This document shows, one piece after another, positions 1 through 64,000 of a stretch of DNA of 64,000 nucleotides. A model generated the notes under the pieces. It was not told the origin of the DNA. It worked only from the letters and a program-made list of their open reading frames with translations, and did no database searches. This DNA is from an uncultured Pelagibacteraceae bacterium (lineage in GTDB: Bacteria; Pseudomonadota; Alphaproteobacteria; Pelagibacterales; AG-422-B15): positions 12,672 through 76,671 of the forward strand of contig CACMWW010000004.1 in NCBI GenBank assembly GCA_902617525.1, written 5' to 3'. Numbering within the stretch: the first letter of the stretch is position 1; each line of letters opens with the position of its first letter. The translations under genes and the position numbers were made by a program.

Positions 1-1
1 A

Positions 2-751
2 AATGTAACGGGCAAAAGAAAACTGGAAAAGTTATATAGAGATTATTCAGAAAATGCCGGTGACCCAGTTTACTTTTGGAGAGATATTTTAAAACTCATG
101 GATATTAAAATAAATAATAAATCATCATATCCTCTAAAAGTTCCTTCAACGGGACCTCTTATGGTCATTGCAAATCATCCTTTTGGCATTATTGATGGAT
201 TAATTCTATGTTCATTAATTTCAGATTATAGAACTGACTTTAAAATAATGACGCATGAGACCCTCCAATTTTTACCACAATTGTCAAACTATATTCTTCC
301 AGTTGATTTCAGTAATAATAAGAACAAAACTATAAAAAATAATATTGAAATTGCTAAGCAAGCAAAGAAACATTTATACAATGATAAGGGAGTATTAATT
401 GTATTTCCATCTGGCAGTGTTTCAACAGCAAAAAATATTCTTTCTGAGGCACAAGATGATGATTGGAAACTTTTTCCAGCAAAATTAATACATCAAACAA
501 AATCAGATATATTACCTATTTATTTTGAAGGAAAAAACGGTTTACTATTTCATTTATTTGCATCTAAAATAAATAATCAAACACTCAAATATTCTACTTA
601 TATTCATGAGACAAAAAAAAAGCTTGGTAAAAAAATAAATATTTACTCTGGAAGAATAATTAACTATGAAAATATCAAGTCAATAAAAAATCGATCAGAG
701 CTTATGAATTACTTAAAAAATATAACATACAAACTGAAAGATAAAAATTAG
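2..751 (+). CDS. Lysophospholipid / 1-acylglycerol-3-phosphate acyltransferase family protein (PlsC-like), 5' end cut by window edge
   Basis: Track ORF 98..751. The same frame stays open back to nt 2 (NVTGKRKLEKLYRDY...FWRDILKL then MDIK), so the true start is probably upstream of the window. Carries the HX4D acyltransferase motif NHPFGIIDG and a downstream FPSGSVS block. Confidence 0.75.
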   Translation, partial: NVTGKRKLEKLYRDYSENAGDPVYFWRDILKLMDIKINNKSSYPLKVPSTGPLMVIANHPFGIIDGLILCSLISDYRTDFKIMTHETLQFLPQLSNYILPVDFSNNKNKTIKNNIEIAKQAKKHLYNDKGVLIVFPSGSVSTAKNILSEAQDDDWKLFPAKLIHQTKSDILPIYFEGKNGLLFHLFASKINNQTLKYSTYIHETKKKLGKKINIYSGRIINYENIKSIKNRSELMNYLKNITYKLKDKN

Positions 752-752
752 T

Positions 753-1775
753 CTATTTGTATTTTTTTAATTCTGCGTCACAAATTAACTTTACCAAATT
801 ATCAAAATTTGTTTTGGGTTTCCAATTTAAATTCTTTTTTGCTTTATCTGATTTTCCATGTTTATATTGAATATCAATTGGTCTGAAGAATTTTTTATCT
901 ATTTTAATTATTACTCTATCAGTTGCACTATCAATTCCCTTTTCATTTAATCCACTTCCAGTCCATTTTAGGTCAAAACCTAAATAATTAGACGCTTTAT
1001 TTATGAATGTTTTTACTGAATTTATCATACCAGAAGATATTACATAATCCTCAGGTTTTTTTTGTTGAAGCATTTTCCACATTGCTTCAACATAATCATC
1101 TGCGTACCCCCAATCTCTTTCAGCATATATATTTCCTAATATGAGATTTTTTGACTTTTTGTGTTTTATTTTAATAAGCTCAGAAATGATTTTTTTTGAT
1201 ACATACTCATCACTTCGAAGAGGTGACTCATGATTAAAGAGAATGCCTGAACAACAAAATAGGCCATAGGCATCTCTGTAAAGATTTATCATCCAGTGAG
1301 CATTAAGTTTTGACACAGCATAGGGGCTAATTGGTTGAAAGCTTGTTTTTTCATCAAAATATTTTGACTTTACATTACCAAACATTTCAGAGCTTGATGC
1401 TTGATAAAATTTTGTTTTTTTTGAAAAATTACGAATTGACTCAAGTATTCTCATTACTCCGAGCGCATTTACATTATTAGTATAAACAGGATTTAAAAAT
1501 GATTTATCGACAAAAGATTGTGCAGCAAGATTGTAAATTTCATTAAACTTTTCTTTTTTAATTACTTGATTTATTTTTTTTTCATCTAGCAACTCAAAAG
1601 GTATAAGTTTAATTTTATTATGAACTCCTAATTCTTCAAGGCGCCAAGGTTTAAGACGAGTATCATAGCGTATGCCACCAATAACGTTATATCCCTTTTT
1701 GATAAGTAGTCTTGCCAAATATGCGCCATCTTGTCCAGAAATACCGGTTATTAAGGCTTTCTTTTTTTTTGACAT
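753..1775 (-). CDS. gmd: GDP-mannose 4,6-dehydratase, divergent second copy
   Basis: 340 aa. Motifs: ALITGISGQDGAYLA Rossmann, ASSSEMFG, SPYAVSK (YxxxK), [18 protein letters not shown]. Aligns by eye along its whole length with the gmd at 43882..44949. Confidence 0.85.
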   Translation of the reverse strand: MSKKKKALITGISGQDGAYLARLLIKKGYNVIGGIRYDTRLKPWRLEELGVHNKIKLIPFELLDEKKINQVIKKEKFNEIYNLAAQSFVDKSFLNPVYTNNVNALGVMRILESIRNFSKKTKFYQASSSEMFGNVKSKYFDEKTSFQPISPYAVSKLNAHWMINLYRDAYGLFCCSGILFNHESPLRSDEYVSKKIISELIKIKHKKSKNLILGNIYAERDWGYADDYVEAMWKMLQQKKPEDYVISSGMINSVKTFINKASNYLGFDLKWTGSGLNEKGIDSATDRVIIKIDKKFFRPIDIQYKHGKSDKAKKNLNWKPKTNFDNLVKLICDAELKKYK

Positions 1776-1884
1776 ATTTACTGAGAAAAGAAATTTATTA
1801 TTTAAAAAATTATTTAAATTTATATCATCATAAAAATATACAACAATGTATTTTTGTTAAATTTAAATTATAATTATTAAGAAG

Positions 1885-2826
1885 ATGAGTAAAAAGAATA
1901 AAGATAACTTTAAAGTAATAACTTTTTATAGATTTGTTAGTATACAAAAAATAGGTTCTATTAAGAAATATATTGAAATTTTTTTGAGAGAAAGACTTGT
2001 AAGAGGAACAATTTTAATTTCAAAAGAGGGTATTAATGGCTCAATTTCAGGAAGTTTTAAAGATATGAATCTAACAATAAATTATATAAAAAAAATTCTA
2101 AAAATTAGAAAAATAAATATTAATATAAACGATTCTGATTATTTACCTTTCAATAGAATAAAAGTTAGACTTAAAGATGAAATTATTGGTTTTGATAAAG
2201 GTAAAATAAACGTTAATAAAATACACAATAACCATGTTGACCCATCAAATTGGAATAAACTAATAAATCAAAAAAACGTAAAACTAATTGATACAAGAAA
2301 TAATTATGAAATTGGTATTGGCAGATTTTATAATTCGATTAATCCACAGACAAGTTCATTCAGAGAATTTCCAAAAAAATTTGAACAGCTTAAAATTAAT
2401 AAGACAGATAAATTAGCATTATATTGTACCGGTGGTATTAGATGTGAAAAAGCTGCAGTGTTTTTACAAAAAAAAGGTTTCAAACGTGTGTATCAATTAA
2501 AAGGGGGGGTTCTCAATTATTTAAATTATACAAGTAAAAGAAAGAGAAAATCATTATGGTATGGAGAATGTTTTGTTTTTGACGAGAGAGTTGCAGTCAA
2601 TAATCAACTTATTGAAGGAAATTATATGCAATGCTATGGATGCAGAAGACCAATCACAAAAAATGATATGAGATCAAAAAACTACATTAAAGGTGTACAG
2701 TGCTCTTATTGTTACAAAGAAAGAACAAAAGAACAAAAGAAACGATCATTAACAAGACAATTACAAATAGAAAAATATGAAAGTAAAGGTTTTCATCATA
2801 CATTTAAAAAAATAAATAAATCATAA
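1885..2826 (+). CDS. trhO: Rhodanese-domain tRNA uridine(34) hydroxylase (UPF0176/YceA family)
   Basis: 313 aa. N-terminal FYRF... UPF0176 region, rhodanese active-site loop CTGGIRCEKA, and a C-terminal Cys cluster (CYGC...CSYC). Confidence 0.8.
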   Translation: MSKKNKDNFKVITFYRFVSIQKIGSIKKYIEIFLRERLVRGTILISKEGINGSISGSFKDMNLTINYIKKILKIRKINININDSDYLPFNRIKVRLKDEIIGFDKGKINVNKIHNNHVDPSNWNKLINQKNVKLIDTRNNYEIGIGRFYNSINPQTSSFREFPKKFEQLKINKTDKLALYCTGGIRCEKAAVFLQKKGFKRVYQLKGGVLNYLNYTSKRKRKSLWYGECFVFDERVAVNNQLIEGNYMQCYGCRRPITKNDMRSKNYIKGVQCSYCYKERTKEQKKRSLTRQLQIEKYESKGFHHTFKKINKS

Positions 2827-3315
2827 GTTATTTTTTTTCACAAAACTTAATAAATTATCTTCATTAAATAAATATCCTTTTATTCCAAATTTTTTTGCAC
2901 ATAGCATATCGCTCTCGCTATCACCTATGAGTAAACTTTTTGTCTTATCGAAGTTCCATTGATCATGTGCCATTTCTAACATACCAGTGTTAGGTTTCCT
3001 TAAATTTGATAATTCTGGAAATTTAGAATGGTATTCTGGATGATATGGGGAGTAGTAAAACTCATCGATGTTAGTGTCGTTTTTATTTAATTCTGAATTT
3101 ATAAAACTATGCAACTTTTTAACATCCTGGGAAGAATAGTAGCCTCTAGATATACCCGACTGATTTGTTGCTACCAAAATTAAATACCCCTTGTTTTTAA
3201 AATACTTAATTGTTTGTATCGCGCCATCTATCCATTTAAAGTCCTCAATTTTATAAACGTATCCTTTATCAATATTTAAAACTCCGTCTCTATCAAAAAA
3301 AACAGCAGGACTCAT
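2821..3315 (-). CDS. gmhB: D-glycero-D-manno-heptose 1,7-bisphosphate 7-phosphatase (HAD superfamily)
   Basis: 164 aa. Motifs: HAD motif I FFDRDGVLN, VATNQSGISRGYY, LIGDSESDM. Sits next to hldC/hldA. Confidence 0.85.
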   Translation of the reverse strand: MSPAVFFDRDGVLNIDKGYVYKIEDFKWIDGAIQTIKYFKNKGYLILVATNQSGISRGYYSSQDVKKLHSFINSELNKNDTNIDEFYYSPYHPEYHSKFPELSNLRKPNTGMLEMAHDQWNFDKTKSLLIGDSESDMLCAKKFGIKGYLFNEDNLLSFVKKNNL

Positions 3316-3325
3316 TAGTTTAAAC

Positions 3326-3802
3326 TCATTGCTTTGATAATCTCTGATTAATTATTTTTGTAGTACTGTAACCACTTAATAGTTTTATTATTTTTATACT
3401 TCCACCATTTTTTATAACAGTATCAGCACCTACTATTGCCTTTTTTTCGTAATCACTACCTTTAATTAATATATCTGGCAATAATTCTTGAATAATTTTA
3501 AGGGGAGTATTTTCATCAAATAAAATAATAGCGTCAACAAAATCAGTATTTAATAATTTTTTTATCCTTATATTTTGATTATCAATTGGTCTACTATCTC
3601 CCTTTAATAACTTTACTGATTTATCAGAATTCAAAGCAATAATAAGAAAATCGCATGTTTGTTTTGACTCGTCTAATAACTTTAAATGTCCCATATGCAA
3701 TAAATCAAAACAGCCATTTGCAAGTCCTATACATAGGCCATCTTTTTTTAATAACATTATTTTCTTTTTAAGTTCTTTTAATGAGTAAGTTTTATTTACC
3801 AT
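3326..3802 (-). CDS. hldC: D-beta-D-heptose 1-phosphate adenylyltransferase (stand-alone RfaE domain II)
   Basis: 158 aa. Cytidylyltransferase-fold signature GCFDLLHMGHLKLL (HxGH). Its start shares one nucleotide with the hldA stop (TAATG at 3802). Confidence 0.85.
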   Translation of the reverse strand: MVNKTYSLKELKKKIMLLKKDGLCIGLANGCFDLLHMGHLKLLDESKQTCDFLIIALNSDKSVKLLKGDSRPIDNQNIRIKKLLNTDFVDAIILFDENTPLKIIQELLPDILIKGSDYEKKAIVGADTVIKNGGSIKIIKLLSGYSTTKIINQRLSKQ

Positions 3803-4785
3803 TAATTTATTAATTCATTGAGCGTCAAAGAGGCGGCTTCAATTTTTTGAACAACTTTTCCAGCTGCATAGTTTGCGATTTTAACTGATTTTTCTGTATC
3901 TATCCCAATAGCTTTCATTAACGCAAGAGAAGCAACAACAGTATCTCCTGCACCGGTTACATCTTCTGCCTTTTTTGTGGTAGCATTAAAATTTTTATGA
4001 TTTTGATCTGTAACTAAGGTCATCCCTTTCTCAGATCTGGTAACGAGAATTTCTGAAATCTTATTTTTTTTAATTATTTTTCTTGCAGCATTAATTATAT
4101 TTTTCTCATTTTGACTTAAATTAAAATTATTTGAAGCTATAGATAATTCGTGTAAGTTTGGGGTAACGATATCGGCACCTTTATATAAATTGAAATTCTT
4201 TTGTTTTGGATCAATTATAATTATTTTATTATTTTTTTTAGTTTTTTTAATTAAATTACTAAATAAAATTTTTCCAAAAAATCCTTTACCATAATCTGAG
4301 AGTAATACAATATCACATTTTTTAATTTCTTTCTCAAATATATCTAAGATTTTTGAATTTGCCTGATGACTTAACTTAAAATTATTTAATTCGTGATCAA
4401 GTCTCAGTAAATGTTTCTTTTTATCTACGAACCTAATTTTTTTAGGCACAAAATACCCTTTGTTCTTTATTGATATGCTCTTTAAATTTTTTTTATACTT
4501 TTGTAACTGATTAATTTTTTTGATGTCTTTCTTTTTATTATCACCTATATATATCATCGTAACATTGGCACCCAAACTAAGGATATTCTTAGCAACATTC
4601 CCTACACCGCCTAAGCCGTAAGCTTCTTTTTCATAAGACAGAATAGGTATTGGTGCCTCAGGCGAAATTCTATGAACTGACCCATAAATATACCTATCAA
4701 TAACTAAATCTCCTAAACATAAGACCCTTGTCTTCTTAATTTTTTGAAGATTCTTTTTTATTATTTCTCTAAGATTTTTTTCCAC
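3802..4785 (-). CDS. hldA: D-beta-D-heptose 7-phosphate kinase (stand-alone RfaE domain I, PfkB family)
   Basis: 327 aa. PfkB carbohydrate kinase layout with N-terminal LGDLVIDRY and C-terminal DVTGAGDTVVASLA. Confidence 0.85.
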   Translation of the reverse strand: MEKNLREIIKKNLQKIKKTRVLCLGDLVIDRYIYGSVHRISPEAPIPILSYEKEAYGLGGVGNVAKNILSLGANVTMIYIGDNKKKDIKKINQLQKYKKNLKSISIKNKGYFVPKKIRFVDKKKHLLRLDHELNNFKLSHQANSKILDIFEKEIKKCDIVLLSDYGKGFFGKILFSNLIKKTKKNNKIIIIDPKQKNFNLYKGADIVTPNLHELSIASNNFNLSQNEKNIINAARKIIKKNKISEILVTRSEKGMTLVTDQNHKNFNATTKKAEDVTGAGDTVVASLALMKAIGIDTEKSVKIANYAAGKVVQKIEAASLTLNELIN

Positions 4786-5266
4786 TTTTTATTAATTTTT
4801 TTATATGCTTCAAAAACTTATCCCAATCATCAGAAGATATTATATAACCTATGCATTTTTTTGAATGACATTTACATATATGGTCTCGATAGTCATTTTT
4901 ATCAAAGGTATAGCCATAATCATAAGAAAGCTCTTCTCCTTTATTAATTTTTTTAATTGATTTAATCCATATTTTATTTTTGATAATTTCCACCTCACAG
5001 TTTGGGTCACAAGAGTGATTAATATATCTTGCTTTATTGTAAAGTGGTGAACCATCAATATCGTATTTGCTGTTTAACTCAAAAATGTAAACTGAACCAA
5101 GATCCGGTGATTTCATTGACCTCTTAATCAAATTAGATGATCTTTTATCTCCCTCTTTTTTTGTTATTTTTTCACCTATATATTCGATGATAAGTGTGTT
5201 TTTTCTAATATTTTTAGTTGCAAAAATTCCAGATCCGTGAATTTCAGAATTACGCACTTTCCACAT
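4769..5266 (-). CDS. SET + post-SET domain protein (putative protein-lysine methyltransferase)
   Basis: 165 aa. Motifs: HGSGIFA (GxG), RYINHSCDPNC (NHSCxPN), ELSYDYGY (ELxYDY), and a post-SET Cys cluster CKCHSKKCIG. ATG confirmed at 5264-5266. The 3' end overlaps hldA by 17 nt. Confidence 0.85.
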   Translation of the reverse strand: MWKVRNSEIHGSGIFATKNIRKNTLIIEYIGEKITKKEGDKRSSNLIKRSMKSPDLGSVYIFELNSKYDIDGSPLYNKARYINHSCDPNCEVEIIKNKIWIKSIKKINKGEELSYDYGYTFDKNDYRDHICKCHSKKCIGYIISSDDWDKFLKHIKKLIKSGKKS

Positions 5267-5275
5267 ATTGATGAA

Positions 5276-6049
5276 TTAATTTGATTTATTGTATTTAAAT
5301 TTTCTAATTGCAAGAAAAGTAGAAATCAACAATTGAACAATGAATGCAACAATTAATGACGCTGCTAAATAATATTTAAAGGGCCATTTTTCAGATGAGA
5401 ATCTAATGTCATTAACATCATAAAATGCAAACATTGAACCTCCTTGAATTAAAGGTTGATATTTGCTTAATTTTTTTTGCGTTTCACTTGCAGCTACTTG
5501 TTTAACTTGAATTTCGTTTAATATTATATTCTTTTTTTTATCTTCTTCATTACCATCGGTATTATTTAATACGTCTGATCCTAGATAATCTATCTGAGCT
5601 TTATATATAGTCGCCTGTTCATCGATAGATGATTTAATTGCTTCTAAAGAATTTAATTCAGCCAAAATGAAAAGGTCCTCAAAAAAAGATCTGATTTTTG
5701 CTTTATCATTATATGATACGGTTAGAAAAGCATCTTTAAGAATAACAGTTCTGACCAATGAACTATTCATATTATTTTTTGATAATGCTTCGTTTATTGT
5801 ATTATATTTTGTTACTTCATAAGTGAACAAGTTATATACATCATCTTTATTAATTAAAAGATCTAGTGAAGGATTTTGAAATTCAAGATTATTTATTACT
5901 TTTGTTCTTGCCTTATATACTTCAGGTGTTGAATAGTAGTAATACATTCCTGAGGAAACTGATAAAAATACTACTAATAAAAACAAAATCCAATTTTTAA
6001 ACATTTGTTCAAAAATTGTTACAACGTCTACTTCATAATCGTCCTGCAT
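5276..6049 (-). CDS. Polysaccharide chain-length determinant (Wzz/PCP-like) membrane protein
   Basis: 257 aa. One TM helix near each end (ILFLLVVFLSVSSGMYYYY and YYLAASLIVAFIVQLLISTFLAI) flanking a helical or coiled periplasmic region. The topology is typical of Wzz. Confidence 0.55.
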   Translation of the reverse strand: MQDDYEVDVVTIFEQMFKNWILFLLVVFLSVSSGMYYYYSTPEVYKARTKVINNLEFQNPSLDLLINKDDVYNLFTYEVTKYNTINEALSKNNMNSSLVRTVILKDAFLTVSYNDKAKIRSFFEDLFILAELNSLEAIKSSIDEQATIYKAQIDYLGSDVLNNTDGNEEDKKKNIILNEIQVKQVAASETQKKLSKYQPLIQGGSMFAFYDVNDIRFSSEKWPFKYYLAASLIVAFIVQLLISTFLAIRKFKYNKSN

Positions 6050-6129
6050 GTCAGACCTTTCTGTGAATAATTATCATTTATATATTAAATTAATTATTTG
6101 TATAAGATTATTATTAAATTATGGATGAT

Positions 6130-8010
6130 TTATTTTTGATAGTTAAAGTCTGGTATTAACTTTTGAAAAATATCTATAATTTGTTCTTCATCAAAAGACT
6201 CTATGCAGGAATTAATATCTTCTAAATAATTAATAAGTAAGTCACTATTGAAACCTTCTTCTTTAGAAACTAAAATCCTTGGATGTTTTGTAATAGAGGA
6301 ATCTTTACCAATAACTAATTCTTCAAAAAGCTTTTCACCTTTACCTAAACCAATAATAGATATTTCTATGTCACCATCAGGATTTTTTCTGTCTTTAATG
6401 GTCAATCCTCTTAAATGAATCATTTTCTTTGCCAAGTCATAGATTTTAACTTGCTTGCCCATATCTAACAAAAATACTTCTCCATTATTTCCCATTGCCC
6501 CTGCCTGAATTACTAACTGAGAAGCCTCAGTGATTGTCATGAAATATCTTATAACATCTTCGTGTGTTACAGTTATTGGTCCGCCCTGACTAATTTGTTT
6601 TTCAAATAATGGGATCACTGACCCACTTGAGCCTATAACATTTCCAAAACGTACAATAGAGAAACGAGTATTGGCATTTGCCTTACTTTGTACAATCATT
6701 TCAGAAATTCTTTTAGTTACACCCATTATACTTGTTGGTCTTACAGCTTTATCAGTAGAAATTAATACAAAATTATTTACTTCAGCAGTTATTGAGGCTT
6801 TCACACAACTATATGTTCCTAAAATATTATTTTTAGCTCCTTCAATTATATTATTTTCCAAAATATTGACATGCTTGTAAGCAGCGGCATGATACACAGT
6901 ATTTATTTTATATTTATTACATATTTTTTTTATTAATTCTTCATTATTAACAGATCCTAAAACTGGGAGAAATTTAGTTTTGATGTTTTTTTTATTTTTT
7001 TCTTCGTTTAGTTTACCAGTTATTTCATATAAAGAAAATTCATCATGATCTAATAATATAACTATTATTGGATTTAAATTAATTAGCTGCAAGCAAAGCT
7101 CAGAACCGATTGAACCTCCTGCTCCTGTTACAAGAACGCTTCTTTTTTTAACATCACTATTTAATAATTCTTGAACAGGAGGAACGACTTCTCTTTCGAG
7201 TAATTTTGATATATTTAATTTTTTAAAACTAGAAAGATCTGATTTACCATCCAATATGTCAGATAATGAAGGTATCTGTTCAATTCTTATTGGAATATTC
7301 TCTAATATATCTAGTAAATACTTATCTTTATAAAGTTTATTTTCTGAAACAAGCAGCCTTTCGATATTATGTTTATTTATTATTTTATTTAGATCATTCA
7401 TAGAGTGTACAGGGAGATTGAATATCTTCTGATTTTTAAATATCTCTTTTTTACTGTTACTAAAGAAACATATTATTTTGATATTACTGCTATATTTCAA
7501 ACGTTCTGCCAGGCTTATTGCATCTTCAGATGTGCCAAGTATAGCAACATTTTCTGTTTTATTTGCTTTCATATGACTACTAATAGTTGAATTAAGTATT
7601 AGCCATCTTGCTGTAAGTCTTGAGGAAGATAGTAAGAGAATTAAAATTATCCAATTAATAAAGATTATAGACCTCGGAACATTCTCTGAGGGGGCAACTT
7701 CAAAAGCACCTAAAAAAATTAAAAAACCAAAAATAATTGCATGTACTATTGTTGCTTGAAATATAGTTAGAAGAAAATCAAGGTTTATGTATCTGGTAAC
7801 TGTATTATAGAGACCGAAGTAAAAGAAAATGGGAATTGCAGATATGATAGAAATTATAAATAATAAAACAATTTCATTGTTTGGAATAAAAATATTTTCT
7901 AATCTTAATGAAAAAGACAATTCTAGTGCCACTAATAGTATTAATGAGTCAATAAAAACCATCATTGACTGTTTTCTTTGTCTTGATTGAGAGGCTAATA
8001 ATCTAAGCAT
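6130..8010 (-). CDS. Membrane-anchored UDP-HexNAc 4,6-dehydratase (CapD/PglF/WbpM family)
   Basis: 626 aa. About 4 N-terminal TM helices, then an SDR domain with VLVTGAGGSIGSEL, HAAAYKHV and STDKAVRPTSIMGVTKR. Confidence 0.85.
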   Translation of the reverse strand: MLRLLASQSRQRKQSMMVFIDSLILLVALELSFSLRLENIFIPNNEIVLLFIISIISAIPIFFYFGLYNTVTRYINLDFLLTIFQATIVHAIIFGFLIFLGAFEVAPSENVPRSIIFINWIILILLLSSSRLTARWLILNSTISSHMKANKTENVAILGTSEDAISLAERLKYSSNIKIICFFSNSKKEIFKNQKIFNLPVHSMNDLNKIINKHNIERLLVSENKLYKDKYLLDILENIPIRIEQIPSLSDILDGKSDLSSFKKLNISKLLEREVVPPVQELLNSDVKKRSVLVTGAGGSIGSELCLQLINLNPIIVILLDHDEFSLYEITGKLNEEKNKKNIKTKFLPVLGSVNNEELIKKICNKYKINTVYHAAAYKHVNILENNIIEGAKNNILGTYSCVKASITAEVNNFVLISTDKAVRPTSIMGVTKRISEMIVQSKANANTRFSIVRFGNVIGSSGSVIPLFEKQISQGGPITVTHEDVIRYFMTITEASQLVIQAGAMGNNGEVFLLDMGKQVKIYDLAKKMIHLRGLTIKDRKNPDGDIEISIIGLGKGEKLFEELVIGKDSSITKHPRILVSKEEGFNSDLLINYLEDINSCIESFDEEQIIDIFQKLIPDFNYQK

Positions 8011-8027
8011 AAATAAATTTTTTTATT

Positions 8028-8750
8028 TCAATAACTTTTAAAAATACTGCTTGCACCTGGAGGTATTGAGGGCTTGAGTTTATTTTTTCTAAGAGAAATT
8101 TCTAATAAATCATTTTCAATTTTCATTTTTTTTAGATCCGAATTAATTAATTTTAGTGCCATTTTTTTTGAAAATATAGCAATTCCAGTATAAATAATTA
8201 ATTTTAAGTCTAAAATAATAGAATTATTTTTAACATATATTAGTCCCAACTTACTTTTCCAAGGACGTATTAATTGATTATAAGCTATTTCAGGATTTTC
8301 GTAATCAGACAATATTTCAGACTCATCTGAAAAAATAATTGAAGCAAAGTCAGTTATTCCTGGTTTAACGCTCAGTAATTTTGTTTCTTCAAGGGTGTAT
8401 ACATTAACATCTTTCTCTACATTTGGCCTTGGTCCAACTATCGACATATTTCCATTTAATACATTAAAAAATTGAGTAATCTCATCTATTTTAAACTTTC
8501 GTACAATTTTTCCTATTTTAGTAATTCTACTATCACCTTCCTTTGTTGATAAAAAACCATCTGAATTTGTTACTTTCATAGACCTTAATTTGATCATTTT
8601 AAATTTTTTTTTATTTTTCCCAATACGTTCTGAAAAAAAAAGAGGATTATGATAATCTTGAAAAAAAATTAGTATTGAAAATAAGGTTATTATTGGAGAA
8701 AAAAAAATTAGCAAAAGTAACGAAATTAAAGTATCAAAAATTATTTTCAT
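8028..8750 (-). CDS. Initiating polyprenyl-phosphate sugar-phosphate transferase (small PglC/WbaP-C type bacterial sugar transferase)
   Basis: 240 aa. N-terminal membrane helix, KMIKLRSM, and DEITQFFNVLNGNMSIVGPRP. Confidence 0.85.
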   Translation of the reverse strand: MKIIFDTLISLLLLIFFSPIITLFSILIFFQDYHNPLFFSERIGKNKKKFKMIKLRSMKVTNSDGFLSTKEGDSRITKIGKIVRKFKIDEITQFFNVLNGNMSIVGPRPNVEKDVNVYTLEETKLLSVKPGITDFASIIFSDESEILSDYENPEIAYNQLIRPWKSKLGLIYVKNNSIILDLKLIIYTGIAIFSKKMALKLINSDLKKMKIENDLLEISLRKNKLKPSIPPGASSIFKSY

Positions 8751-8758
8751 TACTTATA

Positions 8759-9670
8759 TTAATTAAGAAGTGATTTTACTTTTTTTACTATCGATGCTGC
8801 ATCTAATTTATAGTGTTTCCTTAAATATTTTTGTGAACCTACTATTGAACTAAACTCATCATTTAAACCCATCATTTGAAATTTTCTTGGAATTTTTCCT
8901 TCAATCATACAGACTTCCGATACTGCACTGCCAAATCCTCCAAGAATATTGTTTTCTTCAATCGTTATTAAACCCCCAGTGTTTTCAGATGAGTCAAAAA
9001 TCTCTTTTTTATCTAATGGTTTAATTGAATGAAAACCAGACACTCTTACATTTATGGAGTCTTTTTTTAATAAATCAGCAGCTAAAATAGCCTCCTCCAA
9101 AACTCCTCCACATGCAGCTAATGTAAAATCTTTACCATCTCGAAATCGATAAGCTTTTCCAAACGTAAAATTAGATTGAGTTTCTTTACAATATGACTTG
9201 TCTAGTCTTAGATAACAAACATTTGAAATTTTACTTAATTCTTTTGTTAACATTTTTACATCTAGTTCTGTACAAGGAGTTGTAATTGTCGTATTTGGTA
9301 AAGATCTTAAAATTGACAAATCTTCAGTTGCATGGTGTGACATTCCCAGTGGACCATAACTAAATCCACCTCCGGATGAGATTATTGTAATATTTGCATT
9401 GTGGTAGCATGCATCATTTCTTATTTGCTCTAAACATCGTAAAGTAGGAAAATTTGCAATCGAATAAGTAAAAACTTTTTTTCCCTCTAAAGCCATTCCA
9501 ACTGCTACTCCAGTCATATTTTGTTCAGCAACACCAACATTAAAATACTGGTCTTTATATTTTTCTTCAAATTTTTCAAAAACACCAAATCCTAAGTCAG
9601 CAGTAAGTAAAACTATATTAAAATCTTTTTTAGCAATATCTATTAACGATTCTACAAAACTATCTCTCAT
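8759..9670 (-). CDS. Transketolase, C-terminal (pyrimidine-binding + C-terminal domain) subunit
   Basis: 303 aa. Has GVAEQNMTGVAVGMALEGKKVF and a C-terminal transketolase-like fold. Overlaps the N-terminal subunit gene by 11 nt. Confidence 0.8.
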   Translation of the reverse strand: MRDSFVESLIDIAKKDFNIVLLTADLGFGVFEKFEEKYKDQYFNVGVAEQNMTGVAVGMALEGKKVFTYSIANFPTLRCLEQIRNDACYHNANITIISSGGGFSYGPLGMSHHATEDLSILRSLPNTTITTPCTELDVKMLTKELSKISNVCYLRLDKSYCKETQSNFTFGKAYRFRDGKDFTLAACGGVLEEAILAADLLKKDSINVRVSGFHSIKPLDKKEIFDSSENTGGLITIEENNILGGFGSAVSEVCMIEGKIPRKFQMMGLNDEFSSIVGSQKYLRKHYKLDAASIVKKVKSLLN

Positions 9671-10493
9671 TCAATAATTCTTTCTTAGCCTCATCATATT
9701 CTTTATTTTGAGGACTTCTATAATGCCATAAAATATTGTTTTCCATAAAGGAAACTCCTTTTCCTTTAATGGTGTTTGCTATTATACATAAAGGCGAACT
9801 ATTTAACTCGTTTTTATTATTTAATGAGTCAAAAATTTCTTGGTAATCATGGCCATTTATATTTATTACATTCCATCCAAAAGATTTCCACTTTTTATCA
9901 AACGGCTCAAGTTTTAGAGTATCTTCAGTATTTTTAATGCTCTGTAATTTATTTCGATCAATAATAACTGTTAGGTTGTTAAGCCCATGATGATTTGCGA
10001 ACATAATACTTTCCCATACTGAACCTTCATTGCACTCACCATCACTTAAAATAACATACACTCTGTGACTCTGATTGTTTGTTTTAGCCGCTAAAGCCAT
10101 TCCACATCCAATTGATAGTCCATGACCAAGGGATCCTGTTGATATTTCTACACCTGGTATTCCAATATGAGAAACATGACCAGATAGTAATGACCCATCC
10201 TGATAATGGGAATTAAGCATTTTTTTATCAAAAAAATGATATTCGGCTAATATTGCATATATACCAGCCCCTGCATGACCTTTACTTAGTATTAGCCTAT
10301 CTCTTTCGTTCCAGTTCGGATCTGAGGGTTTAAATTTTAAAACATATTCATATAGAATTACTAAAATTTCAATCATTGAAAATACGGATGCTATGTGAGA
10401 ACTATTTCCCTTATTGACCATATCTAATACGTTAAGCCTTATTGATTTTGAAATATTTATTAATCTTTTAATATCTAGTTGTTTTTTATTCAT
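9660..10493 (-). CDS. Transketolase, N-terminal (thiamine-diphosphate-binding) subunit
   Basis: 277 aa. Motifs: LSKGHAGAGIYA, GSLGHGLSIGCGMA, and the ThDP/Mg motif LSDGECNEGSVWE. Confidence 0.8.
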   Translation of the reverse strand: MNKKQLDIKRLINISKSIRLNVLDMVNKGNSSHIASVFSMIEILVILYEYVLKFKPSDPNWNERDRLILSKGHAGAGIYAILAEYHFFDKKMLNSHYQDGSLLSGHVSHIGIPGVEISTGSLGHGLSIGCGMALAAKTNNQSHRVYVILSDGECNEGSVWESIMFANHHGLNNLTVIIDRNKLQSIKNTEDTLKLEPFDKKWKSFGWNVININGHDYQEIFDSLNNKNELNSSPLCIIANTIKGKGVSFMENNILWHYRSPQNKEYDEAKKELLNER

Positions 10494-10504
10494 AACTATT
10501 TATA

Positions 10505-11611
10505 TCAGTAGAATTCTATAATTTTTTTACAAACCTGCTCAATATCATCGTCTGTGAGATATGTATTTAAAGGTAATAATAAACTTCTAGCCATCATTTT
10601 TTCCGTAAACTTCAGTGAAAAATTCATGTTTAAACTTTTAAACTGATGAACGGCTTTCCCACCCCATTGCAATATGGTGCCTATATTATTTTTAGATAAG
10701 AAAGCTCTGAGTTCATCTCTTCTCTCGGCTTCAATCTCAAAATTTTGATATATGTCTCTTCTATCAGCATCTTCATCTGGATGTGGAGGTAATGACAATT
10801 GATCTACATTTATTAGTTTCTCATGATAAATCCTAGCAATTTGTCTCCTTCTTTCTATATTTTCTTCATGAAATTTAAAAAAATAATTTAAAATCGCAGC
10901 CTGTAAATTGTCTAATCGGGAATTGTAACCCCAAAGTTTAATGTTTCCATGTTCATCTCGGCCATGATCACGCATTAAGATAATTTTTTCATAAATCTCC
11001 TTATCGTTTGAAAGTACCATTCCTCCATCACCCAAACATCCTATGATTTTTGCTGGATAAAAACTTATACATCCAGCTTTACCAAAATTTCCTGCAAAAA
11101 TTCCATTATATTTAGCCCCTAGCGCCTGAGCAGAATCCTCATAAATATCTAGATTATATTTATCTGCTATATTTTGAATGTTATTCATATTAGCTATACG
11201 TCCATTTAATTGAGTAACAACAATTGCCTTCGTATTTTTATTTATTGAATTCTCTATACTTGCACAGTCAATAAGATGATCATTTCCTGCCTCAACTGGA
11301 ATCGGCTTCGCTCCTGAAAAATTAATTGCTGACGCTGTAGCAATCATAGTATGTGAACAAAAAATTACTTCATCATTATAATCAAGGTTACCAGCTTTAA
11401 ACATAAGCTGCATTGCATCCGTTGCATTTGCAACTCCAACAGCATATTTGCATCCTGTATAATCAGCAATTTTATTCTCAAACGTTTTAAGATCATCTTG
11501 CATTATATATGCACCACGGTTTCCGACATCATCAATGATATCGATTAATTCCTTCTGATGCATTTTATATATTGCCTCATAGTCAAAAAATTTGATAATT
11601 TTGTTTTTCAT
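10505..11611 (-). CDS. PLP-dependent sugar aminotransferase (DegT/DnrJ/EryC1/StrS family, PglE-like)
   Basis: 368 aa. Motifs: ANATDAM, DSAQALGA, and SFYPAK (PLP lysine). Confidence 0.85.
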   Translation of the reverse strand: MKNKIIKFFDYEAIYKMHQKELIDIIDDVGNRGAYIMQDDLKTFENKIADYTGCKYAVGVANATDAMQLMFKAGNLDYNDEVIFCSHTMIATASAINFSGAKPIPVEAGNDHLIDCASIENSINKNTKAIVVTQLNGRIANMNNIQNIADKYNLDIYEDSAQALGAKYNGIFAGNFGKAGCISFYPAKIIGCLGDGGMVLSNDKEIYEKIILMRDHGRDEHGNIKLWGYNSRLDNLQAAILNYFFKFHEENIERRRQIARIYHEKLINVDQLSLPPHPDEDADRRDIYQNFEIEAERRDELRAFLSKNNIGTILQWGGKAVHQFKSLNMNFSLKFTEKMMARSLLLPLNTYLTDDDIEQVCKKIIEFY

Positions 11612-11623
11612 TTTTTTTTAAGT

Positions 11624-12388
11624 TTATCTTTTTTTAATAACAATTGTAAATTTAAAAGCTAAATACTTTGATTTAAATATTATGTCACTATATTTAATAA
11701 AATGTGCAATTTTATTTTGGCCCATAAATAATTTTAAGCATGGTACTAACCATATTAAGCTACCAAAGAAATCGAAATTTAATAATTTATTATTCTTTTG
11801 AAAATATTTTAGTTTTTTTATGCTTGGCATATTTCTTATGGTATTCATTGTCCTATTTCCTAAAAAATAACTAAAATATCTATTTAAAACATAAAGTGGA
11901 TTATTGTTTAAGCTGTCAACAGCAATCAGGTAGCCATCTTTCTTTAAAACTCTAAAAATTTCTTTTTTTACTAATCTATAATCTCCATAACTTAAACTGC
12001 CAGCAATACATACTGCGTCAAAACTACAATCCTTAAAAGGCAGAGTTTCGATATCTGCCTTATGAACAGTAAAATTACGATAATTGCTATATAATTTTTT
12101 TATTAAACGAAGACAATTTTCTGATATGTCAGTTATTGTTGCTTCATTAACAGACTTTAAAATTATTTCTGTATGAAGACCAAAACCCGCTCCTAATTCT
12201 AAAACTTTATGATCTCGTTTCACATAATGTGAAATCAAATCATAATACCTTTCATAAGGAAATCTATGATACTTTTCTAGTTTTTCGTAATTAAGTATTT
12301 CATTATTTTTATTATTATACAGTATTTCTTGTGCTCTATTATCATAATTATTAAGATCCCTGAGTTTGTCATTACTTCTTTTAATCAT
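11624..12388 (-). CDS. Class I SAM-dependent methyltransferase
   Basis: 254 aa. Motif I VLELGAGFGLHT and an acidic loop ITDIS. FDAVCIAGSLSY follows. Confidence 0.7.
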   Translation of the reverse strand: MIKRSNDKLRDLNNYDNRAQEILYNNKNNEILNYEKLEKYHRFPYERYYDLISHYVKRDHKVLELGAGFGLHTEIILKSVNEATITDISENCLRLIKKLYSNYRNFTVHKADIETLPFKDCSFDAVCIAGSLSYGDYRLVKKEIFRVLKKDGYLIAVDSLNNNPLYVLNRYFSYFLGNRTMNTIRNMPSIKKLKYFQKNNKLLNFDFFGSLIWLVPCLKLFMGQNKIAHFIKYSDIIFKSKYLAFKFTIVIKKR

Positions 12389-13625
12389 TTTTGTAATTAG
12401 CTATTTTACGTAGGTGTTCAATAAACTCGTTATAAACAGTATTAAATTCAAATTTTTTATCATACAATTTTTTTACATTTGATTTTAATAAATTTCTTAA
12501 GTGTTTTTTATCGATAATATTCTGTATTATTCTGTTTAAAATTTGGGGATTTTGATCATCGTAGTAAAAACCTACCTTTTCTTTTTCAATTAGTTCTTTT
12601 ACGTCACCTCTAAGTGAACATATTACCGGTAAGCCCATTGAAAAAGAATCAATTATTTTATTTGGTATATTATTTATATAATTATCTATGTTTTTTAAGG
12701 GTACGATTGTGGCAATACAATTTTGAGAAATAATGTGAATATCTTTTTTTTCAATCCAACCAGTAAAAAATACATTTGATAATTCTTTAGCCTTTTCTTT
12801 CCATCTATTATGCATTTCACCATCACCACAAATAATTAAATTACATTTTATATTTTTTGATTGAAAAATTCTGAAAACTTCAAATATTGGATCAAAATTT
12901 AATGAAGGATAGTGAGTCCCAGCAAAAAGGATATTATTATCACTAAATTTTAAATTAAATTTATTTACAAATTTTCCATTGTTTTCATTTATTTCAACTT
13001 GGGTAGTTAATGGTAAAACTTTATCTAAAGAATTTTTTTTACGCCAACTGTACCTATAAATCCAATCTAAGTATCCCTGGGACATAGTTGAAACAGAGGT
13101 AGCATTTCTCATTAAATTTTTTGCTATCAGAATATAAGGAAATATAGCTATTTTTAAAATGGGCTTTAACAATTTTGGAAAGGGTTCAAGAAAAAATTCT
13201 GGCCATTGATCTTTCACATCAAGTACATAAGGAATTTTATATCTTTTTAGATAATTAGACATAAAATGATTAATTTCAATTGGTGGATAGCCAAGAAATG
13301 CAACATCCGGTTTATCTTTACAAGTTTTAAGAACTTTATTTAATTTTATACCAAGTATAAAGTGATCATATATTCTTTTAAAACTTACGTTAGATTGATA
13401 TCCGGGACTATGAATCAGAATTAGTTCAAGATTTTCATTTATCTTTATCACTTTATCTTGAGAAAAACGATGAGATTTATTTCTGTGATTAAACGTTGAA
13501 GACCATAATATTACATTATGACCCTTCTCAACCAATTTATTCGCAAGATTCATACCTCTCATTGTTCTAGAGTTATCTTGATCTATGTGAAGTGGTTCTC
13601 CTGTTTGTAAAATCCAAATTTTCAT
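12381..13625 (-). CDS. Glycosyltransferase, GT-B fold (GT4-like)
   Basis: 414 aa. C-terminal region ...IIDSFSMGLPVICSLRGDVKELIEKEKVGF resembles the GT4 donor-binding segment. Confidence 0.7.
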   Translation of the reverse strand: MKIWILQTGEPLHIDQDNSRTMRGMNLANKLVEKGHNVILWSSTFNHRNKSHRFSQDKVIKINENLELILIHSPGYQSNVSFKRIYDHFILGIKLNKVLKTCKDKPDVAFLGYPPIEINHFMSNYLKRYKIPYVLDVKDQWPEFFLEPFPKLLKPILKIAIFPYILIAKNLMRNATSVSTMSQGYLDWIYRYSWRKKNSLDKVLPLTTQVEINENNGKFVNKFNLKFSDNNILFAGTHYPSLNFDPIFEVFRIFQSKNIKCNLIICGDGEMHNRWKEKAKELSNVFFTGWIEKKDIHIISQNCIATIVPLKNIDNYINNIPNKIIDSFSMGLPVICSLRGDVKELIEKEKVGFYYDDQNPQILNRIIQNIIDKKHLRNLLKSNVKKLYDKKFEFNTVYNEFIEHLRKIANYKND

Positions 13626-13629
13626 TATT

Positions 13630-14688
13630 TTAAATTGATATTATTTTACATCCCGACTCTAATATTTCATATTTTTTTACAGTATTATGTTTTTTGATTT
13701 TTTGAGATTTAAAAATTTTACCAACAAGCATAGATGATTTTTTAAGAGATATATTATTATGACAGCCACAATAAGCATTTCCAGCTTCAACTCTAAATTT
13801 TTTATAACAATTACAATATTTCTTTATGATATAATTATTGCCGTAAGGTGATGTTCTATGAAAGTCTGCATTAGCCCAAATTGTAATTGTAGTAACACCA
13901 TAATAGGCTGCCAAATGTCCAAAGCTACTGTCATTTCCTATAAAAAAATTTAGTTTTTTTACTTTTGGGATAATTTTTTTTAAAGGCAAGTCTAGTAGTA
14001 AAGAGTGTTTAAAACTTAATTCTGATGAGAATTTCTTTGTAGCATCAAACTCAGCTTTTCCACCAAATATTATGACTTTTAAGTCGTATTTTTTATTAAG
14101 GTCCTCAATTAAATATTTAAAGTTTTCAGGTTTCCATATTCTATCTGAATTACCCGCACCAATATGAATTCCAACTATAATTTTACTACCTTTTTTTAAA
14201 TTAATTTTTTTTATGGTTTCATCATTTTTTTTTAAATTAAATAATATTCTATTAGACAAATGATCGTGATAATTTTTATTATATTTAGTTGAAATATTTT
14301 TATTTAAAAATTGAAGTAAGTTTATTTTATTATTTTTTACTCTGTAAATTTTTTTTATATTACTTCTTGATAAAAAAGTAAGAATGTTTTCTCTTTTTGC
14401 TGAAGGGAATGCAGCAAATAAAACATCATACTTAATAGTATATATTTTTAAAAATATTTTAATCAGATTAAATAAACTATTTTTTTTCTCATTCCATTCT
14501 ATAATAGATATATGATATTTTTTTAATTCATATTCCATAATTTTGCTGCTTCCATTATTTGATACAATAAGAGAAATGTTATCCGTTTTACTGTACTTGT
14601 TTTCTCTGAGGTATGATTTTATTACAGGTAAAAGTATTATTGTATTTCCGAGACCTTGAAGTGAAATTATTATAACTGATTTTTTCAC
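13630..14688 (-). CDS. Glycosyltransferase family 9 (heptosyltransferase-like)
   Basis: 352 aa. Motifs: SLQGLGNTIILLPV, GIHIGAGNSDRIW, FIGNDSSFGHLAAYYG. Confidence 0.75.
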   Translation of the reverse strand: MKKSVIIISLQGLGNTIILLPVIKSYLRENKYSKTDNISLIVSNNGSSKIMEYELKKYHISIIEWNEKKNSLFNLIKIFLKIYTIKYDVLFAAFPSAKRENILTFLSRSNIKKIYRVKNNKINLLQFLNKNISTKYNKNYHDHLSNRILFNLKKNDETIKKINLKKGSKIIVGIHIGAGNSDRIWKPENFKYLIEDLNKKYDLKVIIFGGKAEFDATKKFSSELSFKHSLLLDLPLKKIIPKVKKLNFFIGNDSSFGHLAAYYGVTTITIWANADFHRTSPYGNNYIIKKYCNCYKKFRVEAGNAYCGCHNNISLKKSSMLVGKIFKSQKIKKHNTVKKYEILESGCKIISI

Positions 14689-16049
14689 TAAATTTCTCTT
14701 CTAAAAAAATTTAATAAACTAGTTATTGTTGGTGGAAGCTTAATAATTAAATTGTTAAAGATCCCAAAAAAAATAAATATTATTGAGATCTGTAATAATA
14801 ATATAATTATATTTGGCAATAAGCTATGGTATTGACCGTCCATAAATATATTTATCACATCAATTAAAATAAAATAAATTATAGGATATTTTAATGATAT
14901 TCTTTCACTTGCTCTGCTAAATTGTACAGAGAATTGAGATAATACAAAACTGACGATTAAGGGTGATAAGATTAAACCTATAGGACCAAAAATAAATAAT
15001 AATCCACCCAACCAACCTGGTGCAGCAGCTTGAACTCCAAATCCAAATATTTTAGCAATTTCATAACCTGGTGCCATTGGTTTATCTGGCCAAATGAATG
15101 AGGGAACTGCCAACCCAAAGAAAGATTTAATATAGTCTAAAATAAAATAAGCGTATATTTCTGGATCAGCAATCATTACAGCTGTTTGACCAATTGACGT
15201 GTCTCTTCGAGCCATTCCTGGCATCCAACTAAAAAGATTATATTCTGTTCCATAGGACCAACCTTGCAATTCTGTCCGGATAAGTTCTCCAAGCGCAAAG
15301 CTTGGGATAGCAAGAATGATTATGATAAATACATAAGACAATTTAAATTTTATTCTTTTTCTAATCAGTAAATACGCAAATATATAAAATAATGGAATAA
15401 TAAAACCAGTTTTACTGCCAGCTGATATTATCTCTAAAATATAAAATGAAAAAACTAATAACGCAGCAGTATACTTTTTGAACTCTATTAAAATAAATAG
15501 CATAAAATATGGTATCATCATAAAAATTCCTGAGAGAGTTTCAGATCTTCCATAAGAAGACTCGCGAATTTCTTCTACAGAATTTGCTCTTACAGGCGCA
15601 GTAAAATCATCCATATCACTTAAAATGAATCTTATATAAAATCCTATAAACCAACAGATAGCGGATATGATTATAGCATTCAGTACAATTCTTCGTTTGA
15701 GAAAGTAAGAACTAATAATTTCCCACCTCTCATTAATTTTTGATTGGCCAATTCTAATTGATGAGTAGTCGTAAAAAAATTTATACAAAATAACTACTAA
15801 TACTAATTGAAGAAAATAAATACTATAAGCTGCAAAAAAATCTGAGTGTGAGATAAAATTTAAAGCAGAAAAATGAATTTCTTGATGATTGTAAATATTG
15901 TGAGTCATTAAATTTATAATTCCTGGAAATATTGTTAATAAGAAAAAGATCATTGGCATATGATTTTTAAAACTTATTTTTCCTGAAGAAATAAAAATAA
16001 ATAAAGCTATAACAAATAAATAGTATACAAACGGGATCTGAAATAACAT
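14688..16049 (-). CDS. Polytopic membrane protein, O-antigen polymerase (Wzy)-like
   Basis: 453 aa with at least 10 predicted TM segments and no soluble domain. The Wzy assignment rests on context within a Wzx/Wzz-containing cluster only. Confidence 0.4.
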   Translation of the reverse strand: MLFQIPFVYYLFVIALFIFISSGKISFKNHMPMIFFLLTIFPGIINLMTHNIYNHQEIHFSALNFISHSDFFAAYSIYFLQLVLVVILYKFFYDYSSIRIGQSKINERWEIISSYFLKRRIVLNAIIISAICWFIGFYIRFILSDMDDFTAPVRANSVEEIRESSYGRSETLSGIFMMIPYFMLFILIEFKKYTAALLVFSFYILEIISAGSKTGFIIPLFYIFAYLLIRKRIKFKLSYVFIIIILAIPSFALGELIRTELQGWSYGTEYNLFSWMPGMARRDTSIGQTAVMIADPEIYAYFILDYIKSFFGLAVPSFIWPDKPMAPGYEIAKIFGFGVQAAAPGWLGGLLFIFGPIGLILSPLIVSFVLSQFSVQFSRASERISLKYPIIYFILIDVINIFMDGQYHSLLPNIIILLLQISIIFIFFGIFNNLIIKLPPTITSLLNFFRREI

Positions 16050-16080
16050 ATTATTAATATAAAATTCTTATTAGTTTTAT

Positions 16081-17247
16081 TTATAAATGATCTACTATTA
16101 AATCATATATACAATTTGAAATCATTTCATTTCCACCTGGTGTTAGATGAACAATATCTACCCACTTTTGGTTTTTATTTGGAAAACATGACCTAATAAT
16201 TTCTAGATTTTTAAAATTATTTGAACTTTTATATTCATTAATTAATTCTCTATATGACTTGATACTATTATAAATGAATGGATATTCTTTTTTTATAGTT
16301 TCTTTAAGATTTAAGTCATCTTCATGTAAATTTATATCATCGAAAATTGTAGGCTGCAGAATAAATAAATAATTGAAGCCATATGCATTAGACAATCGAT
16401 CAATATACTTAAAAGATTGGACAGTTTCAGACATTAGGTTATTTAATCTCATGTTTATTTGATCTTTTGATGGTACCCCTGAGTGCCTTAAATTATTTTT
16501 TTTAAAAAAGCTTATTGAATTTTCAAATTCAAATTGACCCATATGCTCCTGATTTTTTATAACTTTGTGCATAACATCATTAAACCCGAAGTAAAATATA
16601 AACATATCGGGTAATTCTCCACTTCTGATTAAATTTGAAAAAACAATCAAATCATTTGAAATATTATAACCAGACTGACCAAAGTTTTTTATAAGAAAGT
16701 TCCTATTATCATCAAGAGCTCTACATTTTAAGTGAAAAGGAATTAAATCCTCATCTCTTAAAATACCATCTCCATATATTGTGCTTCCTCCATGAATATA
16801 AATATTAATATTTTCTAAAAGATTAGAATCATTTTTGTCATAATTTGTGCACATTTTATATGAAGGTGTATATCGAGTTCCATTGATGGTTGTATTTATA
16901 AATTTTGAATTAAAGTTGGGTTCGATATTCCATAATGTAAATGGTGAATACACTAATGAGGGCATTGATTGATTTTCACTCCAACCAATTACCCATTCGA
17001 GATTTTTGTATCCCTCTAAGTCTAATATGTTTTCATGAGAAAGATTCGCAAAATCAATATCTAATTCACGAAATTTCTCTCTATTTATATTTTTAATAAT
17101 AAGTTGAGTAACAGTTTCAAAAGAAAATTTTCCTTTTCCATAAACATATAGTACAAAACTTGAAAATAACTCAATAATTCCAAATAAAAATATAAGAATT
17201 ATAATCGAAAGTAATAAATAACTTATATAGTTCTTTATTTGACTCAT
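16081..17247 (-). CDS. Membrane-anchored SGNH/GDSL-type hydrolase or acyl-esterase
   Basis: 388 aa. N-terminal TM helix. SGNH-like blocks: IHGGSTIYGDG (I), FGQSGYN (II), YFGFNDV (III), VDIVHLTPGGN (V). Confidence 0.5.
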   Translation of the reverse strand: MSQIKNYISYLLLSIIILIFLFGIIELFSSFVLYVYGKGKFSFETVTQLIIKNINREKFRELDIDFANLSHENILDLEGYKNLEWVIGWSENQSMPSLVYSPFTLWNIEPNFNSKFINTTINGTRYTPSYKMCTNYDKNDSNLLENINIYIHGGSTIYGDGILRDEDLIPFHLKCRALDDNRNFLIKNFGQSGYNISNDLIVFSNLIRSGELPDMFIFYFGFNDVMHKVIKNQEHMGQFEFENSISFFKKNNLRHSGVPSKDQINMRLNNLMSETVQSFKYIDRLSNAYGFNYLFILQPTIFDDINLHEDDLNLKETIKKEYPFIYNSIKSYRELINEYKSSNNFKNLEIIRSCFPNKNQKWVDIVHLTPGGNEMISNCIYDLIVDHL

Positions 17248-17249
17248 TT

Positions 17250-19085
17250 TTAATCAAGCTTATATTTATATTTATATTTTTTATCAAATTTTTTTGTTTG
17301 AGAGCTTTTTTCTAAAATAAAGTTTTCGCATATTAGGACATCTATCTCTGTTCCCATGAAACAATTAAATGCTTCAATAGGCTCATTTACTATTGGCTCA
17401 CCTCGCACATTGAATGAAGTATTTATAATCATTGGGCACCCAGTTCTATTAAAAAAACTTTTTAGAAGTTTGTAGTACCTTTTGTTATATTGACCATCAA
17501 CTGTTTGTATACGTGCCGAGTAATCCACATGAGTAACGGCGGGTACTTCAGATCTTTTTATATTAAGTTTATCTATACCAAACAAATTAATTTCGTCTTG
17601 GCTCATTTTGATTTTTTTATCTTTTTTAATCTCATCCACTAGTAACATGTAGGGACTGTCTACGACATAATCAAACCAGTTATGAACCTCATCCTTCAAA
17701 ATTGATGGAGCAAACGGTCTAAATGTTTCTCTGTATTTTATGCTCAAATTCAACTTTTTTTGCATTGTGATATCCCGCGGATCAGCAATTATTGATCTTG
17801 CTCCCAATGCCCTCGGTCCAAATTCCATTTTACCTTGGAACCAGCCAATTATTTTCTTATCCAATAGACAATTTACAGCATAGTTTATTAATTCTTCTTC
17901 TGATAGCTCAAAATACTTTGCTTCTTCTCTTTCAAACTCATTTTTAATGTATGACATTGAATATTTTGGCCCCAGATATGACCCTTTCATTTGGTCACTA
18001 AGTTCTATTGAGCGATTTTTTTTTAATTCAAGATGCCAAAAAGCGAGGGCAGCGCCTAAGGATCCTCCTGCATCTCCTGCAGCGGGTTGAATCCAAAGAT
18101 CTTTAAAACTACCAGACTGCAATATTTTACCGTTTGCAACACAATTCAGCGCAACACCTCCCGCCATGCATAAATAATTACAGTCATATTCTTTTTGGAT
18201 ATTATTCGTCATTTTTAAAATTATTTCTTCAACCACAAATTGGATTGAAGCGGCAATATCCATATGGAATTGATTAATCGGTTCTTTTTCTGGATTTCGT
18301 GCCTTTGATTTGAAAAGATTTTCAAATTTGTAATTTATCATTTTAAGCTCTGTCATATATCCAAAATAATCTAAATTGAGTTTGAATGATCCATCATTTT
18401 TTACATCAATAAGTTTTTCAAATATTATTTTTTTGTATTTAGGAATTCCGTAAGGTGCTAGACCCATCACTTTATACTCTCCGCTATTGACTTTGAATCC
18501 AAGATAATAAGTAAAAGCTGAATACAGCAAACCGATCGAATGAGGGAAGTTAATTTCTTTTATAATATCTAATCTATTAGAATCGCCAAGTGAAATTGTT
18601 GTAGTGGCCCACTCACCAACCCCATCCAAAGTAAGAATAATAGCTTTCTTAAATGGTGACGGAAAAAATGCGCTTGCTGCATGACTCAAGTGATGCTCTG
18701 AGAAATAAATCTTGTTATTATTAAATTCGCTATCTAATTCTTTTAATTTATTAGTAATAGTATTTTTAAGAAATAACTTATCTTTTATCCAAATAGGCAT
18801 TGACTTAGAAAATGATTTATATCCATAAGGCGCTGTTTGAATGTATGTTTCAAGTATTCTCTCAAATTTTAAGAATGGTTTTTCATAAAATACAATATAA
18901 TCGATTTCGCTCAGTTTAATATTTTCAGACTCTAAAAGAAACTTTATGGAATTAATTGGAAATGAAGAGTCATGCTTAATTCTGCTAAATCTTTCTTCAT
19001 GCGCTGCACCTACTATCTCTCCATTACATAACAAAGCTGCAGCGCTGTCATGGTAAAAACATGAAATACCAATAATATATGTCAT
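17250..19085 (-). CDS. Carbamoyltransferase (NodU/CmcH family)
   Basis: 611 aa. Motifs: IGISCFYHDSAAAL, EERFSRIKHD, EHHLSHAASAFFPSPF, and the C-terminal carbamoyl-adenylate domain (NTSFNVRGEPIV). Confidence 0.9.
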   Translation of the reverse strand: MTYIIGISCFYHDSAAALLCNGEIVGAAHEERFSRIKHDSSFPINSIKFLLESENIKLSEIDYIVFYEKPFLKFERILETYIQTAPYGYKSFSKSMPIWIKDKLFLKNTITNKLKELDSEFNNNKIYFSEHHLSHAASAFFPSPFKKAIILTLDGVGEWATTTISLGDSNRLDIIKEINFPHSIGLLYSAFTYYLGFKVNSGEYKVMGLAPYGIPKYKKIIFEKLIDVKNDGSFKLNLDYFGYMTELKMINYKFENLFKSKARNPEKEPINQFHMDIAASIQFVVEEIILKMTNNIQKEYDCNYLCMAGGVALNCVANGKILQSGSFKDLWIQPAAGDAGGSLGAALAFWHLELKKNRSIELSDQMKGSYLGPKYSMSYIKNEFEREEAKYFELSEEELINYAVNCLLDKKIIGWFQGKMEFGPRALGARSIIADPRDITMQKKLNLSIKYRETFRPFAPSILKDEVHNWFDYVVDSPYMLLVDEIKKDKKIKMSQDEINLFGIDKLNIKRSEVPAVTHVDYSARIQTVDGQYNKRYYKLLKSFFNRTGCPMIINTSFNVRGEPIVNEPIEAFNCFMGTEIDVLICENFILEKSSQTKKFDKKYKYKYKLD

Positions 19086-19234
19086 TAAAATAGTGTATAG
19101 ATGAAAGGTGCTACAGCAGTACCTTGAGTTAAAACAAGTAAACCACCAAATATAATTAAAATAAAAACAGTAGGAAATAACCAGTATTTTTTTCTTAGAA
19201 AAATGAACTTAAAAAAATCTAAAATTATATTCAT
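19085..19234 (-). CDS. Small membrane protein, DUF5989-like (not in supplied ORF track)
   Basis: Hand translation of the minus strand gives a 49-aa ORF: MNIILDFFKFIFLRKKYWLFPTVFILIIFGGLLVLTQGTAVAPFIYTLF. The ATG (19232-19234) shares a base with the upstream SxtJ-like stop. Its TAA (19085-19087) shares a base with the carbamoyltransferase ATG. The C-terminal LTQG.AVAPFIYTLF matches my recollection of the DUF5989 family that accompanies carbamoyltransferases. Confidence 0.7.
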   Translation of the reverse strand: MNIILDFFKFIFLRKKYWLFPTVFILIIFGGLLVLTQGTAVAPFIYTLF

Positions 19235-19644
19235 TAAAACTGATCTTTCATCGAATGCTTAAGTTGGTCATCTTTTTTTATCCAATAACTTTTTTTGTTA
19301 TCCCTTTTAAGCTTTAGAAGATCTATTCTAAAAAGCTTAAGCGCTAAGCCAGTTGGAAAAACGACAATTAAATAAATGGTAAACATTATAATTGGCGATA
19401 TTATTATGCCTAGCAACATGCCAATTAATGACCAGGCGTAATTAAGGGGATAGAGAAGTTTTTCATTTGAAATAGTAATGATTATTAAGAGAATAGTTAT
19501 AAATAAAAATAAATTCCCTAAAATAAATGAATTAGTATAAAAATATATTGATATAATAAAAAAAACAAAAGCAAATGTATATCCAAAATTCTTATTGGTG
19601 CTGATTATAAGATTATTTTTAAACATAAGAAAAATTAGCTCCAA
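19234..19644 (-). CDS. SxtJ-like small membrane protein
   Basis: 136 aa with 3 to 4 TM segments. The position (SxtJ-like, DUF5989, carbamoyltransferase) matches a recurrent triad. Confidence 0.55.
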   Translation of the reverse strand: MELIFLMFKNNLIISTNKNFGYTFAFVFFIISIYFYTNSFILGNLFLFITILLIIITISNEKLLYPLNYAWSLIGMLLGIIISPIIMFTIYLIVVFPTGLALKLFRIDLLKLKRDNKKSYWIKKDDQLKHSMKDQF

Positions 19645-20387
19645 TAACTTTTACCATAAATTTTCATTATAAACCTTTGTAATATATTTGTCTCAAAAAA
19701 GTGAATATAAATTCTTGATAGAAATGTTTTTTGTTTAGAGTTAATTCCTTTGCTATAAGTTATACTGTTTTTAGAAATTCTAAATTTATATTTGGCTTTT
19801 TTAACTCTGGCGTGACTTGCGAATTCCATAATTTCTAAAATATGAAATGAATCACTATGCCTACCATATTTTCTTTCTATATAAGGATACTCTTGCTCAA
19901 GTACAGTTGGATAGCATGCGTTTGGATGAAATATAAGATTATTTTTTTTTTGAATCGACTTAAAATAAAAAGGCGGCTTACGCACATAGAGCGATTTACT
20001 CTCAGAATTTATAAATTCTACTGATCCAACAAATACCGTATTAGTTTTACTCTTTTTATTTTTTATTGATTTTAACATATAGAAGAGATAATTCTCATCT
20101 AATTCATCATCTGAATGAAGATATGTGACGTATGGGGTAGTAACTTTAGTTAAAGCAAAATTAAGAGAATTGTATAATCCTTTGGGGGGATTATTAAAGA
20201 TAGTAGAATTACTGTTACTTTTTTTAATTATCTCTAAGGTTTGATCATCAGAATTGCCATCGACTATTAGGTGAGTTACCTCTCTCGAATCAACCTTTAA
20301 CAATGCATTATTCAGTGAATTTAAGCAATTTTGAACGTAATCTTCCGAGTTTTTAGTCAGAGTTATAATTGTGAGTAATGGCCGCAT
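19635..20387 (-). CDS. Glycosyltransferase family 2
   Basis: 250 aa. Has LTIITLTKNSEDYV, IVDGNSDDQT, and a DxD-type YLHSDDEL. Confidence 0.75.
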   Translation of the reverse strand: MRPLLTIITLTKNSEDYVQNCLNSLNNALLKVDSREVTHLIVDGNSDDQTLEIIKKSNSNSTIFNNPPKGLYNSLNFALTKVTTPYVTYLHSDDELDENYLFYMLKSIKNKKSKTNTVFVGSVEFINSESKSLYVRKPPFYFKSIQKKNNLIFHPNACYPTVLEQEYPYIERKYGRHSDSFHILEIMEFASHARVKKAKYKFRISKNSITYSKGINSKQKTFLSRIYIHFFETNILQRFIMKIYGKSYWS

Positions 20388-20389
20388 TA

Positions 20390-22063
20390 TTAATTATTTT
20401 TTTTAGAAATATATATATTAATTTTGTTGAACTCCATCAATTTTACTAAATCTTTACTATCTGTATGTTCATGAACAAAAATTGCTTCATTAGAGTAATT
20501 TTCAAAATTTAAATCCTTAATATTTGGAATATAAATTTGCCTTTTATCTAAAGAGTTAATGAATAAAATATTTTTACTTTGTTCTCTCCTATAAGTATTT
20601 AAGGCATATAAAGTAGATGCTTTTTCAGGATATATTGTTGAAACATAATAAACCTCATTAATTTCATTATCAGATAAATGATTGCTGATATAATTGTTCA
20701 AATCTTTTAAATCTGAATTAACGGCGCTAATGTGGTCAGTTAAATTATTTTTGTAGGTTATTAATGTGTAAATGCATAAAAATAAAACTAATAAATTAAT
20801 AAAATAATTAATTAAGATATGTTTACTGCAAAAGAATAAGTAAAGATATATCAATGGCACTAGAGAAATAATGAAATATCTTGAAATAAGACCATAATTT
20901 CTGAATTCATTAAAATACTCATAGTCAATATTTAAAATTACATTTTTTACTAAATATGCATTTAAAAATAAAATTATGAATGGAAAAATAAGACAAATTA
21001 TATTCGATTTATAATTCATTTTGTCAAAAATTAGAATGAGGCTAAAAAGGGGTATAATAATCAAAAACCAATGCCACGGATTTAATAAGAAAAAATTACT
21101 TAAAACTAAATATGTATTATAGCTTTCATTAATGATTATACTGGTACCACCTGTCGAAAAGAATGACACATAAAGAGAAATAAACCATGGCACTGCAAAT
21201 AAATTTACACCAATGCACCATCCAATCATTAAATACGACAAAAAATCTAACTCGTATTTTTTCACAAGAAAATATATGAGTACAAAATACAATAATAAGA
21301 AGATGCAAATAAATGAGATTATAATTACCCTTATTTGCTGATATTCTGCGTCTATTGTTCCAACATACGTCCAAGTTATAGATAATAAAAATAATGGAAA
21401 AGTAATATAAATATATGTTTTCCATTTTTTCAAATCAAAAAAAAGAGGTGATAAAATTTTTCTCTTTATAATATATCTGACTATAATTGATATTAATATT
21501 ACTAAACCAAGGAAATAATTAGCAATAATAAAACCTAAAATGAAATATGATATTTTTGAATGAATAGAAACATTATTTTGTTCATAGAAAAAAATAATTG
21601 AGATCGGCACTAAAAGCATAATCACCGGAATATTAAATGACCAAATTGAAATACACAGAGTTGTTATCGGAAAAGATGAAATTAAAAACCCAATTATTAA
21701 GACATTTAGTAAACCTATTGAATACATCCTTGAAATAAAAGATACCCAAATTCCTACAATAGAAATAAAAAATAAATTTATTAATATTCCGATAGTGTTG
21801 AATGAATTAAGATTTACATCCGGCCATCCAGTTAAGATGACCATTATCGCACTTAGTTCTTGAAAAAAGAATGCAGGTTGATGAAAATATAGTTTTGGAT
21901 AAATACCTGCTAACCAACTTACTCCCATGGCATAGTAACTAGCTGTAGCATCATTATAAAATGAAAAGTAAGTTACATTTTCAATATAGTTAAAAAAAGA
22001 AAGAAAAAAAAAAGGAAATAAAAAAATAAATAAGTATAAGAGTGTAGATATTTTATTTTTCAT
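20390..22063 (-). CDS. Large polytopic membrane protein with C-terminal soluble domain (possible GT-C-type glycosyltransferase or polymerase)
   Basis: 557 aa. About 14 hydrophobic segments over the first ~440 aa, then a ~110-aa hydrophilic tail. I recognise no diagnostic motif. Confidence 0.35.
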   Translation of the reverse strand: MKNKISTLLYLFIFLFPFFFLSFFNYIENVTYFSFYNDATASYYAMGVSWLAGIYPKLYFHQPAFFFQELSAIMVILTGWPDVNLNSFNTIGILINLFFISIVGIWVSFISRMYSIGLLNVLIIGFLISSFPITTLCISIWSFNIPVIMLLVPISIIFFYEQNNVSIHSKISYFILGFIIANYFLGLVILISIIVRYIIKRKILSPLFFDLKKWKTYIYITFPLFLLSITWTYVGTIDAEYQQIRVIIISFICIFLLLYFVLIYFLVKKYELDFLSYLMIGWCIGVNLFAVPWFISLYVSFFSTGGTSIIINESYNTYLVLSNFFLLNPWHWFLIIIPLFSLILIFDKMNYKSNIICLIFPFIILFLNAYLVKNVILNIDYEYFNEFRNYGLISRYFIISLVPLIYLYLFFCSKHILINYFINLLVLFLCIYTLITYKNNLTDHISAVNSDLKDLNNYISNHLSDNEINEVYYVSTIYPEKASTLYALNTYRREQSKNILFINSLDKRQIYIPNIKDLNFENYSNEAIFVHEHTDSKDLVKLMEFNKINIYISKKNN

Positions 22064-22065
22064 AA

Positions 22066-23040
22066 TTAATTCTGAAATATTTTTTGCGTTCCATTTTCCT
22101 CGAAATGAAAATTAAATTCTTTAAGGGGTGATAGAGCTTTTTTTAGTTTCTCTCTATTTTCTTTTTCGACATAAAATAAGAGAAAACCGCCTCCCCCAGC
22201 ACCTAAAAGCTTTCCACCTAGCGCACCATTCTTGATTGCATTGTTATATATTTCGTCGATCTGTAAATTAGAAATATTTGTTGACAAACTTTTTTTGAGC
22301 ATCCAATTTTCGTTCATTAACATACCAAATTCAGTAAACTTTGAGCTAATAATCAGCTGATAGCCATCCTCGGCAAGTGCCACCATTTTTTTTAATATAT
22401 TTTTTGTATTACTGTCATTTTCAATATTAGATTTCTGATGTTTCAAGATTGATGAAGCATCTCTTTGTTTTCCATAGTAAAATAGTATTAGATTAGAATG
22501 AAAATAATTTTTAATTTCTTTTGATATATCTATATTAACTATTTTTACACTACCATCAGAATGAAAATATATTTTATTCAGTCCTCCAATAGCAGTAGCA
22601 TACTGATCTTGTTTTCCAATCGGCTCTTTCAATAAATTTATTTCAACATCACATGCTTCTTTTGCAAGATCAACTTTACTTTTTGCTTTATTTACATAAT
22701 TATATAAAGCGTTTAACAATGAAACAGTAAATGCACTTGATGAACCTAATCCTGTTCCAGCAGGAATATCAGCAATTGAATTAATATCGACGCCTTTTAA
22801 GTTAAATTTTTTTAATGTTTCTCTTACAATTGGGTGATTTATCTCGCTTAAATTATTTGCTAATTCTGTTTTTGAATATTTAACTTGAATTTGATCAGTA
22901 AAATATTTGTGAATAAATATATAAATATATTTGTCAATAGAAGTGGATAAAACGCAACCATAGTCGTGTTTATAATAAGATTCTATGTCACTACCTCCAC
23001 CCAAGAAACTTATTCTAAATGGTGTTCGAATTCCAATCAA
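22066..23040 (-). CDS. hddA: GHMP sugar kinase, D-glycero-alpha-D-manno-heptose 7-phosphate kinase-like
   Basis: 324 aa. N-terminal TPFRISFLGGGSDIESYY, GHMP motif PAGTGLGSSSAF, and C-terminal GGKLLGAGGGGFLLF. Confidence 0.7.
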   Translation of the reverse strand: MIGIRTPFRISFLGGGSDIESYYKHDYGCVLSTSIDKYIYIFIHKYFTDQIQVKYSKTELANNLSEINHPIVRETLKKFNLKGVDINSIADIPAGTGLGSSSAFTVSLLNALYNYVNKAKSKVDLAKEACDVEINLLKEPIGKQDQYATAIGGLNKIYFHSDGSVKIVNIDISKEIKNYFHSNLILFYYGKQRDASSILKHQKSNIENDSNTKNILKKMVALAEDGYQLIISSKFTEFGMLMNENWMLKKSLSTNISNLQIDEIYNNAIKNGALGGKLLGAGGGGFLLFYVEKENREKLKKALSPLKEFNFHFEENGTQKIFQN

Positions 23041-23049
23041 ATCATCACC

Positions 23050-24009
23050 TCAATCTAACAAATTATTTCTGAAATTTAGTTCAAGTTGAATGCTTTTCTT
23101 TATTGACTCTAACGATGAAAGCATAGGTTTAGGCTTTAGCTTCATATATTTTTTTATAACATATTCAAATTTTGGAACATCACCAATCCATCCATATTTC
23201 TTCTTTGAATATTTTACTTTGGTAGTATGGTTGTCGGAAATATTCAGTATTTCTCTTACAATAGTTTTTACATTTGTTTTTGAGTTTGTTGAAACGTTAA
23301 AATAATTAATTTTATTATTTGTTTTCTTTACAATGAATTGAATTGCTTCAATTAAGTCTATTACATATACATATGGCTTTGTTTGATTACCATCACCTAA
23401 CACTTGAAGTACTTTTTTATTTTTTTCTAATTTATTCAATAGATCAAAAATTACTCCATGGGTCATTCTCCATCCTACAACGTTAGGAAATCTTATAATC
23501 CAAGATTTCATATCATAATTTTCACAAAAAGATGAAATATAAGCTTCTGATGCTAATTTTGCTGCTCCATACATTGATATAGGTAATAAAGGACCACTAT
23601 TTTCTTCGATTGCTTTATTATTATCACCATAAATTGCACTGGAAGATGCAAAGACTATTTTTTTTACTTTATATTTTTTCATACAAATTAAAATATTAAG
23701 TGTAGATATAAATGTATTATTTTTATCTAATAACAGATTTTTTCTACCTAGCTTTATATCTGAATTTGCAGCTAAATGATAAACTAAACTTATATTATAT
23801 TTAAGAAATACTTTTTCTAATTTATTTAAATTTTCTAAATTAATTTTTATAAAATTAAATTTTTTATTTTTAGATAATTTTGTCACATAGCTTTTATTGC
23901 TATTTGATAAATTGTCCAGACAAATGACATTTAAATTTTTTTTTAGTAAACTATCTATTAAGTGGGAACCTATGAATCCCGCTCCGCCTGTAACTAAAAT
24001 ATTTTTCAT
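23050..24009 (-). CDS. NAD-dependent nucleotide-sugar epimerase/dehydratase (extended SDR)
   Basis: 319 aa. Motifs: VTGGAGFIGSHL and YGAAKLASE (YxxxK). Confidence 0.8.
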   Translation of the reverse strand: MKNILVTGGAGFIGSHLIDSLLKKNLNVICLDNLSNSNKSYVTKLSKNKKFNFIKINLENLNKLEKVFLKYNISLVYHLAANSDIKLGRKNLLLDKNNTFISTLNILICMKKYKVKKIVFASSSAIYGDNNKAIEENSGPLLPISMYGAAKLASEAYISSFCENYDMKSWIIRFPNVVGWRMTHGVIFDLLNKLEKNKKVLQVLGDGNQTKPYVYVIDLIEAIQFIVKKTNNKINYFNVSTNSKTNVKTIVREILNISDNHTTKVKYSKKKYGWIGDVPKFEYVIKKYMKLKPKPMLSSLESIKKSIQLELNFRNNLLD

Positions 24010-24013
24010 TCAC

Positions 24014-24883
24014 TTATTCTTCCTTTTTTGCAACAATTATTAGCTCTTCTCTACCAATATTAAACCAGAGTCTTGAGAAAAAAATATATGCTAAAAAATG
24101 AACTATTTTGAATAAAGTTAAATTAAATTTTTTTCCACCTTTTATATTTAAAATATTATATGCTGTAGAGAGTAAAAATGATGCATCACCACCTTTTTTT
24201 ATCACTTTATCAATTTTAAAACCATTATTTACAAGTAGTAATTTTAGTGATTTTTCTGAAAAATGATACTGATGTGCAGGAGCAAGTATCCATCCCCAAT
24301 ACTTAGAAAAAATTCTATTACTTTCAAAATTTGGGACAGCCATAATCATTTGTCCTTTATTTTCAATAATCTTGTAAGCTGATTTTATGAAACTTATTAT
24401 ATTATCAGTGTGCTCGAGACAGTGAAATGTAACCAAAGTATCAACTTGCTCATTATTATTTATTGCAAATTGTTCTATCTTACCATTGTAGCACTTAATT
24501 CCATAACTATTCAATTCTCTCGAAGGTTCTTTCGCTAGCTCTATTCCTGCAACATTATAATTTTTTTCAAGTTTTTTAAGCAAGCTACCAAACATACACC
24601 CTACATCTAAAATAGATTTAGTAGCGTATTTTTTTATAAGAGAAACATAATATTTATTTCTGTAGCTTCTCTCAAACTCTTGAGCTTTAAACCTCTCATA
24701 ACCGTAATTATCCTCATTGTAATATTTTTCATTTATTCCAAAGGGTATCGTATATCCTTGCTTGCAGCTACTACAATATGAAATAGAGAAAGTTTCATTG
24801 ATAGTCTCAGTATGCAGAGAATTTACATTATATAAATGCTTCAACGAGCCTTGACAAATCTCACAAGTCTTAACTAAATTCAT
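24014..24883 (-). CDS. Class I SAM-dependent methyltransferase with N-terminal Cys4 zinc-ribbon-like motif
   Basis: 289 aa. Has CEICQG...YCSSCKQ, motif I ILDVGCMFGSLL, and VTFHCLEHTDN. Confidence 0.7.
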   Translation of the reverse strand: MNLVKTCEICQGSLKHLYNVNSLHTETINETFSISYCSSCKQGYTIPFGINEKYYNEDNYGYERFKAQEFERSYRNKYYVSLIKKYATKSILDVGCMFGSLLKKLEKNYNVAGIELAKEPSRELNSYGIKCYNGKIEQFAINNNEQVDTLVTFHCLEHTDNIISFIKSAYKIIENKGQMIMAVPNFESNRIFSKYWGWILAPAHQYHFSEKSLKLLLVNNGFKIDKVIKKGGDASFLLSTAYNILNIKGGKKFNLTLFKIVHFLAYIFFSRLWFNIGREELIIVAKKEE

Positions 24884-24889
24884 TAAAGA

Positions 24890-25834
24890 TTAGTTTATTC
24901 TTTCTTTGATTATATATCGAGGCCTATCTCTTACTTCCTCATAAATTCTTCCAATATATTGACCTAATAAACCAAAACAAAGTATTTGAATGCCCCCAAA
25001 AAATATTGTCATTAATAATATTGGCATCATTCCATAAGACATTTCATTTCCATAAACAAGACCACTTATAAGATATGCAAGCCCTACAAGAAAAGACAAA
25101 ACCACTATAATCGACCCAAATGAAATCATTAAGGTTAGTGGTTTTATCGAAAATGCTACAATACCGTCAATACCATGCTTAATAGATGCATAATAAGGGT
25201 TATATTTAGTTACCCCTGTATTTCTTGGGTCTCTATCATAAGTCAAAATTTTCTGTGGAAAGCCTAAATAGGGAATTAAACCTCTAAAAAATCCATGACT
25301 CTCCTTTAAATCTATTAGTTTATTAATAAATTTGCGACTTAGTAATCTGAAATCACCAACATTCGGTTTGATTTCTACGTCACTTAATTTGTTTATCAAC
25401 CAATATCCGATTCTTGTAATTAACATTCTTATAAAGGTCTCACCTTTTCTAGATTTCCTTTGCATTAAAATGACCTCGTACCCTCTTGTATATTCATTAT
25501 ACATTTTAGCAATTAACTCTGGTGGATCCTGAAGATCAACATCAATAGTTACGCAAGTCTTACCATTTGAATTTTCTAATCCAGCCATTAAGCAGGCATT
25601 TTGTCCCCATCTTCGAGACATTCCAATAAGAGAAATTTTTTTATTATTTTTAATGAATTTTAAAATATTTTTATAAGTATTATCTGAAGAGGGATCATAA
25701 ATAAAAATAACTTCATATTTCTTTTTTAACTTATTCATAACAGGAATAAGTCTTTTTAAAAATGGGCTAATATTTTTTTCCTCATTATAGACTGGAACAA
25801 TTACAGATATATCAATATTTTTTTTTGATTTCAT
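24890..25834 (-). CDS. Polyprenyl-phosphate glycosyltransferase, GT2 (GtrB/ArnC/DPM1-like)
   Basis: 314 aa. Has ISVIVPVYNEEKNI, TIDVDLQDPP, and two C-terminal TM helices, which is the GtrB/ArnC architecture. Confidence 0.8.
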   Translation of the reverse strand: MKSKKNIDISVIVPVYNEEKNISPFLKRLIPVMNKLKKKYEVIFIYDPSSDNTYKNILKFIKNNKKISLIGMSRRWGQNACLMAGLENSNGKTCVTIDVDLQDPPELIAKMYNEYTRGYEVILMQRKSRKGETFIRMLITRIGYWLINKLSDVEIKPNVGDFRLLSRKFINKLIDLKESHGFFRGLIPYLGFPQKILTYDRDPRNTGVTKYNPYYASIKHGIDGIVAFSIKPLTLMISFGSIIVVLSFLVGLAYLISGLVYGNEMSYGMMPILLMTIFFGGIQILCFGLLGQYIGRIYEEVRDRPRYIIKERIN

Positions 25835-26382
25835 TGATTTTTCTTTATTTCCACTATTAAGTCATTAACACTTAAAAGCCAGGTATGATGAACCATTTCT
25901 ATAATATTATATACAGATGAATTAACATGAAAATTTTGTATACCCATTGAATTTAAGGGATTAGAGGATGAAAATCCACTGAATGTAACTAAATCAAGAT
26001 TTTTTAGTAACGATTTTTTTGCTGCATTAATTATATTTTTAGATTTACCACTACTACTGATTAAAATGATTAGATCACCTTGATCTGAATAAAATTCAAT
26101 TGCTTTTTCCAACCAATTCTCGTAACCATAATCGTTAGCAAAACAAGTAATAAGATCAGCTTCGTTAAAATTTATTGCCCTTACATCACATGTCTTTGTA
26201 AAATCAACCGCAACATGACTAGCCATTGCTGCACTTCCTCCATTGCCAGCTATTATTACTTTTTTACCATTGTGGGAAACGTTAATAATTCTTTGAGCTA
26301 GATTCTCTAATTGTTCAGTCTTTACTTCAGATAATAATGCTGAAGTTTTATTTAAGAATTCAGCTATAAATTCAGTTTTCAT
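25831..26382 (-). CDS. gmhA: Phosphoheptose isomerase (SIS domain)
   Basis: 183 aa. Has GNGGSAAMASHVAVDF and ISSSGKSKNI. Confidence 0.85.
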   Translation of the reverse strand: MKTEFIAEFLNKTSALLSEVKTEQLENLAQRIINVSHNGKKVIIAGNGGSAAMASHVAVDFTKTCDVRAINFNEADLITCFANDYGYENWLEKAIEFYSDQGDLIILISSSGKSKNIINAAKKSLLKNLDLVTFSGFSSSNPLNSMGIQNFHVNSSVYNIIEMVHHTWLLSVNDLIVEIKKNQ

Positions 26383-26389
26383 TTAAATT

Positions 26390-28003
26390 TTAACCATTAA
26401 AATTTATACAATCATTTTCTTCAGACTCAATCCAATCAGAAATGAAATTTAGATCATTTGCTGTCTCGAAATCTTTAATATGCTCATGATTGATTTTTGT
26501 TATTTGATTAGCATTATAATCAGTAGTGTATTCAAATTTTATTGAATTTAACTGCACTGGCTGTTTAAAAAATGAAGAATATGCAAATTTACGTGCTAAA
26601 TTTATTTGTTGTTCAGTCATAGGCGGCAAATCTTCTATCTTTCTTAATTTTTCCAAGTAATCTCTATCATTATTGGAGTCTGAGGTAAATCCTTTTCGCG
26701 AATAACGACTTTCTCCACCAGTTATAGTCGTTACGCCAAAACTACTAGCTTCAATACCAACCGTACCTCTTACAGTAATACAGTAGTCAATTGATTGAAA
26801 TAAGGAATAAGTATTTATAGGTGTATCAGGTAACATAATTTTTATGTGTTCAGGTAATTTTCCTATTTTTTTATTAATAGAGTTTAGTTCAGAAAAGTTA
26901 GGAGAATTAATTTTTTTCATTTTCGTAATATTACTTGGATGTACTTTGACAATCCATTGAATATTATCATTTTTTTGAGCCTCTTTTATTGTTTGAATGA
27001 GCCAATCTTCATAATCTTCAAAAAAATTTTTTCCCCAAAAAAAAGTGGCATCCCAAAATATATGAGAAAATATAACGCCTATTTTTTTTGTATTAATAAA
27101 ATTAAAGTGTTCAATTATTTTGTCTTTACTAAAAAAATTTTTGTTAACTGATGTGCCCGCAGATGCATACCAATCACCTGTTGAATAGCATTTTTCATAT
27201 TCTTCTTTTAATTTAAACCAATGCTTGTCAGTGAAAGTCATCTCTTTAATTTTCTTCCAGTTCTTCTCTTCAATTCCGTATGGATGTTCATATTTATTTT
27301 GAGAATTATATTTTTTGAATATTACTGCATTATTTTTGTGTGAAGCATTTACAGTAATAACATCTAATTTATTTTTAATACTAATTTCAAAGATTTCTCC
27401 ATTAGGCGTATAATTATTGTCTATCATATATACTTTTTGTGGATCTAAAATTTCTAAAGCACGATTAAAAGTATTTAAATACATTAAAGATTTAATTATA
27501 TTCCACGATATTAAAAGTTTATCTGATAATCTATCGATTTGTATATCATTAGTAAATTGTCCTCTTAAAGAGGTACTATATACATACTTACCGAAAGGGA
27601 TTTCGTTTTTATTAAGAAGTAGTAAATCTTTAAACGATTTTAAATTTTTATAATATTTAAGGGACTCATTAATATCTGGTTTAGTCAAAAATTTACTAAG
27701 TGATATTATTTTAACATCCAAGTACTTTTTCCATTTTAAGTAAAGTTTATAATCATCTGGTAGAACAAGATAGCTATCGTAGCCGGCCTTTTCCAATGAT
27801 TTTAAAGTTAAAAGTTCAAGTGGTATATTATCTAACGATCCCCAAGATATGAAAAAGCATTTTTTTTTTGAATTTTCATCATATTTATTATGATTTAGAA
27901 TTTTTCTTTGATACAAAAATTTATAAATATTAATCTTTAGTAGAGAAATTTTTTTTAAGAAAAAATAGATATTTAATTTTATAGAAATAAAAAAATAAAT
28001 CAT
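26390..28003 (-). CDS. Putative capsule-polysaccharide biosynthesis protein (KpsC/KpsS 'Capsule_synth'-like)
   Basis: 537 aa. C-terminal half has WIVKVHPSN ... YCITVRGTVGIEASSFGVTTITGG, reminiscent of the PF05159-type pattern. The assignment is weak and based on motifs only. Confidence 0.35.
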   Translation of the reverse strand: MIYFFISIKLNIYFFLKKISLLKINIYKFLYQRKILNHNKYDENSKKKCFFISWGSLDNIPLELLTLKSLEKAGYDSYLVLPDDYKLYLKWKKYLDVKIISLSKFLTKPDINESLKYYKNLKSFKDLLLLNKNEIPFGKYVYSTSLRGQFTNDIQIDRLSDKLLISWNIIKSLMYLNTFNRALEILDPQKVYMIDNNYTPNGEIFEISIKNKLDVITVNASHKNNAVIFKKYNSQNKYEHPYGIEEKNWKKIKEMTFTDKHWFKLKEEYEKCYSTGDWYASAGTSVNKNFFSKDKIIEHFNFINTKKIGVIFSHIFWDATFFWGKNFFEDYEDWLIQTIKEAQKNDNIQWIVKVHPSNITKMKKINSPNFSELNSINKKIGKLPEHIKIMLPDTPINTYSLFQSIDYCITVRGTVGIEASSFGVTTITGGESRYSRKGFTSDSNNDRDYLEKLRKIEDLPPMTEQQINLARKFAYSSFFKQPVQLNSIKFEYTTDYNANQITKINHEHIKDFETANDLNFISDWIESEENDCINFNG

Positions 28004-28017
28004 AATTAAGCAAAGAA

Positions 28018-29892
28018 TTAATTATCAATGAATTTTCTAAACCACATTTCGATGCTTATCCATTGCCATATATGAAATGAGTTTAAATTTTTTTCATGAT
28101 TACAGTAATTTGAATATTCTTTTATTACTTCTTTGGAGTCAAATATACCCCTTTCATTGAATTTTTTAGACTCAATAATTTCAGTAACCCAATGTTTTAA
28201 AACCGATTTTAACCATTCTCTTTGTGGATCAACAACGGGTTTTTTTGGCTTATTTACCAAATTTGATTGAATAATTGGCTTCAAAGCTTCTCTCATAAAA
28301 TTTCTTTGTACACCATTTGATATTTTGAAATTGCCAGGAATTTTAAAAGCAAATTCAACAATTCTATGATCCAATAATGGCACTCTCAGCTCCTTACTAA
28401 ATGCCATCGAAGCACGATCACATGATCTAAGAATACGGGGAAGTTTTGTGAAACAAATATCTCTATATTGAATATTCAGAAGGTGACTTTTAAATGGTTT
28501 TTCAAAATCATTTGGTATGAGTTCTTTATTTAGAAGGTCTTTTGAAAGGCAATTTCTCTTAATGTAATTAGAGCCATCGGTAGAAAAACCTGTTTTATTT
28601 AGGGAATTAATATCAAAATTTAAAACTTGATTTAATTTAACAGTACTTAAATTATTAATTTTTTTAAATTGCTCTATTTCATTTTTAGCGCGTTCATGAA
28701 ATCCATTTTCTTTTAAATCTAAAATGTATGAACCAAACACATGTTGGTAACCGGCAGCAATTTCGTCACCTCCCTGACCTTCGAGCAAAACTGTCGTGGC
28801 TTTATTAGCATTCTTTTTAATCATGTTGTGTTTAGCAATTGTAATTATACCTGGATAGGGCTGTTCCTGGTAATACATAGCTTCTTCAGCAAGATACGGG
28901 ATTTCGTTTGGATCTAATAATGTAAAATTTGTATCCCACTTTAATTGTTTCATTAAATCACAAACATATTTTTTTTCATCATATCGATCGTCATTGTAGT
29001 AATAAGAAAAAGTAGAAAGCTTACTTTTATCTACCTTCGAGTCATCAATTATAGCCAGCATAGCAGTTGAATCTACTCCTCCACTTACATTGACTCCAAC
29101 AGGAACATCACTTCTGAGTCTCAATGAAATAGAGCTTTTTAAAAGTGAAATAAATTCTTCTTTTGCAATATTGAATTCGTTATTATTTGCATCGAAATTG
29201 AAATCATTATTTTCATTAATAGAAGATAAATCCCAGTATTTTGAAATTATAAACTTATTATTATTCAATAGAATATATTTACCTGCAGGAAGTTGATAAA
29301 TATTTTTGAAAAAAGTTTCTTCTGAATGATCGTAAATACCGTCACATAAATACTTATTTATTATTTTATAATTAGGTTCTTTTTCAATACCTATAGTCAG
29401 AAGTGATTTTATTTCCGAGGAAAAATAGAATCGTTCTTTGTACCACGTATAAAAAAATGGTTTAATACCAAGTCTGTCTCTTGCGCAAAACAGAGTTTGT
29501 TTGTTTTTATCCCAAAGAGCAAAACTAAACATTCCATTGAAATATTTAACGCATTCATGCCCGTATTTTCTATACATTTTAATTATAACTTCTGTATCAG
29601 TTTTACTTGTGAGATTCTCAAGTCTAAATTCATTAATCAATTCTTTAAAATTATAAATTTCACCGTTAAAGGTTATAACTGTTTGGTCCTCATCCATTGG
29701 CATTAAACCATTGTTACTTAAATCTTGTATGCTAAGTCTGGTCGAACCAAGAGTAATTTTATCTTCAATAATAACTTTTTGAGAGTCTGGACCTCTATGA
29801 AGTAGCTCCTTATTCATAAAATGACACGAGTTTCTTAGAGATATGCTATCTAAAGTATTCTTTGGATCGAAGATCCCATTAATTCCACACAT
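28018..29892 (-). CDS. Asparagine synthase (glutamine-hydrolysing)-like amidotransferase, copy 1
   Basis: 624 aa. N-terminal nucleophile MCGI, a Ntn glutaminase domain, and the PP-loop NVSGGVDST. Confidence 0.85.
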   Translation of the reverse strand: MCGINGIFDPKNTLDSISLRNSCHFMNKELLHRGPDSQKVIIEDKITLGSTRLSIQDLSNNGLMPMDEDQTVITFNGEIYNFKELINEFRLENLTSKTDTEVIIKMYRKYGHECVKYFNGMFSFALWDKNKQTLFCARDRLGIKPFFYTWYKERFYFSSEIKSLLTIGIEKEPNYKIINKYLCDGIYDHSEETFFKNIYQLPAGKYILLNNNKFIISKYWDLSSINENNDFNFDANNNEFNIAKEEFISLLKSSISLRLRSDVPVGVNVSGGVDSTAMLAIIDDSKVDKSKLSTFSYYYNDDRYDEKKYVCDLMKQLKWDTNFTLLDPNEIPYLAEEAMYYQEQPYPGIITIAKHNMIKKNANKATTVLLEGQGGDEIAAGYQHVFGSYILDLKENGFHERAKNEIEQFKKINNLSTVKLNQVLNFDINSLNKTGFSTDGSNYIKRNCLSKDLLNKELIPNDFEKPFKSHLLNIQYRDICFTKLPRILRSCDRASMAFSKELRVPLLDHRIVEFAFKIPGNFKISNGVQRNFMREALKPIIQSNLVNKPKKPVVDPQREWLKSVLKHWVTEIIESKKFNERGIFDSKEVIKEYSNYCNHEKNLNSFHIWQWISIEMWFRKFIDN

Positions 29893-29908
29893 TGTTTTAC
29901 TTCAAATA

Positions 29909-30958
29909 TTAGATTTTTAAATCAACCATTCTGCCCTTATTTGCAGCACTTTCTTTCATAGCGAATAGAACCTTAAGTGCAATAATTGCATCATCAGCAT
30001 CTCCTAATGGCTTAGCATTATTTTCAATACAATCAATTGCATTATCAAGCATAAATTTGAATTGGTTTCTCGGCTTGCCGCCAAGTCTTAAAGTTGGCAC
30101 AGGAGAGAGTTCGGTAAATCCAGTATGCTCGGGTGAGTCAATTACATCATAAAATTCAATGTCTCTCCCAATATTTTTGAAGCTCATCATACCTTTACGC
30201 CCATAAAGGTTGATATTATAAATATCGTAATCTTTTAAATCAGAAGAATGAATTGATATTTTGAAATTATTTTCAAAGCAAATAATTCCATCTAGACAAC
30301 TATCATTATCAGGGGAAAAATGTTTGAATTGATTTGGATAAGCACTTACCCATTTAATTTCGCCGCAAATATCTTTTAAAAAAAAACGTAAAGTATCAAT
30401 TAAATGGGTGCCTGTTGATAATAAACCATACACATAATTTGCACTTCCCTGCATTAACTCACCAATTCTACCACCATTTAGTAATTCTACTACTTCATAC
30501 AAAAGTTCATCAAATCTACGTCTATGATTTATTAGTAATTTTGAATTTGACTTATTTAATTTGTTCTTTAGAGCAATACAGTCATCTAAATTAGTAGCTA
30601 TTGGCTTTTCACATAATATAGCTTTAACATGATGATCAATACATTTATTAATCATTTCAAAATGATTTTCTTTCCATGAGGCAATTGAAACTATTTCTGG
30701 TTTAATTTCTCTTAATAACACATCAATATTTTCAGAGACTTGAATGTCAGGAAGAATAGATTGTGCTCTTTCAAGTGAACTTTGATTTATATCACATACT
30801 CCAAGCAACTCTGTTCTAGAGTCAGTTGACAATAGTTCAAAATGAGTAGCTGGTTTTAATCTTTTATCATCGTCGGATAAATACATGCCAAATCTGCCTG
30901 CTCCAACAAGAATTGATTTATATTTTTTTCCTATTTTATCATTTAATTTATTCATCAT
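29909..30958 (-). CDS. Gfo/Idh/MocA family NAD(P)-dependent oxidoreductase
   Basis: The track ORF runs to 30991 (ATG), but that start overlaps the upstream gene by 44 nt. Internal ATGs at 30958/30955 (MMNKL...) reduce the overlap to about 8-11 nt. Rossmann motif ILVGAGRFG and CEKP. Confidence 0.75.
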   Translation of the reverse strand: MMNKLNDKIGKKYKSILVGAGRFGMYLSDDDKRLKPATHFELLSTDSRTELLGVCDINQSSLERAQSILPDIQVSENIDVLLREIKPEIVSIASWKENHFEMINKCIDHHVKAILCEKPIATNLDDCIALKNKLNKSNSKLLINHRRRFDELLYEVVELLNGGRIGELMQGSANYVYGLLSTGTHLIDTLRFFLKDICGEIKWVSAYPNQFKHFSPDNDSCLDGIICFENNFKISIHSSDLKDYDIYNINLYGRKGMMSFKNIGRDIEFYDVIDSPEHTGFTELSPVPTLRLGGKPRNQFKFMLDNAIDCIENNAKPLGDADDAIIALKVLFAMKESAANKGRMVDLKI

Positions 30959-31931
30959 AAGTATCTTCCCACCTATCAAAAATAGTCCCATTCTGTATCA
31001 CCTTACTTATACCTTCGTCCAAAGTGACAACTGGATCCCAATTTAAGGTTTCTCTTGCAAGCGTTGAGTCACAAAATCTCTCAAATATTTCTCTATCAGC
31101 AGACCTATCAGCGTCGCTAAAGTCTTTGAGAAATTTAGGTTCAATAATTCCTATTTTTCCAGCCTGCGATATAATTTTATTTGCTAAACTTATGATGCTA
31201 ATGGGATTTTTTCCATTACCAATATTTAAAATTTTATTTACAGCCTTTTTTTCACTTATACAGAGTATGGTTGCCTCAGCGGTATCACTAACGTATGTAT
31301 AAGATCTCAATTGATTGCCATCTCCATTAATTATTGGAGATTTACCTTTAATGACTTCTTTAATAAATTTTGAAATTACAAATTGAGCTGTTTGATAAGG
31401 ACCGTAACAATTGAAGTATCTTAAAATAACGTAATTTAATCCAAAACGCTGGGAATATGCTTTACACATTTCCTCTCCAACTAATTTTGAAACTGCATAA
31501 ATTGTTTTACCCTGGGTAATGTGAGTTTCAGATATTGGATTGCTTAGGGGTTCTCCATAAACTTCAGATGATGATGCAAAAATAAATTTTTCCACCCCAC
31601 CTTGAATTACACAGTCTAAAATTGTTTTAGTACCCTCCACATTAATTTCCAAACACCTCAGCTTATCAGCTTCAGATCTTTTCACACCTAATAACGCTGC
31701 TAAATGAATTACAGTGTCACAATTCTTAATAGCATTTCGTAGAGTTGATGGATCTAATATTGAGCCATAAAATATATTTATTTTTGAGTCTAGTGCATCT
31801 TTAACACGATTTACTTGCTCACCTAAATCAAATAAATTTACGTCAAAACCTCTTTGAATTAATTTATTTGAGATTTCTATACCTATTAGACCTGCGCCTC
31901 CAATTACACAAACTTTTTTCATAATATCCAC
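30948..31931 (-). CDS. NAD-dependent nucleotide-sugar epimerase/dehydratase (extended SDR)
   Basis: 327 aa. Motifs: VIGGAGLIGIEI, SSSEVYG, YAVSKLVGE. Confidence 0.8.
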   Translation of the reverse strand: MDIMKKVCVIGGAGLIGIEISNKLIQRGFDVNLFDLGEQVNRVKDALDSKINIFYGSILDPSTLRNAIKNCDTVIHLAALLGVKRSEADKLRCLEINVEGTKTILDCVIQGGVEKFIFASSSEVYGEPLSNPISETHITQGKTIYAVSKLVGEEMCKAYSQRFGLNYVILRYFNCYGPYQTAQFVISKFIKEVIKGKSPIINGDGNQLRSYTYVSDTAEATILCISEKKAVNKILNIGNGKNPISIISLANKIISQAGKIGIIEPKFLKDFSDADRSADREIFERFCDSTLARETLNWDPVVTLDEGISKVIQNGTIFDRWEDTYDE

Positions 31932-31991
31932 ATATATTAATTTTTATTGATTTATAGTGTAAAATCTTTGATTGGGCCAATCTAATGTGTT

Positions 31992-32894
31992 TTAACCAAA
32001 ATAAAGATTTTTTAAACCCTCTTCCAAAGAAATTTTACTCTGAAAACCAGTATCTTTAATGGCTTTAGTCATGTCAGCACAACTGGACAACGCATCTCCA
32101 GGCTTTGCAGGTAAATTTTTCGTAGAGGATCTATTTTCAAAAGATAAAATTTTATTTGCTAAATCTTTAATTTTTGTTTCTTTGCCTGTACCGAGATTAT
32201 ATATACCAGCAATGTTTTCTTCTGCAGCAATGCAATAAAAATTTACTACATCACTTACATGAATAAAGTCTCGTGTCTGATTTCCAGAGTTATAAAGTTT
32301 TAATTCATCACCGTTTTTAGCATATTTTATAAAGGTAGGAATAACAGCTGAATACATGCTGTCAGTACTTTGTTTTGGACCATAAATATTAAAGCATCTT
32401 AGCGAACATGTCTCTATTCCAAAATTATCTGCGTAAAAATTAAGCATATCTTCTGATGATAACTTTGAAATTGAGTAAGGTGATGAACCATTCACACTCA
32501 TTTCTTCACTAACTTTTTTATGAGGAGAAAGTGGATAAACAGCACACGATGAGGCAAATATAATTTTTCTCACTGAATTATTAATAGCTGCTTGTAATAT
32601 ATTTGCAGTTCCTACAGTATTAATTTCGAAACATTCATTTGGTTTTCTAACTGAGCGTTGTACATCCACGATTGCTGCCAAATGAAATATCACGTCAGTT
32701 TTATTTAAATTATCATTTATTATATCAAAGTTTCTAATATCAGCCTCAATGAGTTTTGCTTCTGAATGTAAATTATTTCTATAACCAGAAGAAAAATTAT
32801 CCAAAACTGTGACGATGTAACCTTTTTTAAGAAGTTTTTCTACCAAATGAGTACCTACAAAGCCTGCACCACCAGTTACTAATACTTTTTTCAT
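31992..32894 (-). CDS. NAD-dependent nucleotide-sugar epimerase (GalE-like extended SDR)
   Basis: 300 aa. Motifs: VTGGAGFVGTHL and YSISKLSSE. Confidence 0.8.
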   Translation of the reverse strand: MKKVLVTGGAGFVGTHLVEKLLKKGYIVTVLDNFSSGYRNNLHSEAKLIEADIRNFDIINDNLNKTDVIFHLAAIVDVQRSVRKPNECFEINTVGTANILQAAINNSVRKIIFASSCAVYPLSPHKKVSEEMSVNGSSPYSISKLSSEDMLNFYADNFGIETCSLRCFNIYGPKQSTDSMYSAVIPTFIKYAKNGDELKLYNSGNQTRDFIHVSDVVNFYCIAAEENIAGIYNLGTGKETKIKDLANKILSFENRSSTKNLPAKPGDALSSCADMTKAIKDTGFQSKISLEEGLKNLYFG

Positions 32895-34177
32895 AGTGAT
32901 TTTCCTTTTTCAAAAGTTTCAATTTCACTACACATTTTATCAACTATTTTTTTTGAATCATAATATTTACTGAGAACTTCAAACCCTCCAAATGAGATTT
33001 TTTCTCTAAGTTTCACATCTTTTATAGCTCTTAATGTTTGATCGACCATTTGATTAATAGTATCACCAGCCAGAACATTTTCATCATTTTTGAGTTCCGG
33101 CATAGATAGTAATGCATCTGAATGTACAATATTTATAGTTCCCAACGAAAATACATGAAGGTATCTTGTGTGACATACTTTAAAGAAACTTGCATTGTTT
33201 AGAGTCAAAACTAGCTTAGCTTCCATTATTTCCCTATCAATATCATCAACAAATCCTCTAACGATTATTTCCTTATGATCTCTAATTAAACGTTGAATTT
33301 TTTTTTGTATTTTTCCTTTACCAATTATATGAAATTCAAATTGATCATTACTCTTTTCTTTCAATTTTGGAAAAAACTCCTTTGCAAAAAGGTATAATCC
33401 TAATGTATTTGCAGTGGCTTCAACATTACCAATATTTACTACGATTTTATTTTTTGCTAATTCAATATTTTTTTTCTTTGACAAAACATGCTCTTTATTA
33501 GGTACGACCCACATATTAGGTAAATAATTTATATGTTTTATTCCTTCATTTTGAAAGTCATGCGTATCATTAAGTGCAACATTTGATAAAATATCAATCT
33601 TTTGTAGAAATGATAAATAATATTTTTTAAGAAATATTACCTGTATCTTTCGAATTAAATAAATAAATAGTTTTTTAATATAATTTTGCTCATCAAAAAA
33701 AAATCTAAAGTAAGTTCTTGCATTAAATACCTTATAATCTGCATTACCATAGTAAGCATATTTTATTGAGTCTATTCTACTATGCGCTACTAAAGGCGTT
33801 ACCAATTCGTCCCAAACAACAATAATTACGTCTGGTTTCCATTTCTTACAGATATTCTCAAGTTCTTTGGTAAAAGATATTAAAGGAAAAAAATATTTTT
33901 CTTTAAATATATCAAACTTTACGATTTTTCTTAAAATATTTTTTTCTGTAAGTTTATTTGAATCTATTTTTAATTTTTCTACGACTTCAATTTTATAGCT
34001 ATTATATTCTTCTAGTATATTTTGATAATTATGAGCTGAGTCATCTAAATCTATCTTACAAAAACCTACTGTGTGTTTTTTTGAAAAATGTTTGAGAACT
34101 TCAAACGAAACCAAATTTGCTGCTTGCGTGATATTTTTTTCTGTAGGGTAAACAGAACTTATACTAAGTATCCGCAT
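32891..34177 (-). CDS. Putative glycosyltransferase (GT-B fold)
   Basis: 428 aa. Two-lobed layout. The C-terminal lobe (FEFHIIGKGKIQKKIQ...VRGFVDDIDREI) resembles GT1/GT4 donor domains, but there is no clean EX7E motif. Confidence 0.45.
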   Translation of the reverse strand: MRILSISSVYPTEKNITQAANLVSFEVLKHFSKKHTVGFCKIDLDDSAHNYQNILEEYNSYKIEVVEKLKIDSNKLTEKNILRKIVKFDIFKEKYFFPLISFTKELENICKKWKPDVIIVVWDELVTPLVAHSRIDSIKYAYYGNADYKVFNARTYFRFFFDEQNYIKKLFIYLIRKIQVIFLKKYYLSFLQKIDILSNVALNDTHDFQNEGIKHINYLPNMWVVPNKEHVLSKKKNIELAKNKIVVNIGNVEATANTLGLYLFAKEFFPKLKEKSNDQFEFHIIGKGKIQKKIQRLIRDHKEIIVRGFVDDIDREIMEAKLVLTLNNASFFKVCHTRYLHVFSLGTINIVHSDALLSMPELKNDENVLAGDTINQMVDQTLRAIKDVKLREKISFGGFEVLSKYYDSKKIVDKMCSEIETFEKGKSL

Positions 34178-34184
34178 TTGTGTC

Positions 34185-35204
34185 CTATATGCCGCCTAAC
34201 CTTATTTGGTTTTCAATCCAAGGTATTATCTCGTCTAATGCTTCAGACAAATCTGTTTTTGCCTCAAATCCTAATATTTTCTTAGCTTTTGATACGTCAG
34301 GAATTCTTTTTTGAACATCATGATCAAACGGTTCCTCCGAAAGAAATTTAAAATCTTTTTTTGGATTAATTTTTTTCCAAATTAGTTCTGCAAGCTCCAA
34401 AACGGTTGTGGATTTTGCAGTAGATATATTAAAATCTTCATTTATCGCATTTTTGTCTTCAATACACTTTCGTATTCCAATGGCTAAGTCTCCACCATAT
34501 GTGTAATGTCGAACCTGGTTACCATTTCCAAGTATTTGTAATGGATATTGACCTTTTAAAATCTTTTGAACAAGATCAGGTACCACATGGCTCATTGCTA
34601 AGCTTATATTTCCCGATTTAATATCTTTATCTCCAAGAGCCTTTTTTTCACCAATACCAATACAATTAAACGGCCTTATAATAGTATAAGGTAATTTATA
34701 TTGTTGCCATGCACCTTTTGCAAAATACTCTGAAGACAATTTCTGAAATCCATACGTTGATAGTGGTGGAGGACATCTTAATTCCTCGCCCTCTGGTGTT
34801 GGGTAATTATTTGTACTTTCAAATACCATTGAAGATGATAGAACATTAATTTTTTTTAATTTTTCATTTTGAAAAGCTTTTATTGCAGCATCGAAAGTCG
34901 ATGACAAAATTCTTTCATTTTCAGATAAAAGGTCATAAGCATATTCATGAAAATAACTTATACCTCCAATTTTTGCAGCAGATGCAACTACTTGATCACA
35001 ATCTTTCATTAGTGAATATAAAAGATCAGTATCTTTTGCATCACCCTGAACAAACTTGAAATTTTTATTATTCTGAAAACTTTTTTCAATATTTCCATAT
35101 TTAGAAAAGTTATCAATACCAACCACCTCATGACCTTTATTTAATAATTCATTAACCAAATAGCCAGAGATGAAACCGAAACATCCAGTAATTAAAATTT
35201 TCAT
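34185..35204 (-). CDS. NAD-dependent nucleotide-sugar epimerase/dehydratase (extended SDR)
   Basis: 339 aa. Motifs: ITGCFGFISGYL and YGFQKLSSE. Confidence 0.8.
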   Translation of the reverse strand: MKILITGCFGFISGYLVNELLNKGHEVVGIDNFSKYGNIEKSFQNNKNFKFVQGDAKDTDLLYSLMKDCDQVVASAAKIGGISYFHEYAYDLLSENERILSSTFDAAIKAFQNEKLKKINVLSSSMVFESTNNYPTPEGEELRCPPPLSTYGFQKLSSEYFAKGAWQQYKLPYTIIRPFNCIGIGEKKALGDKDIKSGNISLAMSHVVPDLVQKILKGQYPLQILGNGNQVRHYTYGGDLAIGIRKCIEDKNAINEDFNISTAKSTTVLELAELIWKKINPKKDFKFLSEEPFDHDVQKRIPDVSKAKKILGFEAKTDLSEALDEIIPWIENQIRLGGI

Positions 35205-35272
35205 CTTATTTTTTATATTTAAGTTTATGCAAAGTATAATTTTGAGTGGAAAATTACAAGTATATAATATCT

Positions 35273-36625
35273 CTAAGATTTACTTTCAATTCGCTTTAAG
35301 CATAAAGCATGGTTACCTAAGCTAATATAGTTGACACCTTCAGTAAAGTTTGCCTGGTCTATATCCATAGTATTCCAGAAATCATAAACAATACTATTTT
35401 TCTTCATTAAATTAGTTTTGTTTGATACTTTAAACTTTTGAAAATCGTTATGATTATTTAAAATTAAAACAAGGTGCGCTTCTTTCATTGCATTTGAAAT
35501 TGAAGGTGAATATTTGATTGACAAATTTTGAACTTCTTTTTTAGTTAAAAGCCTATCGTATCCGTATAAAATAGCTTTCGGAAAAACTTTTAGTATATTT
35601 TCTATTACTTTTATTGACATACTTCCTCTTAGATCACTTGTTTCTGGTACTCCCTTAAATGCTAATCCAAGCAAAGCTATTTTTATATTTTTAGGCCACT
35701 TAAGTTTTTTTGAAACTTTTTCAAGAAACTTAGATACATAGGTGGGCTGAAACTCATTTGTCTTTCTAGCAGACATTACTATTTTTGATTTAATTTTAAA
35801 CTTTTTTAAACTTTCATTTAAAATATAAGAATCTTTTGATAAGCATGGTCCACCTACTAAACCAGGAATGGGAACATTAGTCCTTGGGTAATCTTTTTTT
35901 CCCGAAGAGACAACTTCTTTTACATTTGCACCAACTTTGTCTGCAATCATTGCAATTTCGTTTGAATAAGCAAATATTAGATCTCTATAAGTATTATCAA
36001 CGAGTTTAATGGTCTCAGCAGTTTCAACATTACTTACCTTAATTGTGGTTGAGGTAACTTTTTGAAAGATTTTTTCAGATCGTTGCATTGACACATTATT
36101 AATACCACTAATTATTTGAGGCAGTTTTTCAAGTTCAGACAAAGCATCTCCCTCGAGTGTGCGCTCAGGACAAAATGATAACGAAAATTTCTTATGAGAT
36201 TTTTTTAGTATAGGCATAACAATATTTCTTGTAGTACCTATTTTTACAGTTGAGCGTAATATTATATGTGAGTCCTCTTCCATGGACTGAGCTATTTCTT
36301 TAGTTGCCCTCTCGATCATGTCTACTCTAGGCCTATTAAATTTATTAAGAGGTGTTCCCACAGTGATTATGTAATTATTAAATTTATTTTTTGCTTTAGG
36401 AATTCGATGGTGAGCACTAAAAAGTTTTTTTGATAAAACTCTTTTAAGCCTTAAGTTGATGTCTGTTTCGAAAAAATGCGATTTTCCTCGATTTAATATT
36501 TTTACTATGTTTTTATTTATTTCAACCCCATATACACGAAAACCTCTCTCAGCCATCACTACAGCAAGGGTTAGACCGACATATCCTAATCCAATTATGA
36601 CAACACCTTCTCTTTTTTTATCCAT
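35273..36625 (-). CDS. Nucleotide-sugar 6-dehydrogenase (UDP-glucose/GDP-mannose dehydrogenase family, possibly UDP-ManNAc/GlcNAc type)
   Basis: 450 aa. Has [21 protein letters not shown] and the catalytic-Cys segment GLVGGPCLSKD. Substrate cannot be assigned. Confidence 0.8.
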   Translation of the reverse strand: MDKKREGVVIIGLGYVGLTLAVVMAERGFRVYGVEINKNIVKILNRGKSHFFETDINLRLKRVLSKKLFSAHHRIPKAKNKFNNYIITVGTPLNKFNRPRVDMIERATKEIAQSMEEDSHIILRSTVKIGTTRNIVMPILKKSHKKFSLSFCPERTLEGDALSELEKLPQIISGINNVSMQRSEKIFQKVTSTTIKVSNVETAETIKLVDNTYRDLIFAYSNEIAMIADKVGANVKEVVSSGKKDYPRTNVPIPGLVGGPCLSKDSYILNESLKKFKIKSKIVMSARKTNEFQPTYVSKFLEKVSKKLKWPKNIKIALLGLAFKGVPETSDLRGSMSIKVIENILKVFPKAILYGYDRLLTKKEVQNLSIKYSPSISNAMKEAHLVLILNNHNDFQKFKVSNKTNLMKKNSIVYDFWNTMDIDQANFTEGVNYISLGNHALCLKRIESKS

Positions 36626-36638
36626 TTAATTTCAAAAA

Positions 36639-37799
36639 TTAATAAGTTATTCTTTTATCTATAAGTTTTTTATCTATTTTAAGATTTTCTAATAATTTAA
36701 CTATTCGTTTAGAGCTTTTTCCATCGCCGTATGGATTTTTACATAACTTAATTTTTTTTATGAAAGAATGTGATGTTGCTTTCTTAATTGATTTAAGTAT
36801 ATTTTCTACTTTAAAATCAGAATTTATTACGTTTATGGCCTGCATTCTACCTCGCTGCCTGTCGCCTATATTTACTACTGGCAGTTTAAATGAGGGAGCC
36901 TCAAGAATCCCACTACTGCTATTTCCAATCATCGCAGTAATATTATCTAAAAGTCCAATAAAGATATCTCTGTCTAGGTTTTTAAAAATAAAGATTTTAT
37001 CATTTTGAATTTTCAAAATTTCATCAATTATTTTTTCATTACCTGAGTCAATGTTAGGATAAATAATTATTGTTTGAAGTTCTGATTGTAAAATACTTTG
37101 CATTAGAATTTTAATTTCCTTTTTAGCATTATCTGTATCTATGAGAGTAGGATGATGTATACAAAGAAGTGTCTTTTTTTTTAAATCAATTTTTAATTCT
37201 CTAGACAAGAAATTTCTTGATAATTTTTTTCTATTTTTTATAAAATCGAGTTGTGGTGCACCAACATTAAATACTCTCCATTTTTCTTCACCTAAATTAA
37301 TTACTCTTTTTGCAGAATCATCACATGATGCTAAATGAATATGTGATAGCTTTGTAATTGCATGTCTTGCTGATCCATCAATATGGCCTGAAACATCACC
37401 TGCTTGGATATGCGCTACTGGAATATTCATGTATGCTGCGGCAATTGCAGCTGCAAACATTTCTCCTCTATCTCCAGTAACTATAATTAAATCAGGCTTA
37501 ATTTTTTGAAAAGATTGAGCTAGTCCAATTAATTCTACACCCAATGATTTTACAAAAGTAGATGGTGTATCGCCACTTACCAACATATCAACTTGATCAG
37601 TGATTGGTATCTTGTCCTTTATAATTTGTGATTTAGAATAGCCATATTGCTTTAGAGGATGCATTCCTGTTACAACAACACTCAAATCAATTTTTTTGGA
37701 AACTTTTAGCAGCTTAAGTATTCTTTTTTTATATCCATAAGTTGCTCTTGAAGATGCTATTACACATATTTTCTTTTTTATTTTTCTAGATCTGACCAT
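36639..37799 (-). CDS. neuC: UDP-N-acetylglucosamine 2-epimerase (hydrolysing type, NeuC-like)
   Basis: 386 aa. Has VTGDRGEMFAAAIAAAYMNIPVAHIQAGD and SGHIDGSARHAITKLSHIH. Sits directly upstream of neuB/neuA. Confidence 0.8.
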   Translation of the reverse strand: MVRSRKIKKKICVIASSRATYGYKKRILKLLKVSKKIDLSVVVTGMHPLKQYGYSKSQIIKDKIPITDQVDMLVSGDTPSTFVKSLGVELIGLAQSFQKIKPDLIIVTGDRGEMFAAAIAAAYMNIPVAHIQAGDVSGHIDGSARHAITKLSHIHLASCDDSAKRVINLGEEKWRVFNVGAPQLDFIKNRKKLSRNFLSRELKIDLKKKTLLCIHHPTLIDTDNAKKEIKILMQSILQSELQTIIIYPNIDSGNEKIIDEILKIQNDKIFIFKNLDRDIFIGLLDNITAMIGNSSSGILEAPSFKLPVVNIGDRQRGRMQAINVINSDFKVENILKSIKKATSHSFIKKIKLCKNPYGDGKSSKRIVKLLENLKIDKKLIDKRITY

Positions 37800-38818
37800 T
37801 TTATTTGTGCATCTTTTGGTATATCATTAACAAGTTTTCTTCCAATAATTTCTTTGTAATATTTAGCTGGAACCACATCTCCAGTTGGGCCTGGCCGCTT
37901 AACCCAAATGTCATTTTTTTCAATTTTATGCCCGGCCGACATTTGCTTTTCTGATACAACACTTTCTCTTGCCCAAGCTAATATCTGCTTTTCTTGATCA
38001 AATACTTTTTTTTCGCTACCACTTGCTAAAAATAATGCTTTGGAACCTTTTACAAGCTCACCTAATTCATCAGGCTCAATTGAAGAAGCATGGTCTGGGC
38101 CGCTCGCTAATTTATCAAGGGTAAAATGCTTTTCAATGACACACGCTCCCAAGGCGACCGCCCCAAGAGCGGTATATATCCCCCTTGAATGATCTGATAA
38201 CCCAACAGGTACTTTAAATGTATCTCGAAGAGTATTAATTGCACCGAGATTTATTATTTCATAAGGGCATGGATAGGCTGAAGTGCAATGCGTTAAAATA
38301 AAATCTGTACCAATTGATTTTACTAATTCTACTGTTTCTTTGATTTCCTCCATCTCACTCATTCCGGTTGAAATGATCATGGGTTTACCCTTTTTAGCAA
38401 TATGTTCAATAAGAGGTAAATTTGTTAATTCTCCTGAACCCGTCTTGAAAAACTCTACTCCAATTTCTTCTAATGCGTCTGCACCATCTCTACTGAAAGG
38501 GGTGCAGAGGTACTTAATTCCTAATATCTCACATAATTTTTTTAATTCTATATGTTCTTTAATTGTAAAGTTTGTTCGATCTAAAGCCTCCCATAGGGAT
38601 TCTTCAAAATTATCAGATTGAGGAGTCTCTCTAAGCATTTCATTTTCAAGGTTATGAATCTGAAATTTGATACAATCAGCACCTAAAGCATGAGCAAAAT
38701 ATATCATTTGCTTAGCCTTCTTAATATCGCCTTCATGATTAATGCATGCTTCTGCGATAATAAATGGTGGATAATTATCTCCTATTTCTTGAGTTCCTAT
38801 ATTTATTTTTTTAATCAT
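37778..38818 (-). CDS. neuB: N-acylneuraminate (nonulosonic acid) synthase with C-terminal SAF domain
   Basis: 346 aa. Has PFIIAEACINHEGDIKKAKQMI, KFQ, ISTGMS, and a C-terminal SAF-like segment (GHKIEKNDIWVKRPG). Confidence 0.9.
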   Translation of the reverse strand: MIKKINIGTQEIGDNYPPFIIAEACINHEGDIKKAKQMIYFAHALGADCIKFQIHNLENEMLRETPQSDNFEESLWEALDRTNFTIKEHIELKKLCEILGIKYLCTPFSRDGADALEEIGVEFFKTGSGELTNLPLIEHIAKKGKPMIISTGMSEMEEIKETVELVKSIGTDFILTHCTSAYPCPYEIINLGAINTLRDTFKVPVGLSDHSRGIYTALGAVALGACVIEKHFTLDKLASGPDHASSIEPDELGELVKGSKALFLASGSEKKVFDQEKQILAWARESVVSEKQMSAGHKIEKNDIWVKRPGPTGDVVPAKYYKEIIGRKLVNDIPKDAQIKWSDLEK

Positions 38819-39521
38819 GTTTTTTTTTCATTTTTAATATCTTTTCTATCATCAAAAAATCAAATGGTTCATTTATATCAAGTGACTCCTCACGAGAAAC
38901 AACTAAAGGGTAAATATGATTTCCCAATACTGAATTTTTATTTATTAGAACGTCGTATCTTGTAGCATATAATGTTCCACATTCAAAGTAGATAGGTTTT
39001 CTATCCTGCCTACGGCTTTTATTAAGCCTTTCTTTACTTGAAAAAATAAATCTCTTATTTTTTATTACGCCTATAGATTTTTTTGATGAAGAAACTGAAA
39101 TAACAGAGTCAAACGAATTTGTAGAAAGAGCATTGTATGCGTCTATGATATTTTTTTTTGATCTTAAAGGCGATGTTGGTTCTAATGTGAATATAACATC
39201 TGGTTTATAGTTAATTTTTTTTTGAACATATTGACATGCATGTATTAATGCTGACTCAGTTTTTGAATGATCAGTAGAATATTTTCTAGGTCTTTTTAAA
39301 GAAATGACATTTTTGTATGTTTTGCAAATTTGCAGTATTTTCTCATGGTCAGAAGATACAATAACGTGATCAAAAATTTTTGACTTAATAGCTTTTTCTA
39401 AAGAATATATAAAAAGAGGTTTTTTATGAAGTTTCTTTATATTTTTATTTTTGATGCCTTTTGATCCAGCTCTTGCCGGTATTACACATATACATTTAAG
39501 TTTTTTGTTCTTAATTTTCAT
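38811..39521 (-). CDS. neuA: Acylneuraminate cytidylyltransferase (CMP-nonulosonate synthetase)
   Basis: 236 aa. Has CVIPARAGSKGIKNKNI, EPTSPLR, and RRQD. Confidence 0.85.
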   Translation of the reverse strand: MKIKNKKLKCICVIPARAGSKGIKNKNIKKLHKKPLFIYSLEKAIKSKIFDHVIVSSDHEKILQICKTYKNVISLKRPRKYSTDHSKTESALIHACQYVQKKINYKPDVIFTLEPTSPLRSKKNIIDAYNALSTNSFDSVISVSSSKKSIGVIKNKRFIFSSKERLNKSRRQDRKPIYFECGTLYATRYDVLINKNSVLGNHIYPLVVSREESLDINEPFDFLMIEKILKMKKKHD

Positions 39522-40636
39522 TATTTTAACACTCTTAATACAATTTTTGTTCTTCTCTCTAGGATTTTATAAATTCCGTAAATATATTTTAATGCACTGT
39601 TTAAATGTAGAAACTCAAAATTTTTTGGGAAAGCCCATAATTTTAATATTTGAAATTTGTTTGGCTTATCATTCTTATTAACATAGTCAAAAAAATAAGC
39701 ATTATCATGAAGATAAAATTTTATTAAATACGTCTCTGCTAATGAAATAGACTTTTCATAATTATATTTTTTTGAAGTATCTGATATGACTTTTAGAGGC
39801 GTTGCTTCATCAGTTTTACCAACATTTTTGGGTAATTTGTTTATTTTAGTATCTCCAAATACAGATAATATGTTTGGTAATGGGTGTACACCAAAGTTTA
39901 GCCACTCAGAAACTTTATTAATTTCTTTAGAAGGATCCATAACAAGATCTTCATATTTTATAATTAAATGATTATTTTTATTTTTTATTTTGTTGATTAA
40001 AAAATCAGTATGAATTTCCCACCTTTTTAAAATTGTAAAGAGAGTGTCACCTCCTAAATACCAATTAGATCTTTTTAGAGGATTTTTCTTTTGTCTTGTT
40101 TCTCTCACTATAGACTCATATGTTTTAACTGGATCTCTTAAAAGATGTATAAATTTCATATCAGGAAAATACTGCTCATATAAATCCAAATATATTAATT
40201 CAACAGACCTAAATATTTTATTTTCTTTTATTTCGCCGTTATAAAGCCACTCAGAAAACCTATCCATAAAATCGTTTATGAATTCCTGTATTTCATATTC
40301 TCCACGAAAATGTTCTGTCAACTTAAGATTATTAGAACGCTTTTCTGAGTCTAAAAAATTTAGTTCAAATTGCTCCAAAATATCACTAACTTGGGATTGA
40401 TAATAATTTGAAATTTCTTCATTAATTATAAATCTTTTATTATAAAAAATATTTTTCGTGAAAACTGCATTATGTATAGTATTTTTTTTTAATACTTTTT
40501 TACCACTAGTCAGGTCGTTTATTGCTGAAAAAAAAATTGTTTCAAGAGGATGTACATATGTATTTGGTATACCATCTATGAGTCTTGAAAATAATGATGA
40601 CCCATTTCTACCAGTCCCAAATATACCTACTAACAT
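39521..40636 (-). CDS. Sulfotransferase family protein (PAPS-dependent type)
   Basis: 371 aa. N-terminal 5'-phosphosulfate-binding-like loop GIFGTGRNGSSLFSRL and a 3'-phosphate-binding-like HLLRDPVKTYES. Its ATG shares a base with the neuA stop (TAATG at 39521). Confidence 0.7.
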   Translation of the reverse strand: MLVGIFGTGRNGSSLFSRLIDGIPNTYVHPLETIFFSAINDLTSGKKVLKKNTIHNAVFTKNIFYNKRFIINEEISNYYQSQVSDILEQFELNFLDSEKRSNNLKLTEHFRGEYEIQEFINDFMDRFSEWLYNGEIKENKIFRSVELIYLDLYEQYFPDMKFIHLLRDPVKTYESIVRETRQKKNPLKRSNWYLGGDTLFTILKRWEIHTDFLINKIKNKNNHLIIKYEDLVMDPSKEINKVSEWLNFGVHPLPNILSVFGDTKINKLPKNVGKTDEATPLKVISDTSKKYNYEKSISLAETYLIKFYLHDNAYFFDYVNKNDKPNKFQILKLWAFPKNFEFLHLNSALKYIYGIYKILERRTKIVLRVLK

Positions 40637-40638
40637 TG

Positions 40639-41463
40639 CTAATTTATTAAACCTCTATTCTTTAGTAAAATCACAAATCTATTTGGGTTAAAATCAATTA
40701 ACTCAAAATTTCTTTTCATTAAAAAATTCAAACATGGTATTAAAGTGCTTTCTTGTAGCTCACCTCTTTCGTACCCTACATCTATCGAAATGAATTCAAC
40801 TTTACCTATATTTTTGCTTAATCCCTCGAGTATTTCAGGTTCAGCCCCTTCAGCCTCTAGCTTGATTAATTTAATATTTTGATCAATTTCGTCTATCAAA
40901 TTATCAAGTGTAAGTGTTTTGATTTTTATTTCTTCAGTATAATTTTTAATTTTTATTAGTGAGGAGTCTCCATACTCGCTCGATAAATAAAATGTAGCTA
41001 ATTCATCATTATTTTTATAAAGCGCTCTATTTATCAACTTCTGGTTCTTAATATTATAACTCAGATTACTAAATTCTATTGGTGAGGGCTCAATACCTAT
41101 ATATCTAATATTTTTACTAAAATACAAATATAAGTCACCATTGTTTGCTCCACAATCAATAACGATATCATCTTTTTGAAATTTGACCCTATGAAGTAAA
41201 TAATCGTTTCCAATTTGATATCCTCTTGCCTTAAGTCCATTTGAATATGCCATCAGGCCTTGTTTCCTATGATAAAATCTGTATTTATAGATATCGTCTT
41301 TGATAAAAAAGAATTCATTTTCTCTATAAATTCTACCGTTTAAATTGAATACAAATGAATAAAAATTGAATGCTGAAACATATGCTTGACCTTTTTGTAA
41401 ATAAACTAGTTTAAAGATAATTTTTTTTATAGGTCTAAAAATATTTTTTATGATCTTTTTCAT
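40639..41463 (-). CDS. FkbM-family methyltransferase
   Basis: 274 aa. Has VIDCGANNGDLYLYF and LIKLEAEGAEPEIL. Confidence 0.75.
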   Translation of the reverse strand: MKKIIKNIFRPIKKIIFKLVYLQKGQAYVSAFNFYSFVFNLNGRIYRENEFFFIKDDIYKYRFYHRKQGLMAYSNGLKARGYQIGNDYLLHRVKFQKDDIVIDCGANNGDLYLYFSKNIRYIGIEPSPIEFSNLSYNIKNQKLINRALYKNNDELATFYLSSEYGDSSLIKIKNYTEEIKIKTLTLDNLIDEIDQNIKLIKLEAEGAEPEILEGLSKNIGKVEFISIDVGYERGELQESTLIPCLNFLMKRNFELIDFNPNRFVILLKNRGLIN

Positions 41464-42890
41464 ATTTTATTTTTTAATAAATTATCTAAGTTGACTAAAT
41501 TAAATTTATTTAAAAGTACTCTAAATTTTAGAATAGCTAAAAATACAAAAATAAATATCAGTAAACATTTAAAAAGAAATGGTATTGAAAAATAGAATTC
41601 ATAAAAATAAATGAGAAAATATATTGATGTAATTTTTATGAAGTGCCTATCAATGTGTATGTTGCAGCCTTCTTTAAAAGCTAGAATTCTTCTCCAAAGT
41701 TGGACAGTAAAATTAGATAGTATAATTGATGTCAAACCACCATACATTCCACCATATTTTACTCCAAGATAAGTTATAAAAATGAAAAAAATACTAGAAA
41801 TTGTCATAGAGGTTGCAAGGATTTTTATCCTTTTTTGACTTACTAAATAAAAATTATAAATCGCACCATAAAGATATGCAAATATTATCAAATACCATAT
41901 AGGAATTAATGGTGCCGACTCGACAAATTTTCCGTGAGTTAACAAATTAACAACATCATAGCTAATTAAAATTAATATTATTCCTCCTGAAAAAAAAATT
42001 GTTGAGCAAATTTTTATAAATTTTGTTGTTTCTGTAATTTTAATAATATTTTTTTCAGTAAACGATTTGATAGTATCAGACATTAAGGTTTTAGTTAATG
42101 CTTTGTAAATAAACTTAAATATATTTGAATAACTTTGCGCATGAGAATAAATACCCAAAGTAGATAATGATAAGAAATATTGAATAAAATATCTGTCCGA
42201 TATATTTCCAATTGTTTCTGCAAGATTTGAGGGTATTGCTGGTAGTCCAGTTTTAATTACTTCTTCAATCCATTTTCTTGAAATTTCTATTTTTATATTT
42301 TTTGACAAAAATATTATTTCGAAAAACAATGAAATTGTGTTGACAATTAATGGTCCTAAAAAAAGTGAAATTACACCTAACTCTAGAACAATTAAAAAAA
42401 TTAAAACACTAACAAGGCTTATAAGGTTCCTAATTATTTCTAGTGCAAAGTATAATTTTGCTTTTTTTTGAATTATTAATAAGGCATTAACGGTTGGCCA
42501 GAACATTCCAGCTAAAACTCCTATTAATGCTATTTCAAATAATTGTTTATAACTGGTGTCATATTCGGCAATCACAAAATCCAAAATAAAACTACCAGAT
42601 AACCAATATAGAAGAACCCATAGTGACTTCAGAGAAAAATCAACTAAAAGTGTGTTAAAGATAAGTTTCTTTCTATCAACTTCATTGATTATAAAGTAAT
42701 TACTTCCCAATATCCACTCAGCGCCAGAGGATGCGAGTGGTCCAATAGGCGCAATAATGACCATAATTATTGCTACTACGCCAAAATCTTTTGGCTCTAG
42801 ATAGAATGTTGTAACAGGAATTAAAATTAAAAAAGATATAAATGCTTGAATAATTGAAGGGGCAAGAAAATAATTAAAATTTTTAAACAT
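41460..42890 (-). CDS. wzx: Wzx-type oligosaccharide flippase (MOP/polysaccharide biosynthesis protein family)
   Basis: 476 aa with about 12-14 TM segments and no soluble domain. The position within a glycan cluster fits a flippase. Confidence 0.65.
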   Translation of the reverse strand: MFKNFNYFLAPSIIQAFISFLILIPVTTFYLEPKDFGVVAIIMVIIAPIGPLASSGAEWILGSNYFIINEVDRKKLIFNTLLVDFSLKSLWVLLYWLSGSFILDFVIAEYDTSYKQLFEIALIGVLAGMFWPTVNALLIIQKKAKLYFALEIIRNLISLVSVLIFLIVLELGVISLFLGPLIVNTISLFFEIIFLSKNIKIEISRKWIEEVIKTGLPAIPSNLAETIGNISDRYFIQYFLSLSTLGIYSHAQSYSNIFKFIYKALTKTLMSDTIKSFTEKNIIKITETTKFIKICSTIFFSGGIILILISYDVVNLLTHGKFVESAPLIPIWYLIIFAYLYGAIYNFYLVSQKRIKILATSMTISSIFFIFITYLGVKYGGMYGGLTSIILSNFTVQLWRRILAFKEGCNIHIDRHFIKITSIYFLIYFYEFYFSIPFLFKCLLIFIFVFLAILKFRVLLNKFNLVNLDNLLKNKI

Positions 42891-42909
42891 ACTTTTTAAC
42901 TAAAAAAAA

Positions 42910-43860
42910 TTAATTTTTTTTAAAATCTGTGTAGGTTTTTTTTAGACCATCAATTAAATTTATTTTTGGCGCCCAACCCAATGATTTTATAAGTGAGATA
43001 TCAAGCACCTTTCTTGGAGTTCCATCTGGTTGATTTTCATCAAATACTATGTCTCCCTTATATCCAATAATATTAGCGATTTGATGCGATAATTCATTGA
43101 TTGATATTTCTTCTCCTGAACCAACGTTAAGATGCGAAGTTTTGCTAATTACTTTTCTCTGATATTCATCATCATCTATTTTCATAACATGTAAAGTTGC
43201 CTTTGCAACGTCATCAACATAAAGAAATTCTCTCAGAGGTTTACCTGTACCCCATACATTAAATTTACTTTTTTTTTCTAACTTAGCTGTATGCATTCTT
43301 GAAATAAGGCCTGGGATTACGTGGCTATTTAATGGATGATAATTATCTCCAGGACCATACAAATTGCAAGGCATTAGAGATCTATAATCAGTTTTATATT
43401 GCTTATTGTAAGCTTCACATAATTTGATACCCGCAATTTTAGCTAAAGCATATGGTTCATTTGTTTGCTCTAACTTACCACTCAATAGGCAGTCTTCCTT
43501 TATTGGTTGTTCTGCATACTTTGGGTATATACAGGATGATCCAAGAAAAATTAATTTTGAAATAGAATTTTGAAAAGCTCCACTTATTAAATTTGTTTGA
43601 ATTGAAATATTTTCTAATAGAAAATCCACTGGATATTTACTATTTGCATGAATTCCACCTACTTTAGCTGCAGCTATAATAAGGTAATCAGGCTTATTAT
43701 TTTTTAAAAATTGATAAACATCATTTTTATTTAAAAGATCTAGATTTCTTCTATCAGCTAATATTATTTCTGATGCAAAATTTTGTTTCTGTAACTCACT
43801 CAGTATAGCTGAGCCAACCATTCCATTGTGACCAGCTACAAATACTTTACCAAACTTCAT
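42910..43860 (-). CDS. fcl: GDP-L-fucose synthase (GDP-4-keto-6-deoxymannose 3,5-epimerase/4-reductase)
   Basis: 316 aa. Has VFVAGHNGMVGSAI, GSSCIYP, and YALAKIAG. Lies directly downstream of gmd. Confidence 0.9.
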   Translation of the reverse strand: MKFGKVFVAGHNGMVGSAILSELQKQNFASEIILADRRNLDLLNKNDVYQFLKNNKPDYLIIAAAKVGGIHANSKYPVDFLLENISIQTNLISGAFQNSISKLIFLGSSCIYPKYAEQPIKEDCLLSGKLEQTNEPYALAKIAGIKLCEAYNKQYKTDYRSLMPCNLYGPGDNYHPLNSHVIPGLISRMHTAKLEKKSKFNVWGTGKPLREFLYVDDVAKATLHVMKIDDDEYQRKVISKTSHLNVGSGEEISINELSHQIANIIGYKGDIVFDENQPDGTPRKVLDISLIKSLGWAPKINLIDGLKKTYTDFKKN

Positions 43861-43881
43861 AGAATACTTACTGTATAAAAA

Positions 43882-44949
43882 TTAATTTTTATTTAAGTCA
43901 ACTTGCAACATCTCATCAACTAGTTCATCTAAGGAAATTTTTGGCTTCCAACCAAGAACTTTTCTTGCATTTGAAGAGTCACCCAACAAACTATCCACTT
44001 CTGATGGACGTATATATTTTTTATCTACCTTAACAATTGTATCACCAACATTTAATCCATCATATGTTTTTGATAAAGATGAAACTATACCCTCTTCACC
44101 TAGTTTTTTACCTCGCCATTTAATTTTAATACCAACTTTTTCAGATACAATTTTAACAAAATCTCTCACACTTACCTGATGTCCGGTACTAATAACAAAA
44201 TCTCTTGGCTTGTCTTGTTGCAGCATCATCCACTGCATTTCTACATAATCTTTAGCGTGTCCCCAATCTCTCATAGCATCAAGGTTACCTAAATACAAAG
44301 TTTTATTATTTGAATGACTTATATTTGAAAAAAACCTGGTTATCTTCCTTGTTACAAATGTTTCTCCTCTTCTAGGTGACTCGTGATTGAATAGTATTCC
44401 ATTGCATGCATACATTCCATATGCCTCACGATAATTTATTGTAATCCAATAAGCATATAATTTTGCAACGGCATATGGACTTCTTGGGTAAAATGGAGTT
44501 TTTTCAGTTTGCGGTATTTCAGTTACTTTACCATATAGTTCTGATGTAGAAGCTTGATAGAATTTTGTTTTTAAAAGGTTAAGCAACCTCAAACCTTCTA
44601 ATAATCTTAATGTACCTAAGGCATCAACATTTGCAGTATATTCAGCAGATTCAAACGACACAGCAACATGCGATTGAGCTGCAAGATTATAAACTTCATC
44701 TGGTCTAGTTTCCTGAAGAATTCTAATTAAATTTGCACCATCAGTAAGATCACCATAGTGCAAATAAAAACTTTTATCCTTAAACTGTGGCTCTTGATAA
44801 ATATGATCAATCCTTTCAGTGTTTAATGATGAAGATCTTCTTTTAATACCATGCACTTCATATCCTTTATTGAGCAGTAACTCTGCCATGTATGAGCCAT
44901 CTTGACCAGTAACACCAGTAATTAAAGCCACTTTCTTTTTATTATTCAT
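43882..44949 (-). CDS. gmd: GDP-mannose 4,6-dehydratase
   Basis: 355 aa. Has [50 protein letters not shown], and [10 protein letters not shown]. Confidence 0.92.
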
Positions 44950-46232
44950 TACAACCTACCATCGACAGATTTTGCTGGAAATGCATACTTAATATCATAA
45001 ATAATATTTTTTTTCTTGGCATACATTATTAATTTTTTGAGTCCCATATTTCTAAAAATTTTGTGGTTAACCGCAAGTATTAAGCCATCATAATAATTTG
45101 ATTTCAAATTATCTACTAGCTCGATTTTATATTCATTCCACACATCTTTTTTATTAACTATAGGGTCGAAAATATCAACTTCCAAATTATACAATTTCTT
45201 TAATTTTTTATATATATCTACAACTAATGTATTTCTGATATCCCGGCAGTCCTCCTTATAAGCTATACCAAGGATTAATATACGAGATTTGTTAAGCTTT
45301 ATTTTCTTTTTTTTAAAAAGTTTGCATACTTCTTCTGCAATATAATAGCCCATATTATCATTAACTCTACGTCCTGCCTTAATTAAATTAGGTTTATAAC
45401 CAATTGCAGTTGATTTATGAATTAGATAATAAGGATCTACGCCAATGCAATGTCCTCCAACGAGACCAGGTCTAAAATTCAGAAAATTCCATTTCGTTTC
45501 TGCGGCCTTTAATATTTCTTCTGTATTTAAATTCATTTTGTTAAAAATAATTGATAATTCATTCATTAAAGCGATATTTATATCCCTTTGAACATTTTCA
45601 ATAACTTTTACTGCTTCAGCTGCTTTAATACTTGATACTTCGTGTGTTCCACTTAAGATAATTTGATTGTATAAATTAGAGATTTTTTTTGTAATTTTTT
45701 TATTTGATCCTGCAACAATTTTTTTAATCTTTGTAAAATGATTTTTTTTGTCTCCAGGATTTATTCTTTCAGGACTATATCCACAATAAAAACCTGGCTG
45801 ATTAGACTCTTTGTTGAGATATTTTAACTTTGATATTTTTTCAATTATAGGTGCACAAATATCATCCGTCACCCCTGGATATACTGTTGATTCAAATATT
45901 ACAATATCTTGATTAGAAATAATTTTACCTAAAGCCTTACTTGCATCTATAAGAGGTTTTAAATTTGGTTTTTTTAAATGATTTTTTGGAGTAGGGACAG
46001 CAACTATATAGATGTTGCAATCTTTAATATCCTTAATACTTGATGTAAAACTTAGCTTTTTTGACTGTTTAAAGTCATTAACTGATACTTCATTAGTTAT
46101 ATCTAATTTTTCTTTAAGCTCATTAATACGAGTCTTTTTAATATCATATCCTATAGTTTTGAATTTTTTACCAAACTCAATAGCAAGGGGTAAACCAACA
46201 TATCCTAGTCCTATAATAGCAATTTTTTTCAT
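44949..46232 (-). CDS. Nucleotide-sugar 6-dehydrogenase (TviB/WbpO-like UDP-HexNAc dehydrogenase type)
   Basis: 427 aa. Has [21 protein letters not shown] and the catalytic-Cys segment [12 protein letters not shown]. Confidence 0.8.
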
Positions 46233-46233
46233 A

Positions 46234-46938
46234 TTACTTGAAATCTTCTATCTTAATTTTGTCTAGCCTTTCAGGTGTACCTATATCAATAAATACTTTA
46301 TTAGTTGCGTACAAAAACAAATTATTTTCAAAACTGTCCTTTATGAAATAGTTTTCTAGTGCGAAAGGATATTTATTTGGCATTTTATCAATGATTTCCC
46401 TATTAAAACAATATACTCCAGCATCAGACTGAAGTTTTGATAATTTATTTTTATCACCCAAGCTTATAATTTTTTCATTATTATCGACATAAATTTGCCT
46501 ATAATTACCTGAAAATTTTGGTATACCACTTGATAATGTTATATCCGCTTTTTTTGATATATGAAAATCAAGCATTTCTGCATAATTTAATTTTATAAAT
46601 GTATCACCATTAATTACAAAAAATATTTTGCTTCTTACGAGTTTCTCTGCATTTTTTATAGCTCCGCCTGTTCCAATTTGTGTTTCTTCATGAGAAAAGA
46701 TAATTTCTATATTATTGAGCATTTTATTATTTAAAAAATGATCCTTAAGAGGATTTGCGTAAAAACCTGTACATAATATAAATCTTCGAAAACCTTGATT
46801 AAAAAGGTAATTAATTGTGATATCAATTAAGTACTCCCCCCCAATTTGAACAAGAGTTTTAGGCTTATCCTTAAGCCTTTTTTTTATTCTTGAACCCTTG
46901 CCTCCAGTAAGAATCAATATGTCTGTATTATTGATCAT
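46234..46938 (-). CDS. Sugar-1-phosphate nucleotidyltransferase (HddC-like, possibly heptose-1-phosphate guanylyltransferase)
   Basis: 234 aa. Has ILTGGKGSRIKKRLKDKPKTLVQIGG, GTGGAI, and a short single-domain form. Substrate is inferred only from the hddA/gmhA context. Confidence 0.65.
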   Translation of the reverse strand: MINNTDILILTGGKGSRIKKRLKDKPKTLVQIGGEYLIDITINYLFNQGFRRFILCTGFYANPLKDHFLNNKMLNNIEIIFSHEETQIGTGGAIKNAEKLVRSKIFFVINGDTFIKLNYAEMLDFHISKKADITLSSGIPKFSGNYRQIYVDNNEKIISLGDKNKLSKLQSDAGVYCFNREIIDKMPNKYPFALENYFIKDSFENNLFLYATNKVFIDIGTPERLDKIKIEDFK

Positions 46939-48209
46939 TCTTGTTTATTTAAACGATTTTTATAATTTAAACTTGCTAACAGCAATCCAATAGGTAGATA
47001 TGAAATTATTGATGACCAATTATTAAAAAAACTCATAGAAGTTGTTAAAGGAAAAAAATTAATCAAGATGCATATTGTCAGGCAAATAATATAATTTTCA
47101 TTGTCATTAAGTGTCCTGACCGATTTAAACTTAAAACTTTTTTTAAATAAAAAGTATATTAAGTAGATATAAAGAACAGAGATAATTGAAGTGCCAACTA
47201 TTCCCTGCTCTGAAAGTAATTCTAAATAGATATTATGAGGATGTGTGCTACAACTAAAACTTATAGTATCATAATCAATTCCCTCATAATTTACTTTGAA
47301 TTCATCATTTGAACATAATTTTCTAAACATTTTACTTCCTTGTCCAAATATTGGATTATCTAAAAACATATTATAGCTACTTTCAAACATTGAGTTATGT
47401 TTTGGTGAAAGAATAAATATTTCTTTATTTGTATTAACACTTTCATAAATAGTATTTACATATCGATCTTTTAAATTTGGAAAAGTCATAAATAATATGA
47501 CACATGAAATAATTATTAAAAAAAATGTTCCTAATTTCAAAAATAGATACCCTCTTATAAATATAGATATCGCTAATATACCAAATATAAATAAAATAAA
47601 CTCACTTCTATCTCCTATATAGAAAAGTAAAGGAGCATTTAAAAGAACAATTGCAATTACTGTATAAGGAATTTTTTCAGTATTCCATAGTGAGGTTGCA
47701 ATACATAGTAAAGACATTCTACAAATATAATATCCGAGTAGATCCCTGTCGTTAAATACTCCGGTTAATGAATGATTTCCATTTGCTGAAAATCCAAAAA
47801 TATTAAAATCAAAAAATAGTTGATAATATCCATCTAAGCTAACAAATAAAACAGATAAAAATAAAATAAATTTAAATTTTTTTATGAATGTTTCATGATT
47901 ATTGTAGAAATAAACAATTGCAAAAATAAAAAAAATATACCTAAAAAAAAATAATGAGTGTTCCAAAGATAAATAAATATCTGTCGAAAAAAGGGATCTC
48001 ATTAAAATATAGGCATAAAAGCTTATCGAAATTAGAAAAAATTGGTTTGTGTAATAAGTCCATAGTTTAAGTCTAATACTTATAAATATAAAATATGCTG
48101 CAATTATAGTAATAATTAAATCACCAATGAAAGGGCCTGTTAAAAGAGCAATGGGAATTAAATACAAAAGGTATAGTAATTTATTCTCAAAATTTTTAAT
48201 TCTATTCAT
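46935..48209 (-). CDS. O-antigen ligase/polymerase family membrane protein (Wzy_C domain)
   Basis: 424 aa with at least 10 TM segments. A periplasmic loop carries STHPHNIYLELLSEQGIVG, the H.HN.yL..l.e.G..G signature of the O-antigen ligase/polymerase domain. Confidence 0.7.
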   Translation of the reverse strand: MNRIKNFENKLLYLLYLIPIALLTGPFIGDLIITIIAAYFIFISIRLKLWTYYTNQFFLISISFYAYILMRSLFSTDIYLSLEHSLFFFRYIFFIFAIVYFYNNHETFIKKFKFILFLSVLFVSLDGYYQLFFDFNIFGFSANGNHSLTGVFNDRDLLGYYICRMSLLCIATSLWNTEKIPYTVIAIVLLNAPLLFYIGDRSEFILFIFGILAISIFIRGYLFLKLGTFFLIIISCVILFMTFPNLKDRYVNTIYESVNTNKEIFILSPKHNSMFESSYNMFLDNPIFGQGSKMFRKLCSNDEFKVNYEGIDYDTISFSCSTHPHNIYLELLSEQGIVGTSIISVLYIYLIYFLFKKSFKFKSVRTLNDNENYIICLTICILINFFPLTTSMSFFNNWSSIISYLPIGLLLASLNYKNRLNKQE

Positions 48210-49140
48210 TGATCTTAAATAAAAACTTGTAAGAAAAATTTATAAGATAAAGCATAGAAATCGTAAAAAATAGCAGTATTGTAAAGTTTAAACTAATTAC
48301 ATATGAAACTGATTCTGATATTGCTGCTAAGCTAAAACCAGCAGCGAATACCAGTTCTCTCACACCGATTCCACCAAAGCTTATTGGTGCAGAGGTAATA
48401 ATTGTCATTAGTGGCATAATTAATATAAGCAGTTCAAATTTAATAGTTTTTTCTAAATCTAAAAATATAAAATACACAATAAGAATCGTACAAAACTGTA
48501 GTAAGACGCTTAAAAATACACTGTATAAGAATACAAATTTTCTTTTTTCGACTTCGAGTAGTAATGGTATAAATAAGTTAGAAAATTTTTTTAAATAATA
48601 AAAATTAAATAAATTAAATAATTTTGCAATTTTTAAAACTTGAAAAACTGTAATCAAAAAAAATAAAATACCAAAAAAAAGAATTAAGATTATTTGCAAT
48701 TTACTAACATTAAAAACGCTAGCATATAAAAATAGTGCTCCTGAAAATGTAGTTATTAATGTAGCAAGCATTCCACACGTTCTATCATAAAGAAGAGTAA
48801 TTATTGTTTGAGACTTTGTTGGCCCTATATATCGATTTATTAGAAAATATCTTGAGATTTCTGACGTAATGCCTGGTAATACAAATAATGAGAGAGCATT
48901 ACTGATAATTGTTATATCAAGAGATTTATAATAACTGCTATTCTTAAATATTGAAACAATTACATTTAGTCTTAATGCATTAAGCAAAAATAGTAGTATA
49001 AAAATTAAGATAGAGAAAAGCGTATAAGTAACCGAAATATTTTGAATTGAAGAAACAGATTCTATTTTATCGATATTATAGTAAACAAAAAACAAAAGTG
49101 AAATTGAAACTAAAATTCTAATTATGTACTTTATTTTCAT
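48202..49140 (-). CDS. UPF0104 / lysyl-PG-synthase-TM-like 'flippase-like' membrane protein
   Basis: 312 aa with about 8 TM segments. The N-terminal pattern (...LLFLLNALRLNVI...) is typical of the family. The call is motif-level only. Confidence 0.45.
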   Translation of the reverse strand: MKIKYIIRILVSISLLFFVYYNIDKIESVSSIQNISVTYTLFSILIFILLFLLNALRLNVIVSIFKNSSYYKSLDITIISNALSLFVLPGITSEISRYFLINRYIGPTKSQTIITLLYDRTCGMLATLITTFSGALFLYASVFNVSKLQIILILFFGILFFLITVFQVLKIAKLFNLFNFYYLKKFSNLFIPLLLEVEKRKFVFLYSVFLSVLLQFCTILIVYFIFLDLEKTIKFELLILIMPLMTIITSAPISFGGIGVRELVFAAGFSLAAISESVSYVISLNFTILLFFTISMLYLINFSYKFLFKINE

Positions 49141-49213
49141 TAATTATTCTTGAATACAAATAGATATATTTCTAATTAGTGTGTATATATATTAAAATTA
49201 ATTTTATATTACA

Positions 49214-50140
49214 ATGAATTGGCAAAAGAAAGCATATATTCAAAATTTAATTGCAATTTTACCAACTAAATTGGGTGATATAATATATTATTTTTTACAA
49301 AGAAGTTTTGGAGGGTTAAGAAAAAAAAATAATTTAGAGATTACTGAACTTAATGCAAGTTTAAAAATTTGGAAGACAATCATTAATGATAATCAAGATC
49401 CTAAAAACAAAATTTTTTTAGAAATTGGAACAGGAAGAGTGCCAAGTATTCCAATTTATTTATGGCTCATGGGAGCAAACAAAATATATACATTCGATAT
49501 CCAAAAACTTTTAAAAAAAAGTTTATTAAATGAATTTATAGAAAATTTGATATCAAATGAGATAAAAATTAAAAGTTTGCTTGGAGAATACATTAACAAT
49601 GAACGATATAATAAATTGAAATTAATTGCTTTTGATCAAATTGATATTAAAAAATTCTTTAATATAATTTATGAGGCCCCTGCATCTGCAGGCGAGACTT
49701 TTTTAAAAGATAATGAAATAGATTTTTGTTTTTCACATAATGTATTTGAGCATATTGATGAGATAAATTTAAAAAAGATTATAGTTGAAAATAAAAGAAT
49801 TCTAAAAGAGAATGGATTAATGATACATTTCATAGATTATAGTGACCATTTCTCTCATGATGATAGTAAGATCTCACCAATAAACTTTTTAAAATATAGT
49901 GAATTTGAGTGGAAAAAACTTGCAGGAAATCGTTTTATGTTCATGAATAGGCTAAGACATGACGATTTTACAAATATGTTTATTAAACTTGGTTTAAAGA
50001 TAAAAAGCACAGAAACAGAATTTGATCAAATTTCAAATACGTATTTAAAAGAAGGAAAAATTGTACCTTCTGAAAGGTTTAAATTAAAATCCCATGAGAT
50101 TTTAAGTATTCGTAATTCATGGTTTAAACTATCAAATTAA
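49214..50140 (+). CDS. Putative class I SAM-dependent methyltransferase
   Basis: 308 aa. Motif I-like FLEIGTGRVP, FCFSHNVFEHID, and NGLMIHFIDY. This is the only plus-strand gene between 2.8 and 57 kb. Its TAA overlaps the ugd stop (TTAA at 50137-50140). Confidence 0.55.
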   Translation: MNWQKKAYIQNLIAILPTKLGDIIYYFLQRSFGGLRKKNNLEITELNASLKIWKTIINDNQDPKNKIFLEIGTGRVPSIPIYLWLMGANKIYTFDIQKLLKKSLLNEFIENLISNEIKIKSLLGEYINNERYNKLKLIAFDQIDIKKFFNIIYEAPASAGETFLKDNEIDFCFSHNVFEHIDEINLKKIIVENKRILKENGLMIHFIDYSDHFSHDDSKISPINFLKYSEFEWKKLAGNRFMFMNRLRHDDFTNMFIKLGLKIKSTETEFDQISNTYLKEGKIVPSERFKLKSHEILSIRNSWFKLSN

Positions 50141-51309
50141 TTATCCCCAAATAAGTCCCTCGTATAAATTTTGAATTTAACATCTTCGATTTCTTTGTTA
50201 AATCTATTGGCAATAATAATCTCACTTTCCTTTTTGAATATTTCAAGATTTGAAATTACTTTAGAATTAAAAAAAGTCTCCATTTTTAATGTTGGTTCAT
50301 AAATAATTATCCTTATTCCCTTTGCATTCATTCTTTTCATAATCCCTTGAACAGCACTTTCTCTGTAATTATCAGACCCATCCTTCATAATTAATCTATA
50401 AATACCTACAGTTTTAGGCTTTAAATTGATTATCTGATTTGCAATGAAATCTTTACGGGTGGTATTGGACTCAACAATTGCTCTAATTATATTATTTGGG
50501 ACCTTTTCGTAATTTTTAAGAAGCTGCTGTGTATCTTTAGGCAAGCAGTAACCTCCATATCCAAATGAAGGGTTGTTGTAATAGTTTCCAATTCGTTCAT
50601 CTAAACAAACTCCATTTATAACATTTCTTGTATCAATTTTGTTTGTTTCACAATATGAGTCTAGTTCATTAAAATATGCAATTCTCATTGCCAAGTAAGT
50701 ATTAGAAAATAACTTTACAGCTTCAGCTTCTGATGATGTCATATGTAAAACACTTATCTTATCTTCTTTTTTTAATGCAGCTTTTGATAAGAGCGATCCA
50801 AAAATTTTTGCTTCATTGGTTGTATCGCCAATTATAATTCTAGAAGGATATAAATTATCTTTTAAAGCACTTCCCTCACGAAGAAATTCAGGAGAAAAAA
50901 TAATATTTTTATAATTATATTTTTTTCTTAGAAAGTGTGTGAAACCTAATGGTATTGTCGATTTAATAATGATTGTTGCATTATAGTTATATTTTAAAAT
51001 ATCCTTGATAACTGTATCCACTGAAGAAGTATCGAATGAGTTAGAAACACTATCATAATTTGTGGGGGTAGCTATTATTATAAGTTCAGACTTTGAGTAA
51101 GCTTTCTCCTTATCAATTGTTGCCTCTAATTTTAAATTTTTTTCTTTTAAGTAGACTTCTATTTCTTTGTCCTTTATTGGAGAAATTTTATTGTTAATTT
51201 TGTTAATTTTCTTATCATCAATATCAAAGGCTATAACTTCATTATATTGCGATAATAACACTGCCATTGATAAACCAACATAACCTGTTCCTACTACTGA
51301 TATTTTCAT
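50137..51309 (-). CDS. ugd: UDP-glucose 6-dehydrogenase
   Basis: The track ORF extends to 51351, but that start is a TTG inside the upstream gene. The ATG at 51307-51309 gives MKISVVGTGYVGLSMAVLL and abuts the upstream stop (51311). Catalytic segment FGYGGYCLPKD. Confidence 0.9.
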   Translation of the reverse strand: MKISVVGTGYVGLSMAVLLSQYNEVIAFDIDDKKINKINNKISPIKDKEIEVYLKEKNLKLEATIDKEKAYSKSELIIIATPTNYDSVSNSFDTSSVDTVIKDILKYNYNATIIIKSTIPLGFTHFLRKKYNYKNIIFSPEFLREGSALKDNLYPSRIIIGDTTNEAKIFGSLLSKAALKKEDKISVLHMTSSEAEAVKLFSNTYLAMRIAYFNELDSYCETNKIDTRNVINGVCLDERIGNYYNNPSFGYGGYCLPKDTQQLLKNYEKVPNNIIRAIVESNTTRKDFIANQIINLKPKTVGIYRLIMKDGSDNYRESAVQGIMKRMNAKGIRIIIYEPTLKMETFFNSKVISNLEIFKKESEIIIANRFNKEIEDVKFKIYTRDLFGDN

Positions 51310-51310
51310 A

Positions 51311-52300
51311 CTATTTATAATCTGTTGAGTAATATTTATTATGCCAATCAATAAATTTCCTCATTCCCTCACGAATTGGAACTCTGGGTTTGAATTTAGT
51401 ATATTTTTTAATTTGTGAAATATCTGCATGTGTATCCTTTACATCACCTTTCTGGATAGGCATATACTTAATTTTAAATTTTTTATTAAAAATATCTTCA
51501 ATAATTTTAATAAATAATTTTAATTTTATAGGATTGTCACTTCCTATATTGAAAATTTTAAAGAGATTCTTTTTAGATGGCGCTTTCTTTAAGATCAGCA
51601 TAATTGCACTGACTGCATCATCAATGTATGTAAAGTCACGTGTATGTTTACCATGATTAAAGACATTAATTTTTTTATTTTTTTTTATAGAGTTAACAAA
51701 AAGGCTTGGAGACATATCTGGTCTTCCAAATGGTCCGTAAACTGTAAAAAGTCTTAGTCCTGTTGTTGGAATTTTAAACATATTGCTAAGGGTAAATGCC
51801 ATTAATTCGTTACTTTTCTTGGTTGCAGCATACAATGAAACAGGTTTATCTGTTGTATCAATTTCTTTAAGAGGCATTCTTTTTGAAGAGCCATATACTG
51901 AGCTACTCGATGCGTAAATTAAATGCTTTACATTTATTAATTTGCTACCTTCAATAATATTAGAGAAACCCTCTAAATTACTTTTAATATATTGATCCGG
52001 ATTATAAATTGAATATCTTACTCCTGCTTGTGCAGCAAGATGAATAATAAAATCATATTTAATTTTTTTTAAATTATTAATAATTTGTTCTTTTTTTGAA
52101 ATATCTATTTTAAAAAAAGAAAATTTTTTTCCACTTTTTTTCAGTATATTAAGCCTGTCAAACTTCAACTTTTTGTCATAATAAGTATTAAGATTATCAA
52201 TACCAAAAACCTTATATTTTCCGGATTTTATTAACTCTTGTGAAACATGAAATCCAATAAAACCCGCACATCCTGTTACTAATACTTTATATTTTTTCAT
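51311..52300 (-). CDS. NAD-dependent epimerase, UDP-glucuronate 4-epimerase-like
   Basis: 329 aa. Has VLVTGCAGFIGFHV, DNLNTYYD, SSSSVYG, and YAATKKSNE. Paired with ugd. Confidence 0.75.
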   Translation of the reverse strand: MKKYKVLVTGCAGFIGFHVSQELIKSGKYKVFGIDNLNTYYDKKLKFDRLNILKKSGKKFSFFKIDISKKEQIINNLKKIKYDFIIHLAAQAGVRYSIYNPDQYIKSNLEGFSNIIEGSKLINVKHLIYASSSSVYGSSKRMPLKEIDTTDKPVSLYAATKKSNELMAFTLSNMFKIPTTGLRLFTVYGPFGRPDMSPSLFVNSIKKNKKINVFNHGKHTRDFTYIDDAVSAIMLILKKAPSKKNLFKIFNIGSDNPIKLKLFIKIIEDIFNKKFKIKYMPIQKGDVKDTHADISQIKKYTKFKPRVPIREGMRKFIDWHNKYYSTDYK

Positions 52301-53549
52301 CTGAATATATTTTGAATAATTTATTGTAAAGCATTATATTTTTTTCCATTGAATGTTTTTGTGAAAATCTTTTAACAAATCTGTCATAAAAATTTTTTTT
52401 AAATTCATTTTTATTTTCTAAAGCCCAGGTAATACCCCTCGCTAAATCATCCACATCAAATGGTTTTGCTAAATAACCATTTATTTTATGCTCAATTGCA
52501 TCAGGCATTCCACCAATATTAAATGCAACTACAGGAATACCCGACATTAAGGCCTCTAGTACTGTATTTGCAAGATTCTCCTCAATTGAAGGAGCAACAA
52601 AAATATCAGCAGCGGAATAAATCATTGACATGCGTATGTCATCTGTGATCACTCCAAAGTTATTCAATTTGTAATTCTTGAAGTAATTTTTCGATGCTCT
52701 TTCTCCAAATATAGTTAATTCAACGTTTTCCATATTTTTTAATTTAGTTAATGCTTTAAATAGCAAATTTCCGCCTTTTCTATCATCTTTAAAGGGATTT
52801 ATAGATCCAAATAATATTAATTTCTTATCATGACTTAATCTCAGACTCTTTCTGCAATTATACTTATCTTTTGGGTAAAAAATTTTATTATCTACACCCG
52901 TGTGTATTAATTCAATTTTAGTATTTCTAAATACGGCACTTTTACTTGCACATTTTTTTATCCACTTACTTGGAGCTATTAAAGTTAAATTGTCGGTGTT
53001 TTTCCAAAATTTAATTTTATTTTTTAGGGTAAGTCTTGATAAATCATAATTACTTTGACTATTTAATTGAAAACATTTGCCACATAAAGTTTCATATTTC
53101 GTACACCCATAAGAATAATGACAGCCACCAGTAAATGGCCACATATCGGACAATCTCCACAATATAGGTTTACCTAATTTCAATAATTCTCCAATTTCTC
53201 TAATACTTAAGAAACCCTCACAAATCCAATAGATCACAATTATATCAGCTTTTTTTAAGTAATTATTATTTTTGACGCTTAAAAAAGAAAAAAAAGACGG
53301 TGAAAAATTATTTATTTTTCTTTTTTGATAAATTTTTAAAGGTAGAGCGTTCAATCTTGAGTTAATTTGAGCGTTGAATAAATTTTTTTGAATATCATTA
53401 ACATCGATAGTGCTTTTATCATTTGTAATTTTTTTTTGGACTAAAAGTGAACTGTCTAAACCGTTTTCAATACACGAATTATGTATCTTATATGCTGCTT
53501 TTGCAGCTCCTCCAGTATTTTGGTTTGTTGATAAATGCACTATTTTCAT
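52287..53549 (-). CDS. Glycosyltransferase family 4 (GT-B)
   Basis: 420 aa. N-terminal HLSTNQNTGGAAKAAYK and C-terminal PSIEENLANTVLEALMSGIPVVAFNIGG (EX7E). Confidence 0.8.
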   Translation of the reverse strand: MKIVHLSTNQNTGGAAKAAYKIHNSCIENGLDSSLLVQKKITNDKSTIDVNDIQKNLFNAQINSRLNALPLKIYQKRKINNFSPSFFSFLSVKNNNYLKKADIIVIYWICEGFLSIREIGELLKLGKPILWRLSDMWPFTGGCHYSYGCTKYETLCGKCFQLNSQSNYDLSRLTLKNKIKFWKNTDNLTLIAPSKWIKKCASKSAVFRNTKIELIHTGVDNKIFYPKDKYNCRKSLRLSHDKKLILFGSINPFKDDRKGGNLLFKALTKLKNMENVELTIFGERASKNYFKNYKLNNFGVITDDIRMSMIYSAADIFVAPSIEENLANTVLEALMSGIPVVAFNIGGMPDAIEHKINGYLAKPFDVDDLARGITWALENKNEFKKNFYDRFVKRFSQKHSMEKNIMLYNKLFKIYSDEKI

Positions 53550-53552
53550 TTT

Positions 53553-55373
53553 TTAGTGGTGACTTTCATTTACTTGATACCATCTTTGAAACAGCCACCA
53601 AGTCCAGACTTGGTCAGTATTAGATGTTCTGTTATCTAAAAATGGTTTTATAAAATTCTTTTGTAAATTAATATCAAATATTTTTTGATTTTTAAGATAT
53701 GATGTTTCAGAAAAGCGTATTAATTCCTCTCTAAGATCATTTTTAAGCCATTTATCCATTGGTAAAATAAACCCTCTTTTTGGGCTTTGTAATAGCTCTT
53801 CAGGAAGAATTTCTTTAACAGATAATTTAAGAAGTTTTTTTGGATCATTAAAATATGTTCTTAATTTTGATGGTATACTTAAGATACTTTTAACTAATTC
53901 AATATCTAAAAATGGGGTCCTCATCTCAATAGAATGTGCCATAGAAAAACTATCAGTCATATATAAAAATTCATCCGATAATTGAAAATTTAAATCTAAT
54001 TTTGTAATAGCGTCTCTTACATTTAAATTATTATCAAATTTAAATTCAATAAATTTTTCTGAGCTATTTTGAATACTTTCTAAAAACTCAAAACTAAAAA
54101 ATTTATTTTTCTTTCTTCTATCTGTAAAATACAACGGATGATAATAACACCCTCTTTCATTGTTTTTTAATTCTTTCAGGCTGCCAGAATTTTTAAATAA
54201 ATATTTGAGAAAAGATTTAGATTTATAATATGGTTTTTCATATGGGTACCACTTACCATAATTTCCAAATAATTCATCTGCTCCGGTGCCTGTCATCCCA
54301 ACTTTCACAACTTTTGACATTTCCTTAAATACAAACCATGAAGGCAAACCTCCAGCATAAGGCTCACCAAGAGATACTAGCATTTTATCTAAATCTCGTA
54401 ATAAATCCTTAGGGGATATAACTATCTCTGAGTGATCAGTTTGATACATTTCTGATAGTTTTAAAGCTGTATCTCTCTCATCGATCTCAGAAGAGTCACT
54501 AAAACCAAGGGTAAAAGTTTTAATTTTTTTATTCTGCTGCATTGCAACAATTGCTGAAATCGAGGATGAGTCTATGCCTCCAGATAGAGAACATGCAATT
54601 GGAACATCACTTAGTGTCCATCTACTCACAGCTTTCTTAAGTTCATCATTAATATAATCACTTGCTTCATTTAGATTGCTAAACTTTCTATTATTAAATT
54701 CAGGTGTCCAATATTTATTAACATCATAACTATTGTCTTTTAAATTCCATCTTATGTAATGTGCTGGAGCTAATTTTTTTACTTTAGAATAAATTGTATC
54801 TGGTGACGGGACATACTGGAAACTAAAAAAGTGGTAAATAGAATGGTAATCAAAAGCTTTTGTAATCCAAGGTAAAATGGATAGACTTTTTAATTCAGAT
54901 GCAAAACTTAATCGACTATTTTCAACAGAATAATAAAGAGGTTTTATGCCAAAATGATCTCTGACACAATAAATCTGGTTTCTTTTTTTATCATATATGG
55001 AAAAAGCAAACATGCCGTTGAGCTTTTCCAGCATTTTAATACCCTCCTTAGCATAAAGTCTTATCAATACTTCTGTATCAGAATTTTTTGTCTCAAAAAT
55101 TATACCTTCATTTTCAAGCTCGACTCTTAGCGATGGGGCATTAAATATTTCACCATTAAATATTATAACTAAATCACCATTGTTTATTTGCATTGGCTGT
55201 TTGCCATTTTCTAAATCAATAATACTTAATCTTCTCATAGCTAAATGAACATTATTTTTTTCACATCTAAAATAACCTTCATCATCAGGACCCCGGTGGT
55301 ATTGAAGGGAGTTCATTTGTTTTAAAAAAATATCTGAAGTTGCAGGGCCTGTGTATCCCACTATACCGCACAT
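53553..55373 (-). CDS. Asparagine synthase (glutamine-hydrolysing)-like amidotransferase, copy 2
   Basis: 606 aa. Has the MCGIVGY nucleophile and the PP-loop CSLSGGIDSS. Confidence 0.85.
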   Translation of the reverse strand: MCGIVGYTGPATSDIFLKQMNSLQYHRGPDDEGYFRCEKNNVHLAMRRLSIIDLENGKQPMQINNGDLVIIFNGEIFNAPSLRVELENEGIIFETKNSDTEVLIRLYAKEGIKMLEKLNGMFAFSIYDKKRNQIYCVRDHFGIKPLYYSVENSRLSFASELKSLSILPWITKAFDYHSIYHFFSFQYVPSPDTIYSKVKKLAPAHYIRWNLKDNSYDVNKYWTPEFNNRKFSNLNEASDYINDELKKAVSRWTLSDVPIACSLSGGIDSSSISAIVAMQQNKKIKTFTLGFSDSSEIDERDTALKLSEMYQTDHSEIVISPKDLLRDLDKMLVSLGEPYAGGLPSWFVFKEMSKVVKVGMTGTGADELFGNYGKWYPYEKPYYKSKSFLKYLFKNSGSLKELKNNERGCYYHPLYFTDRRKKNKFFSFEFLESIQNSSEKFIEFKFDNNLNVRDAITKLDLNFQLSDEFLYMTDSFSMAHSIEMRTPFLDIELVKSILSIPSKLRTYFNDPKKLLKLSVKEILPEELLQSPKRGFILPMDKWLKNDLREELIRFSETSYLKNQKIFDINLQKNFIKPFLDNRTSNTDQVWTWWLFQRWYQVNESHH

Positions 55374-55412
55374 ATATTTTCCTTTATTGAATATTATTAA
55401 CTTATTATTATT

Positions 55413-56939
55413 CTAATTGATTATTTTAGTAATGATATAGTAATCGTCCTTATACTCTTTTTCTAAAAATTCACATTCAATATCTTGACTAGCGAAGAGT
55501 ACCATATGTGTAAATTGGTTTACAGAAATCTCATTCAGTAGAAGTTCACAATCCCTTTCATTCAAAAGTTCATTAATTTTCTCTGTTTTTTTTATTCGAT
55601 TATACCACTCAAGCTTGCCCTGATTGTTTTGAGGTGAAGCATGAAAGTCAACGAATACGGGTTTTCCAGTTCTTAATCTAAATTCGTCTAAGTTAGTTGG
55701 TATAAGATAGGTATTTTCATTGTTATTATTATTTAAAACAAATTGCATCATCTTGGTATAATTTTTATTTTCATAATGAGTCGTCATAAATAAATATTGA
55801 TTTACTCCAATGAATGAAAAATAAATTAAAAAACTAAAAATTAATAATTGTATAGTTAATTTTTTTCTTTCTAGAAAAACAATATATCGTTTAAGTAACA
55901 AATTAATAGTGAATGAGGATAGTAAGAAAAAAGAAAGTGGCATTAATAATGCCGATACTCTCCACGGCATTAATACAGACAAAAAACCAGTATTAAAATA
56001 AAATTCGAATAAAGTAAAAAAACTAGCAAATAAAAAAGGGAAAAAAATAATATAAAATAAATCTTTCTTATAGGTAACCAATAATGAAAGTAAAATTATT
56101 ACAATCTTAATTATATCATCATAACCGAACCACTCTTTTATCAAATGATGATGCGGTGCTCTAAAATTGACTTGAATATTTAGTGCTTCTTGCGAAAAAG
56201 TATTATTTGCTAGGATTGAAATAGTTAAGAAAAGAATGGGAGAAACTAAAAATAAACTGAATAAACTATATTTTAATAAATTTAATAATTTTTTTTCTCT
56301 TCTATATAAAAGAAAAATATAAGAAAAGGTAATAACTGCACCACTGAATAAGTAAGTAGGGTGCATGATACATGTAAGTCCAATAAAACAAGATGCAATA
56401 TATGGTTTCCTTAAAATAAAAAAATAAATTGAAGCGAGTAAAAATACACCAAATACTCCTGGTTGAAAAACAGAACCCAATAAATATGTCCCAGCTGAAC
56501 CCTCATAAAATAAAGGTCCATGTAAATAAATCCCTAAAAGATCTAAAAACCAATTGATGCTAAATTTTGAGTGACAAAAAATTATGAATGAACAAATTAA
56601 AAAAAATATTATTTCTGAGTTATTTCTTAAAAAATGATTACAAATTAAAGATAAAAAAATAAAGTATATTGCAAGTAAAATAAAAAAATAAATATAAAAA
56701 AAAATCTCACCAAAAATGATGTATGTGTATTTTATTAAAAGAGAGAAAAAAAATAAATTATTACTAGTGGTTAAAAGCCAATCATTTGAAAGACTACCAT
56801 ATCCAGCTTCAGCAAGTCCTCGAACTAGATGAGCGGTCTGCCCTGATGTATAAATTGGATCAAAAGAATGAGATAAAATAAAAGCTAAGCATAAAAAAAT
56901 TGCAAATAAAATCTTATAGAGTAAATTTGAATTAAGCAT
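55413..56939 (-). CDS. Large polytopic membrane protein with C-terminal soluble domain (possible GT-C-type glycosyltransferase)
   Basis: 508 aa. About 11-12 hydrophobic segments, then a ~120-aa hydrophilic C-terminus. No diagnostic motif recognised. Confidence 0.35.
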   Translation of the reverse strand: MLNSNLLYKILFAIFLCLAFILSHSFDPIYTSGQTAHLVRGLAEAGYGSLSNDWLLTTSNNLFFFSLLIKYTYIIFGEIFFYIYFFILLAIYFIFLSLICNHFLRNNSEIIFFLICSFIIFCHSKFSINWFLDLLGIYLHGPLFYEGSAGTYLLGSVFQPGVFGVFLLASIYFFILRKPYIASCFIGLTCIMHPTYLFSGAVITFSYIFLLYRREKKLLNLLKYSLFSLFLVSPILFLTISILANNTFSQEALNIQVNFRAPHHHLIKEWFGYDDIIKIVIILLSLLVTYKKDLFYIIFFPFLFASFFTLFEFYFNTGFLSVLMPWRVSALLMPLSFFLLSSFTINLLLKRYIVFLERKKLTIQLLIFSFLIYFSFIGVNQYLFMTTHYENKNYTKMMQFVLNNNNNENTYLIPTNLDEFRLRTGKPVFVDFHASPQNNQGKLEWYNRIKKTEKINELLNERDCELLLNEISVNQFTHMVLFASQDIECEFLEKEYKDDYYIITKIIN

Positions 56940-56973
56940 TTATATATTATAATTTAGATTTTTATTTTGTTAA

Positions 56974-58239
56974 ATGAGTAACTTTATAGATTACAAAGAT
57001 TTGATTCAAGTTAGCTATACAGAATTTCAAAATAATTTTGGAGATTATAAAAATAAAATATTTGAGGGTTACATCTACCAAGTGAAAGGTAATCCATATG
57101 TAACTAAAATCAAAAACCTCTATATTGACAAATGGATAAGGGAAAATAAAGAAGACCTTATTAAAGAAAATACAAAAGATTTATTTCATTCTCAAGAGTT
57201 ACAGAGGGCACTATTTAATAATCTTACCAACAAAAGAAATATTCTTGTAGACTCCACAGTGAGATTGAGAGCGACAAAAGGTAAGGGTGCTTTTGTTGGT
57301 CCTCATGTAGATAAGTATGAATACCTTTCTGAGCATTGTATAAATTTTTGGGTTTCTTTCTTAAATTTAGAAGAAAACGAAACAATTACTTTTGTAAAAT
57401 CAAATTGGATTCCTAATCATCACAATCAAGGAAACCTGAAACTAGGAGTTAAAGCAGATAAAAATCTTAAGTTTTTTCCAGTTAATGAACTTATAAGGGA
57501 CTCAATATCTTATAAAATCAATGCAGGAGATTATTTCGTCTTTGCCTCAGGAAAAGTTCCACATTGCAGCCCTTTTTTTGTTAAAAAAAAGAGAATATCA
57601 GCTGATCAAAGATTACTATTTATAAATGACACTAATGATACCAACTTCGCTGAAATAAAAAATTATTACTTTTATAAAGACTTGGAAAATATTACTTTAC
57701 ATTTGAATAAATATAACTCGATAGAAAGATTTTATTTAAATAATACGGATCTATTTATGAATAAAAAAATTGAAAATCTTGGTAAAAAACTTTTTGATAG
57801 TTCTGTAGTCAATAAATTAATTTTAGAAAAAGTTGATCCCCTACTTTTGCTGCAAATACTAAAAAAAAATAAAGTCATTCTTAATGAAGAAACAATTAAA
57901 CTGTTAATTGATAAATATAATAAAACTATAAGTATATTACTTCTTATCTTGGAAAATACTGATAAAGCAGCAACTAAATATCAAATTTTTAAATTACTAA
58001 TTAAACAAACCCCTGAAAATCCTACTAATTTTTTTAAACCAATTTTTAGGAATATAGGTATTTTTGATCTATTAAAAAATTTAAGCCTAAAAAAAGACAA
58101 TAAGACTTCATTTATATTTTTAACATCATTACTCATAATTATATACAAACTTATTTTGTTATTTAATTTAAAAATTTTTAACAGCAAAATATCAAATAAA
58201 CTCTTTTACCTTTATTACAATGAAAGTATTATTGAATGA
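56974..58239 (+). CDS. Hypothetical protein: putative Fe(II)/2-oxoglutarate oxygenase-like N-domain (PhyH-like) plus helical region and C-terminal TM anchor
   Basis: 421 aa. Candidate HxD...H triad (GPHVDKY ... GKVPHCSP), a downstream basic segment KKKRISADQR, and a C-terminal hydrophobic helix FIFLTSLLIIIYKLILLF. The call rests on motifs only. Confidence 0.3.
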   Translation: MSNFIDYKDLIQVSYTEFQNNFGDYKNKIFEGYIYQVKGNPYVTKIKNLYIDKWIRENKEDLIKENTKDLFHSQELQRALFNNLTNKRNILVDSTVRLRATKGKGAFVGPHVDKYEYLSEHCINFWVSFLNLEENETITFVKSNWIPNHHNQGNLKLGVKADKNLKFFPVNELIRDSISYKINAGDYFVFASGKVPHCSPFFVKKKRISADQRLLFINDTNDTNFAEIKNYYFYKDLENITLHLNKYNSIERFYLNNTDLFMNKKIENLGKKLFDSSVVNKLILEKVDPLLLLQILKKNKVILNEETIKLLIDKYNKTISILLLILENTDKAATKYQIFKLLIKQTPENPTNFFKPIFRNIGIFDLLKNLSLKKDNKTSFIFLTSLLIIIYKLILLFNLKIFNSKISNKLFYLYYNESIIE

Positions 58240-59033
58240 ATATAAACATGTCAAAATGGAAGAGGGCCTTGCTTCTTAATAATAGATTTATAAATCCATT
58301 TATTCCAAATTTAATTTTTAAACTCACTAATACACCAATTTTTGGTCCAAGAGCCTCAGAAATTTTGTATGCTCTAAAGTATTACACTCTTAACTATAAA
58401 AAAGGGAGAGTGAATAAGTTAAAACAAGTTGCAGAATTTGGAGTGGGTCATGGTGAAGGCTTAAGGCAACTTGCTATCCTTATACGATATTTTTGTCTTC
58501 ATTACAAAATAGACTGTCCTGAAATATTTGGCTTTGATAGTTTCGAAGGAATGCATGAAACCGATGAACTTGCTGATATTGGCACATGGGATGTTGGTGA
58601 CTACAATGGAGATTATGATGATCTTAAGAGTTTTTTTGAGGAAAATAATTTAGGAAACGTGAGTCTAGTTAAGGGATACTTTAAAGAAAGTTTAAAGTAT
58701 CAGAGTGACAAATTTAATCCTGAAATAATATTAGTCGATTGTGATTATTATTCGTCGACAAAAGAAATATTCGATAATTTAAAATATAAATTAAAAACTG
58801 GAACACTAATTTACTTCGACGATTTAGGTACAAATTTTTATAATAGAAATTTAGGTGAAGAAAAATTAATTTTTGAAATAAATTCAGGTCTATTAGGGAA
58901 TGAATTTCATTTACATAACTTATACAAGCGTGTTTATGTATGGTCAAATTCAGACCGCCCTATTAGAAAAGCATCTAAGGAAGAATTATCAATTCCATTA
59001 ACAAAAAAGACAAATATCGACAATTTTTACTAA
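58236..59033 (+). CDS. TylF/macrocin-O-methyltransferase-like class I methyltransferase
   Basis: 265 aa. Has EFGVGHGEGLRQL, FGFDSFEGMHE, ILVDCDYYSSTKEIFDNL, and GTLIYFDD, which follows the TylF-family pattern. Overlaps the upstream gene by 4 nt. Confidence 0.6.
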   Translation: MNINMSKWKRALLLNNRFINPFIPNLIFKLTNTPIFGPRASEILYALKYYTLNYKKGRVNKLKQVAEFGVGHGEGLRQLAILIRYFCLHYKIDCPEIFGFDSFEGMHETDELADIGTWDVGDYNGDYDDLKSFFEENNLGNVSLVKGYFKESLKYQSDKFNPEIILVDCDYYSSTKEIFDNLKYKLKTGTLIYFDDLGTNFYNRNLGEEKLIFEINSGLLGNEFHLHNLYKRVYVWSNSDRPIRKASKEELSIPLTKKTNIDNFY

Positions 59034-59034
59034 T

Positions 59035-59111
<77 letters not shown>

Positions 59112-59248
59112 GTATTGTTGATACATAAATAGAGCATTTAAATTTTCAATCAACTAATTTCGTAAGATTATCTAAAATATGTATAAGTTTATGTTTTGTA
59201 TAATCAGAATTTATTTAAATATTTATATATATATTATGGTCTAAAGTA

Positions 59249-59956
59249 ATGATAAAATTGACCTTAATGAAAAAAACATCATCGAGACAAACAATTCATT
59301 ACTCAAAACTTTTTAATATTCATGGTAATTCTGTCAAAAGCGTTGCATCTGGTAAAAAAACTTACAAAGATATGCGATATGAAAAATTATCACAAATATT
59401 TTTAGATGATAATAACTTTTCAATTTTTGATGTTGGTTTCGGATTAGCACATTTTTATGAATATTTAGAAAAACATCATAAAAACAAAAATATAATTTAC
59501 TCTGGTTCTGAAGTAGTTAGGGAATTCTATGAGAAGTGTTCAAATAAATATACTCACTTAGATTTTAATATGCATGACTTATCAATCAAACCTTTAAGTA
59601 AAAAGTATGACTATTTGATATTTGGTGGAACATTTTATCAACTTGCTGGATCCAAAAAAAAGGAATTTGAAAAATATGCAAGGCGTATGTTAATCAACGG
59701 ATTTAAATCGTGCAGTAAAGGCATCGCAGTAAATTTTATAACGGACAAAGTGGATTACCGAATAAAAGGATTGTATTATGAAAATTTAGGAAAAATTACA
59801 GACTTTATAGAAACAAATATTTCTAGATTTTATACTGTTGAAAAATCCTACCCTTTATTTGAATTTACAATAACAATATACAAAGAAGATATAATTAAAT
59901 CAAAATTTAAAAAAAAGGCTTTTAAAAAATATTTCAAAGATTTTAGAGATCAATAG
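59249..59956 (+). CDS. Putative class I SAM-dependent methyltransferase
   Basis: 235 aa. Motif I-like FSIFDVGFGLAHFYEYL and YDYLIFGGTFY. The call is motif-level only. Confidence 0.45.
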   Translation: MIKLTLMKKTSSRQTIHYSKLFNIHGNSVKSVASGKKTYKDMRYEKLSQIFLDDNNFSIFDVGFGLAHFYEYLEKHHKNKNIIYSGSEVVREFYEKCSNKYTHLDFNMHDLSIKPLSKKYDYLIFGGTFYQLAGSKKKEFEKYARRMLINGFKSCSKGIAVNFITDKVDYRIKGLYYENLGKITDFIETNISRFYTVEKSYPLFEFTITIYKEDIIKSKFKKKAFKKYFKDFRDQ

Positions 59957-60009
59957 AAAAAATATTTAAGTCTATTTTTGCTTTTATAATTCCTTGTAAA
60001 TATAAATTA

Positions 60010-61095
60010 CTAATTTAGCCTATCAAGCTTACTAAAAAATTTCTTTGAATTAAGATCATTTAATTTAATTGATTTTCTAAAATGTGAATTCATATCCCAA
60101 TTTTCAATTTTAAAAGGCTGAATTTTTTTAATAATAAGAACATAATTGTCTTTATTTTTTCCACACTTTATATACAGACCTAACTTTGTAGTCTTTATTA
60201 TAGTACCAAATTTAAGTAATGACTTCATTTTTACTAATGAACATTCTCTTAAAAAATAGTAATTTCCTTTATAAATAAAATAAGGCCCATTAAATTTATA
60301 ATCTTCTTGATGACAAGATCTTACCAAAGCATCGATATCTTCTGAATTTTTTAACCAATTTATTTTTAGAAATCTTTTTTTACTCCATGGCCATTTACTA
60401 TAATAGAAAATTTTCGAATTTTTATACTTCTGTTTTCTATCAAAAATTACTGTTTTTTTTGAAGTTATAGTCTCTAGAGTTTTCAACATTAGTTTTCCTG
60501 AAATTTTTGAAATATTTTTTACTAATCCTTGAGGAGTTTCATGTTTATTAATTTTTACTTTTTTAAATGATATTATATTTCCTGTATCAAAACTTCGGTC
60601 TACGAGATGAATTGTCAATCCAGATAATTTTACCTTATTTAAAATTTGCCATCTGTGTACGTCTGTTCCACGATATAAAGGCAGCTTTGAGGGATGTGAA
60701 TTTATCACTCCAAGCGTAGGTATTTTAAGAAATTCTCTCGTTAACTTTTCATGGTATCCTCCACCAAGAACTATTAATTCTGGTTTAACTTTTTTTATAA
60801 CATTTAAGATAGGCCCTTTTTTTAATGTTTTAGCATAACGAACTCTAATATTATTCTTTATACATAATTTATGAATAGATTTAGTAAATTTTATAGCTTT
60901 AAATTTTTGAACTTTTGCTCTTTTCTTATAATCGCTAAGTTTAGTGAGGTAAGTAATTTCAGATTTATAATTATCAGGAATATTTTTATTTGAGAGAACT
61001 ACTAATTTTGGTTTTGAAAATTTGTGTTCAATTAAATACTTTAGTATAGAATAACCTATTCGATTAAAACTTCTTGAAATATAAACAAATTTCAT
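60010..61095 (-). CDS. Formyltransferase (Fmt/ArnA-N-like, probable sugar N-formyltransferase) with extended C-terminal domain
   Basis: 361 aa. Has LIVLGGGYHEKL, GVINSHPSKLPLYRGTDVHRWQI (Asn/His of the formyltransferase catalytic set), and HLVDRSFDTGNII (Asp). Confidence 0.75.
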   Translation of the reverse strand: MKFVYISRSFNRIGYSILKYLIEHKFSKPKLVVLSNKNIPDNYKSEITYLTKLSDYKKRAKVQKFKAIKFTKSIHKLCIKNNIRVRYAKTLKKGPILNVIKKVKPELIVLGGGYHEKLTREFLKIPTLGVINSHPSKLPLYRGTDVHRWQILNKVKLSGLTIHLVDRSFDTGNIISFKKVKINKHETPQGLVKNISKISGKLMLKTLETITSKKTVIFDRKQKYKNSKIFYYSKWPWSKKRFLKINWLKNSEDIDALVRSCHQEDYKFNGPYFIYKGNYYFLRECSLVKMKSLLKFGTIIKTTKLGLYIKCGKNKDNYVLIIKKIQPFKIENWDMNSHFRKSIKLNDLNSKKFFSKLDRLN

Positions 61096-61109
61096 CCTTT
61101 TGAATTTGA

Positions 61110-62039
61110 CTATTTAATATTAATTTCATCACGAATAACAGGCTCATTGGAGTTCATTAAAAGCCTGTATGTTTTAAAAATTAATTCTCCAACTATTCCA
61201 ATGGCAAAAAAACTAAAAGTAGCAAAAAATGAGATTAAAACTATTAAAGATGTCCAACCTGTTATCTCATTTCCATATAATAAGTATTTTATAATACTCC
61301 AGACCCCAATTGATAGAGATATGGTTGATCCAACAATACCAATAAAAAGTAAATACCTTAAGCCATAATTTGTAAGGCCTAAACTATTATTTAAAAAAAG
61401 TTCAAATATTTTTGCAATAGTATATCTTGACTTATTTTTTTTGAGTTTGCTATTTTTAACTTCAAAATTCTCAATTTTATTTGTAATAGTATATAGAAGA
61501 GTGCCAATTGCAGGGTTATCTATTTTGCGCTTCAGGATAGCTTTACATATATTATGTCTTATAATACGGAATGTACCCATTTTAAGTTTCCGAGGTTTAT
61601 CAAATAATATTGAGTTTGCAGTATTGTTTATATTACTGAATATATATCTTACTAAGTTCTTTGTCTTTGAGTCGTAAAAACCAACTAAAGCATCTAACTC
61701 AGGCTTAGATATTAATAAATTTAAAACATCAACTATTTGTTCAGGAGGATGCTCTAAATCATCATCTATTGTTACGATGTATTTTCCGTTCGAATGTCTA
61801 AAACCAAGAAGCGTTGCGTTGCTTTGACCAATATTATTTATTAATTGAATAGCTGATATTCTTGAGTCATCTCTTCCCAACTTCTTTATCTTATCCCATG
61901 ATTGATCTTCAGAACAATCATCGATAAATATAATTTGAAAGCTTCTTTCTCCTAAAGAATCAACTATTCTTTTATATAGTTCATCAATAGTGTTTTCAGC
62001 ATTATAAACGGGAATAATTATTGAAATATCAAAATTCAT
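61110..62039 (-). CDS. Polyprenyl-phosphate glycosyltransferase, GT2 (ArnC/GtrB-like)
   Basis: 309 aa. Has ISIIIPVYNAENTI, FIDDCSEDQS, TIDDDLEHPP, and two C-terminal TM helices. Confidence 0.8.
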   Translation of the reverse strand: MNFDISIIIPVYNAENTIDELYKRIVDSLGERSFQIIFIDDCSEDQSWDKIKKLGRDDSRISAIQLINNIGQSNATLLGFRHSNGKYIVTIDDDLEHPPEQIVDVLNLLISKPELDALVGFYDSKTKNLVRYIFSNINNTANSILFDKPRKLKMGTFRIIRHNICKAILKRKIDNPAIGTLLYTITNKIENFEVKNSKLKKNKSRYTIAKIFELFLNNSLGLTNYGLRYLLFIGIVGSTISLSIGVWSIIKYLLYGNEITGWTSLIVLISFFATFSFFAIGIVGELIFKTYRLLMNSNEPVIRDEINIK

Positions 62040-62040
62040 T

Positions 62041-63234
62041 CTAATTCATTATTTTCAAACTAAGTGAGTTAATTATTTTTTTTTTCATAATGTAAAAATC
62101 TTTATCATTTTTACACTTAAATATTAACATACATATGATACCACTACTATCAGTAAATTTTTTGACGAAATCTTTTTGCTTTTTAAAAAAAACAACTTCA
62201 TGTATCTCTGGAATACTTTTCTTTAAATATGAGGCGCTTGATAAATTTGAAATTTGACCTCCTTTTTTATCTCCAATAAGTAAACTGGCATAGCTTGATT
62301 TGCTTTTATTTACTTTTAATGGCACTTCCTTATTGAATAATTTTTGTAAATAGTATTTTTCTATATCGATATTTGTAGATAATTTTATAAGTTGGGAGAT
62401 TCCATTCCCCCCTGTTCTTGGACTCATTTCGATTATGATTGCCTTATTGTTCGTGAGAATGATGTCAAAATTTAATATGCCATTTTTAAAATTTAACTTT
62501 TTACAAGTTAAAAGTAGCTCTTCAGATAAGGTTTTTTTGACATTATTGGGGACCTTGATCAAAATCCGATGCCCAATAATATTTATACCTTCTTTATATT
62601 TTTTTGTAATTGCAATAAATTCAATGTTTCCATTTTTAATTATTACGTCGCCACCATACTCGGTTCCTTCTAAATATTCTTCTATGATAAAATTTTTATA
62701 ATAAGAATTTTTTGTATATTCTATTATTGTTTCATAACTATCGGTTTTTTTATTATCAAATAACTTTATGCCCTTAGACCCTGAAGAGAGATAGGGTTTA
62801 CAAATTAATTTATTTATCTTATTGAACTTTATTAGAGATTTACTGTTAAAAGATTTATTCAATAACAGAAATTTCGGTGAGTTTAGACGTTCAGCATTTT
62901 GAAATTTTCTAAACTTATCTTTAAAAATTAATTTTTTAACATCAAAATTAAAAGATTTAGATATTTTATATTTTTTTTCAATTAAAAATACACTAAGTAA
63001 GGCTAGATCTGAAGCAAAAGTACAAATTCTAGTAGGTTTATATTTTAATACGTTTTTATAAATTTTTTCCAAGTCAGTATAATCACAATTAATTGATATG
63101 TGACTGTGTTTATGACCAGGATTAGTTATTATATTATCAAGAGTAATAACATTATAACCCAATTTTATGGCAGACTTAATGCCTTCTAACTGAAAATTAC
63201 CTGCCCCTAAAATCATTATTTTATTATTTTTCAT
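62041..63234 (-). CDS. ATP-grasp domain protein (carboxylate-amine ligase type)
   Basis: 397 aa. N-terminal pre-ATP-grasp Rossmann-like IMILGAGNFQLEGIKSAIKLGYNVITLD, then KPYLSSGSKGIKLF, IIEEYLEGTEYGGDVII, and IIEMSPRTGGN. Confidence 0.7.
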   Translation of the reverse strand: MKNNKIMILGAGNFQLEGIKSAIKLGYNVITLDNIITNPGHKHSHISINCDYTDLEKIYKNVLKYKPTRICTFASDLALLSVFLIEKKYKISKSFNFDVKKLIFKDKFRKFQNAERLNSPKFLLLNKSFNSKSLIKFNKINKLICKPYLSSGSKGIKLFDNKKTDSYETIIEYTKNSYYKNFIIEEYLEGTEYGGDVIIKNGNIEFIAITKKYKEGINIIGHRILIKVPNNVKKTLSEELLLTCKKLNFKNGILNFDIILTNNKAIIIEMSPRTGGNGISQLIKLSTNIDIEKYYLQKLFNKEVPLKVNKSKSSYASLLIGDKKGGQISNLSSASYLKKSIPEIHEVVFFKKQKDFVKKFTDSSGIICMLIFKCKNDKDFYIMKKKIINSLSLKIMN

Positions 63235-63243
63235 CTCTTAAGA

Positions 63244-63621
63244 TTATAGTTTATATATTTTTCTGATAAAAAAAAAATTAATCAACGATAATCCAATTAA
63301 AATAACAAATTGACTTACAGCAGGGTTTAAAAGTAAAACATCCACGGCTAAATACAATGTTATTAAGTTTATCAAATACGTTAATGAATAATTTAAATAG
63401 TATTTAAATAGCATTTTTTTCTTATTATTAGTTACTTTAAATACATACCTTTGATGCAAAAATAGTGTTAGGGGAACAGCTAAAATCCATACAATAGTAA
63501 TTGAAATGACTGGATGAACAAACTTTAATAAGAAAACATAAATTGAAAATGTAAAAATAAACCTTACTACGCCAATGGTAATAAATTTTGAATAGTCATA
63601 TAATATATTTTGATTTGACAA
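63244..63621 (-). CDS. GtrA-family small membrane protein (polyprenyl-phosphate-sugar translocation family)
   Basis: 125 aa with 4 TM segments. Has an N-terminal (V)VRFIFTF-type motif. Adjacent to the ArnC/GtrB-like GT2 module. Confidence 0.7.
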   Translation of the reverse strand: MSNQNILYDYSKFITIGVVRFIFTFSIYVFLLKFVHPVISITIVWILAVPLTLFLHQRYVFKVTNNKKKMLFKYYLNYSLTYLINLITLYLAVDVLLLNPAVSQFVILIGLSLINFFFIRKIYKL

Positions 63622-63647
63622 TTTGAGCGCTTTCTTAAAAAATAAAA

Positions 63648-64000
63648 CTAAACGTAATTTTTTATGGTTACCAATGTATTAATTTGCTTAAGTATGTTTT
63701 TATATTCTAATATTCTTCGTTCCCTCTTTGATATTGTAAGTGTAAAATATTTTAACATTTCTAAAAAATGATTATCTTTATCTACCTTAATTTTATTTAC
63801 AGTATTTTTCTTGGTTATGACAATTTCTGTTATTAAGTCTGCTTTTTTTGAAAAAATAAATTTACTTTTAATTACACAGTCGTCATAGATAATTTTTATT
63901 ATATTCTTGTAGTTCCCTCCTATGTACCATTCAAAATCAACTTGACCATTATTTTTTTTTAAGAAAGCATTTACTTTTCCATAAGTATCCACTTTATTAT
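63648..64000 (-). CDS. Hypothetical protein, 5' end probably cut by window edge (possibly the C-terminal part of an oxidoreductase)
   Basis: The track start at 63990-63992 is a GTG. The frame stays open to nt 63998 and the window edge, so the gene likely continues beyond the window. No confident motif. Confidence 0.4.
   Translation of the reverse strand, partial: NKVDTYGKVNAFLKKNNGQVDFEWYIGGNYKNIIKIIYDDCVIKSKFIFSKKADLITEIVITKKNTVNKIKVDKDNHFLEMLKYFTLTISKRERRILEYKNILKQINTLVTIKNYV

Follow-up and report, generated by a model that had tools for sequence, protein, structure and literature searches.

In Pelagibacterales, O-chain clusters (Wilhelm 2007, PMC2217521; Grote 2012, PMC3448164; Haro-Moreno 2025, PMC11898729) have a mean size of 46 kb and 45.7 genes, with a range of 10–90 kb (PMC11898729), and the canonical HVR2 is defined by its position between 16S–23S and 5S (PMC3448164, PMC11898729). 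The relocated O-chain cluster of SAR11 genomospecies Ib.4 (PMC11898729, Fig. S2) is not placed between 23S and 5S, keeps 16S–23S at one end and peptidoglycan genes at the other, and adjoins tRNA-Val and tRNA-Met. In the HIMB59 order (SAR11 clade V / AEGEAN-169; PMC10734472), the largest under-recruiting island is that of O-chain synthesis, the rRNA operon is not split by an island, and SET-domain methyltransferases occur in flexible islands. Replacement flexible genomic islands (Lopez-Perez 2014, PMC4033161) and enterobacterial O-antigen and K-antigen loci occupy a fixed chromosomal position with equivalent functions encoded by unrelated genes, show raised border divergence, and include identical islands in different backgrounds and the reverse; the divergence peaks at the borders of published replacement islands are mostly synonymous (PMC4033161).

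The DNA analyzed here, hereafter the window, is a stretch of 64,000 nucleotides from an uncultured Pelagibacteraceae bacterium (GCA_902617525.1, CACMWW010000004.1:12672-76671). Judging from gene content and relatives, its gene train at 2821–49140 very probably holds the principal biosynthetic genes of a Wzx-dependent cluster for a surface heteropolysaccharide of the O-chain or capsule type. The cluster would lie in a flexible genomic island of the replacement type, about 63 kb or more in size, whose host is an uncultured but abundant marine alphaproteobacterium with the database label Pelagibacteraceae/Pelagibacterales (SAR11 in the broad sense). Like the published O-chain clusters and HVR2, the locus has glycosyltransferases, epimerases, DegT aminotransferases, Gmd, sulfotransferases, methyltransferases, and membrane proteins without a known family, a comparable length and gene count, many paralogues, a GC content below the genome mean, a near-unique gene set per genome common to clonal relatives, and no mobile-element hallmarks. 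In contrast to them, it is bounded on the observed side by acyltransferase-trhO-SET and not by rRNA, its GC dip is smaller (27.9% in the train vs 29.5% in the genome's own flank; published, 23.8% vs 29.4%), its lineage is distant from cultured Pelagibacter, and it has an internal scaffold (SET, Wzy_C protein, UDPG-DH, tRNA-Met) of which the available parts of those accounts make no mention. The Wzx/Wzz/ligase logic and the initiating phosphoglycosyl transferase are shared with replacement islands and enterobacterial loci. However, with its 45 co-oriented genes the island far exceeds typical enterobacterial O-antigen loci in length and is packed more tightly; no regulator is evident, and border divergence reaches the protein level (trhO, ~50%), unlike in the replacement islands.

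Architecture and gene content of the train

ORF calling in the window gave exactly 45 consecutive non-nested ORFs at 2821–49140, all on the minus strand, the same count and coordinates as in the initial annotation. The coding fraction was 99.1%, with 435 non-coding nt in total; the median gap at the junctions was 2 nt, 18 junctions overlapped, and the three largest gaps had the annotated sizes and positions (80 nt, 6050–6129; 68 nt, 35205–35272; 60 nt, 31932–31991). All four annotated 4-nt overlaps (ATGA; 25831, 32891, 41460, and 46935) and five of the six 1-nt TAATG overlaps (3802, 19085, 19234, 39521, and 44949) were present; the annotated TAATG at 14688 reads TAGTG, with TAG as the stop and GTG as the start codon. 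Assuming 80% same-strand neighbours, the probability of 45 co-oriented genes is 0.8^44 = 5e-5 per start, a rough value calculated without a genome-wide null, and a chance origin of the run is unlikely.

JGI contig Ga0612096_0000144 (46,737 bp) has exactly the length of the span 2377–49113 and is 99.99% identical to it over its first 12.9 kb. Its far end encodes the exact Wzy_C protein, and gene order and product lengths there agree with those of the window. A single-cell genome contig spans 47719–51355 at 99.97% identity, and Tara and single-cell genome contigs match the window at 99.7–100%. Because independent metagenome and single-cell contigs match the window, an assembly chimera is excluded. 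The sole possible promoter site upstream of the train is the intergenic region at 49141–49213, at which short-read assemblies from three JGI samples stop (contig ends 49113/49139, 49165, and 49178).

Gene families were assigned with Pfam and NCBIfam profiles, by which 62 ORFs in the window were scanned. Several NCBIfam matches fall under curated cutoffs, and individual enzyme names are therefore approximate. The two profile sets agreed with the annotated glycan content (nucleotide sugars, glycosyltransferases, and assembly) for nearly all of the following 45 genes (TM numbers are estimates).

2821–3315, minus: gmhB (TIGR00213 best match, slightly under curated cutoff)
3326–3802, minus: HldE adenylyltransferase domain, separate gene (TIGR02199 best match, slightly under cutoff)
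3802–4785, minus: HldE kinase domain, separate gene (TIGR02198 best match, slightly under cutoff)
4769–5266, minus: SET-domain (plus post-SET) lysine-methyltransferase-like (Pfam SET, E 1.2e-26)
5276–6049, minus: Wzz-like chain-length determinant, 2 TM (Pfam Wzz, 26.8 bits vs cutoff 25.5)
6130–8010, minus: PglF/CapD-like membrane 4,6-dehydratase (Pfam Polysacc_synt_2, E 8e-114)
8028–8750, minus: small phosphoglycosyl transferase (Pfam Bac_transf, E 5e-47)
8759–9670, minus: split transketolase, C half (Pfam Transketolase_N/pyr/C set)
9660–10493, minus: split transketolase, N half (same set)
10505–11611, minus: DegT aminotransferase (Pfam DegT, E 2e-82)
11624–12388, minus: SAM methyltransferase (Pfam)
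12381–13625, minus: GT4 (Pfam)
13630–14688, minus: GT9 heptosyltransferase-like (Pfam)
14688–16049, minus: 10-TM protein, candidate polymerase (no Pfam or NCBIfam match)
16081–17247, minus: 388-aa protein (no Pfam or NCBIfam match)
17250–19085, minus: NodU/CmcH-type carbamoyltransferase (Carbam_trans_N, E 1e-101; Carbam_trans_C, E 1e-68)
19085–19234, minus: DUF5989 protein, 49 aa (Pfam DUF5989, E 3e-20)
19234–19644, minus: 4-TM small protein (no Pfam or NCBIfam family match)
19635–20387, minus: GT2 (Pfam)
20390–22063, minus: 11-TM protein of no known family
22066–23040, minus: HddA-like GHMP heptose kinase (NCBIfam HddA, E 1.9e-44, under curated cutoff)
23050–24009, minus: epimerase (Pfam)
24014–24883, minus: methyltransferase (Pfam)
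24890–25834, minus: GT2 (Pfam)
25831–26382, minus: GmhA-like SIS isomerase (NCBIfam GmhA, E 3e-20, under curated cutoff)
26390–28003, minus: 537-aa protein (weak capsule-synthesis match)
28018–29892, minus: AsnB-type amidotransferase (TIGR01536, 353.5 bits vs cutoff 267)
29909–30991, minus: GFO/IDH/MocA oxidoreductase (Pfam)
30948–31931, 31992–32894, and 34185–35204, minus: three SDR epimerase/dehydratases (Pfam)
32891–34177, minus: GT4-like protein (Pfam)
35273–36625, minus: UDP-sugar dehydrogenase (Pfam)
36639–37799, minus: NeuC (TIGR03568, 417 bits vs cutoff 235.9)
37778–38818, minus: NeuB (353.9 bits, under cutoff 399.65)
38811–39521, minus: CMP-sugar synthetase, PseF-like
39521–40636, minus: sulfotransferase (Pfam Sulfotransfer_3)
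40639–41463, minus: FkbM methyltransferase (Pfam Methyltransf_21)
41460–42890, minus: Wzx-type flippase, 10 TM (Pfam Polysacc_synt_3)
42910–43860, minus: GDP-fucose synthase-like (Pfam Epimerase)
43882–44949, minus: Gmd (Pfam GDP_Man_Dehyd, 490 bits)
44949–46232, minus: UDP-sugar dehydrogenase (Pfam UDPG_MGDP_dh)
46234–46938, minus: sugar-1-P nucleotidyltransferase (Pfam NTP_transferase; HddC-like, E 1e-28)
46935–48209, minus: Wzy_C-domain protein, O-antigen ligase-like, 9 TM (Pfam Wzy_C, 57.1 bits vs cutoff 31.7)
48202–49140, minus: LPG_synthase_TM / flippase-like membrane protein (UPF0104), first (5′-most) gene of the train (Pfam, 89.8 bits; TIGR00374)

The genes at 6130–11611 form an initiation and amino-sugar module, those at 17250–19644 a carbamoylation module, and NeuC, NeuB, and the CMP-sugar synthetase (36639–39521) a nonulosonic-acid module. 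The 49-aa ORF at 19085–19234 is, on its family match, a real gene. The best PDB match of the SET protein was the KMT2D SET domain (E 2.4e-23), with the NHSC and ELxYDY motifs aligned.

Flanks, extent, and lineage of the locus

The features on the left of the train and, from 49141, on its right are as follows.

1–751, plus: acyltransferase (PlsC-like), truncated by the window start (Pfam Acyltransf_2)
753–1775, minus: Gmd-like GDP-mannose 4,6-dehydratase paralogue (TIGR01472, 379.5 bits, under cutoff 415)
1885–2826, plus: trhO, tRNA U34 hydroxylase (NF001133, 262.6 bits vs cutoff 170)
49141–49213: divergent intergenic region, 73 nt, 12% GC
49214–50140, plus: MT (Pfam)
50137–51351: UDPG-DH (Pfam)
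51311–52300: epimerase (Pfam)
52287–53549: GT4 (Pfam)
53553–55373: second AsnB-like gene (Pfam)
55413–56939: DUF6798 protein, 10 TM (Pfam)
56974–58239, plus: protein of no known family
58236–59033, plus: TylF-like MT (Pfam)
59035–59111, minus: tRNA-Met (CAT) (ARAGORN and Rfam)
59249–59956, plus: protein of no known family
60010–61095: formyltransferase (NCBIfam Fmt/ArnA-like)
61110–62039: GT2 (Pfam)
62041–63234: ATP-grasp protein (Pfam)
up to 63992: two small ORFs

Glycan-type genes thus continue to the right window edge, as annotated, on mixed strands at 49214–59033, and the island extends past the window on this side. The implied right boundary at 49,140 did not hold, since the genes at 49.2–52.3 kb are as strain-specific as the train (90%-identity clusters with 1–2 members). 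UDPG-DH and the epimerase are 60% and 50% identical, respectively, to genes adjoining Wzy_C in relatives. The tRNA-Met is an internal landmark of the locus: an identical copy (77/77) lies 4.2 kb from trhO in the relative L192, in which the genes after it show no similarity to those in the window.

The closest named genome was the single-cell genome AG-430-P03, labelled 'uncultured Pelagibacteraceae bacterium', and the flank SCP2 protein has an identical counterpart in NCBI under the label 'Candidatus Pelagibacterales bacterium'. By its database labels, the lineage falls within Pelagibacteraceae/Pelagibacterales in NCBI's broad usage, in which Pelagibacteraceae includes HIMB59/clade V. To this extent the annotated link to SAR11 stands, but the lineage is far from cultured Pelagibacter, which was absent from the top 120 PntB or PurK homologues; other alphaproteobacterial orders appeared in these lists at 39–42% and 75%. 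The HIMB59 order is likewise one of streamlined AT-rich marine alphaproteobacteria in NCBI's Pelagibacteraceae. [quoted passage not shown]

It is unlikely that the island is the canonical SAR11 HVR2, the O-chain cluster splitting the rRNA operon (23S/5S) of a Pelagibacter genome. The gene classes, the size and gene number near the published means, the labels of the relatives, and the AT-rich sequence are compatible with it; an rRNA gene could lie at the right end beyond the window, and tRNA-Val and tRNA-Met genes, as beside the Ib.4 cluster, also occur at this locus. On the other hand, no rRNA was found in the window, its own left flank (4.9 kb), or the 20-kb loci of eight relatives (L002, L186, L189–192, L195, and L196), no 5S rRNA adjoins tRNA-Met, and the left border is made up of protein-coding core genes, with neither 23S nor 5S. 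The trhO of canonical Pelagibacter and LD12 is 44–46% identical and lies in another, non-glycan context. The 806-genome O-chain cluster table of PMC11898729 contains none of the four single-cell genomes that have this flank. Unlike in Ib.4, neither 16S–23S nor peptidoglycan genes were seen in the flank, and five to seven core genes lie between the island and tRNA-Val (GAC), which is 5.3 kb left of trhO. With no rRNA gene on the observed side, identity with a 23S/5S-bounded HVR2 is unsupported, and the annotated likeness does not amount to equivalence.

Border divergence and variation among relatives

A replacement-type island agrees with the graded divergence at the left border. PntB was 100% identical in amino acids, but in a copy whose contig, at 117,319 bp, is as long as the window's source contig; compared with relatives, identity was 87–88% (nt) for FGase-DUF1329, 79% for Inositol-P/SCP2, 72–77% for HhH-GPD/acyltransferase, and 66–69% for trhO, followed by no match. 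The collapse occurs at the SCP2/HhH-GPD junction, ~0.75 kb left of the window. The annotated sharp boundary at ~2.8 kb was thus not confirmed: hyper-divergence starts ~3.5 kb further left, and gene 753–1775, present in L002 and L186 and absent between acyltransferase and trhO in L182–185, L092, L093, L095, and L190, is a presence/absence gene (an indel). The acyltransferase (275 aa at full length, on L173; 64–72% aa identity in relatives; one member in its 90%-identity cluster) is a syntenic border gene that is already hyper-divergent. The trhO gene, whose 3′ end overlaps the first train gene's end by 6 nt, is a conserved positional anchor, yet the most diverged flank gene (48–58% aa identity across all syntenic relatives; a one-member cluster). 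Since this divergence exceeds the mostly synonymous peaks of PMC4033161, old allelic lineages or relaxed trhO constraint could contribute.

The ADP-heptose genes (2821–4785) are wedged between trhO and SET; SET directly adjoins trhO without them in L182–186, and a gmhB-like gene is present in L190, L191, and L196. SET is a conserved anchor at the left end of the island (66–72% aa identity in relatives carrying it; not found in L096). The Wzy_C protein is a second recurrent anchor, with 30–39% aa identity in L002, L092, L094, L095, L190, L191, and L192; its gene lies 0–3 genes from SET in these relatives vs 41.7 kb in the window.

The annotated hypervariable, strain-replaceable envelope-glycan island was borne out by relatives with a conserved left flank. 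Among eight relatives with a 10.3-kb core flank 96.4–99.4% identical (nt), 26 of 28 pairs had 0 bp in common on the island side at a threshold of ≥85% identity, and seven more distant relatives kept the left-flank gene order with different glycan genes. L190 and L195 have a common island (95–96%) with unlike trhO (71.5%); L191 and L195 have a common trhO (99.1%) with different islands. Among the genomes recovered, none above about 90% nt identity to this one in the nearest flank had another island. All near-identical contigs share gene order, so the variability shown is that of the locus and lineage, not of the strain's immediate population. This pattern matches replacement islands (PMC4033161) and Pelagibacterales O-chain clusters (PMC11898729).

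Recent acquisition as a mobile island, either a phage or an integrative-element remnant at a tRNA gene, is very improbable. A tRNA-anchored phage insertion model has been proposed for Pelagibacter HVR (bioRxiv 10.64898/2026.04.03.716430), tRNA-Met is inside the locus with tRNA-Val outside trhO, and island GC is slightly under that of the flank (27.9% vs 29.5%; in relatives, 26.7–27.5% vs 31.8–32.2%). However, no integrase, recombinase, transposase, or phage gene was found among the 62 ORFs (Pfam, NCBIfam) and no long repeat in the window, only AT-rich chance matches or Rossmann-motif paralogy; the tRNA 3′ end has no direct repeat, composition and codon-position GC are native-like throughout, and instead of a sharp att site the borders have graded divergence and a mosaic exchange that is typical of homologous recombination. 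Least credible is a conserved housekeeping LPS/capsule operon with differences arising as an artefact of distant comparison taxa: gene order is identical in all contigs at 99.7–100% (at least five JGI samples, Tara stations, and the single-cell genome) and exact-protein counts of island genes are not below those of flank genes, but the conspecific-level relatives are wholly different at this locus in those 26 pairs, and 90%-identity protein cluster sizes, a population proxy, fall from ~850 to 1–5 into the border and island (FGase, 857; HhH-GPD, 1; island genes, 2–5).

Predicted assembly and replacement of the surface polysaccharide

In the replacement-type island, the activated-sugar genes cover ADP-/GDP-heptose, GDP-fucose, CMP-nonulosonic acid, UDP-uronic acids, and 4-amino-6-deoxy-hexosamine. 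The small phosphoglycosyl transferase would initiate repeat-unit synthesis on a lipid carrier; there are also six glycosyltransferases and a set of tailoring enzymes (carbamoyl-, sulfo-, and methyl-transferases, an amidotransferase, and the split transketolase-like pair). Assembly is represented by the Wzx flippase, the Wzz-like regulator, and the Wzy_C ligase-like protein; no Wzy polymerase was assigned by any Pfam or NCBIfam model, and two multi-TM proteins of no known family are polymerase candidates. The order of the reactions and the acceptor of the finished chain, whether lipid A-core or another molecule, are predicted by analogy with established O-antigen/capsule biochemistry.

The locus scaffold (acyltransferase, trhO, SET, Wzy_C protein, UDPG-DH, and tRNA-Met) is conserved, and each genome has its own cassette between and around these anchors. 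The mosaic, hyper-divergent border, the native base composition, and the lack of an integrase suggest that whole cassettes may be replaced via homologous recombination in the flanks. The island is an ordinary but clean replacement-type O-chain/capsule island; its kind is well known, and its trhO-SET…tRNA-Met location is unusual. Selection on surface structure may come from phages or grazers, or may be frequency-dependent in some other way.

Organization and coding content of the gene train

The ORF map contained exactly 45 consecutive non-nested ORFs at 2821-49140, all on the minus strand, with a coding density of 99.1%, a median intergenic distance of 2 nt, and 18 overlapping junctions. This agreed exactly with the single-strand train and the gaps described in the initial annotation. 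Most of the stop/start overlaps listed there were also reproduced, except that the junction at 14688 reads TAGTG, with a TAG stop and a GTG start, instead of TAATG. The GC content of the whole window was 27.4%, with no marked dip.

Independent contigs matched this sequence. Contigs from Tara, MDSW, and single-cell genomes were 99.7-100% identical to the window. JGI contig Ga0612096_0000144 (46,737 bp, exactly the length of window 2377-49113) was 99.99% identical to it over its first 12.9 kb and carried the exact Wzy_C protein at its other end, with matching gene order and product lengths. The window sequence is therefore not an assembly artefact. A metagenome copy of window 4481-8100 (L084; JGI 3300065499) was 99.72% identical with a 10-bp length difference that leaves the 626-aa PglF-like dehydratase as two pieces of 419 and 198 aa; a natural frameshift variant and an assembly error are both possible.

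The only sizeable non-coding stretch upstream of the train was a 73-nt divergent region at 49141-49213 (12% GC). In the scans for promoters and terminators, all measures but one stayed at or under the shuffled expectation; the exception was terminator-like sites at 40-60 kb (8 versus 4.5 expected, about 1.7 sd). The three larger gaps of the train had no promoter or terminator signal on the minus strand. The scans are therefore uninformative on operon structure.

Pfam and NCBIfam families supported the envelope-glycan content that had been attributed to the train, and also the continuation of glycan genes to the right window edge at 64 kb. Surface-polysaccharide genes dominated the train (45 genes in 46.3 kb). 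The families included those for heptose activation (gmhB, separate HldE kinase and adenylyltransferase domains, and GmhA-, HddA-, and HddC-like proteins), a PglF-like dehydratase, a DegT aminotransferase, a small phosphoglycosyl transferase, GT2, GT4, and GT9 glycosyltransferases, an AsnB-type amidotransferase, UDP-sugar dehydrogenases (two within the train and a third to its right), NeuC/NeuB with a CMP-sugar synthetase, a sulfotransferase, four methyltransferases, Gmd with a fucose synthase-like protein, Wzx, a weak Wzz, a Wzy_C ligase-like protein, and a UPF0104 membrane protein. The features with coordinates are as follows.

Features of the window (those within 2821-49140 are on the minus strand)
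753-1775, Gmd-like dehydratase
1885-2826, plus strand, trhO
4769-5266, minus strand, SET-domain protein
5276-6049, Wzz (Pfam, weak, 26.8 bits)
8028-8750, initiating phosphoglycosyl transferase (Pfam Bac_transf)
8759-10493, minus strand, split transketolase, separate C-terminal and N-terminal genes (Pfam)
14688-16049, 10-TM protein, candidate Wzy
17250-19644, minus strand, NodU/CmcH-type carbamoyltransferase, 49-aa DUF5989 protein, and 4-TM protein of no known family
20390-22063, 11-TM protein, candidate Wzy
28018-29892, AsnB-type amidotransferase
35273-36625, UDP-sugar dehydrogenase
41460-42890, Wzx flippase (Pfam Polysacc_synt_3)
43882-44949, Gmd-like dehydratase
44949-46232, UDP-sugar dehydrogenase
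46935-48209, Wzy_C protein
50137-51351, UDP-sugar dehydrogenase
53553-55373, AsnB-type amidotransferase
59035-59111, minus strand, tRNA-Met(CAT)

The initiating phosphoglycosyl transferase, the Wzx flippase, and the Wzz regulator expected of a Wzx/Wzy-type system were all present. No Pfam or NCBIfam model assigned a Wzy polymerase in the window; neither of the two multi-TM candidates had a match to these models, and the Pfam domain of the Wzy_C protein is compatible with either a ligase or a polymerase. As judged from the domain assignments, the enzyme repertoire is that of a predicted Wzx-dependent heteropolysaccharide pathway, in which the glycan would be assembled on a lipid carrier and would then be flipped, polymerised, and ligated to the envelope.

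Because the split transketolase adjoins a DegT aminotransferase and a methyltransferase inside the sugar cluster, its position suggests that it acts outside central metabolism, on a sugar with a two-carbon branch or extension. The carbamoyltransferase, DUF5989, and 4-TM genes were joined by 1-nt overlaps and look like a fixed three-gene carbamoylation module, with the 49-aa ORF at 19085-19234 confirmed as a gene by its DUF5989 match. Paralogues comprised two AsnB-type amidotransferases, three UDP-sugar dehydrogenases, two Gmd-like dehydratases, and eight further SDR epimerase/dehydratase genes over 64 kb, matching the paralogue enrichment reported for SAR11 hypervariable region 2 (HVR2).

Variation at the locus and position of its borders

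A flank contig (L173), found via the exact dehydratase protein, reached 4.9 kb to the left of the window. The gene order on this flank was FGase, L36, tRNA-Val(GAC), DUF1329, inositol monophosphatase, SCP2, HhH-GPD glycosylase, and acyltransferase, followed by the gmd-like gene of the window, which only some of the relatives had, and then trhO. The same left-flank order was found in at least 15 relatives (single-cell genomes, Tara contigs, and nanopore assemblies), and every relative carried glycan genes to the right of trhO, in differing gene sets.

Eight loci with an identical SCP2, from seven nanopore contigs (0.39-1.41 Mb) and one single-cell genome, were compared. Their 10.3-kb core side showed 96.4-99.4% nucleotide identity, and on the island side 0 bp was common at 85% identity or higher in 26 of the 28 pairs. 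All island versions of the compared relatives contained glycan genes. The alignment to relatives thus bore out the proposal of a hypervariable island. Among the eight loci, the identity dropped abruptly from 96-97% to 67-72% exactly at the SCP2/HhH-GPD junction, remained at this lower level across HhH-GPD, acyltransferase, trhO, and SET, and was gone beyond. The border was mosaic: loci L190 and L195 had the same island and different trhO genes (71.5%), and L191 and L195 had the same trhO (99.1%) and different islands.

Between the window and its relatives, the nucleotide identity fell in steps: it was 87-88% for FGase-DUF1329, 79% for Inositol-P/SCP2, 72-77% for HhH-GPD/acyltransferase, 66-69% for trhO, and 70-73% for SET, and no homology was found beyond SET except scattered matches of 64-73% to sugar-gene homologues. 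Protein clusters at 90% identity, a proxy for the recruitment of metagenomic reads, contained 857 members for FGase, 1 each for HhH-GPD, acyltransferase, and trhO, 2-5 for the island genes, and 1-2 for the genes at 49.2-52.3 kb. The diverged zone therefore begins about 0.75 kb to the left of the window and extends beyond 49,140 to at least its right edge, so that the left boundary proposed near 2.8 kb could not be retained. Beyond the right edge, a search with the ATP-grasp protein recovered only contigs of 2-3 kb.

Recurrent contig breaks were also considered as marks of both island boundaries. Short-read assemblies of three to four JGI samples broke at about 2029-2377 and 49113-49178, and one JGI sample tiled the window as ..-2109, 2377-49113, and 49139-57611. 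The breaks were rejected as proof because of their low-GC sites and the strain-specific genes past 49.2 kb. The right break fell within the 12%-GC intergenic stretch and the left break within an AT-rich low-complexity part of trhO; since both sites are very AT-rich, the breaks at the train ends may have arisen in assembly and need not mark a biological boundary. In another contig, L193 1-7611 (ENA grub_3 contig_7483, 1.41 Mb), the place of the island after trhO was taken by a second copy of the core flank, inverted and 79% identical; the contig is probably a chimera of two strains joined at the hypervariable locus.

Pfam detected no integrase, transposase, or IS element in the 62 ORFs scanned in the window, and the repeat search found no att repeats there, only low-complexity or paralogue motifs, in agreement with the initial annotation. 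A tRNA-integrated mobile island is disfavored, as neither a site-specific recombinase nor a repeat of the tRNA-Met 3' end was found in the window. The same locus held non-homologous gene sets of equivalent function, and the raised border divergence and the mosaics pointed to homologous recombination. Because of the shared core flank, the unshared island side, the mosaic border, and the collapsing cluster sizes, the locus is, on these alignments, classed as a replacement-type island. Its cassettes would be replaced by homologous recombination in the flanks, the mode described for replacement islands (PMC4033161), and the variants may be kept by frequency-dependent selection.

Conserved anchors and relation to SAR11 HVR2

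Four anchors recurred in relatives: the SET-domain protein, the Wzy_C protein (30-39% identity), a UDPG dehydrogenase (about 60% identity), and tRNA-Met(CAT), which was identical to that at 3478-3554 of the relative L192 (77/77). The distance from tRNA-Met to trhO was 4.2 kb in L192 versus 56 kb in the window, and the SET and Wzy_C genes of the window were 41.7 kb apart. The tRNA-Met of the window sits inside the glycan region and has a C1/A72 end, which is typical of initiator tRNA.

The SET protein (165 aa; SET and post-SET domains) is lysine-methyltransferase-like. Its gene was at the left end of the island in all relatives whose island side was read, except L096 (L002 11939-12445; L182 10942-11430; L186 10919-11416; L190 5394-5870). 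It was conserved better than the adjacent core gene trhO (66-72% versus 48-58% aa identity), and its catalytic motifs NHSC and ELxYDY aligned to human KMT2D. Instead of being a passenger, the SET protein might have a functional link to the envelope pathway. On the core side, the SCP2/sterol-carrier-like protein (104 aa; L173 2889-3203, about 0.8-1.1 kb to the left of the window start) was 96-100% identical across all relatives, its neighbours being 64-79% identical; the exact protein is shared by a very large population and was indexed in 1,872 blocks of the collection of contigs, of which 19 had contigs >1 Mb. The locus combines a fixed chromosomal scaffold with cassette diversity, native composition, and no mobility genes among the ORFs scanned.

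HVR2, or the O-chain biosynthetic cluster (OBC), is by definition bounded by 16S-23S and by 5S (PMC3448164; PMC11898729), and the split rRNA operon is absent from clades IV and V (PMC7318151). The content of the island resembled HVR2/OBC, in which surface-polysaccharide genes dominate over tens of kb and about 50 genes. The left border consisted of core protein genes, with no rRNA boundary on the observed left side or in the window to 64 kb. Rfam searches for rRNA genes found only tRNAs in the window, in L002, L082, and L091, and in the 20-kb loci of seven relatives, and the 137 nt adjacent to tRNA-Met contained no 5S rRNA match even at E<=1. The table of 806 O-chain clusters in PMC11898729 lists none of the four single-cell genomes that have this flank, and AG-430-P03 and three other single-cell genomes had no match in the tables published for SAR11, HIMB59, and O-chain clusters. 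For genomospecies Ib.4, PMC11898729 describes a cluster relocated to the vicinity of tRNA-Val and tRNA-Met; peptidoglycan genes are reported there, whereas none were seen at the present locus.

The relatives were labeled 'uncultured Pelagibacteraceae bacterium' (AG-430-P03), 'Candidatus Pelagibacterales bacterium', and 'Pelagibacteraceae bacterium'; NCBI Pelagibacteraceae also includes HIMB59. The trhO proteins of canonical Pelagibacter (Ia) and LD12 showed only 44-46% identity and had another gene context. No cultured Pelagibacter was among the best 120 PntB or PurK matches, which listed other alphaproteobacterial orders. The SAR11 link made in the initial annotation is accepted in the broad sense for the host, based on the database labels, but the island is not filed as HVR2, as no rRNA was found in the window or the examined flanks and the trhO context differs.

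Significance of the locus

The feature is real and of a known kind, and its locus is non-canonical. We tentatively raise the possibility, itself rather doubtful, that this is an undescribed home of glycan islands in a very abundant uncultured SAR11-like lineage with an unsplit rRNA operon, having a scaffold of trhO, SET, Wzy_C, UDPG dehydrogenase, and tRNA-Met and cassettes of up to about 42 kb swapped as a single co-oriented train.

In the most abundant bacteria of the ocean, surface-glycan islands are the principal place where strains are known to differ in gene content, and they are thought to govern phage susceptibility. Published surveys look for such clusters at the rRNA-bounded position, and the present locus is a clean example located elsewhere. 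Surveys of that kind (PMC11898729) would miss this lineage entirely, and trhO, SET, the Wzy_C protein, and tRNA-Met could be alternative search anchors. Otherwise, established biology was confirmed, and the interest lies in the alternative anchoring (trhO-SET…tRNA-Met), the conserved SET gene, and the unusual length of the train, whose 45 genes and 99% coding density raise the question of long-unit transcription in a regulator-poor genome.

What the first reader, a model, noticed from the sequence alone, without database searches (positions are those of the whole stretch)
36639..41463. neuC-neuB-neuA nonulosonic-acid operon translationally coupled to a sulfotransferase and an FkbM methyltransferase
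A complete CMP-nonulosonate pathway (hydrolysing 2-epimerase, synthase with SAF domain, cytidylyltransferase) runs directly into a sulfotransferase. The neuA stop and the sulfotransferase start share a base at 39521. The sulfotransferase carries PAPS-binding-like motifs (GTGRNGSS loop, LLRDPVKTYES). An FkbM methyltransferase and the Wzx flippase follow. This arrangement suggests a sulfated and/or O-methylated sialic-acid-like residue, or its neighbouring residue, on the surface glycan. Sulfated bacterial surface glycans are uncommon. Known examples are rhizobial Nod-factor/LPS sulfation and mycobacterial sulfolipids. No PAPS-synthesis genes (cysD/N, cysC) lie in the window. If the host is a SAR11-type organism, which is reported to lack assimilatory sulfate reduction, the PAPS source is an open question. 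Whether the product is Neu5Ac, legionaminic acid or another nonulosonate cannot be decided from sequence.
Basis: partly seen in the sequence, partly recalled or inferred. Interest (0 to 1): 0.6.

Follow-up and report, generated by a model that had tools for sequence, protein, structure and literature searches.

The report
Sulfotransferase built into sialic-acid-like sugar cassette
A marine bacterium's surface-sugar gene island carries a previously uncharacterised sulfate-adding enzyme that, in very different bacteria, almost always sits beside the genes for a sialic-acid-like sugar, which points to a widespread sulfated, sialic-acid-like surface coat whose chemistry has not been described.

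Summary
The genes are real and correctly identified, but they lie on the minus strand. Transcription therefore runs Wzx > FkbM methyltransferase > sulfotransferase > neuA > neuB > neuC. The base shared at 39521 joins the sulfotransferase stop to the neuA start (TAATG).

The 371-aa protein passes the Pfam Sulfotransfer_3 and Sulfotransfer_1 cut-offs. Both PAPS-binding motifs are invariant across its family. A confident AlphaFold model matches only PAPS-dependent sulfotransferases.

The main new result is context. The protein belongs to a small family (about 60 clusters at 50% identity among 1.84 billion representatives). Of 21 non-redundant loci with enough flank, 20 carry neuA, neuB and neuC within 10 kb, across at least eight named lineages. 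Frequent partners are a GT4-like glycosyltransferase, a Wzx flippase, two SDR enzymes and a KpsC-like GT-B protein. Five of the 21 loci also encode an APS kinase.

Most likely this is a cytoplasmic, PAPS-dependent O-sulfotransferase acting on a nonulosonate-containing repeat unit. Whether the sulfate goes on the nonulosonate itself is unresolved.

The host was not identified. If it is SAR11, a published table lists cysC, cysQ and aprA in most cultured strains, which would give a PAPS route. Sulfated marine bacterial glycans are already known, so this is a new variant of a known kind.

The parts
39521..40636 (-). Sulfotransferase (371 aa), founding window member of a small uncharacterised family. 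Soluble; no hydrophobic segment.
   Evidence: Pfam Sulfotransfer_3 at 3e-14 and Sulfotransfer_1 at 1.4e-6, both above cut-off. No NCBIfam family matched. FGTGRNGS, H164, P169 and S175 are invariant; R167, S174 and E32 are nearly invariant. AF2 pLDDT 89 and pTM 0.90. Foldseek hits are all PAPS-dependent sulfotransferases. No TM segment.
38811..39521 (-). NeuA-like CMP-nonulosonate synthetase (236 aa). Its ATG overlaps the sulfotransferase stop codon by one base.
   Evidence: Pfam CTP_transf_3 76.5 bits. Best NCBIfam match is PseF at 135 bits, below the 205.7 cut-off. Best PDB matches are CMP-Neu5Ac synthetases 6ifd and 1eyr. TAATG junction.
37778..38818 (-). NeuB-type nonulosonate synthase with SAF domain (346 aa).
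   Evidence: Pfam NeuB 266 bits and SAF 39.7 bits. TIGR03569 353.9 bits is below the 399.65 cut-off; PseI model 249 bits. N. meningitidis NeuB 256 bits, PseI 142 bits. 60-67% identical to NeuB in most cassette loci of other phyla (38% in L004).
36639..37799 (-). NeuC-type hydrolysing NDP-HexNAc 2-epimerase (386 aa).
   Evidence: TIGR03568 417 bits, above the 235.9 cut-off. Best PDB match is the hydrolysing diacetylbacillosamine 2-epimerase 5zlr at 244 bits; human GNE 198 bits; N. meningitidis SiaA 53 bits.
40639..41463 (-). FkbM-family methyltransferase (274 aa), 2 nt upstream of the sulfotransferase. An accessory gene, not part of the conserved core.
   Evidence: Pfam Methyltransf_21 53.5 bits; TIGR01444 69.5 bits. 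An FkbM gene lies in the same locus as the sulfotransferase in 6 of 38 non-redundant loci including the window. Only 25% identity to the L013 FkbM.
41460..42890 (-). Wzx-type flippase (476 aa); conserved partner of the sulfotransferase.
   Evidence: Pfam Polysacc_synt_3 52.7 bits. About 10 hydrophobic segments. 29-38% identical Wzx lies next to the sulfotransferase in other loci. Present in 15 of 21 loci.
32891..34177 (-). GT4-like glycosyltransferase 'GT1_a' (428 aa). It is the gene that most often directly abuts the sulfotransferase elsewhere; here it lies five genes downstream.
   Evidence: Pfam Glyco_trans_1_4 38 bits. A homologue lies within 300 nt of the sulfotransferase in 20 of 32 non-redundant loci with enough upstream sequence.
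31992..32894 (-). Extended SDR 'SDR_b' (300 aa), a cassette member.
   Evidence: Pfam Epimerase 208 bits. Best PDB matches are generic NDP-sugar 4-epimerases. Present in 16 of 21 loci.
30948..31931 (-). Extended SDR 'SDR_c' (327 aa, SSSEVYG...YAVSK motif). It co-occurs with NeuABC in nearly every locus.
   Evidence: Pfam Epimerase 183 bits. LegB model 173 bits, below the 475 cut-off. 42-54% identical in most cassette loci (27% in L004). Present in 20 of 21 loci. Motif read.
26390..28003 (-). KpsC/KpsS-like GT-B protein 'unk537' (537 aa); probable CMP-ulosonate (nonulosonate) transferase.
   Evidence: No Pfam or NCBIfam hit for the window protein. Many homologues carry PF05159 Capsule_synth. 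AF2 pLDDT 90. GT-B fold, with KpsC structures 6mgb and 8fux giving the best target-normalised TM score, 0.49. Present in 15 of 21 loci.
28018..29892 (-). AsnB-like glutamine amidotransferase (624 aa), frequently at the distal end of the cassette.
   Evidence: Pfam Asn_synthase 203 bits. TIGR01536 353 bits. The same gene type follows the cassette in L001, L012 and L015.
42910..44949 (-). Fcl-like GDP-fucose synthase (42910-43860) and Gmd (43882-44949), directly upstream of Wzx.
   Evidence: Gmd TIGR01472 564 bits, above the 415 cut-off. Fcl model 459 bits, just under the 500 cut-off. An Fcl homologue is present in 14 of 21 loci and Gmd in 9 of 21.
34185..36625 (-). NDP-sugar dehydrogenase (35273-36625) and SDR (34185-35204). 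In this window they sit between neuC and GT1_a; they are absent from that position in the related SAG locus L012.
   Evidence: TIGR03026 334 bits; Pfam Epimerase 123 bits. Compared with L012.

Best explanation
The 371-aa protein is a soluble, cytoplasmic, PAPS-dependent carbohydrate O-sulfotransferase. It belongs to a Wzx/Wzy-type surface-glycan pathway whose repeat unit contains a nonulosonic (sialic-acid-like) acid.

It is part of a horizontally mobile cassette found across distant phyla. The cassette comprises a GT4-like glycosyltransferase, the sulfotransferase, a dedicated Wzx, two SDR sugar-nucleotide enzymes, NeuA, NeuB, NeuC and a KpsC-like GT-B transferase.

Proposed sequence of events:
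1. NeuC, NeuB and NeuA make a CMP-nonulosonate. The two SDRs may modify its precursor.
2. The GT4-like and KpsC-like transferases build a short lipid-linked unit on the cytoplasmic face of the membrane.
3. The sulfotransferase transfers sulfate from PAPS to a hydroxyl of that unit.
4. Wzx flips the unit across the membrane.

Shown here: the gene identities, the sulfotransferase fold and PAPS motifs, the tight operon packing, and the cross-phylum linkage to NeuABC and to APS kinase.

Inferred: timing before flipping, the lipid-linked acceptor, the identity of the sulfated residue (the nonulosonate or the sugar added by the GT4-like enzyme), and the role of the KpsC-like protein as the nonulosonate transferase.
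For: Fold and cofactor:
- Pfam matches are above cut-off.
- The 5'-phosphosulfate loop FGTGRNGS is invariant in 44 aligned family members. In the 3'-phosphate motif, H164, P169 and S175 are invariant and R167 and S174 nearly so.
- The family profile aligns its 3'-phosphate motif with that of the CurM sulfotransferase (E 6e-10).
- The AF2 model is confident (pLDDT 89, pTM 0.90).
- All 50 listed PDB fold matches, 17 of them at E <= 0.001, are PAP- or PAPS-binding sulfotransferase-fold proteins: CurM, TPST1/2, Stf1, heparan sulfate 3-OST and others.
- Verified adenylyl-sulfate kinase genes lie within 10 kb in 5 of 21 well-covered loci, plus L042.

Glycan context:
- Of 21 non-redundant loci with at least 7 kb downstream, 20 have NeuA, NeuB, NeuC and SDR_c within 10 kb.
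- The GT4-like gene abuts the sulfotransferase in 20 of 32 loci.
- Source lineages include Gemmatimonadota, Lentisphaerae, Rhodocyclaceae, Anaerolineales, Ca. Endobugula, Deltaproteobacteria, Methylomirabilis and Peribacteria.
- The protein has no TM segment, and the operon is tightly packed with Wzx, with overlapping stop and start codons.
- The KpsC-like assignment rests.

Published chemistry: nonulosonates and sulfate co-occur in environmental EPS, while known reference sulfotransferases give few hits there (PMC10483923).
Against: - No biochemical data exist for any family member.
- The window's closest subclade (38-40% identity) includes loci with no neu genes in the sequence available (L003, L013, L023, L025). 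A nonulosonate is therefore not an obligatory acceptor.
- No PAPS-forming gene lies in the window, and the host genome could not be inspected.
- The catalytic base is only guessed (invariant H29, nearly invariant E32).
- The fold matches have modest TM scores (0.45-0.64), so substrate-pocket details cannot be read.
- The KpsC-like protein gave no direct Pfam hit and no PDB sequence hit.
Confidence: 0.62

Rival explanations
1. The enzyme is a dedicated nonulosonate O-sulfotransferase. It sulfates the sialic-acid-like residue itself, either as free or CMP-activated sugar or after transfer. It would be the bacterial counterpart of the vertebrate sialate O-sulfotransferases WSCD1 and WSCD2.
For: - NeuABC co-occurs in 20 of 21 well-covered loci, the strongest linkage measured, equalled only by SDR_c.
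- The gene sits directly upstream of neuA in the window, L012, L005, L024 and L049, overlapping its start in the window, L012 and L005.
- Sulfated sialic acids exist in animals and have dedicated enzymes (PMC9304399).
Against: - Four loci of the window's own subclade keep Wzx, FkbM, the sulfotransferase and the GT4-like gene but show no neu genes in 4-10 kb of downstream sequence.
- In most loci the immediate neighbour is the GT4-like gene, not neuA.
- My library searches found no report of a sulfated bacterial nonulosonate.
Confidence: 0.28
2. The enzyme sulfates a neutral or 6-deoxy sugar of the repeat unit, such as the residue installed by the GT4-like transferase or a fucose made by Gmd and Fcl. 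The nonulosonate is merely another component of the same unit. The FkbM enzyme methylates the same or a neighbouring residue, as in the sulfated 2-O-methylfucose of Rhizobium NGR234 Nod factors (from memory, not tested).
For: - The GT4-like gene abuts the sulfotransferase in 20 of 32 loci and stays with it in the neu-less loci.
- An Fcl homologue is present in 14 of 21 loci and Gmd in 9 of 21, and both lie directly upstream of Wzx in the window.
- The known marine sulfated capsules carry sulfate on rhamnose, a 6-deoxyhexose (PMC11641403, PMC11766843).
Against: - Gmd and Fcl are less constant than NeuABC.
- GT4-family enzymes are retaining and are not typical fucosyltransferases (general knowledge).
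- In the window the GT4-like gene is separated from the sulfotransferase by five genes.
Confidence: 0.3
3. The gene is a non-functional or repurposed passenger in this host. It would have been acquired with the cassette by a streamlined marine bacterium that cannot make PAPS.
For: - No PAPS genes lie in the window.
- The text of the SAR11 literature stresses the absence of assimilatory sulfate reduction (PMC5069961).
- The host was not identified.
Against: - The ORF is intact.
- All residues invariant in the family are retained.
- The identical protein recurs on a second NCBI assembly record (GCA_902582895.1, possibly a single-cell genome) and in a JGI metagenome contig.
- Base composition matches the surrounding island.
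- Table 3 of PMC5069961 lists cysC and aprA in five of seven SAR11 strains and cysQ in all seven.
Confidence: 0.07

Closest known systems
Polysaccharide sulfotransferases in marine capsule/O-antigen clusters (Vibrio sp. KMM 8419, Cobetia marina KMM 1449)
   Same: A cytoplasmic Sulfotransfer-fold enzyme is encoded inside a surface-polysaccharide cluster. PAPS genes (cysC, cysDN) are sometimes in the same cluster. The host is a marine bacterium (PMC11641403, PMC11766843).
   Different: Those systems are ABC-transporter (Kps-type) capsules with sulfated rhamnose and no nonulosonate pathway. Here the pathway is Wzx-dependent and the sulfotransferase family is tied to NeuABC in 20 of 21 loci. I did not compare sequences with those enzymes.
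CurM / olefin-synthase sulfotransferase domains and tyrosylprotein sulfotransferases (PDB 4gbm, 4gox, 5wrj, 3ap1)
   Same: These are the best fold and profile matches. They share an Arg-type 5'-phosphosulfate loop (xxRxGS/T) and the R...S 3'-phosphate motif.
   Different: Sequence identity is 12-16%. Their acceptors (beta-hydroxyacyl-ACP, tyrosine) are unrelated to glycans. The window protein has about 90 extra C-terminal residues.
Vertebrate sialate O-sulfotransferases WSCD1/WSCD2
   Same: These are the only enzymes known to sulfate a sialic acid (PMC9304399). They would be functional analogues if the nonulosonate is the acceptor.
   Different: They are Golgi membrane proteins with WSC domains that act on vertebrate sialoglycans. 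Homology to the window protein was not tested here.
Rhizobial and mycobacterial carbohydrate sulfotransferases (NodH, NoeE, LpsS, Stf0)
   Same: They are PAPS-dependent sulfotransferases acting on bacterial glycoconjugates.
   Different: No NCBIfam model of any kind matched the window protein. Their gene contexts contain no nonulosonate pathway. This comparison rests on general knowledge, not on a sequence test.
KpsC/KpsS beta-Kdo transferases (Pfam Capsule_synth, GT107)
   Same: The cassette's 537-aa protein has a GT-B fold with KpsC among its best structural matches. Many of its homologues carry PF05159. KpsC and KpsS use a CMP-activated ulosonic acid donor.
   Different: The window protein has no direct Pfam hit and no PDB sequence hit. 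The donor here would be a 9-carbon CMP-nonulosonate rather than CMP-Kdo, which is an inference.

Membership tests
PAPS-dependent sulfotransferase superfamily (Pfam Sulfotransfer_3 / Sulfotransfer_1) | Profile match above the curated cut-off | tested here: met
   Sulfotransfer_3 54.2 bits against 27; Sulfotransfer_1 28.3 bits against 22.
PAPS-dependent sulfotransferase superfamily (Pfam Sulfotransfer_3 / Sulfotransfer_1) | 5'-phosphosulfate-binding loop after strand 1 | tested here: met
   FGTGRNGS (residues 6-13) is invariant in 44 sequences. It lies after strand E2-7 of the model. It pairs, in a weak below-threshold stretch of the profile alignment, with the CurM loop SSPRSGSTL.
PAPS-dependent sulfotransferase superfamily (Pfam Sulfotransfer_3 / Sulfotransfer_1) | 3'-phosphate-binding motif (R...S) | tested here: met
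   In HLLRDPVKTYES, H164, P169 and S175 are invariant and R167 and S174 are nearly invariant. The motif aligns to YLVRHPYSVIES of CurM ST.
PAPS-dependent sulfotransferase superfamily (Pfam Sulfotransfer_3 / Sulfotransfer_1) | Sulfotransferase alpha/beta fold | tested here: met
   AF2 pLDDT 89. All 50 listed Foldseek PDB matches are sulfotransferase-fold proteins; the best is 4gbm at E 3e-7 with TM 0.60 on the target.
PAPS-dependent sulfotransferase superfamily (Pfam Sulfotransfer_3 / Sulfotransfer_1) | Catalytic base (His or Glu) positioned at the acceptor hydroxyl | tested here: inconclusive
   Invariant H29, E146 and H209 and nearly invariant E32 are candidates. Model coordinates could not be inspected.
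PAPS-dependent sulfotransferase superfamily (Pfam Sulfotransfer_3 / Sulfotransfer_1) | Sulfate transfer from PAPS in vitro | not testable with these tools
   The only indirect support is APS kinase genes in 5 of 21 related loci.
Neu5Ac pathway (NeuC/NeuB/NeuA equivalogs) | Hydrolysing 2-epimerase equivalog | tested here: met
   TIGR03568 417 bits against 235.9. This model does not separate NeuC from LegG-type enzymes. The best PDB match is a diacetylbacillosamine 2-epimerase.
Neu5Ac pathway (NeuC/NeuB/NeuA equivalogs) | N-acetylneuraminate synthase equivalog score | tested here: not met
   TIGR03569 353.9 bits is below the 399.65 cut-off. The PseI model scores 249 bits against 340. It is a NeuB-family synthase of undetermined specificity.
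Neu5Ac pathway (NeuC/NeuB/NeuA equivalogs) | CMP-nonulosonate synthetase of defined specificity | tested here: inconclusive
   CTP_transf_3 is met. The best equivalog, PseF, scores 135 bits against 205.7. PDB matches are CMP-Neu5Ac synthetases at 64-80 bits.
Legionaminic/pseudaminic acid pathways | Linked 4,6-dehydratase, aminotransferase and N-acetyltransferase | tested here: not met
   The conserved cassette has no DegT aminotransferase or acetyltransferase. The SDRs score far below the LegB and PseB cut-offs. A DegT gene exists 25 kb away at 10505-11611, but it is not part of the cassette.
Curated bacterial protein families (NCBIfam) | Any curated family model matching the sulfotransferase | tested here: not met
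   Zero NCBIfam hits at E <= 0.01.
KpsC/KpsS Capsule_synth family (for the 537-aa protein at 26390-28003) | PF05159 match and GT-B fold resembling KpsC | tested here: inconclusive
   The window protein has no Pfam hit at 1e-4. PF05159 is precomputed on many homologues. The fold is GT-B, with KpsC at TM 0.49 on the target, but generic GT-B proteins have lower E-values.
SAR11 (Pelagibacter) hypervariable region HVR2 | Island lying among the split rRNA genes, bounded by Phe/His and Arg tRNAs, in a Pelagibacter genome | tested here: inconclusive
   The window has no rRNA and only a tRNA-Met. GC of 24-31% and the glycan gene content fit. The nearest homologues of the TrhO-like housekeeping gene are 59-60% identical and unnamed. 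Criteria are taken from bioRxiv 10.64898/2026.04.03.716430.

The most novel reading that the evidence does not exclude
This family is the first bacterial nonulosonate (sialic-acid-like) O-sulfotransferase. The nine-gene cassette around it would make a conserved sulfated, sialic-acid-like surface epitope in bacteria from ocean plankton to wastewater granules and sediments. That would supply the missing genetic basis for the chemically observed co-occurrence of sialylation and sulfation in environmental biofilm matrices. In SAR11-type cells, it would also give a role to the retained AprBA-CysC-CysQ genes: making PAPS from sulfite without sulfate assimilation.
Probability: 0.25. Interest if true: 0.8.

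Novelty: new variant of a known kind. Interest (0 to 1): 0.55.

Why it matters
Polysaccharide sulfation by PAPS-dependent enzymes is known in bacteria, but very few enzymes are characterised. None is linked to sialic-acid-like sugars.

This analysis defines a small family that no curated model covers. Its members are embedded in nonulosonate clusters in 20 of 21 informative loci, across distant phyla.

Three practical consequences follow.
- It gives a concrete candidate gene, and a compact cassette, to test in groups where sulfated and sialylated extracellular polymers are measured but reference sulfotransferases give few hits (PMC10483923).
- It suggests why sulfate-non-assimilating SAR11 strains keep cysC and cysQ (PMC5069961, Table 3).

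Tried and rejected
Host identification failed.
- Rfam found no rRNA in the window.
- Exact-cluster look-ups of ten window proteins returned no organism names.
- A full homology search with the TrhO-like housekeeping gene returned only unnamed marine sequences at 60% identity or less.
- Contigs overlapping the window ends were short.
- A tRNA-Met search against phage genomes gave only generic tRNA matches.

A possible PAP phosphatase just outside the window (Inositol_P protein on L019) turned out to be HisN-like (265 bits) rather than CysQ (88 bits against 229). I dropped it.

Promoter and terminator scans gave no more sites than shuffled sequence, so operon boundaries are not defined.

Typing the nonulosonate was attempted through NeuB, NeuC and NeuA matches to PDB and NCBIfam, and through the two SDRs. 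None of these discriminated. The SSSEVYG motif of SDR_c resembles decarboxylase- or dehydratase-type SDRs, but I do not rely on it.

PDB sequence searches were empty for the GT4-like protein and for the 537-aa protein or its profile.

A scan of IMG/VR found no viral copy of the sulfotransferase family.

A profile search of all window ORFs of 60 aa or more found no second sulfotransferase.

Full report
**Observation**

The region 36639-41463 holds five intact ORFs, all on the minus strand.

- 36639-37799 is a NeuC-type hydrolysing 2-epimerase (TIGR03568 417 bits, cut-off 235.9).
- 37778-38818 is a NeuB-family synthase with a SAF domain.
- 38811-39521 is a CTP_transf_3 cytidylyltransferase.
- 39521-40636 matches Sulfotransfer_3 (54.2 bits, cut-off 27) and Sulfotransfer_1 (28.3 bits, cut-off 22).
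- 40639-41463 is an FkbM methyltransferase.

The next gene upstream in transcription, 41460-42890, is a Wzx-type flippase.

Because everything is on the minus strand, transcription runs Wzx > FkbM > sulfotransferase > neuA > neuB > neuC. The base at 39521 is shared by the sulfotransferase stop codon and the neuA start codon (TAATG). The junctions in this stretch are -4, +2, -1, -8 and -22 nt. The genes are part of a block of 27 co-directional genes (49140 down to 19635) with gaps of at most 68 nt. Promoter and terminator pattern scans were no better than chance.

**Is it a sulfotransferase that uses PAPS?**

A search of 5.8 billion proteins found only 57 relatives. All complete ones are about 360-380 aa and align end to end. 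The nearest non-identical relatives are 38-39% identical.

In the second motif, H164, P169 and S175 are invariant, and R167 and S174 are nearly so.

A profile of the family matches the CurM sulfotransferase domain among PDB sequences (E 6e-10). The 3'-phosphate motifs are aligned in that match.

An AlphaFold model built on the alignment is confident (pLDDT 89, pTM 0.90). Its PDB fold matches are all sulfotransferase-fold proteins that bind PAP or PAPS. They include CurM ST, tyrosylprotein sulfotransferases, the olefin-synthase ST, Stf1 and heparan sulfate 3-O-sulfotransferases.

The protein has no hydrophobic segment, so it should work in the cytoplasm, where PAPS is made. No NCBIfam model matches it.

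An exhaustive profile search of 1.84 billion cluster representatives found 62 family members at E <= 1e-30. Scores then fall away over the next few dozen, mostly fragmentary, hits into the general Sulfotransfer_3 background. It is therefore a small, distinct, uncharacterised family.

**Context across genomes**

I collected loci from one-genome-per-species contigs, from contigs encoding specific family members and from JGI metagenomes. I classified their ORFs by BLASTP against the window's proteins.

- 48 loci carry a family member; 38 remain after removing copies at least 90% identical.
- Of the 21 with at least 7 kb downstream, 20 have NeuA, NeuB and NeuC within 10 kb, and 20 also have the SDR at window 30948-31931.
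- 17 of 21 have the GT4-like glycosyltransferase of window 32891-34177. It directly abuts the sulfotransferase in 20 of 32 loci with enough upstream sequence.
- 15 of 21 have a related Wzx.
- 15 of 21 have a homologue of the 537-aa protein at 26390-28003.

The commonest order is GT4-like, sulfotransferase, Wzx, SDR, SDR, NeuA, NeuB, NeuC, 537-aa protein. Gmd, Fcl and sugar methyltransferases often lie upstream. A few loci also have MarR-type or RfaH-type regulator genes upstream; the RfaH assignment was checked on L022.

Named sources span Gemmatimonadota, Lentisphaerae, Rhodocyclaceae, Anaerolineales, Ca. Endobugula sertula, a deltaproteobacterium, Ca. Methylomirabilis and Peribacteria. GC content of the loci ranges from 0.27 to 0.68.

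NeuB is 60-67% identical between the window and most of these distant hosts (38% in L004), while the sulfotransferase is only 28-39% identical. This pattern fits an old cassette that moves horizontally.

The window is a rearranged version. The sulfotransferase sits directly before neuA, as it does in a second marine assembly (L012) and a low-GC metagenome contig (L024). The GT4-like gene lies five genes further on.

**The 537-aa protein**

It has no Pfam, NCBIfam or PDB sequence match of its own. Many of its 165 detected homologues carry the Capsule_synth domain of KpsC/KpsS.

A confident model (pLDDT 90) has a GT-B fold. KpsC beta-Kdo transferases give the best target-normalised TM score (0.49). 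KpsC and KpsS use a CMP-activated ulosonic acid, so I infer that this protein is the CMP-nonulosonate transferase of the cassette. This step is inference.

**PAPS supply**

The window has no APS kinase, ATP sulfurylase or PAPS reductase-type gene.

In related loci an adenylyl-sulfate kinase lies within 10 kb of the sulfotransferase in 5 of 21 well-covered cases, plus L042. Two of these were checked against NCBIfam and pass the cut-off: L022 with 288 bits against 163, and L007 with 179 bits against 127. This independently supports PAPS as the donor.

I could not establish the host. The window contains no rRNA. Exact-cluster look-ups gave no organism names. The nearest relatives of a TrhO-like housekeeping gene are unnamed marine sequences, 59-60% identical at best. 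The identical sulfotransferase occurs on a contig of NCBI assembly GCA_902582895.1 and in a JGI metagenome.

Table 3 of PMC5069961 lists cysC and aprA in five of seven SAR11 strains and cysQ in all seven, although cysDN, cysH, cysIJ and sat are mostly missing. PMC3448164 also mentions aprBA and/or APS kinase. Sulfite to APS via AprBA, then to PAPS via CysC, is my inference from those tables.

**Which residue is sulfated?**

This remains open.

- For the nonulosonate: the 20 of 21 linkage, and the direct neuA adjacency in the window's type of locus.
- Against it: four loci of the window's closest subclade keep Wzx, FkbM, the sulfotransferase and the GT4-like gene but show no neu genes in the available 4-10 kb (L003, L013, L023, L025). 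In addition, the most frequent immediate neighbour is the GT4-like gene.

The nonulosonate type is also open. NeuB is below the Neu5Ac-synthase equivalog cut-off but closer to it than to PseI. NeuC is closest to a solved hydrolysing diacetylbacillosamine 2-epimerase and to human GNE. NeuA is ambiguous. The cassette has no aminotransferase or acetyltransferase. The two SDRs match only generic 4-epimerases.

**Comparison with what is known**

Sulfated capsular polysaccharides whose clusters contain both sulfotransferase and PAPS genes are described for marine Vibrio and Cobetia (PMC11641403, PMC11766843). Sulfotransferases are also listed among typical contents of the Pelagibacter hypervariable region (bioRxiv 10.64898/2026.04.03.716430). 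A sulfotransferase in a marine glycan island is therefore not new in itself.

Three library searches combining sulfotransferase with nonulosonic, neuB or gene cluster found no bacterial enzyme or cluster linking the two. The only sialic acid sulfotransferases retrieved are vertebrate WSCD1 and WSCD2 (PMC9304399). One study reports that nonulosonates and sulfate co-occur in granular-sludge polymers while reference sulfotransferases give few hits (PMC10483923).

**Verdict**

The sulfotransferase call is well supported. The linkage to a nonulosonate pathway is a conserved, cross-phylum feature rather than a local accident. The acceptor, the nonulosonate type and the host remain undetermined.

I class this as a new variant of a known kind (PAPS-dependent glycan sulfation) and rate its interest as moderate to fairly high.

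Noticed in passing
window 26390-28003 (-): A 537-aa protein with no Pfam, NCBIfam or PDB sequence hit. It belongs to a family of at least 165 members, many carrying Capsule_synth (KpsC/KpsS). The model has a GT-B fold. It is conserved next to neuC across phyla and is a candidate CMP-nonulosonate transferase.
   Followed up: yes
L022 7949-8518; L006 3466-4026; L007 7957-8397; also L035, L042, L053: Adenylyl-sulfate (APS) kinase genes lie within 10 kb upstream of the sulfotransferase in several related loci. None is present in the window.
   Followed up: yes
L022 1056-1988; L015 1-642; MarR-type ORFs also in L003, L006, L008: A MarR-type regulator gene and, in L015 and L022, a NusG paralogue lie upstream of the cassette. 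The L022 paralogue passes the RfaH model (152 bits against 144.5). This suggests operon-specific antitermination of these long glycan operons. No such gene was seen in the window.
   Followed up: partly
window 8759-10493 and 10505-11611 (-): A split transketolase-like pair lies next to a DegT aminotransferase. Homologues of one or more of these genes recur near the sulfotransferase in the neu-less loci (L003, L011, L013). This may mark a branched or two-carbon-extended sugar pathway.
   Followed up: no
window 4769-5266 (-): A SET-domain protein (93.6 bits) is encoded between a Wzz-like gene and heptose-pathway genes. This is an unusual thing to find in a bacterial glycan island.
   Followed up: no
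window 28018-29892 and 53553-55373 (-): Two AsnB-like glutamine amidotransferases lie in one island. An AsnB-like gene also follows the cassette in L012 and L015. They may amidate uronic or ulosonic acid carboxylates.
   Followed up: no
window 17250-19085 (-): A NodU/CmcH-type carbamoyltransferase (341 + 231 bits) suggests an O-carbamoylated sugar in the same surface glycan.
   Followed up: no
window 2821-4785 and 25831-26382 (-): Heptose-nucleotide pathway genes are split between two places in the island. One group has a HAD phosphatase, a cytidylyl/adenylyl-transferase-like gene and a PfkB kinase. A SIS isomerase lies 21 kb away.
   Followed up: no
window 49214-50140 (+): This methyltransferase-like gene is the only plus-strand gene interrupting roughly 37 kb of minus-strand glycan genes. 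It marks a likely operon boundary or insertion point.
   Followed up: no
window 59035-59111 (-): A single tRNA-Met sits inside the island between glycan genes. The window has no rRNA, which does not match the rRNA-flanked layout described for the Pelagibacter HVR2.
   Followed up: partly
window 1885-2826 (+): The nearest relatives of this TrhO-like (UPF0176/rhodanese) housekeeping protein, among thousands of marine homologues, are only 59-60% identical. The host lineage seems poorly sampled or divergent.
   Followed up: partly
L019 3234-4037 (about 2.5 kb beyond the window's left end): An inositol-monophosphatase-family gene that I suspected of being the PAP phosphatase CysQ. It scores as HisN-like histidinol-phosphatase (265 bits) rather than CysQ (88 bits).
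   Followed up: yes
L015 12603-13637 and homologues in L006, L009, L010, L041, L044, L046-L048: A NanM-like putative sugar O-methyltransferase (TIGR04371) recurs inside the cassette. TylF-like and Methyltransf_13/14 genes recur upstream. Methylation therefore accompanies sulfation in many loci, through enzymes different from the window's FkbM.
   Followed up: partly
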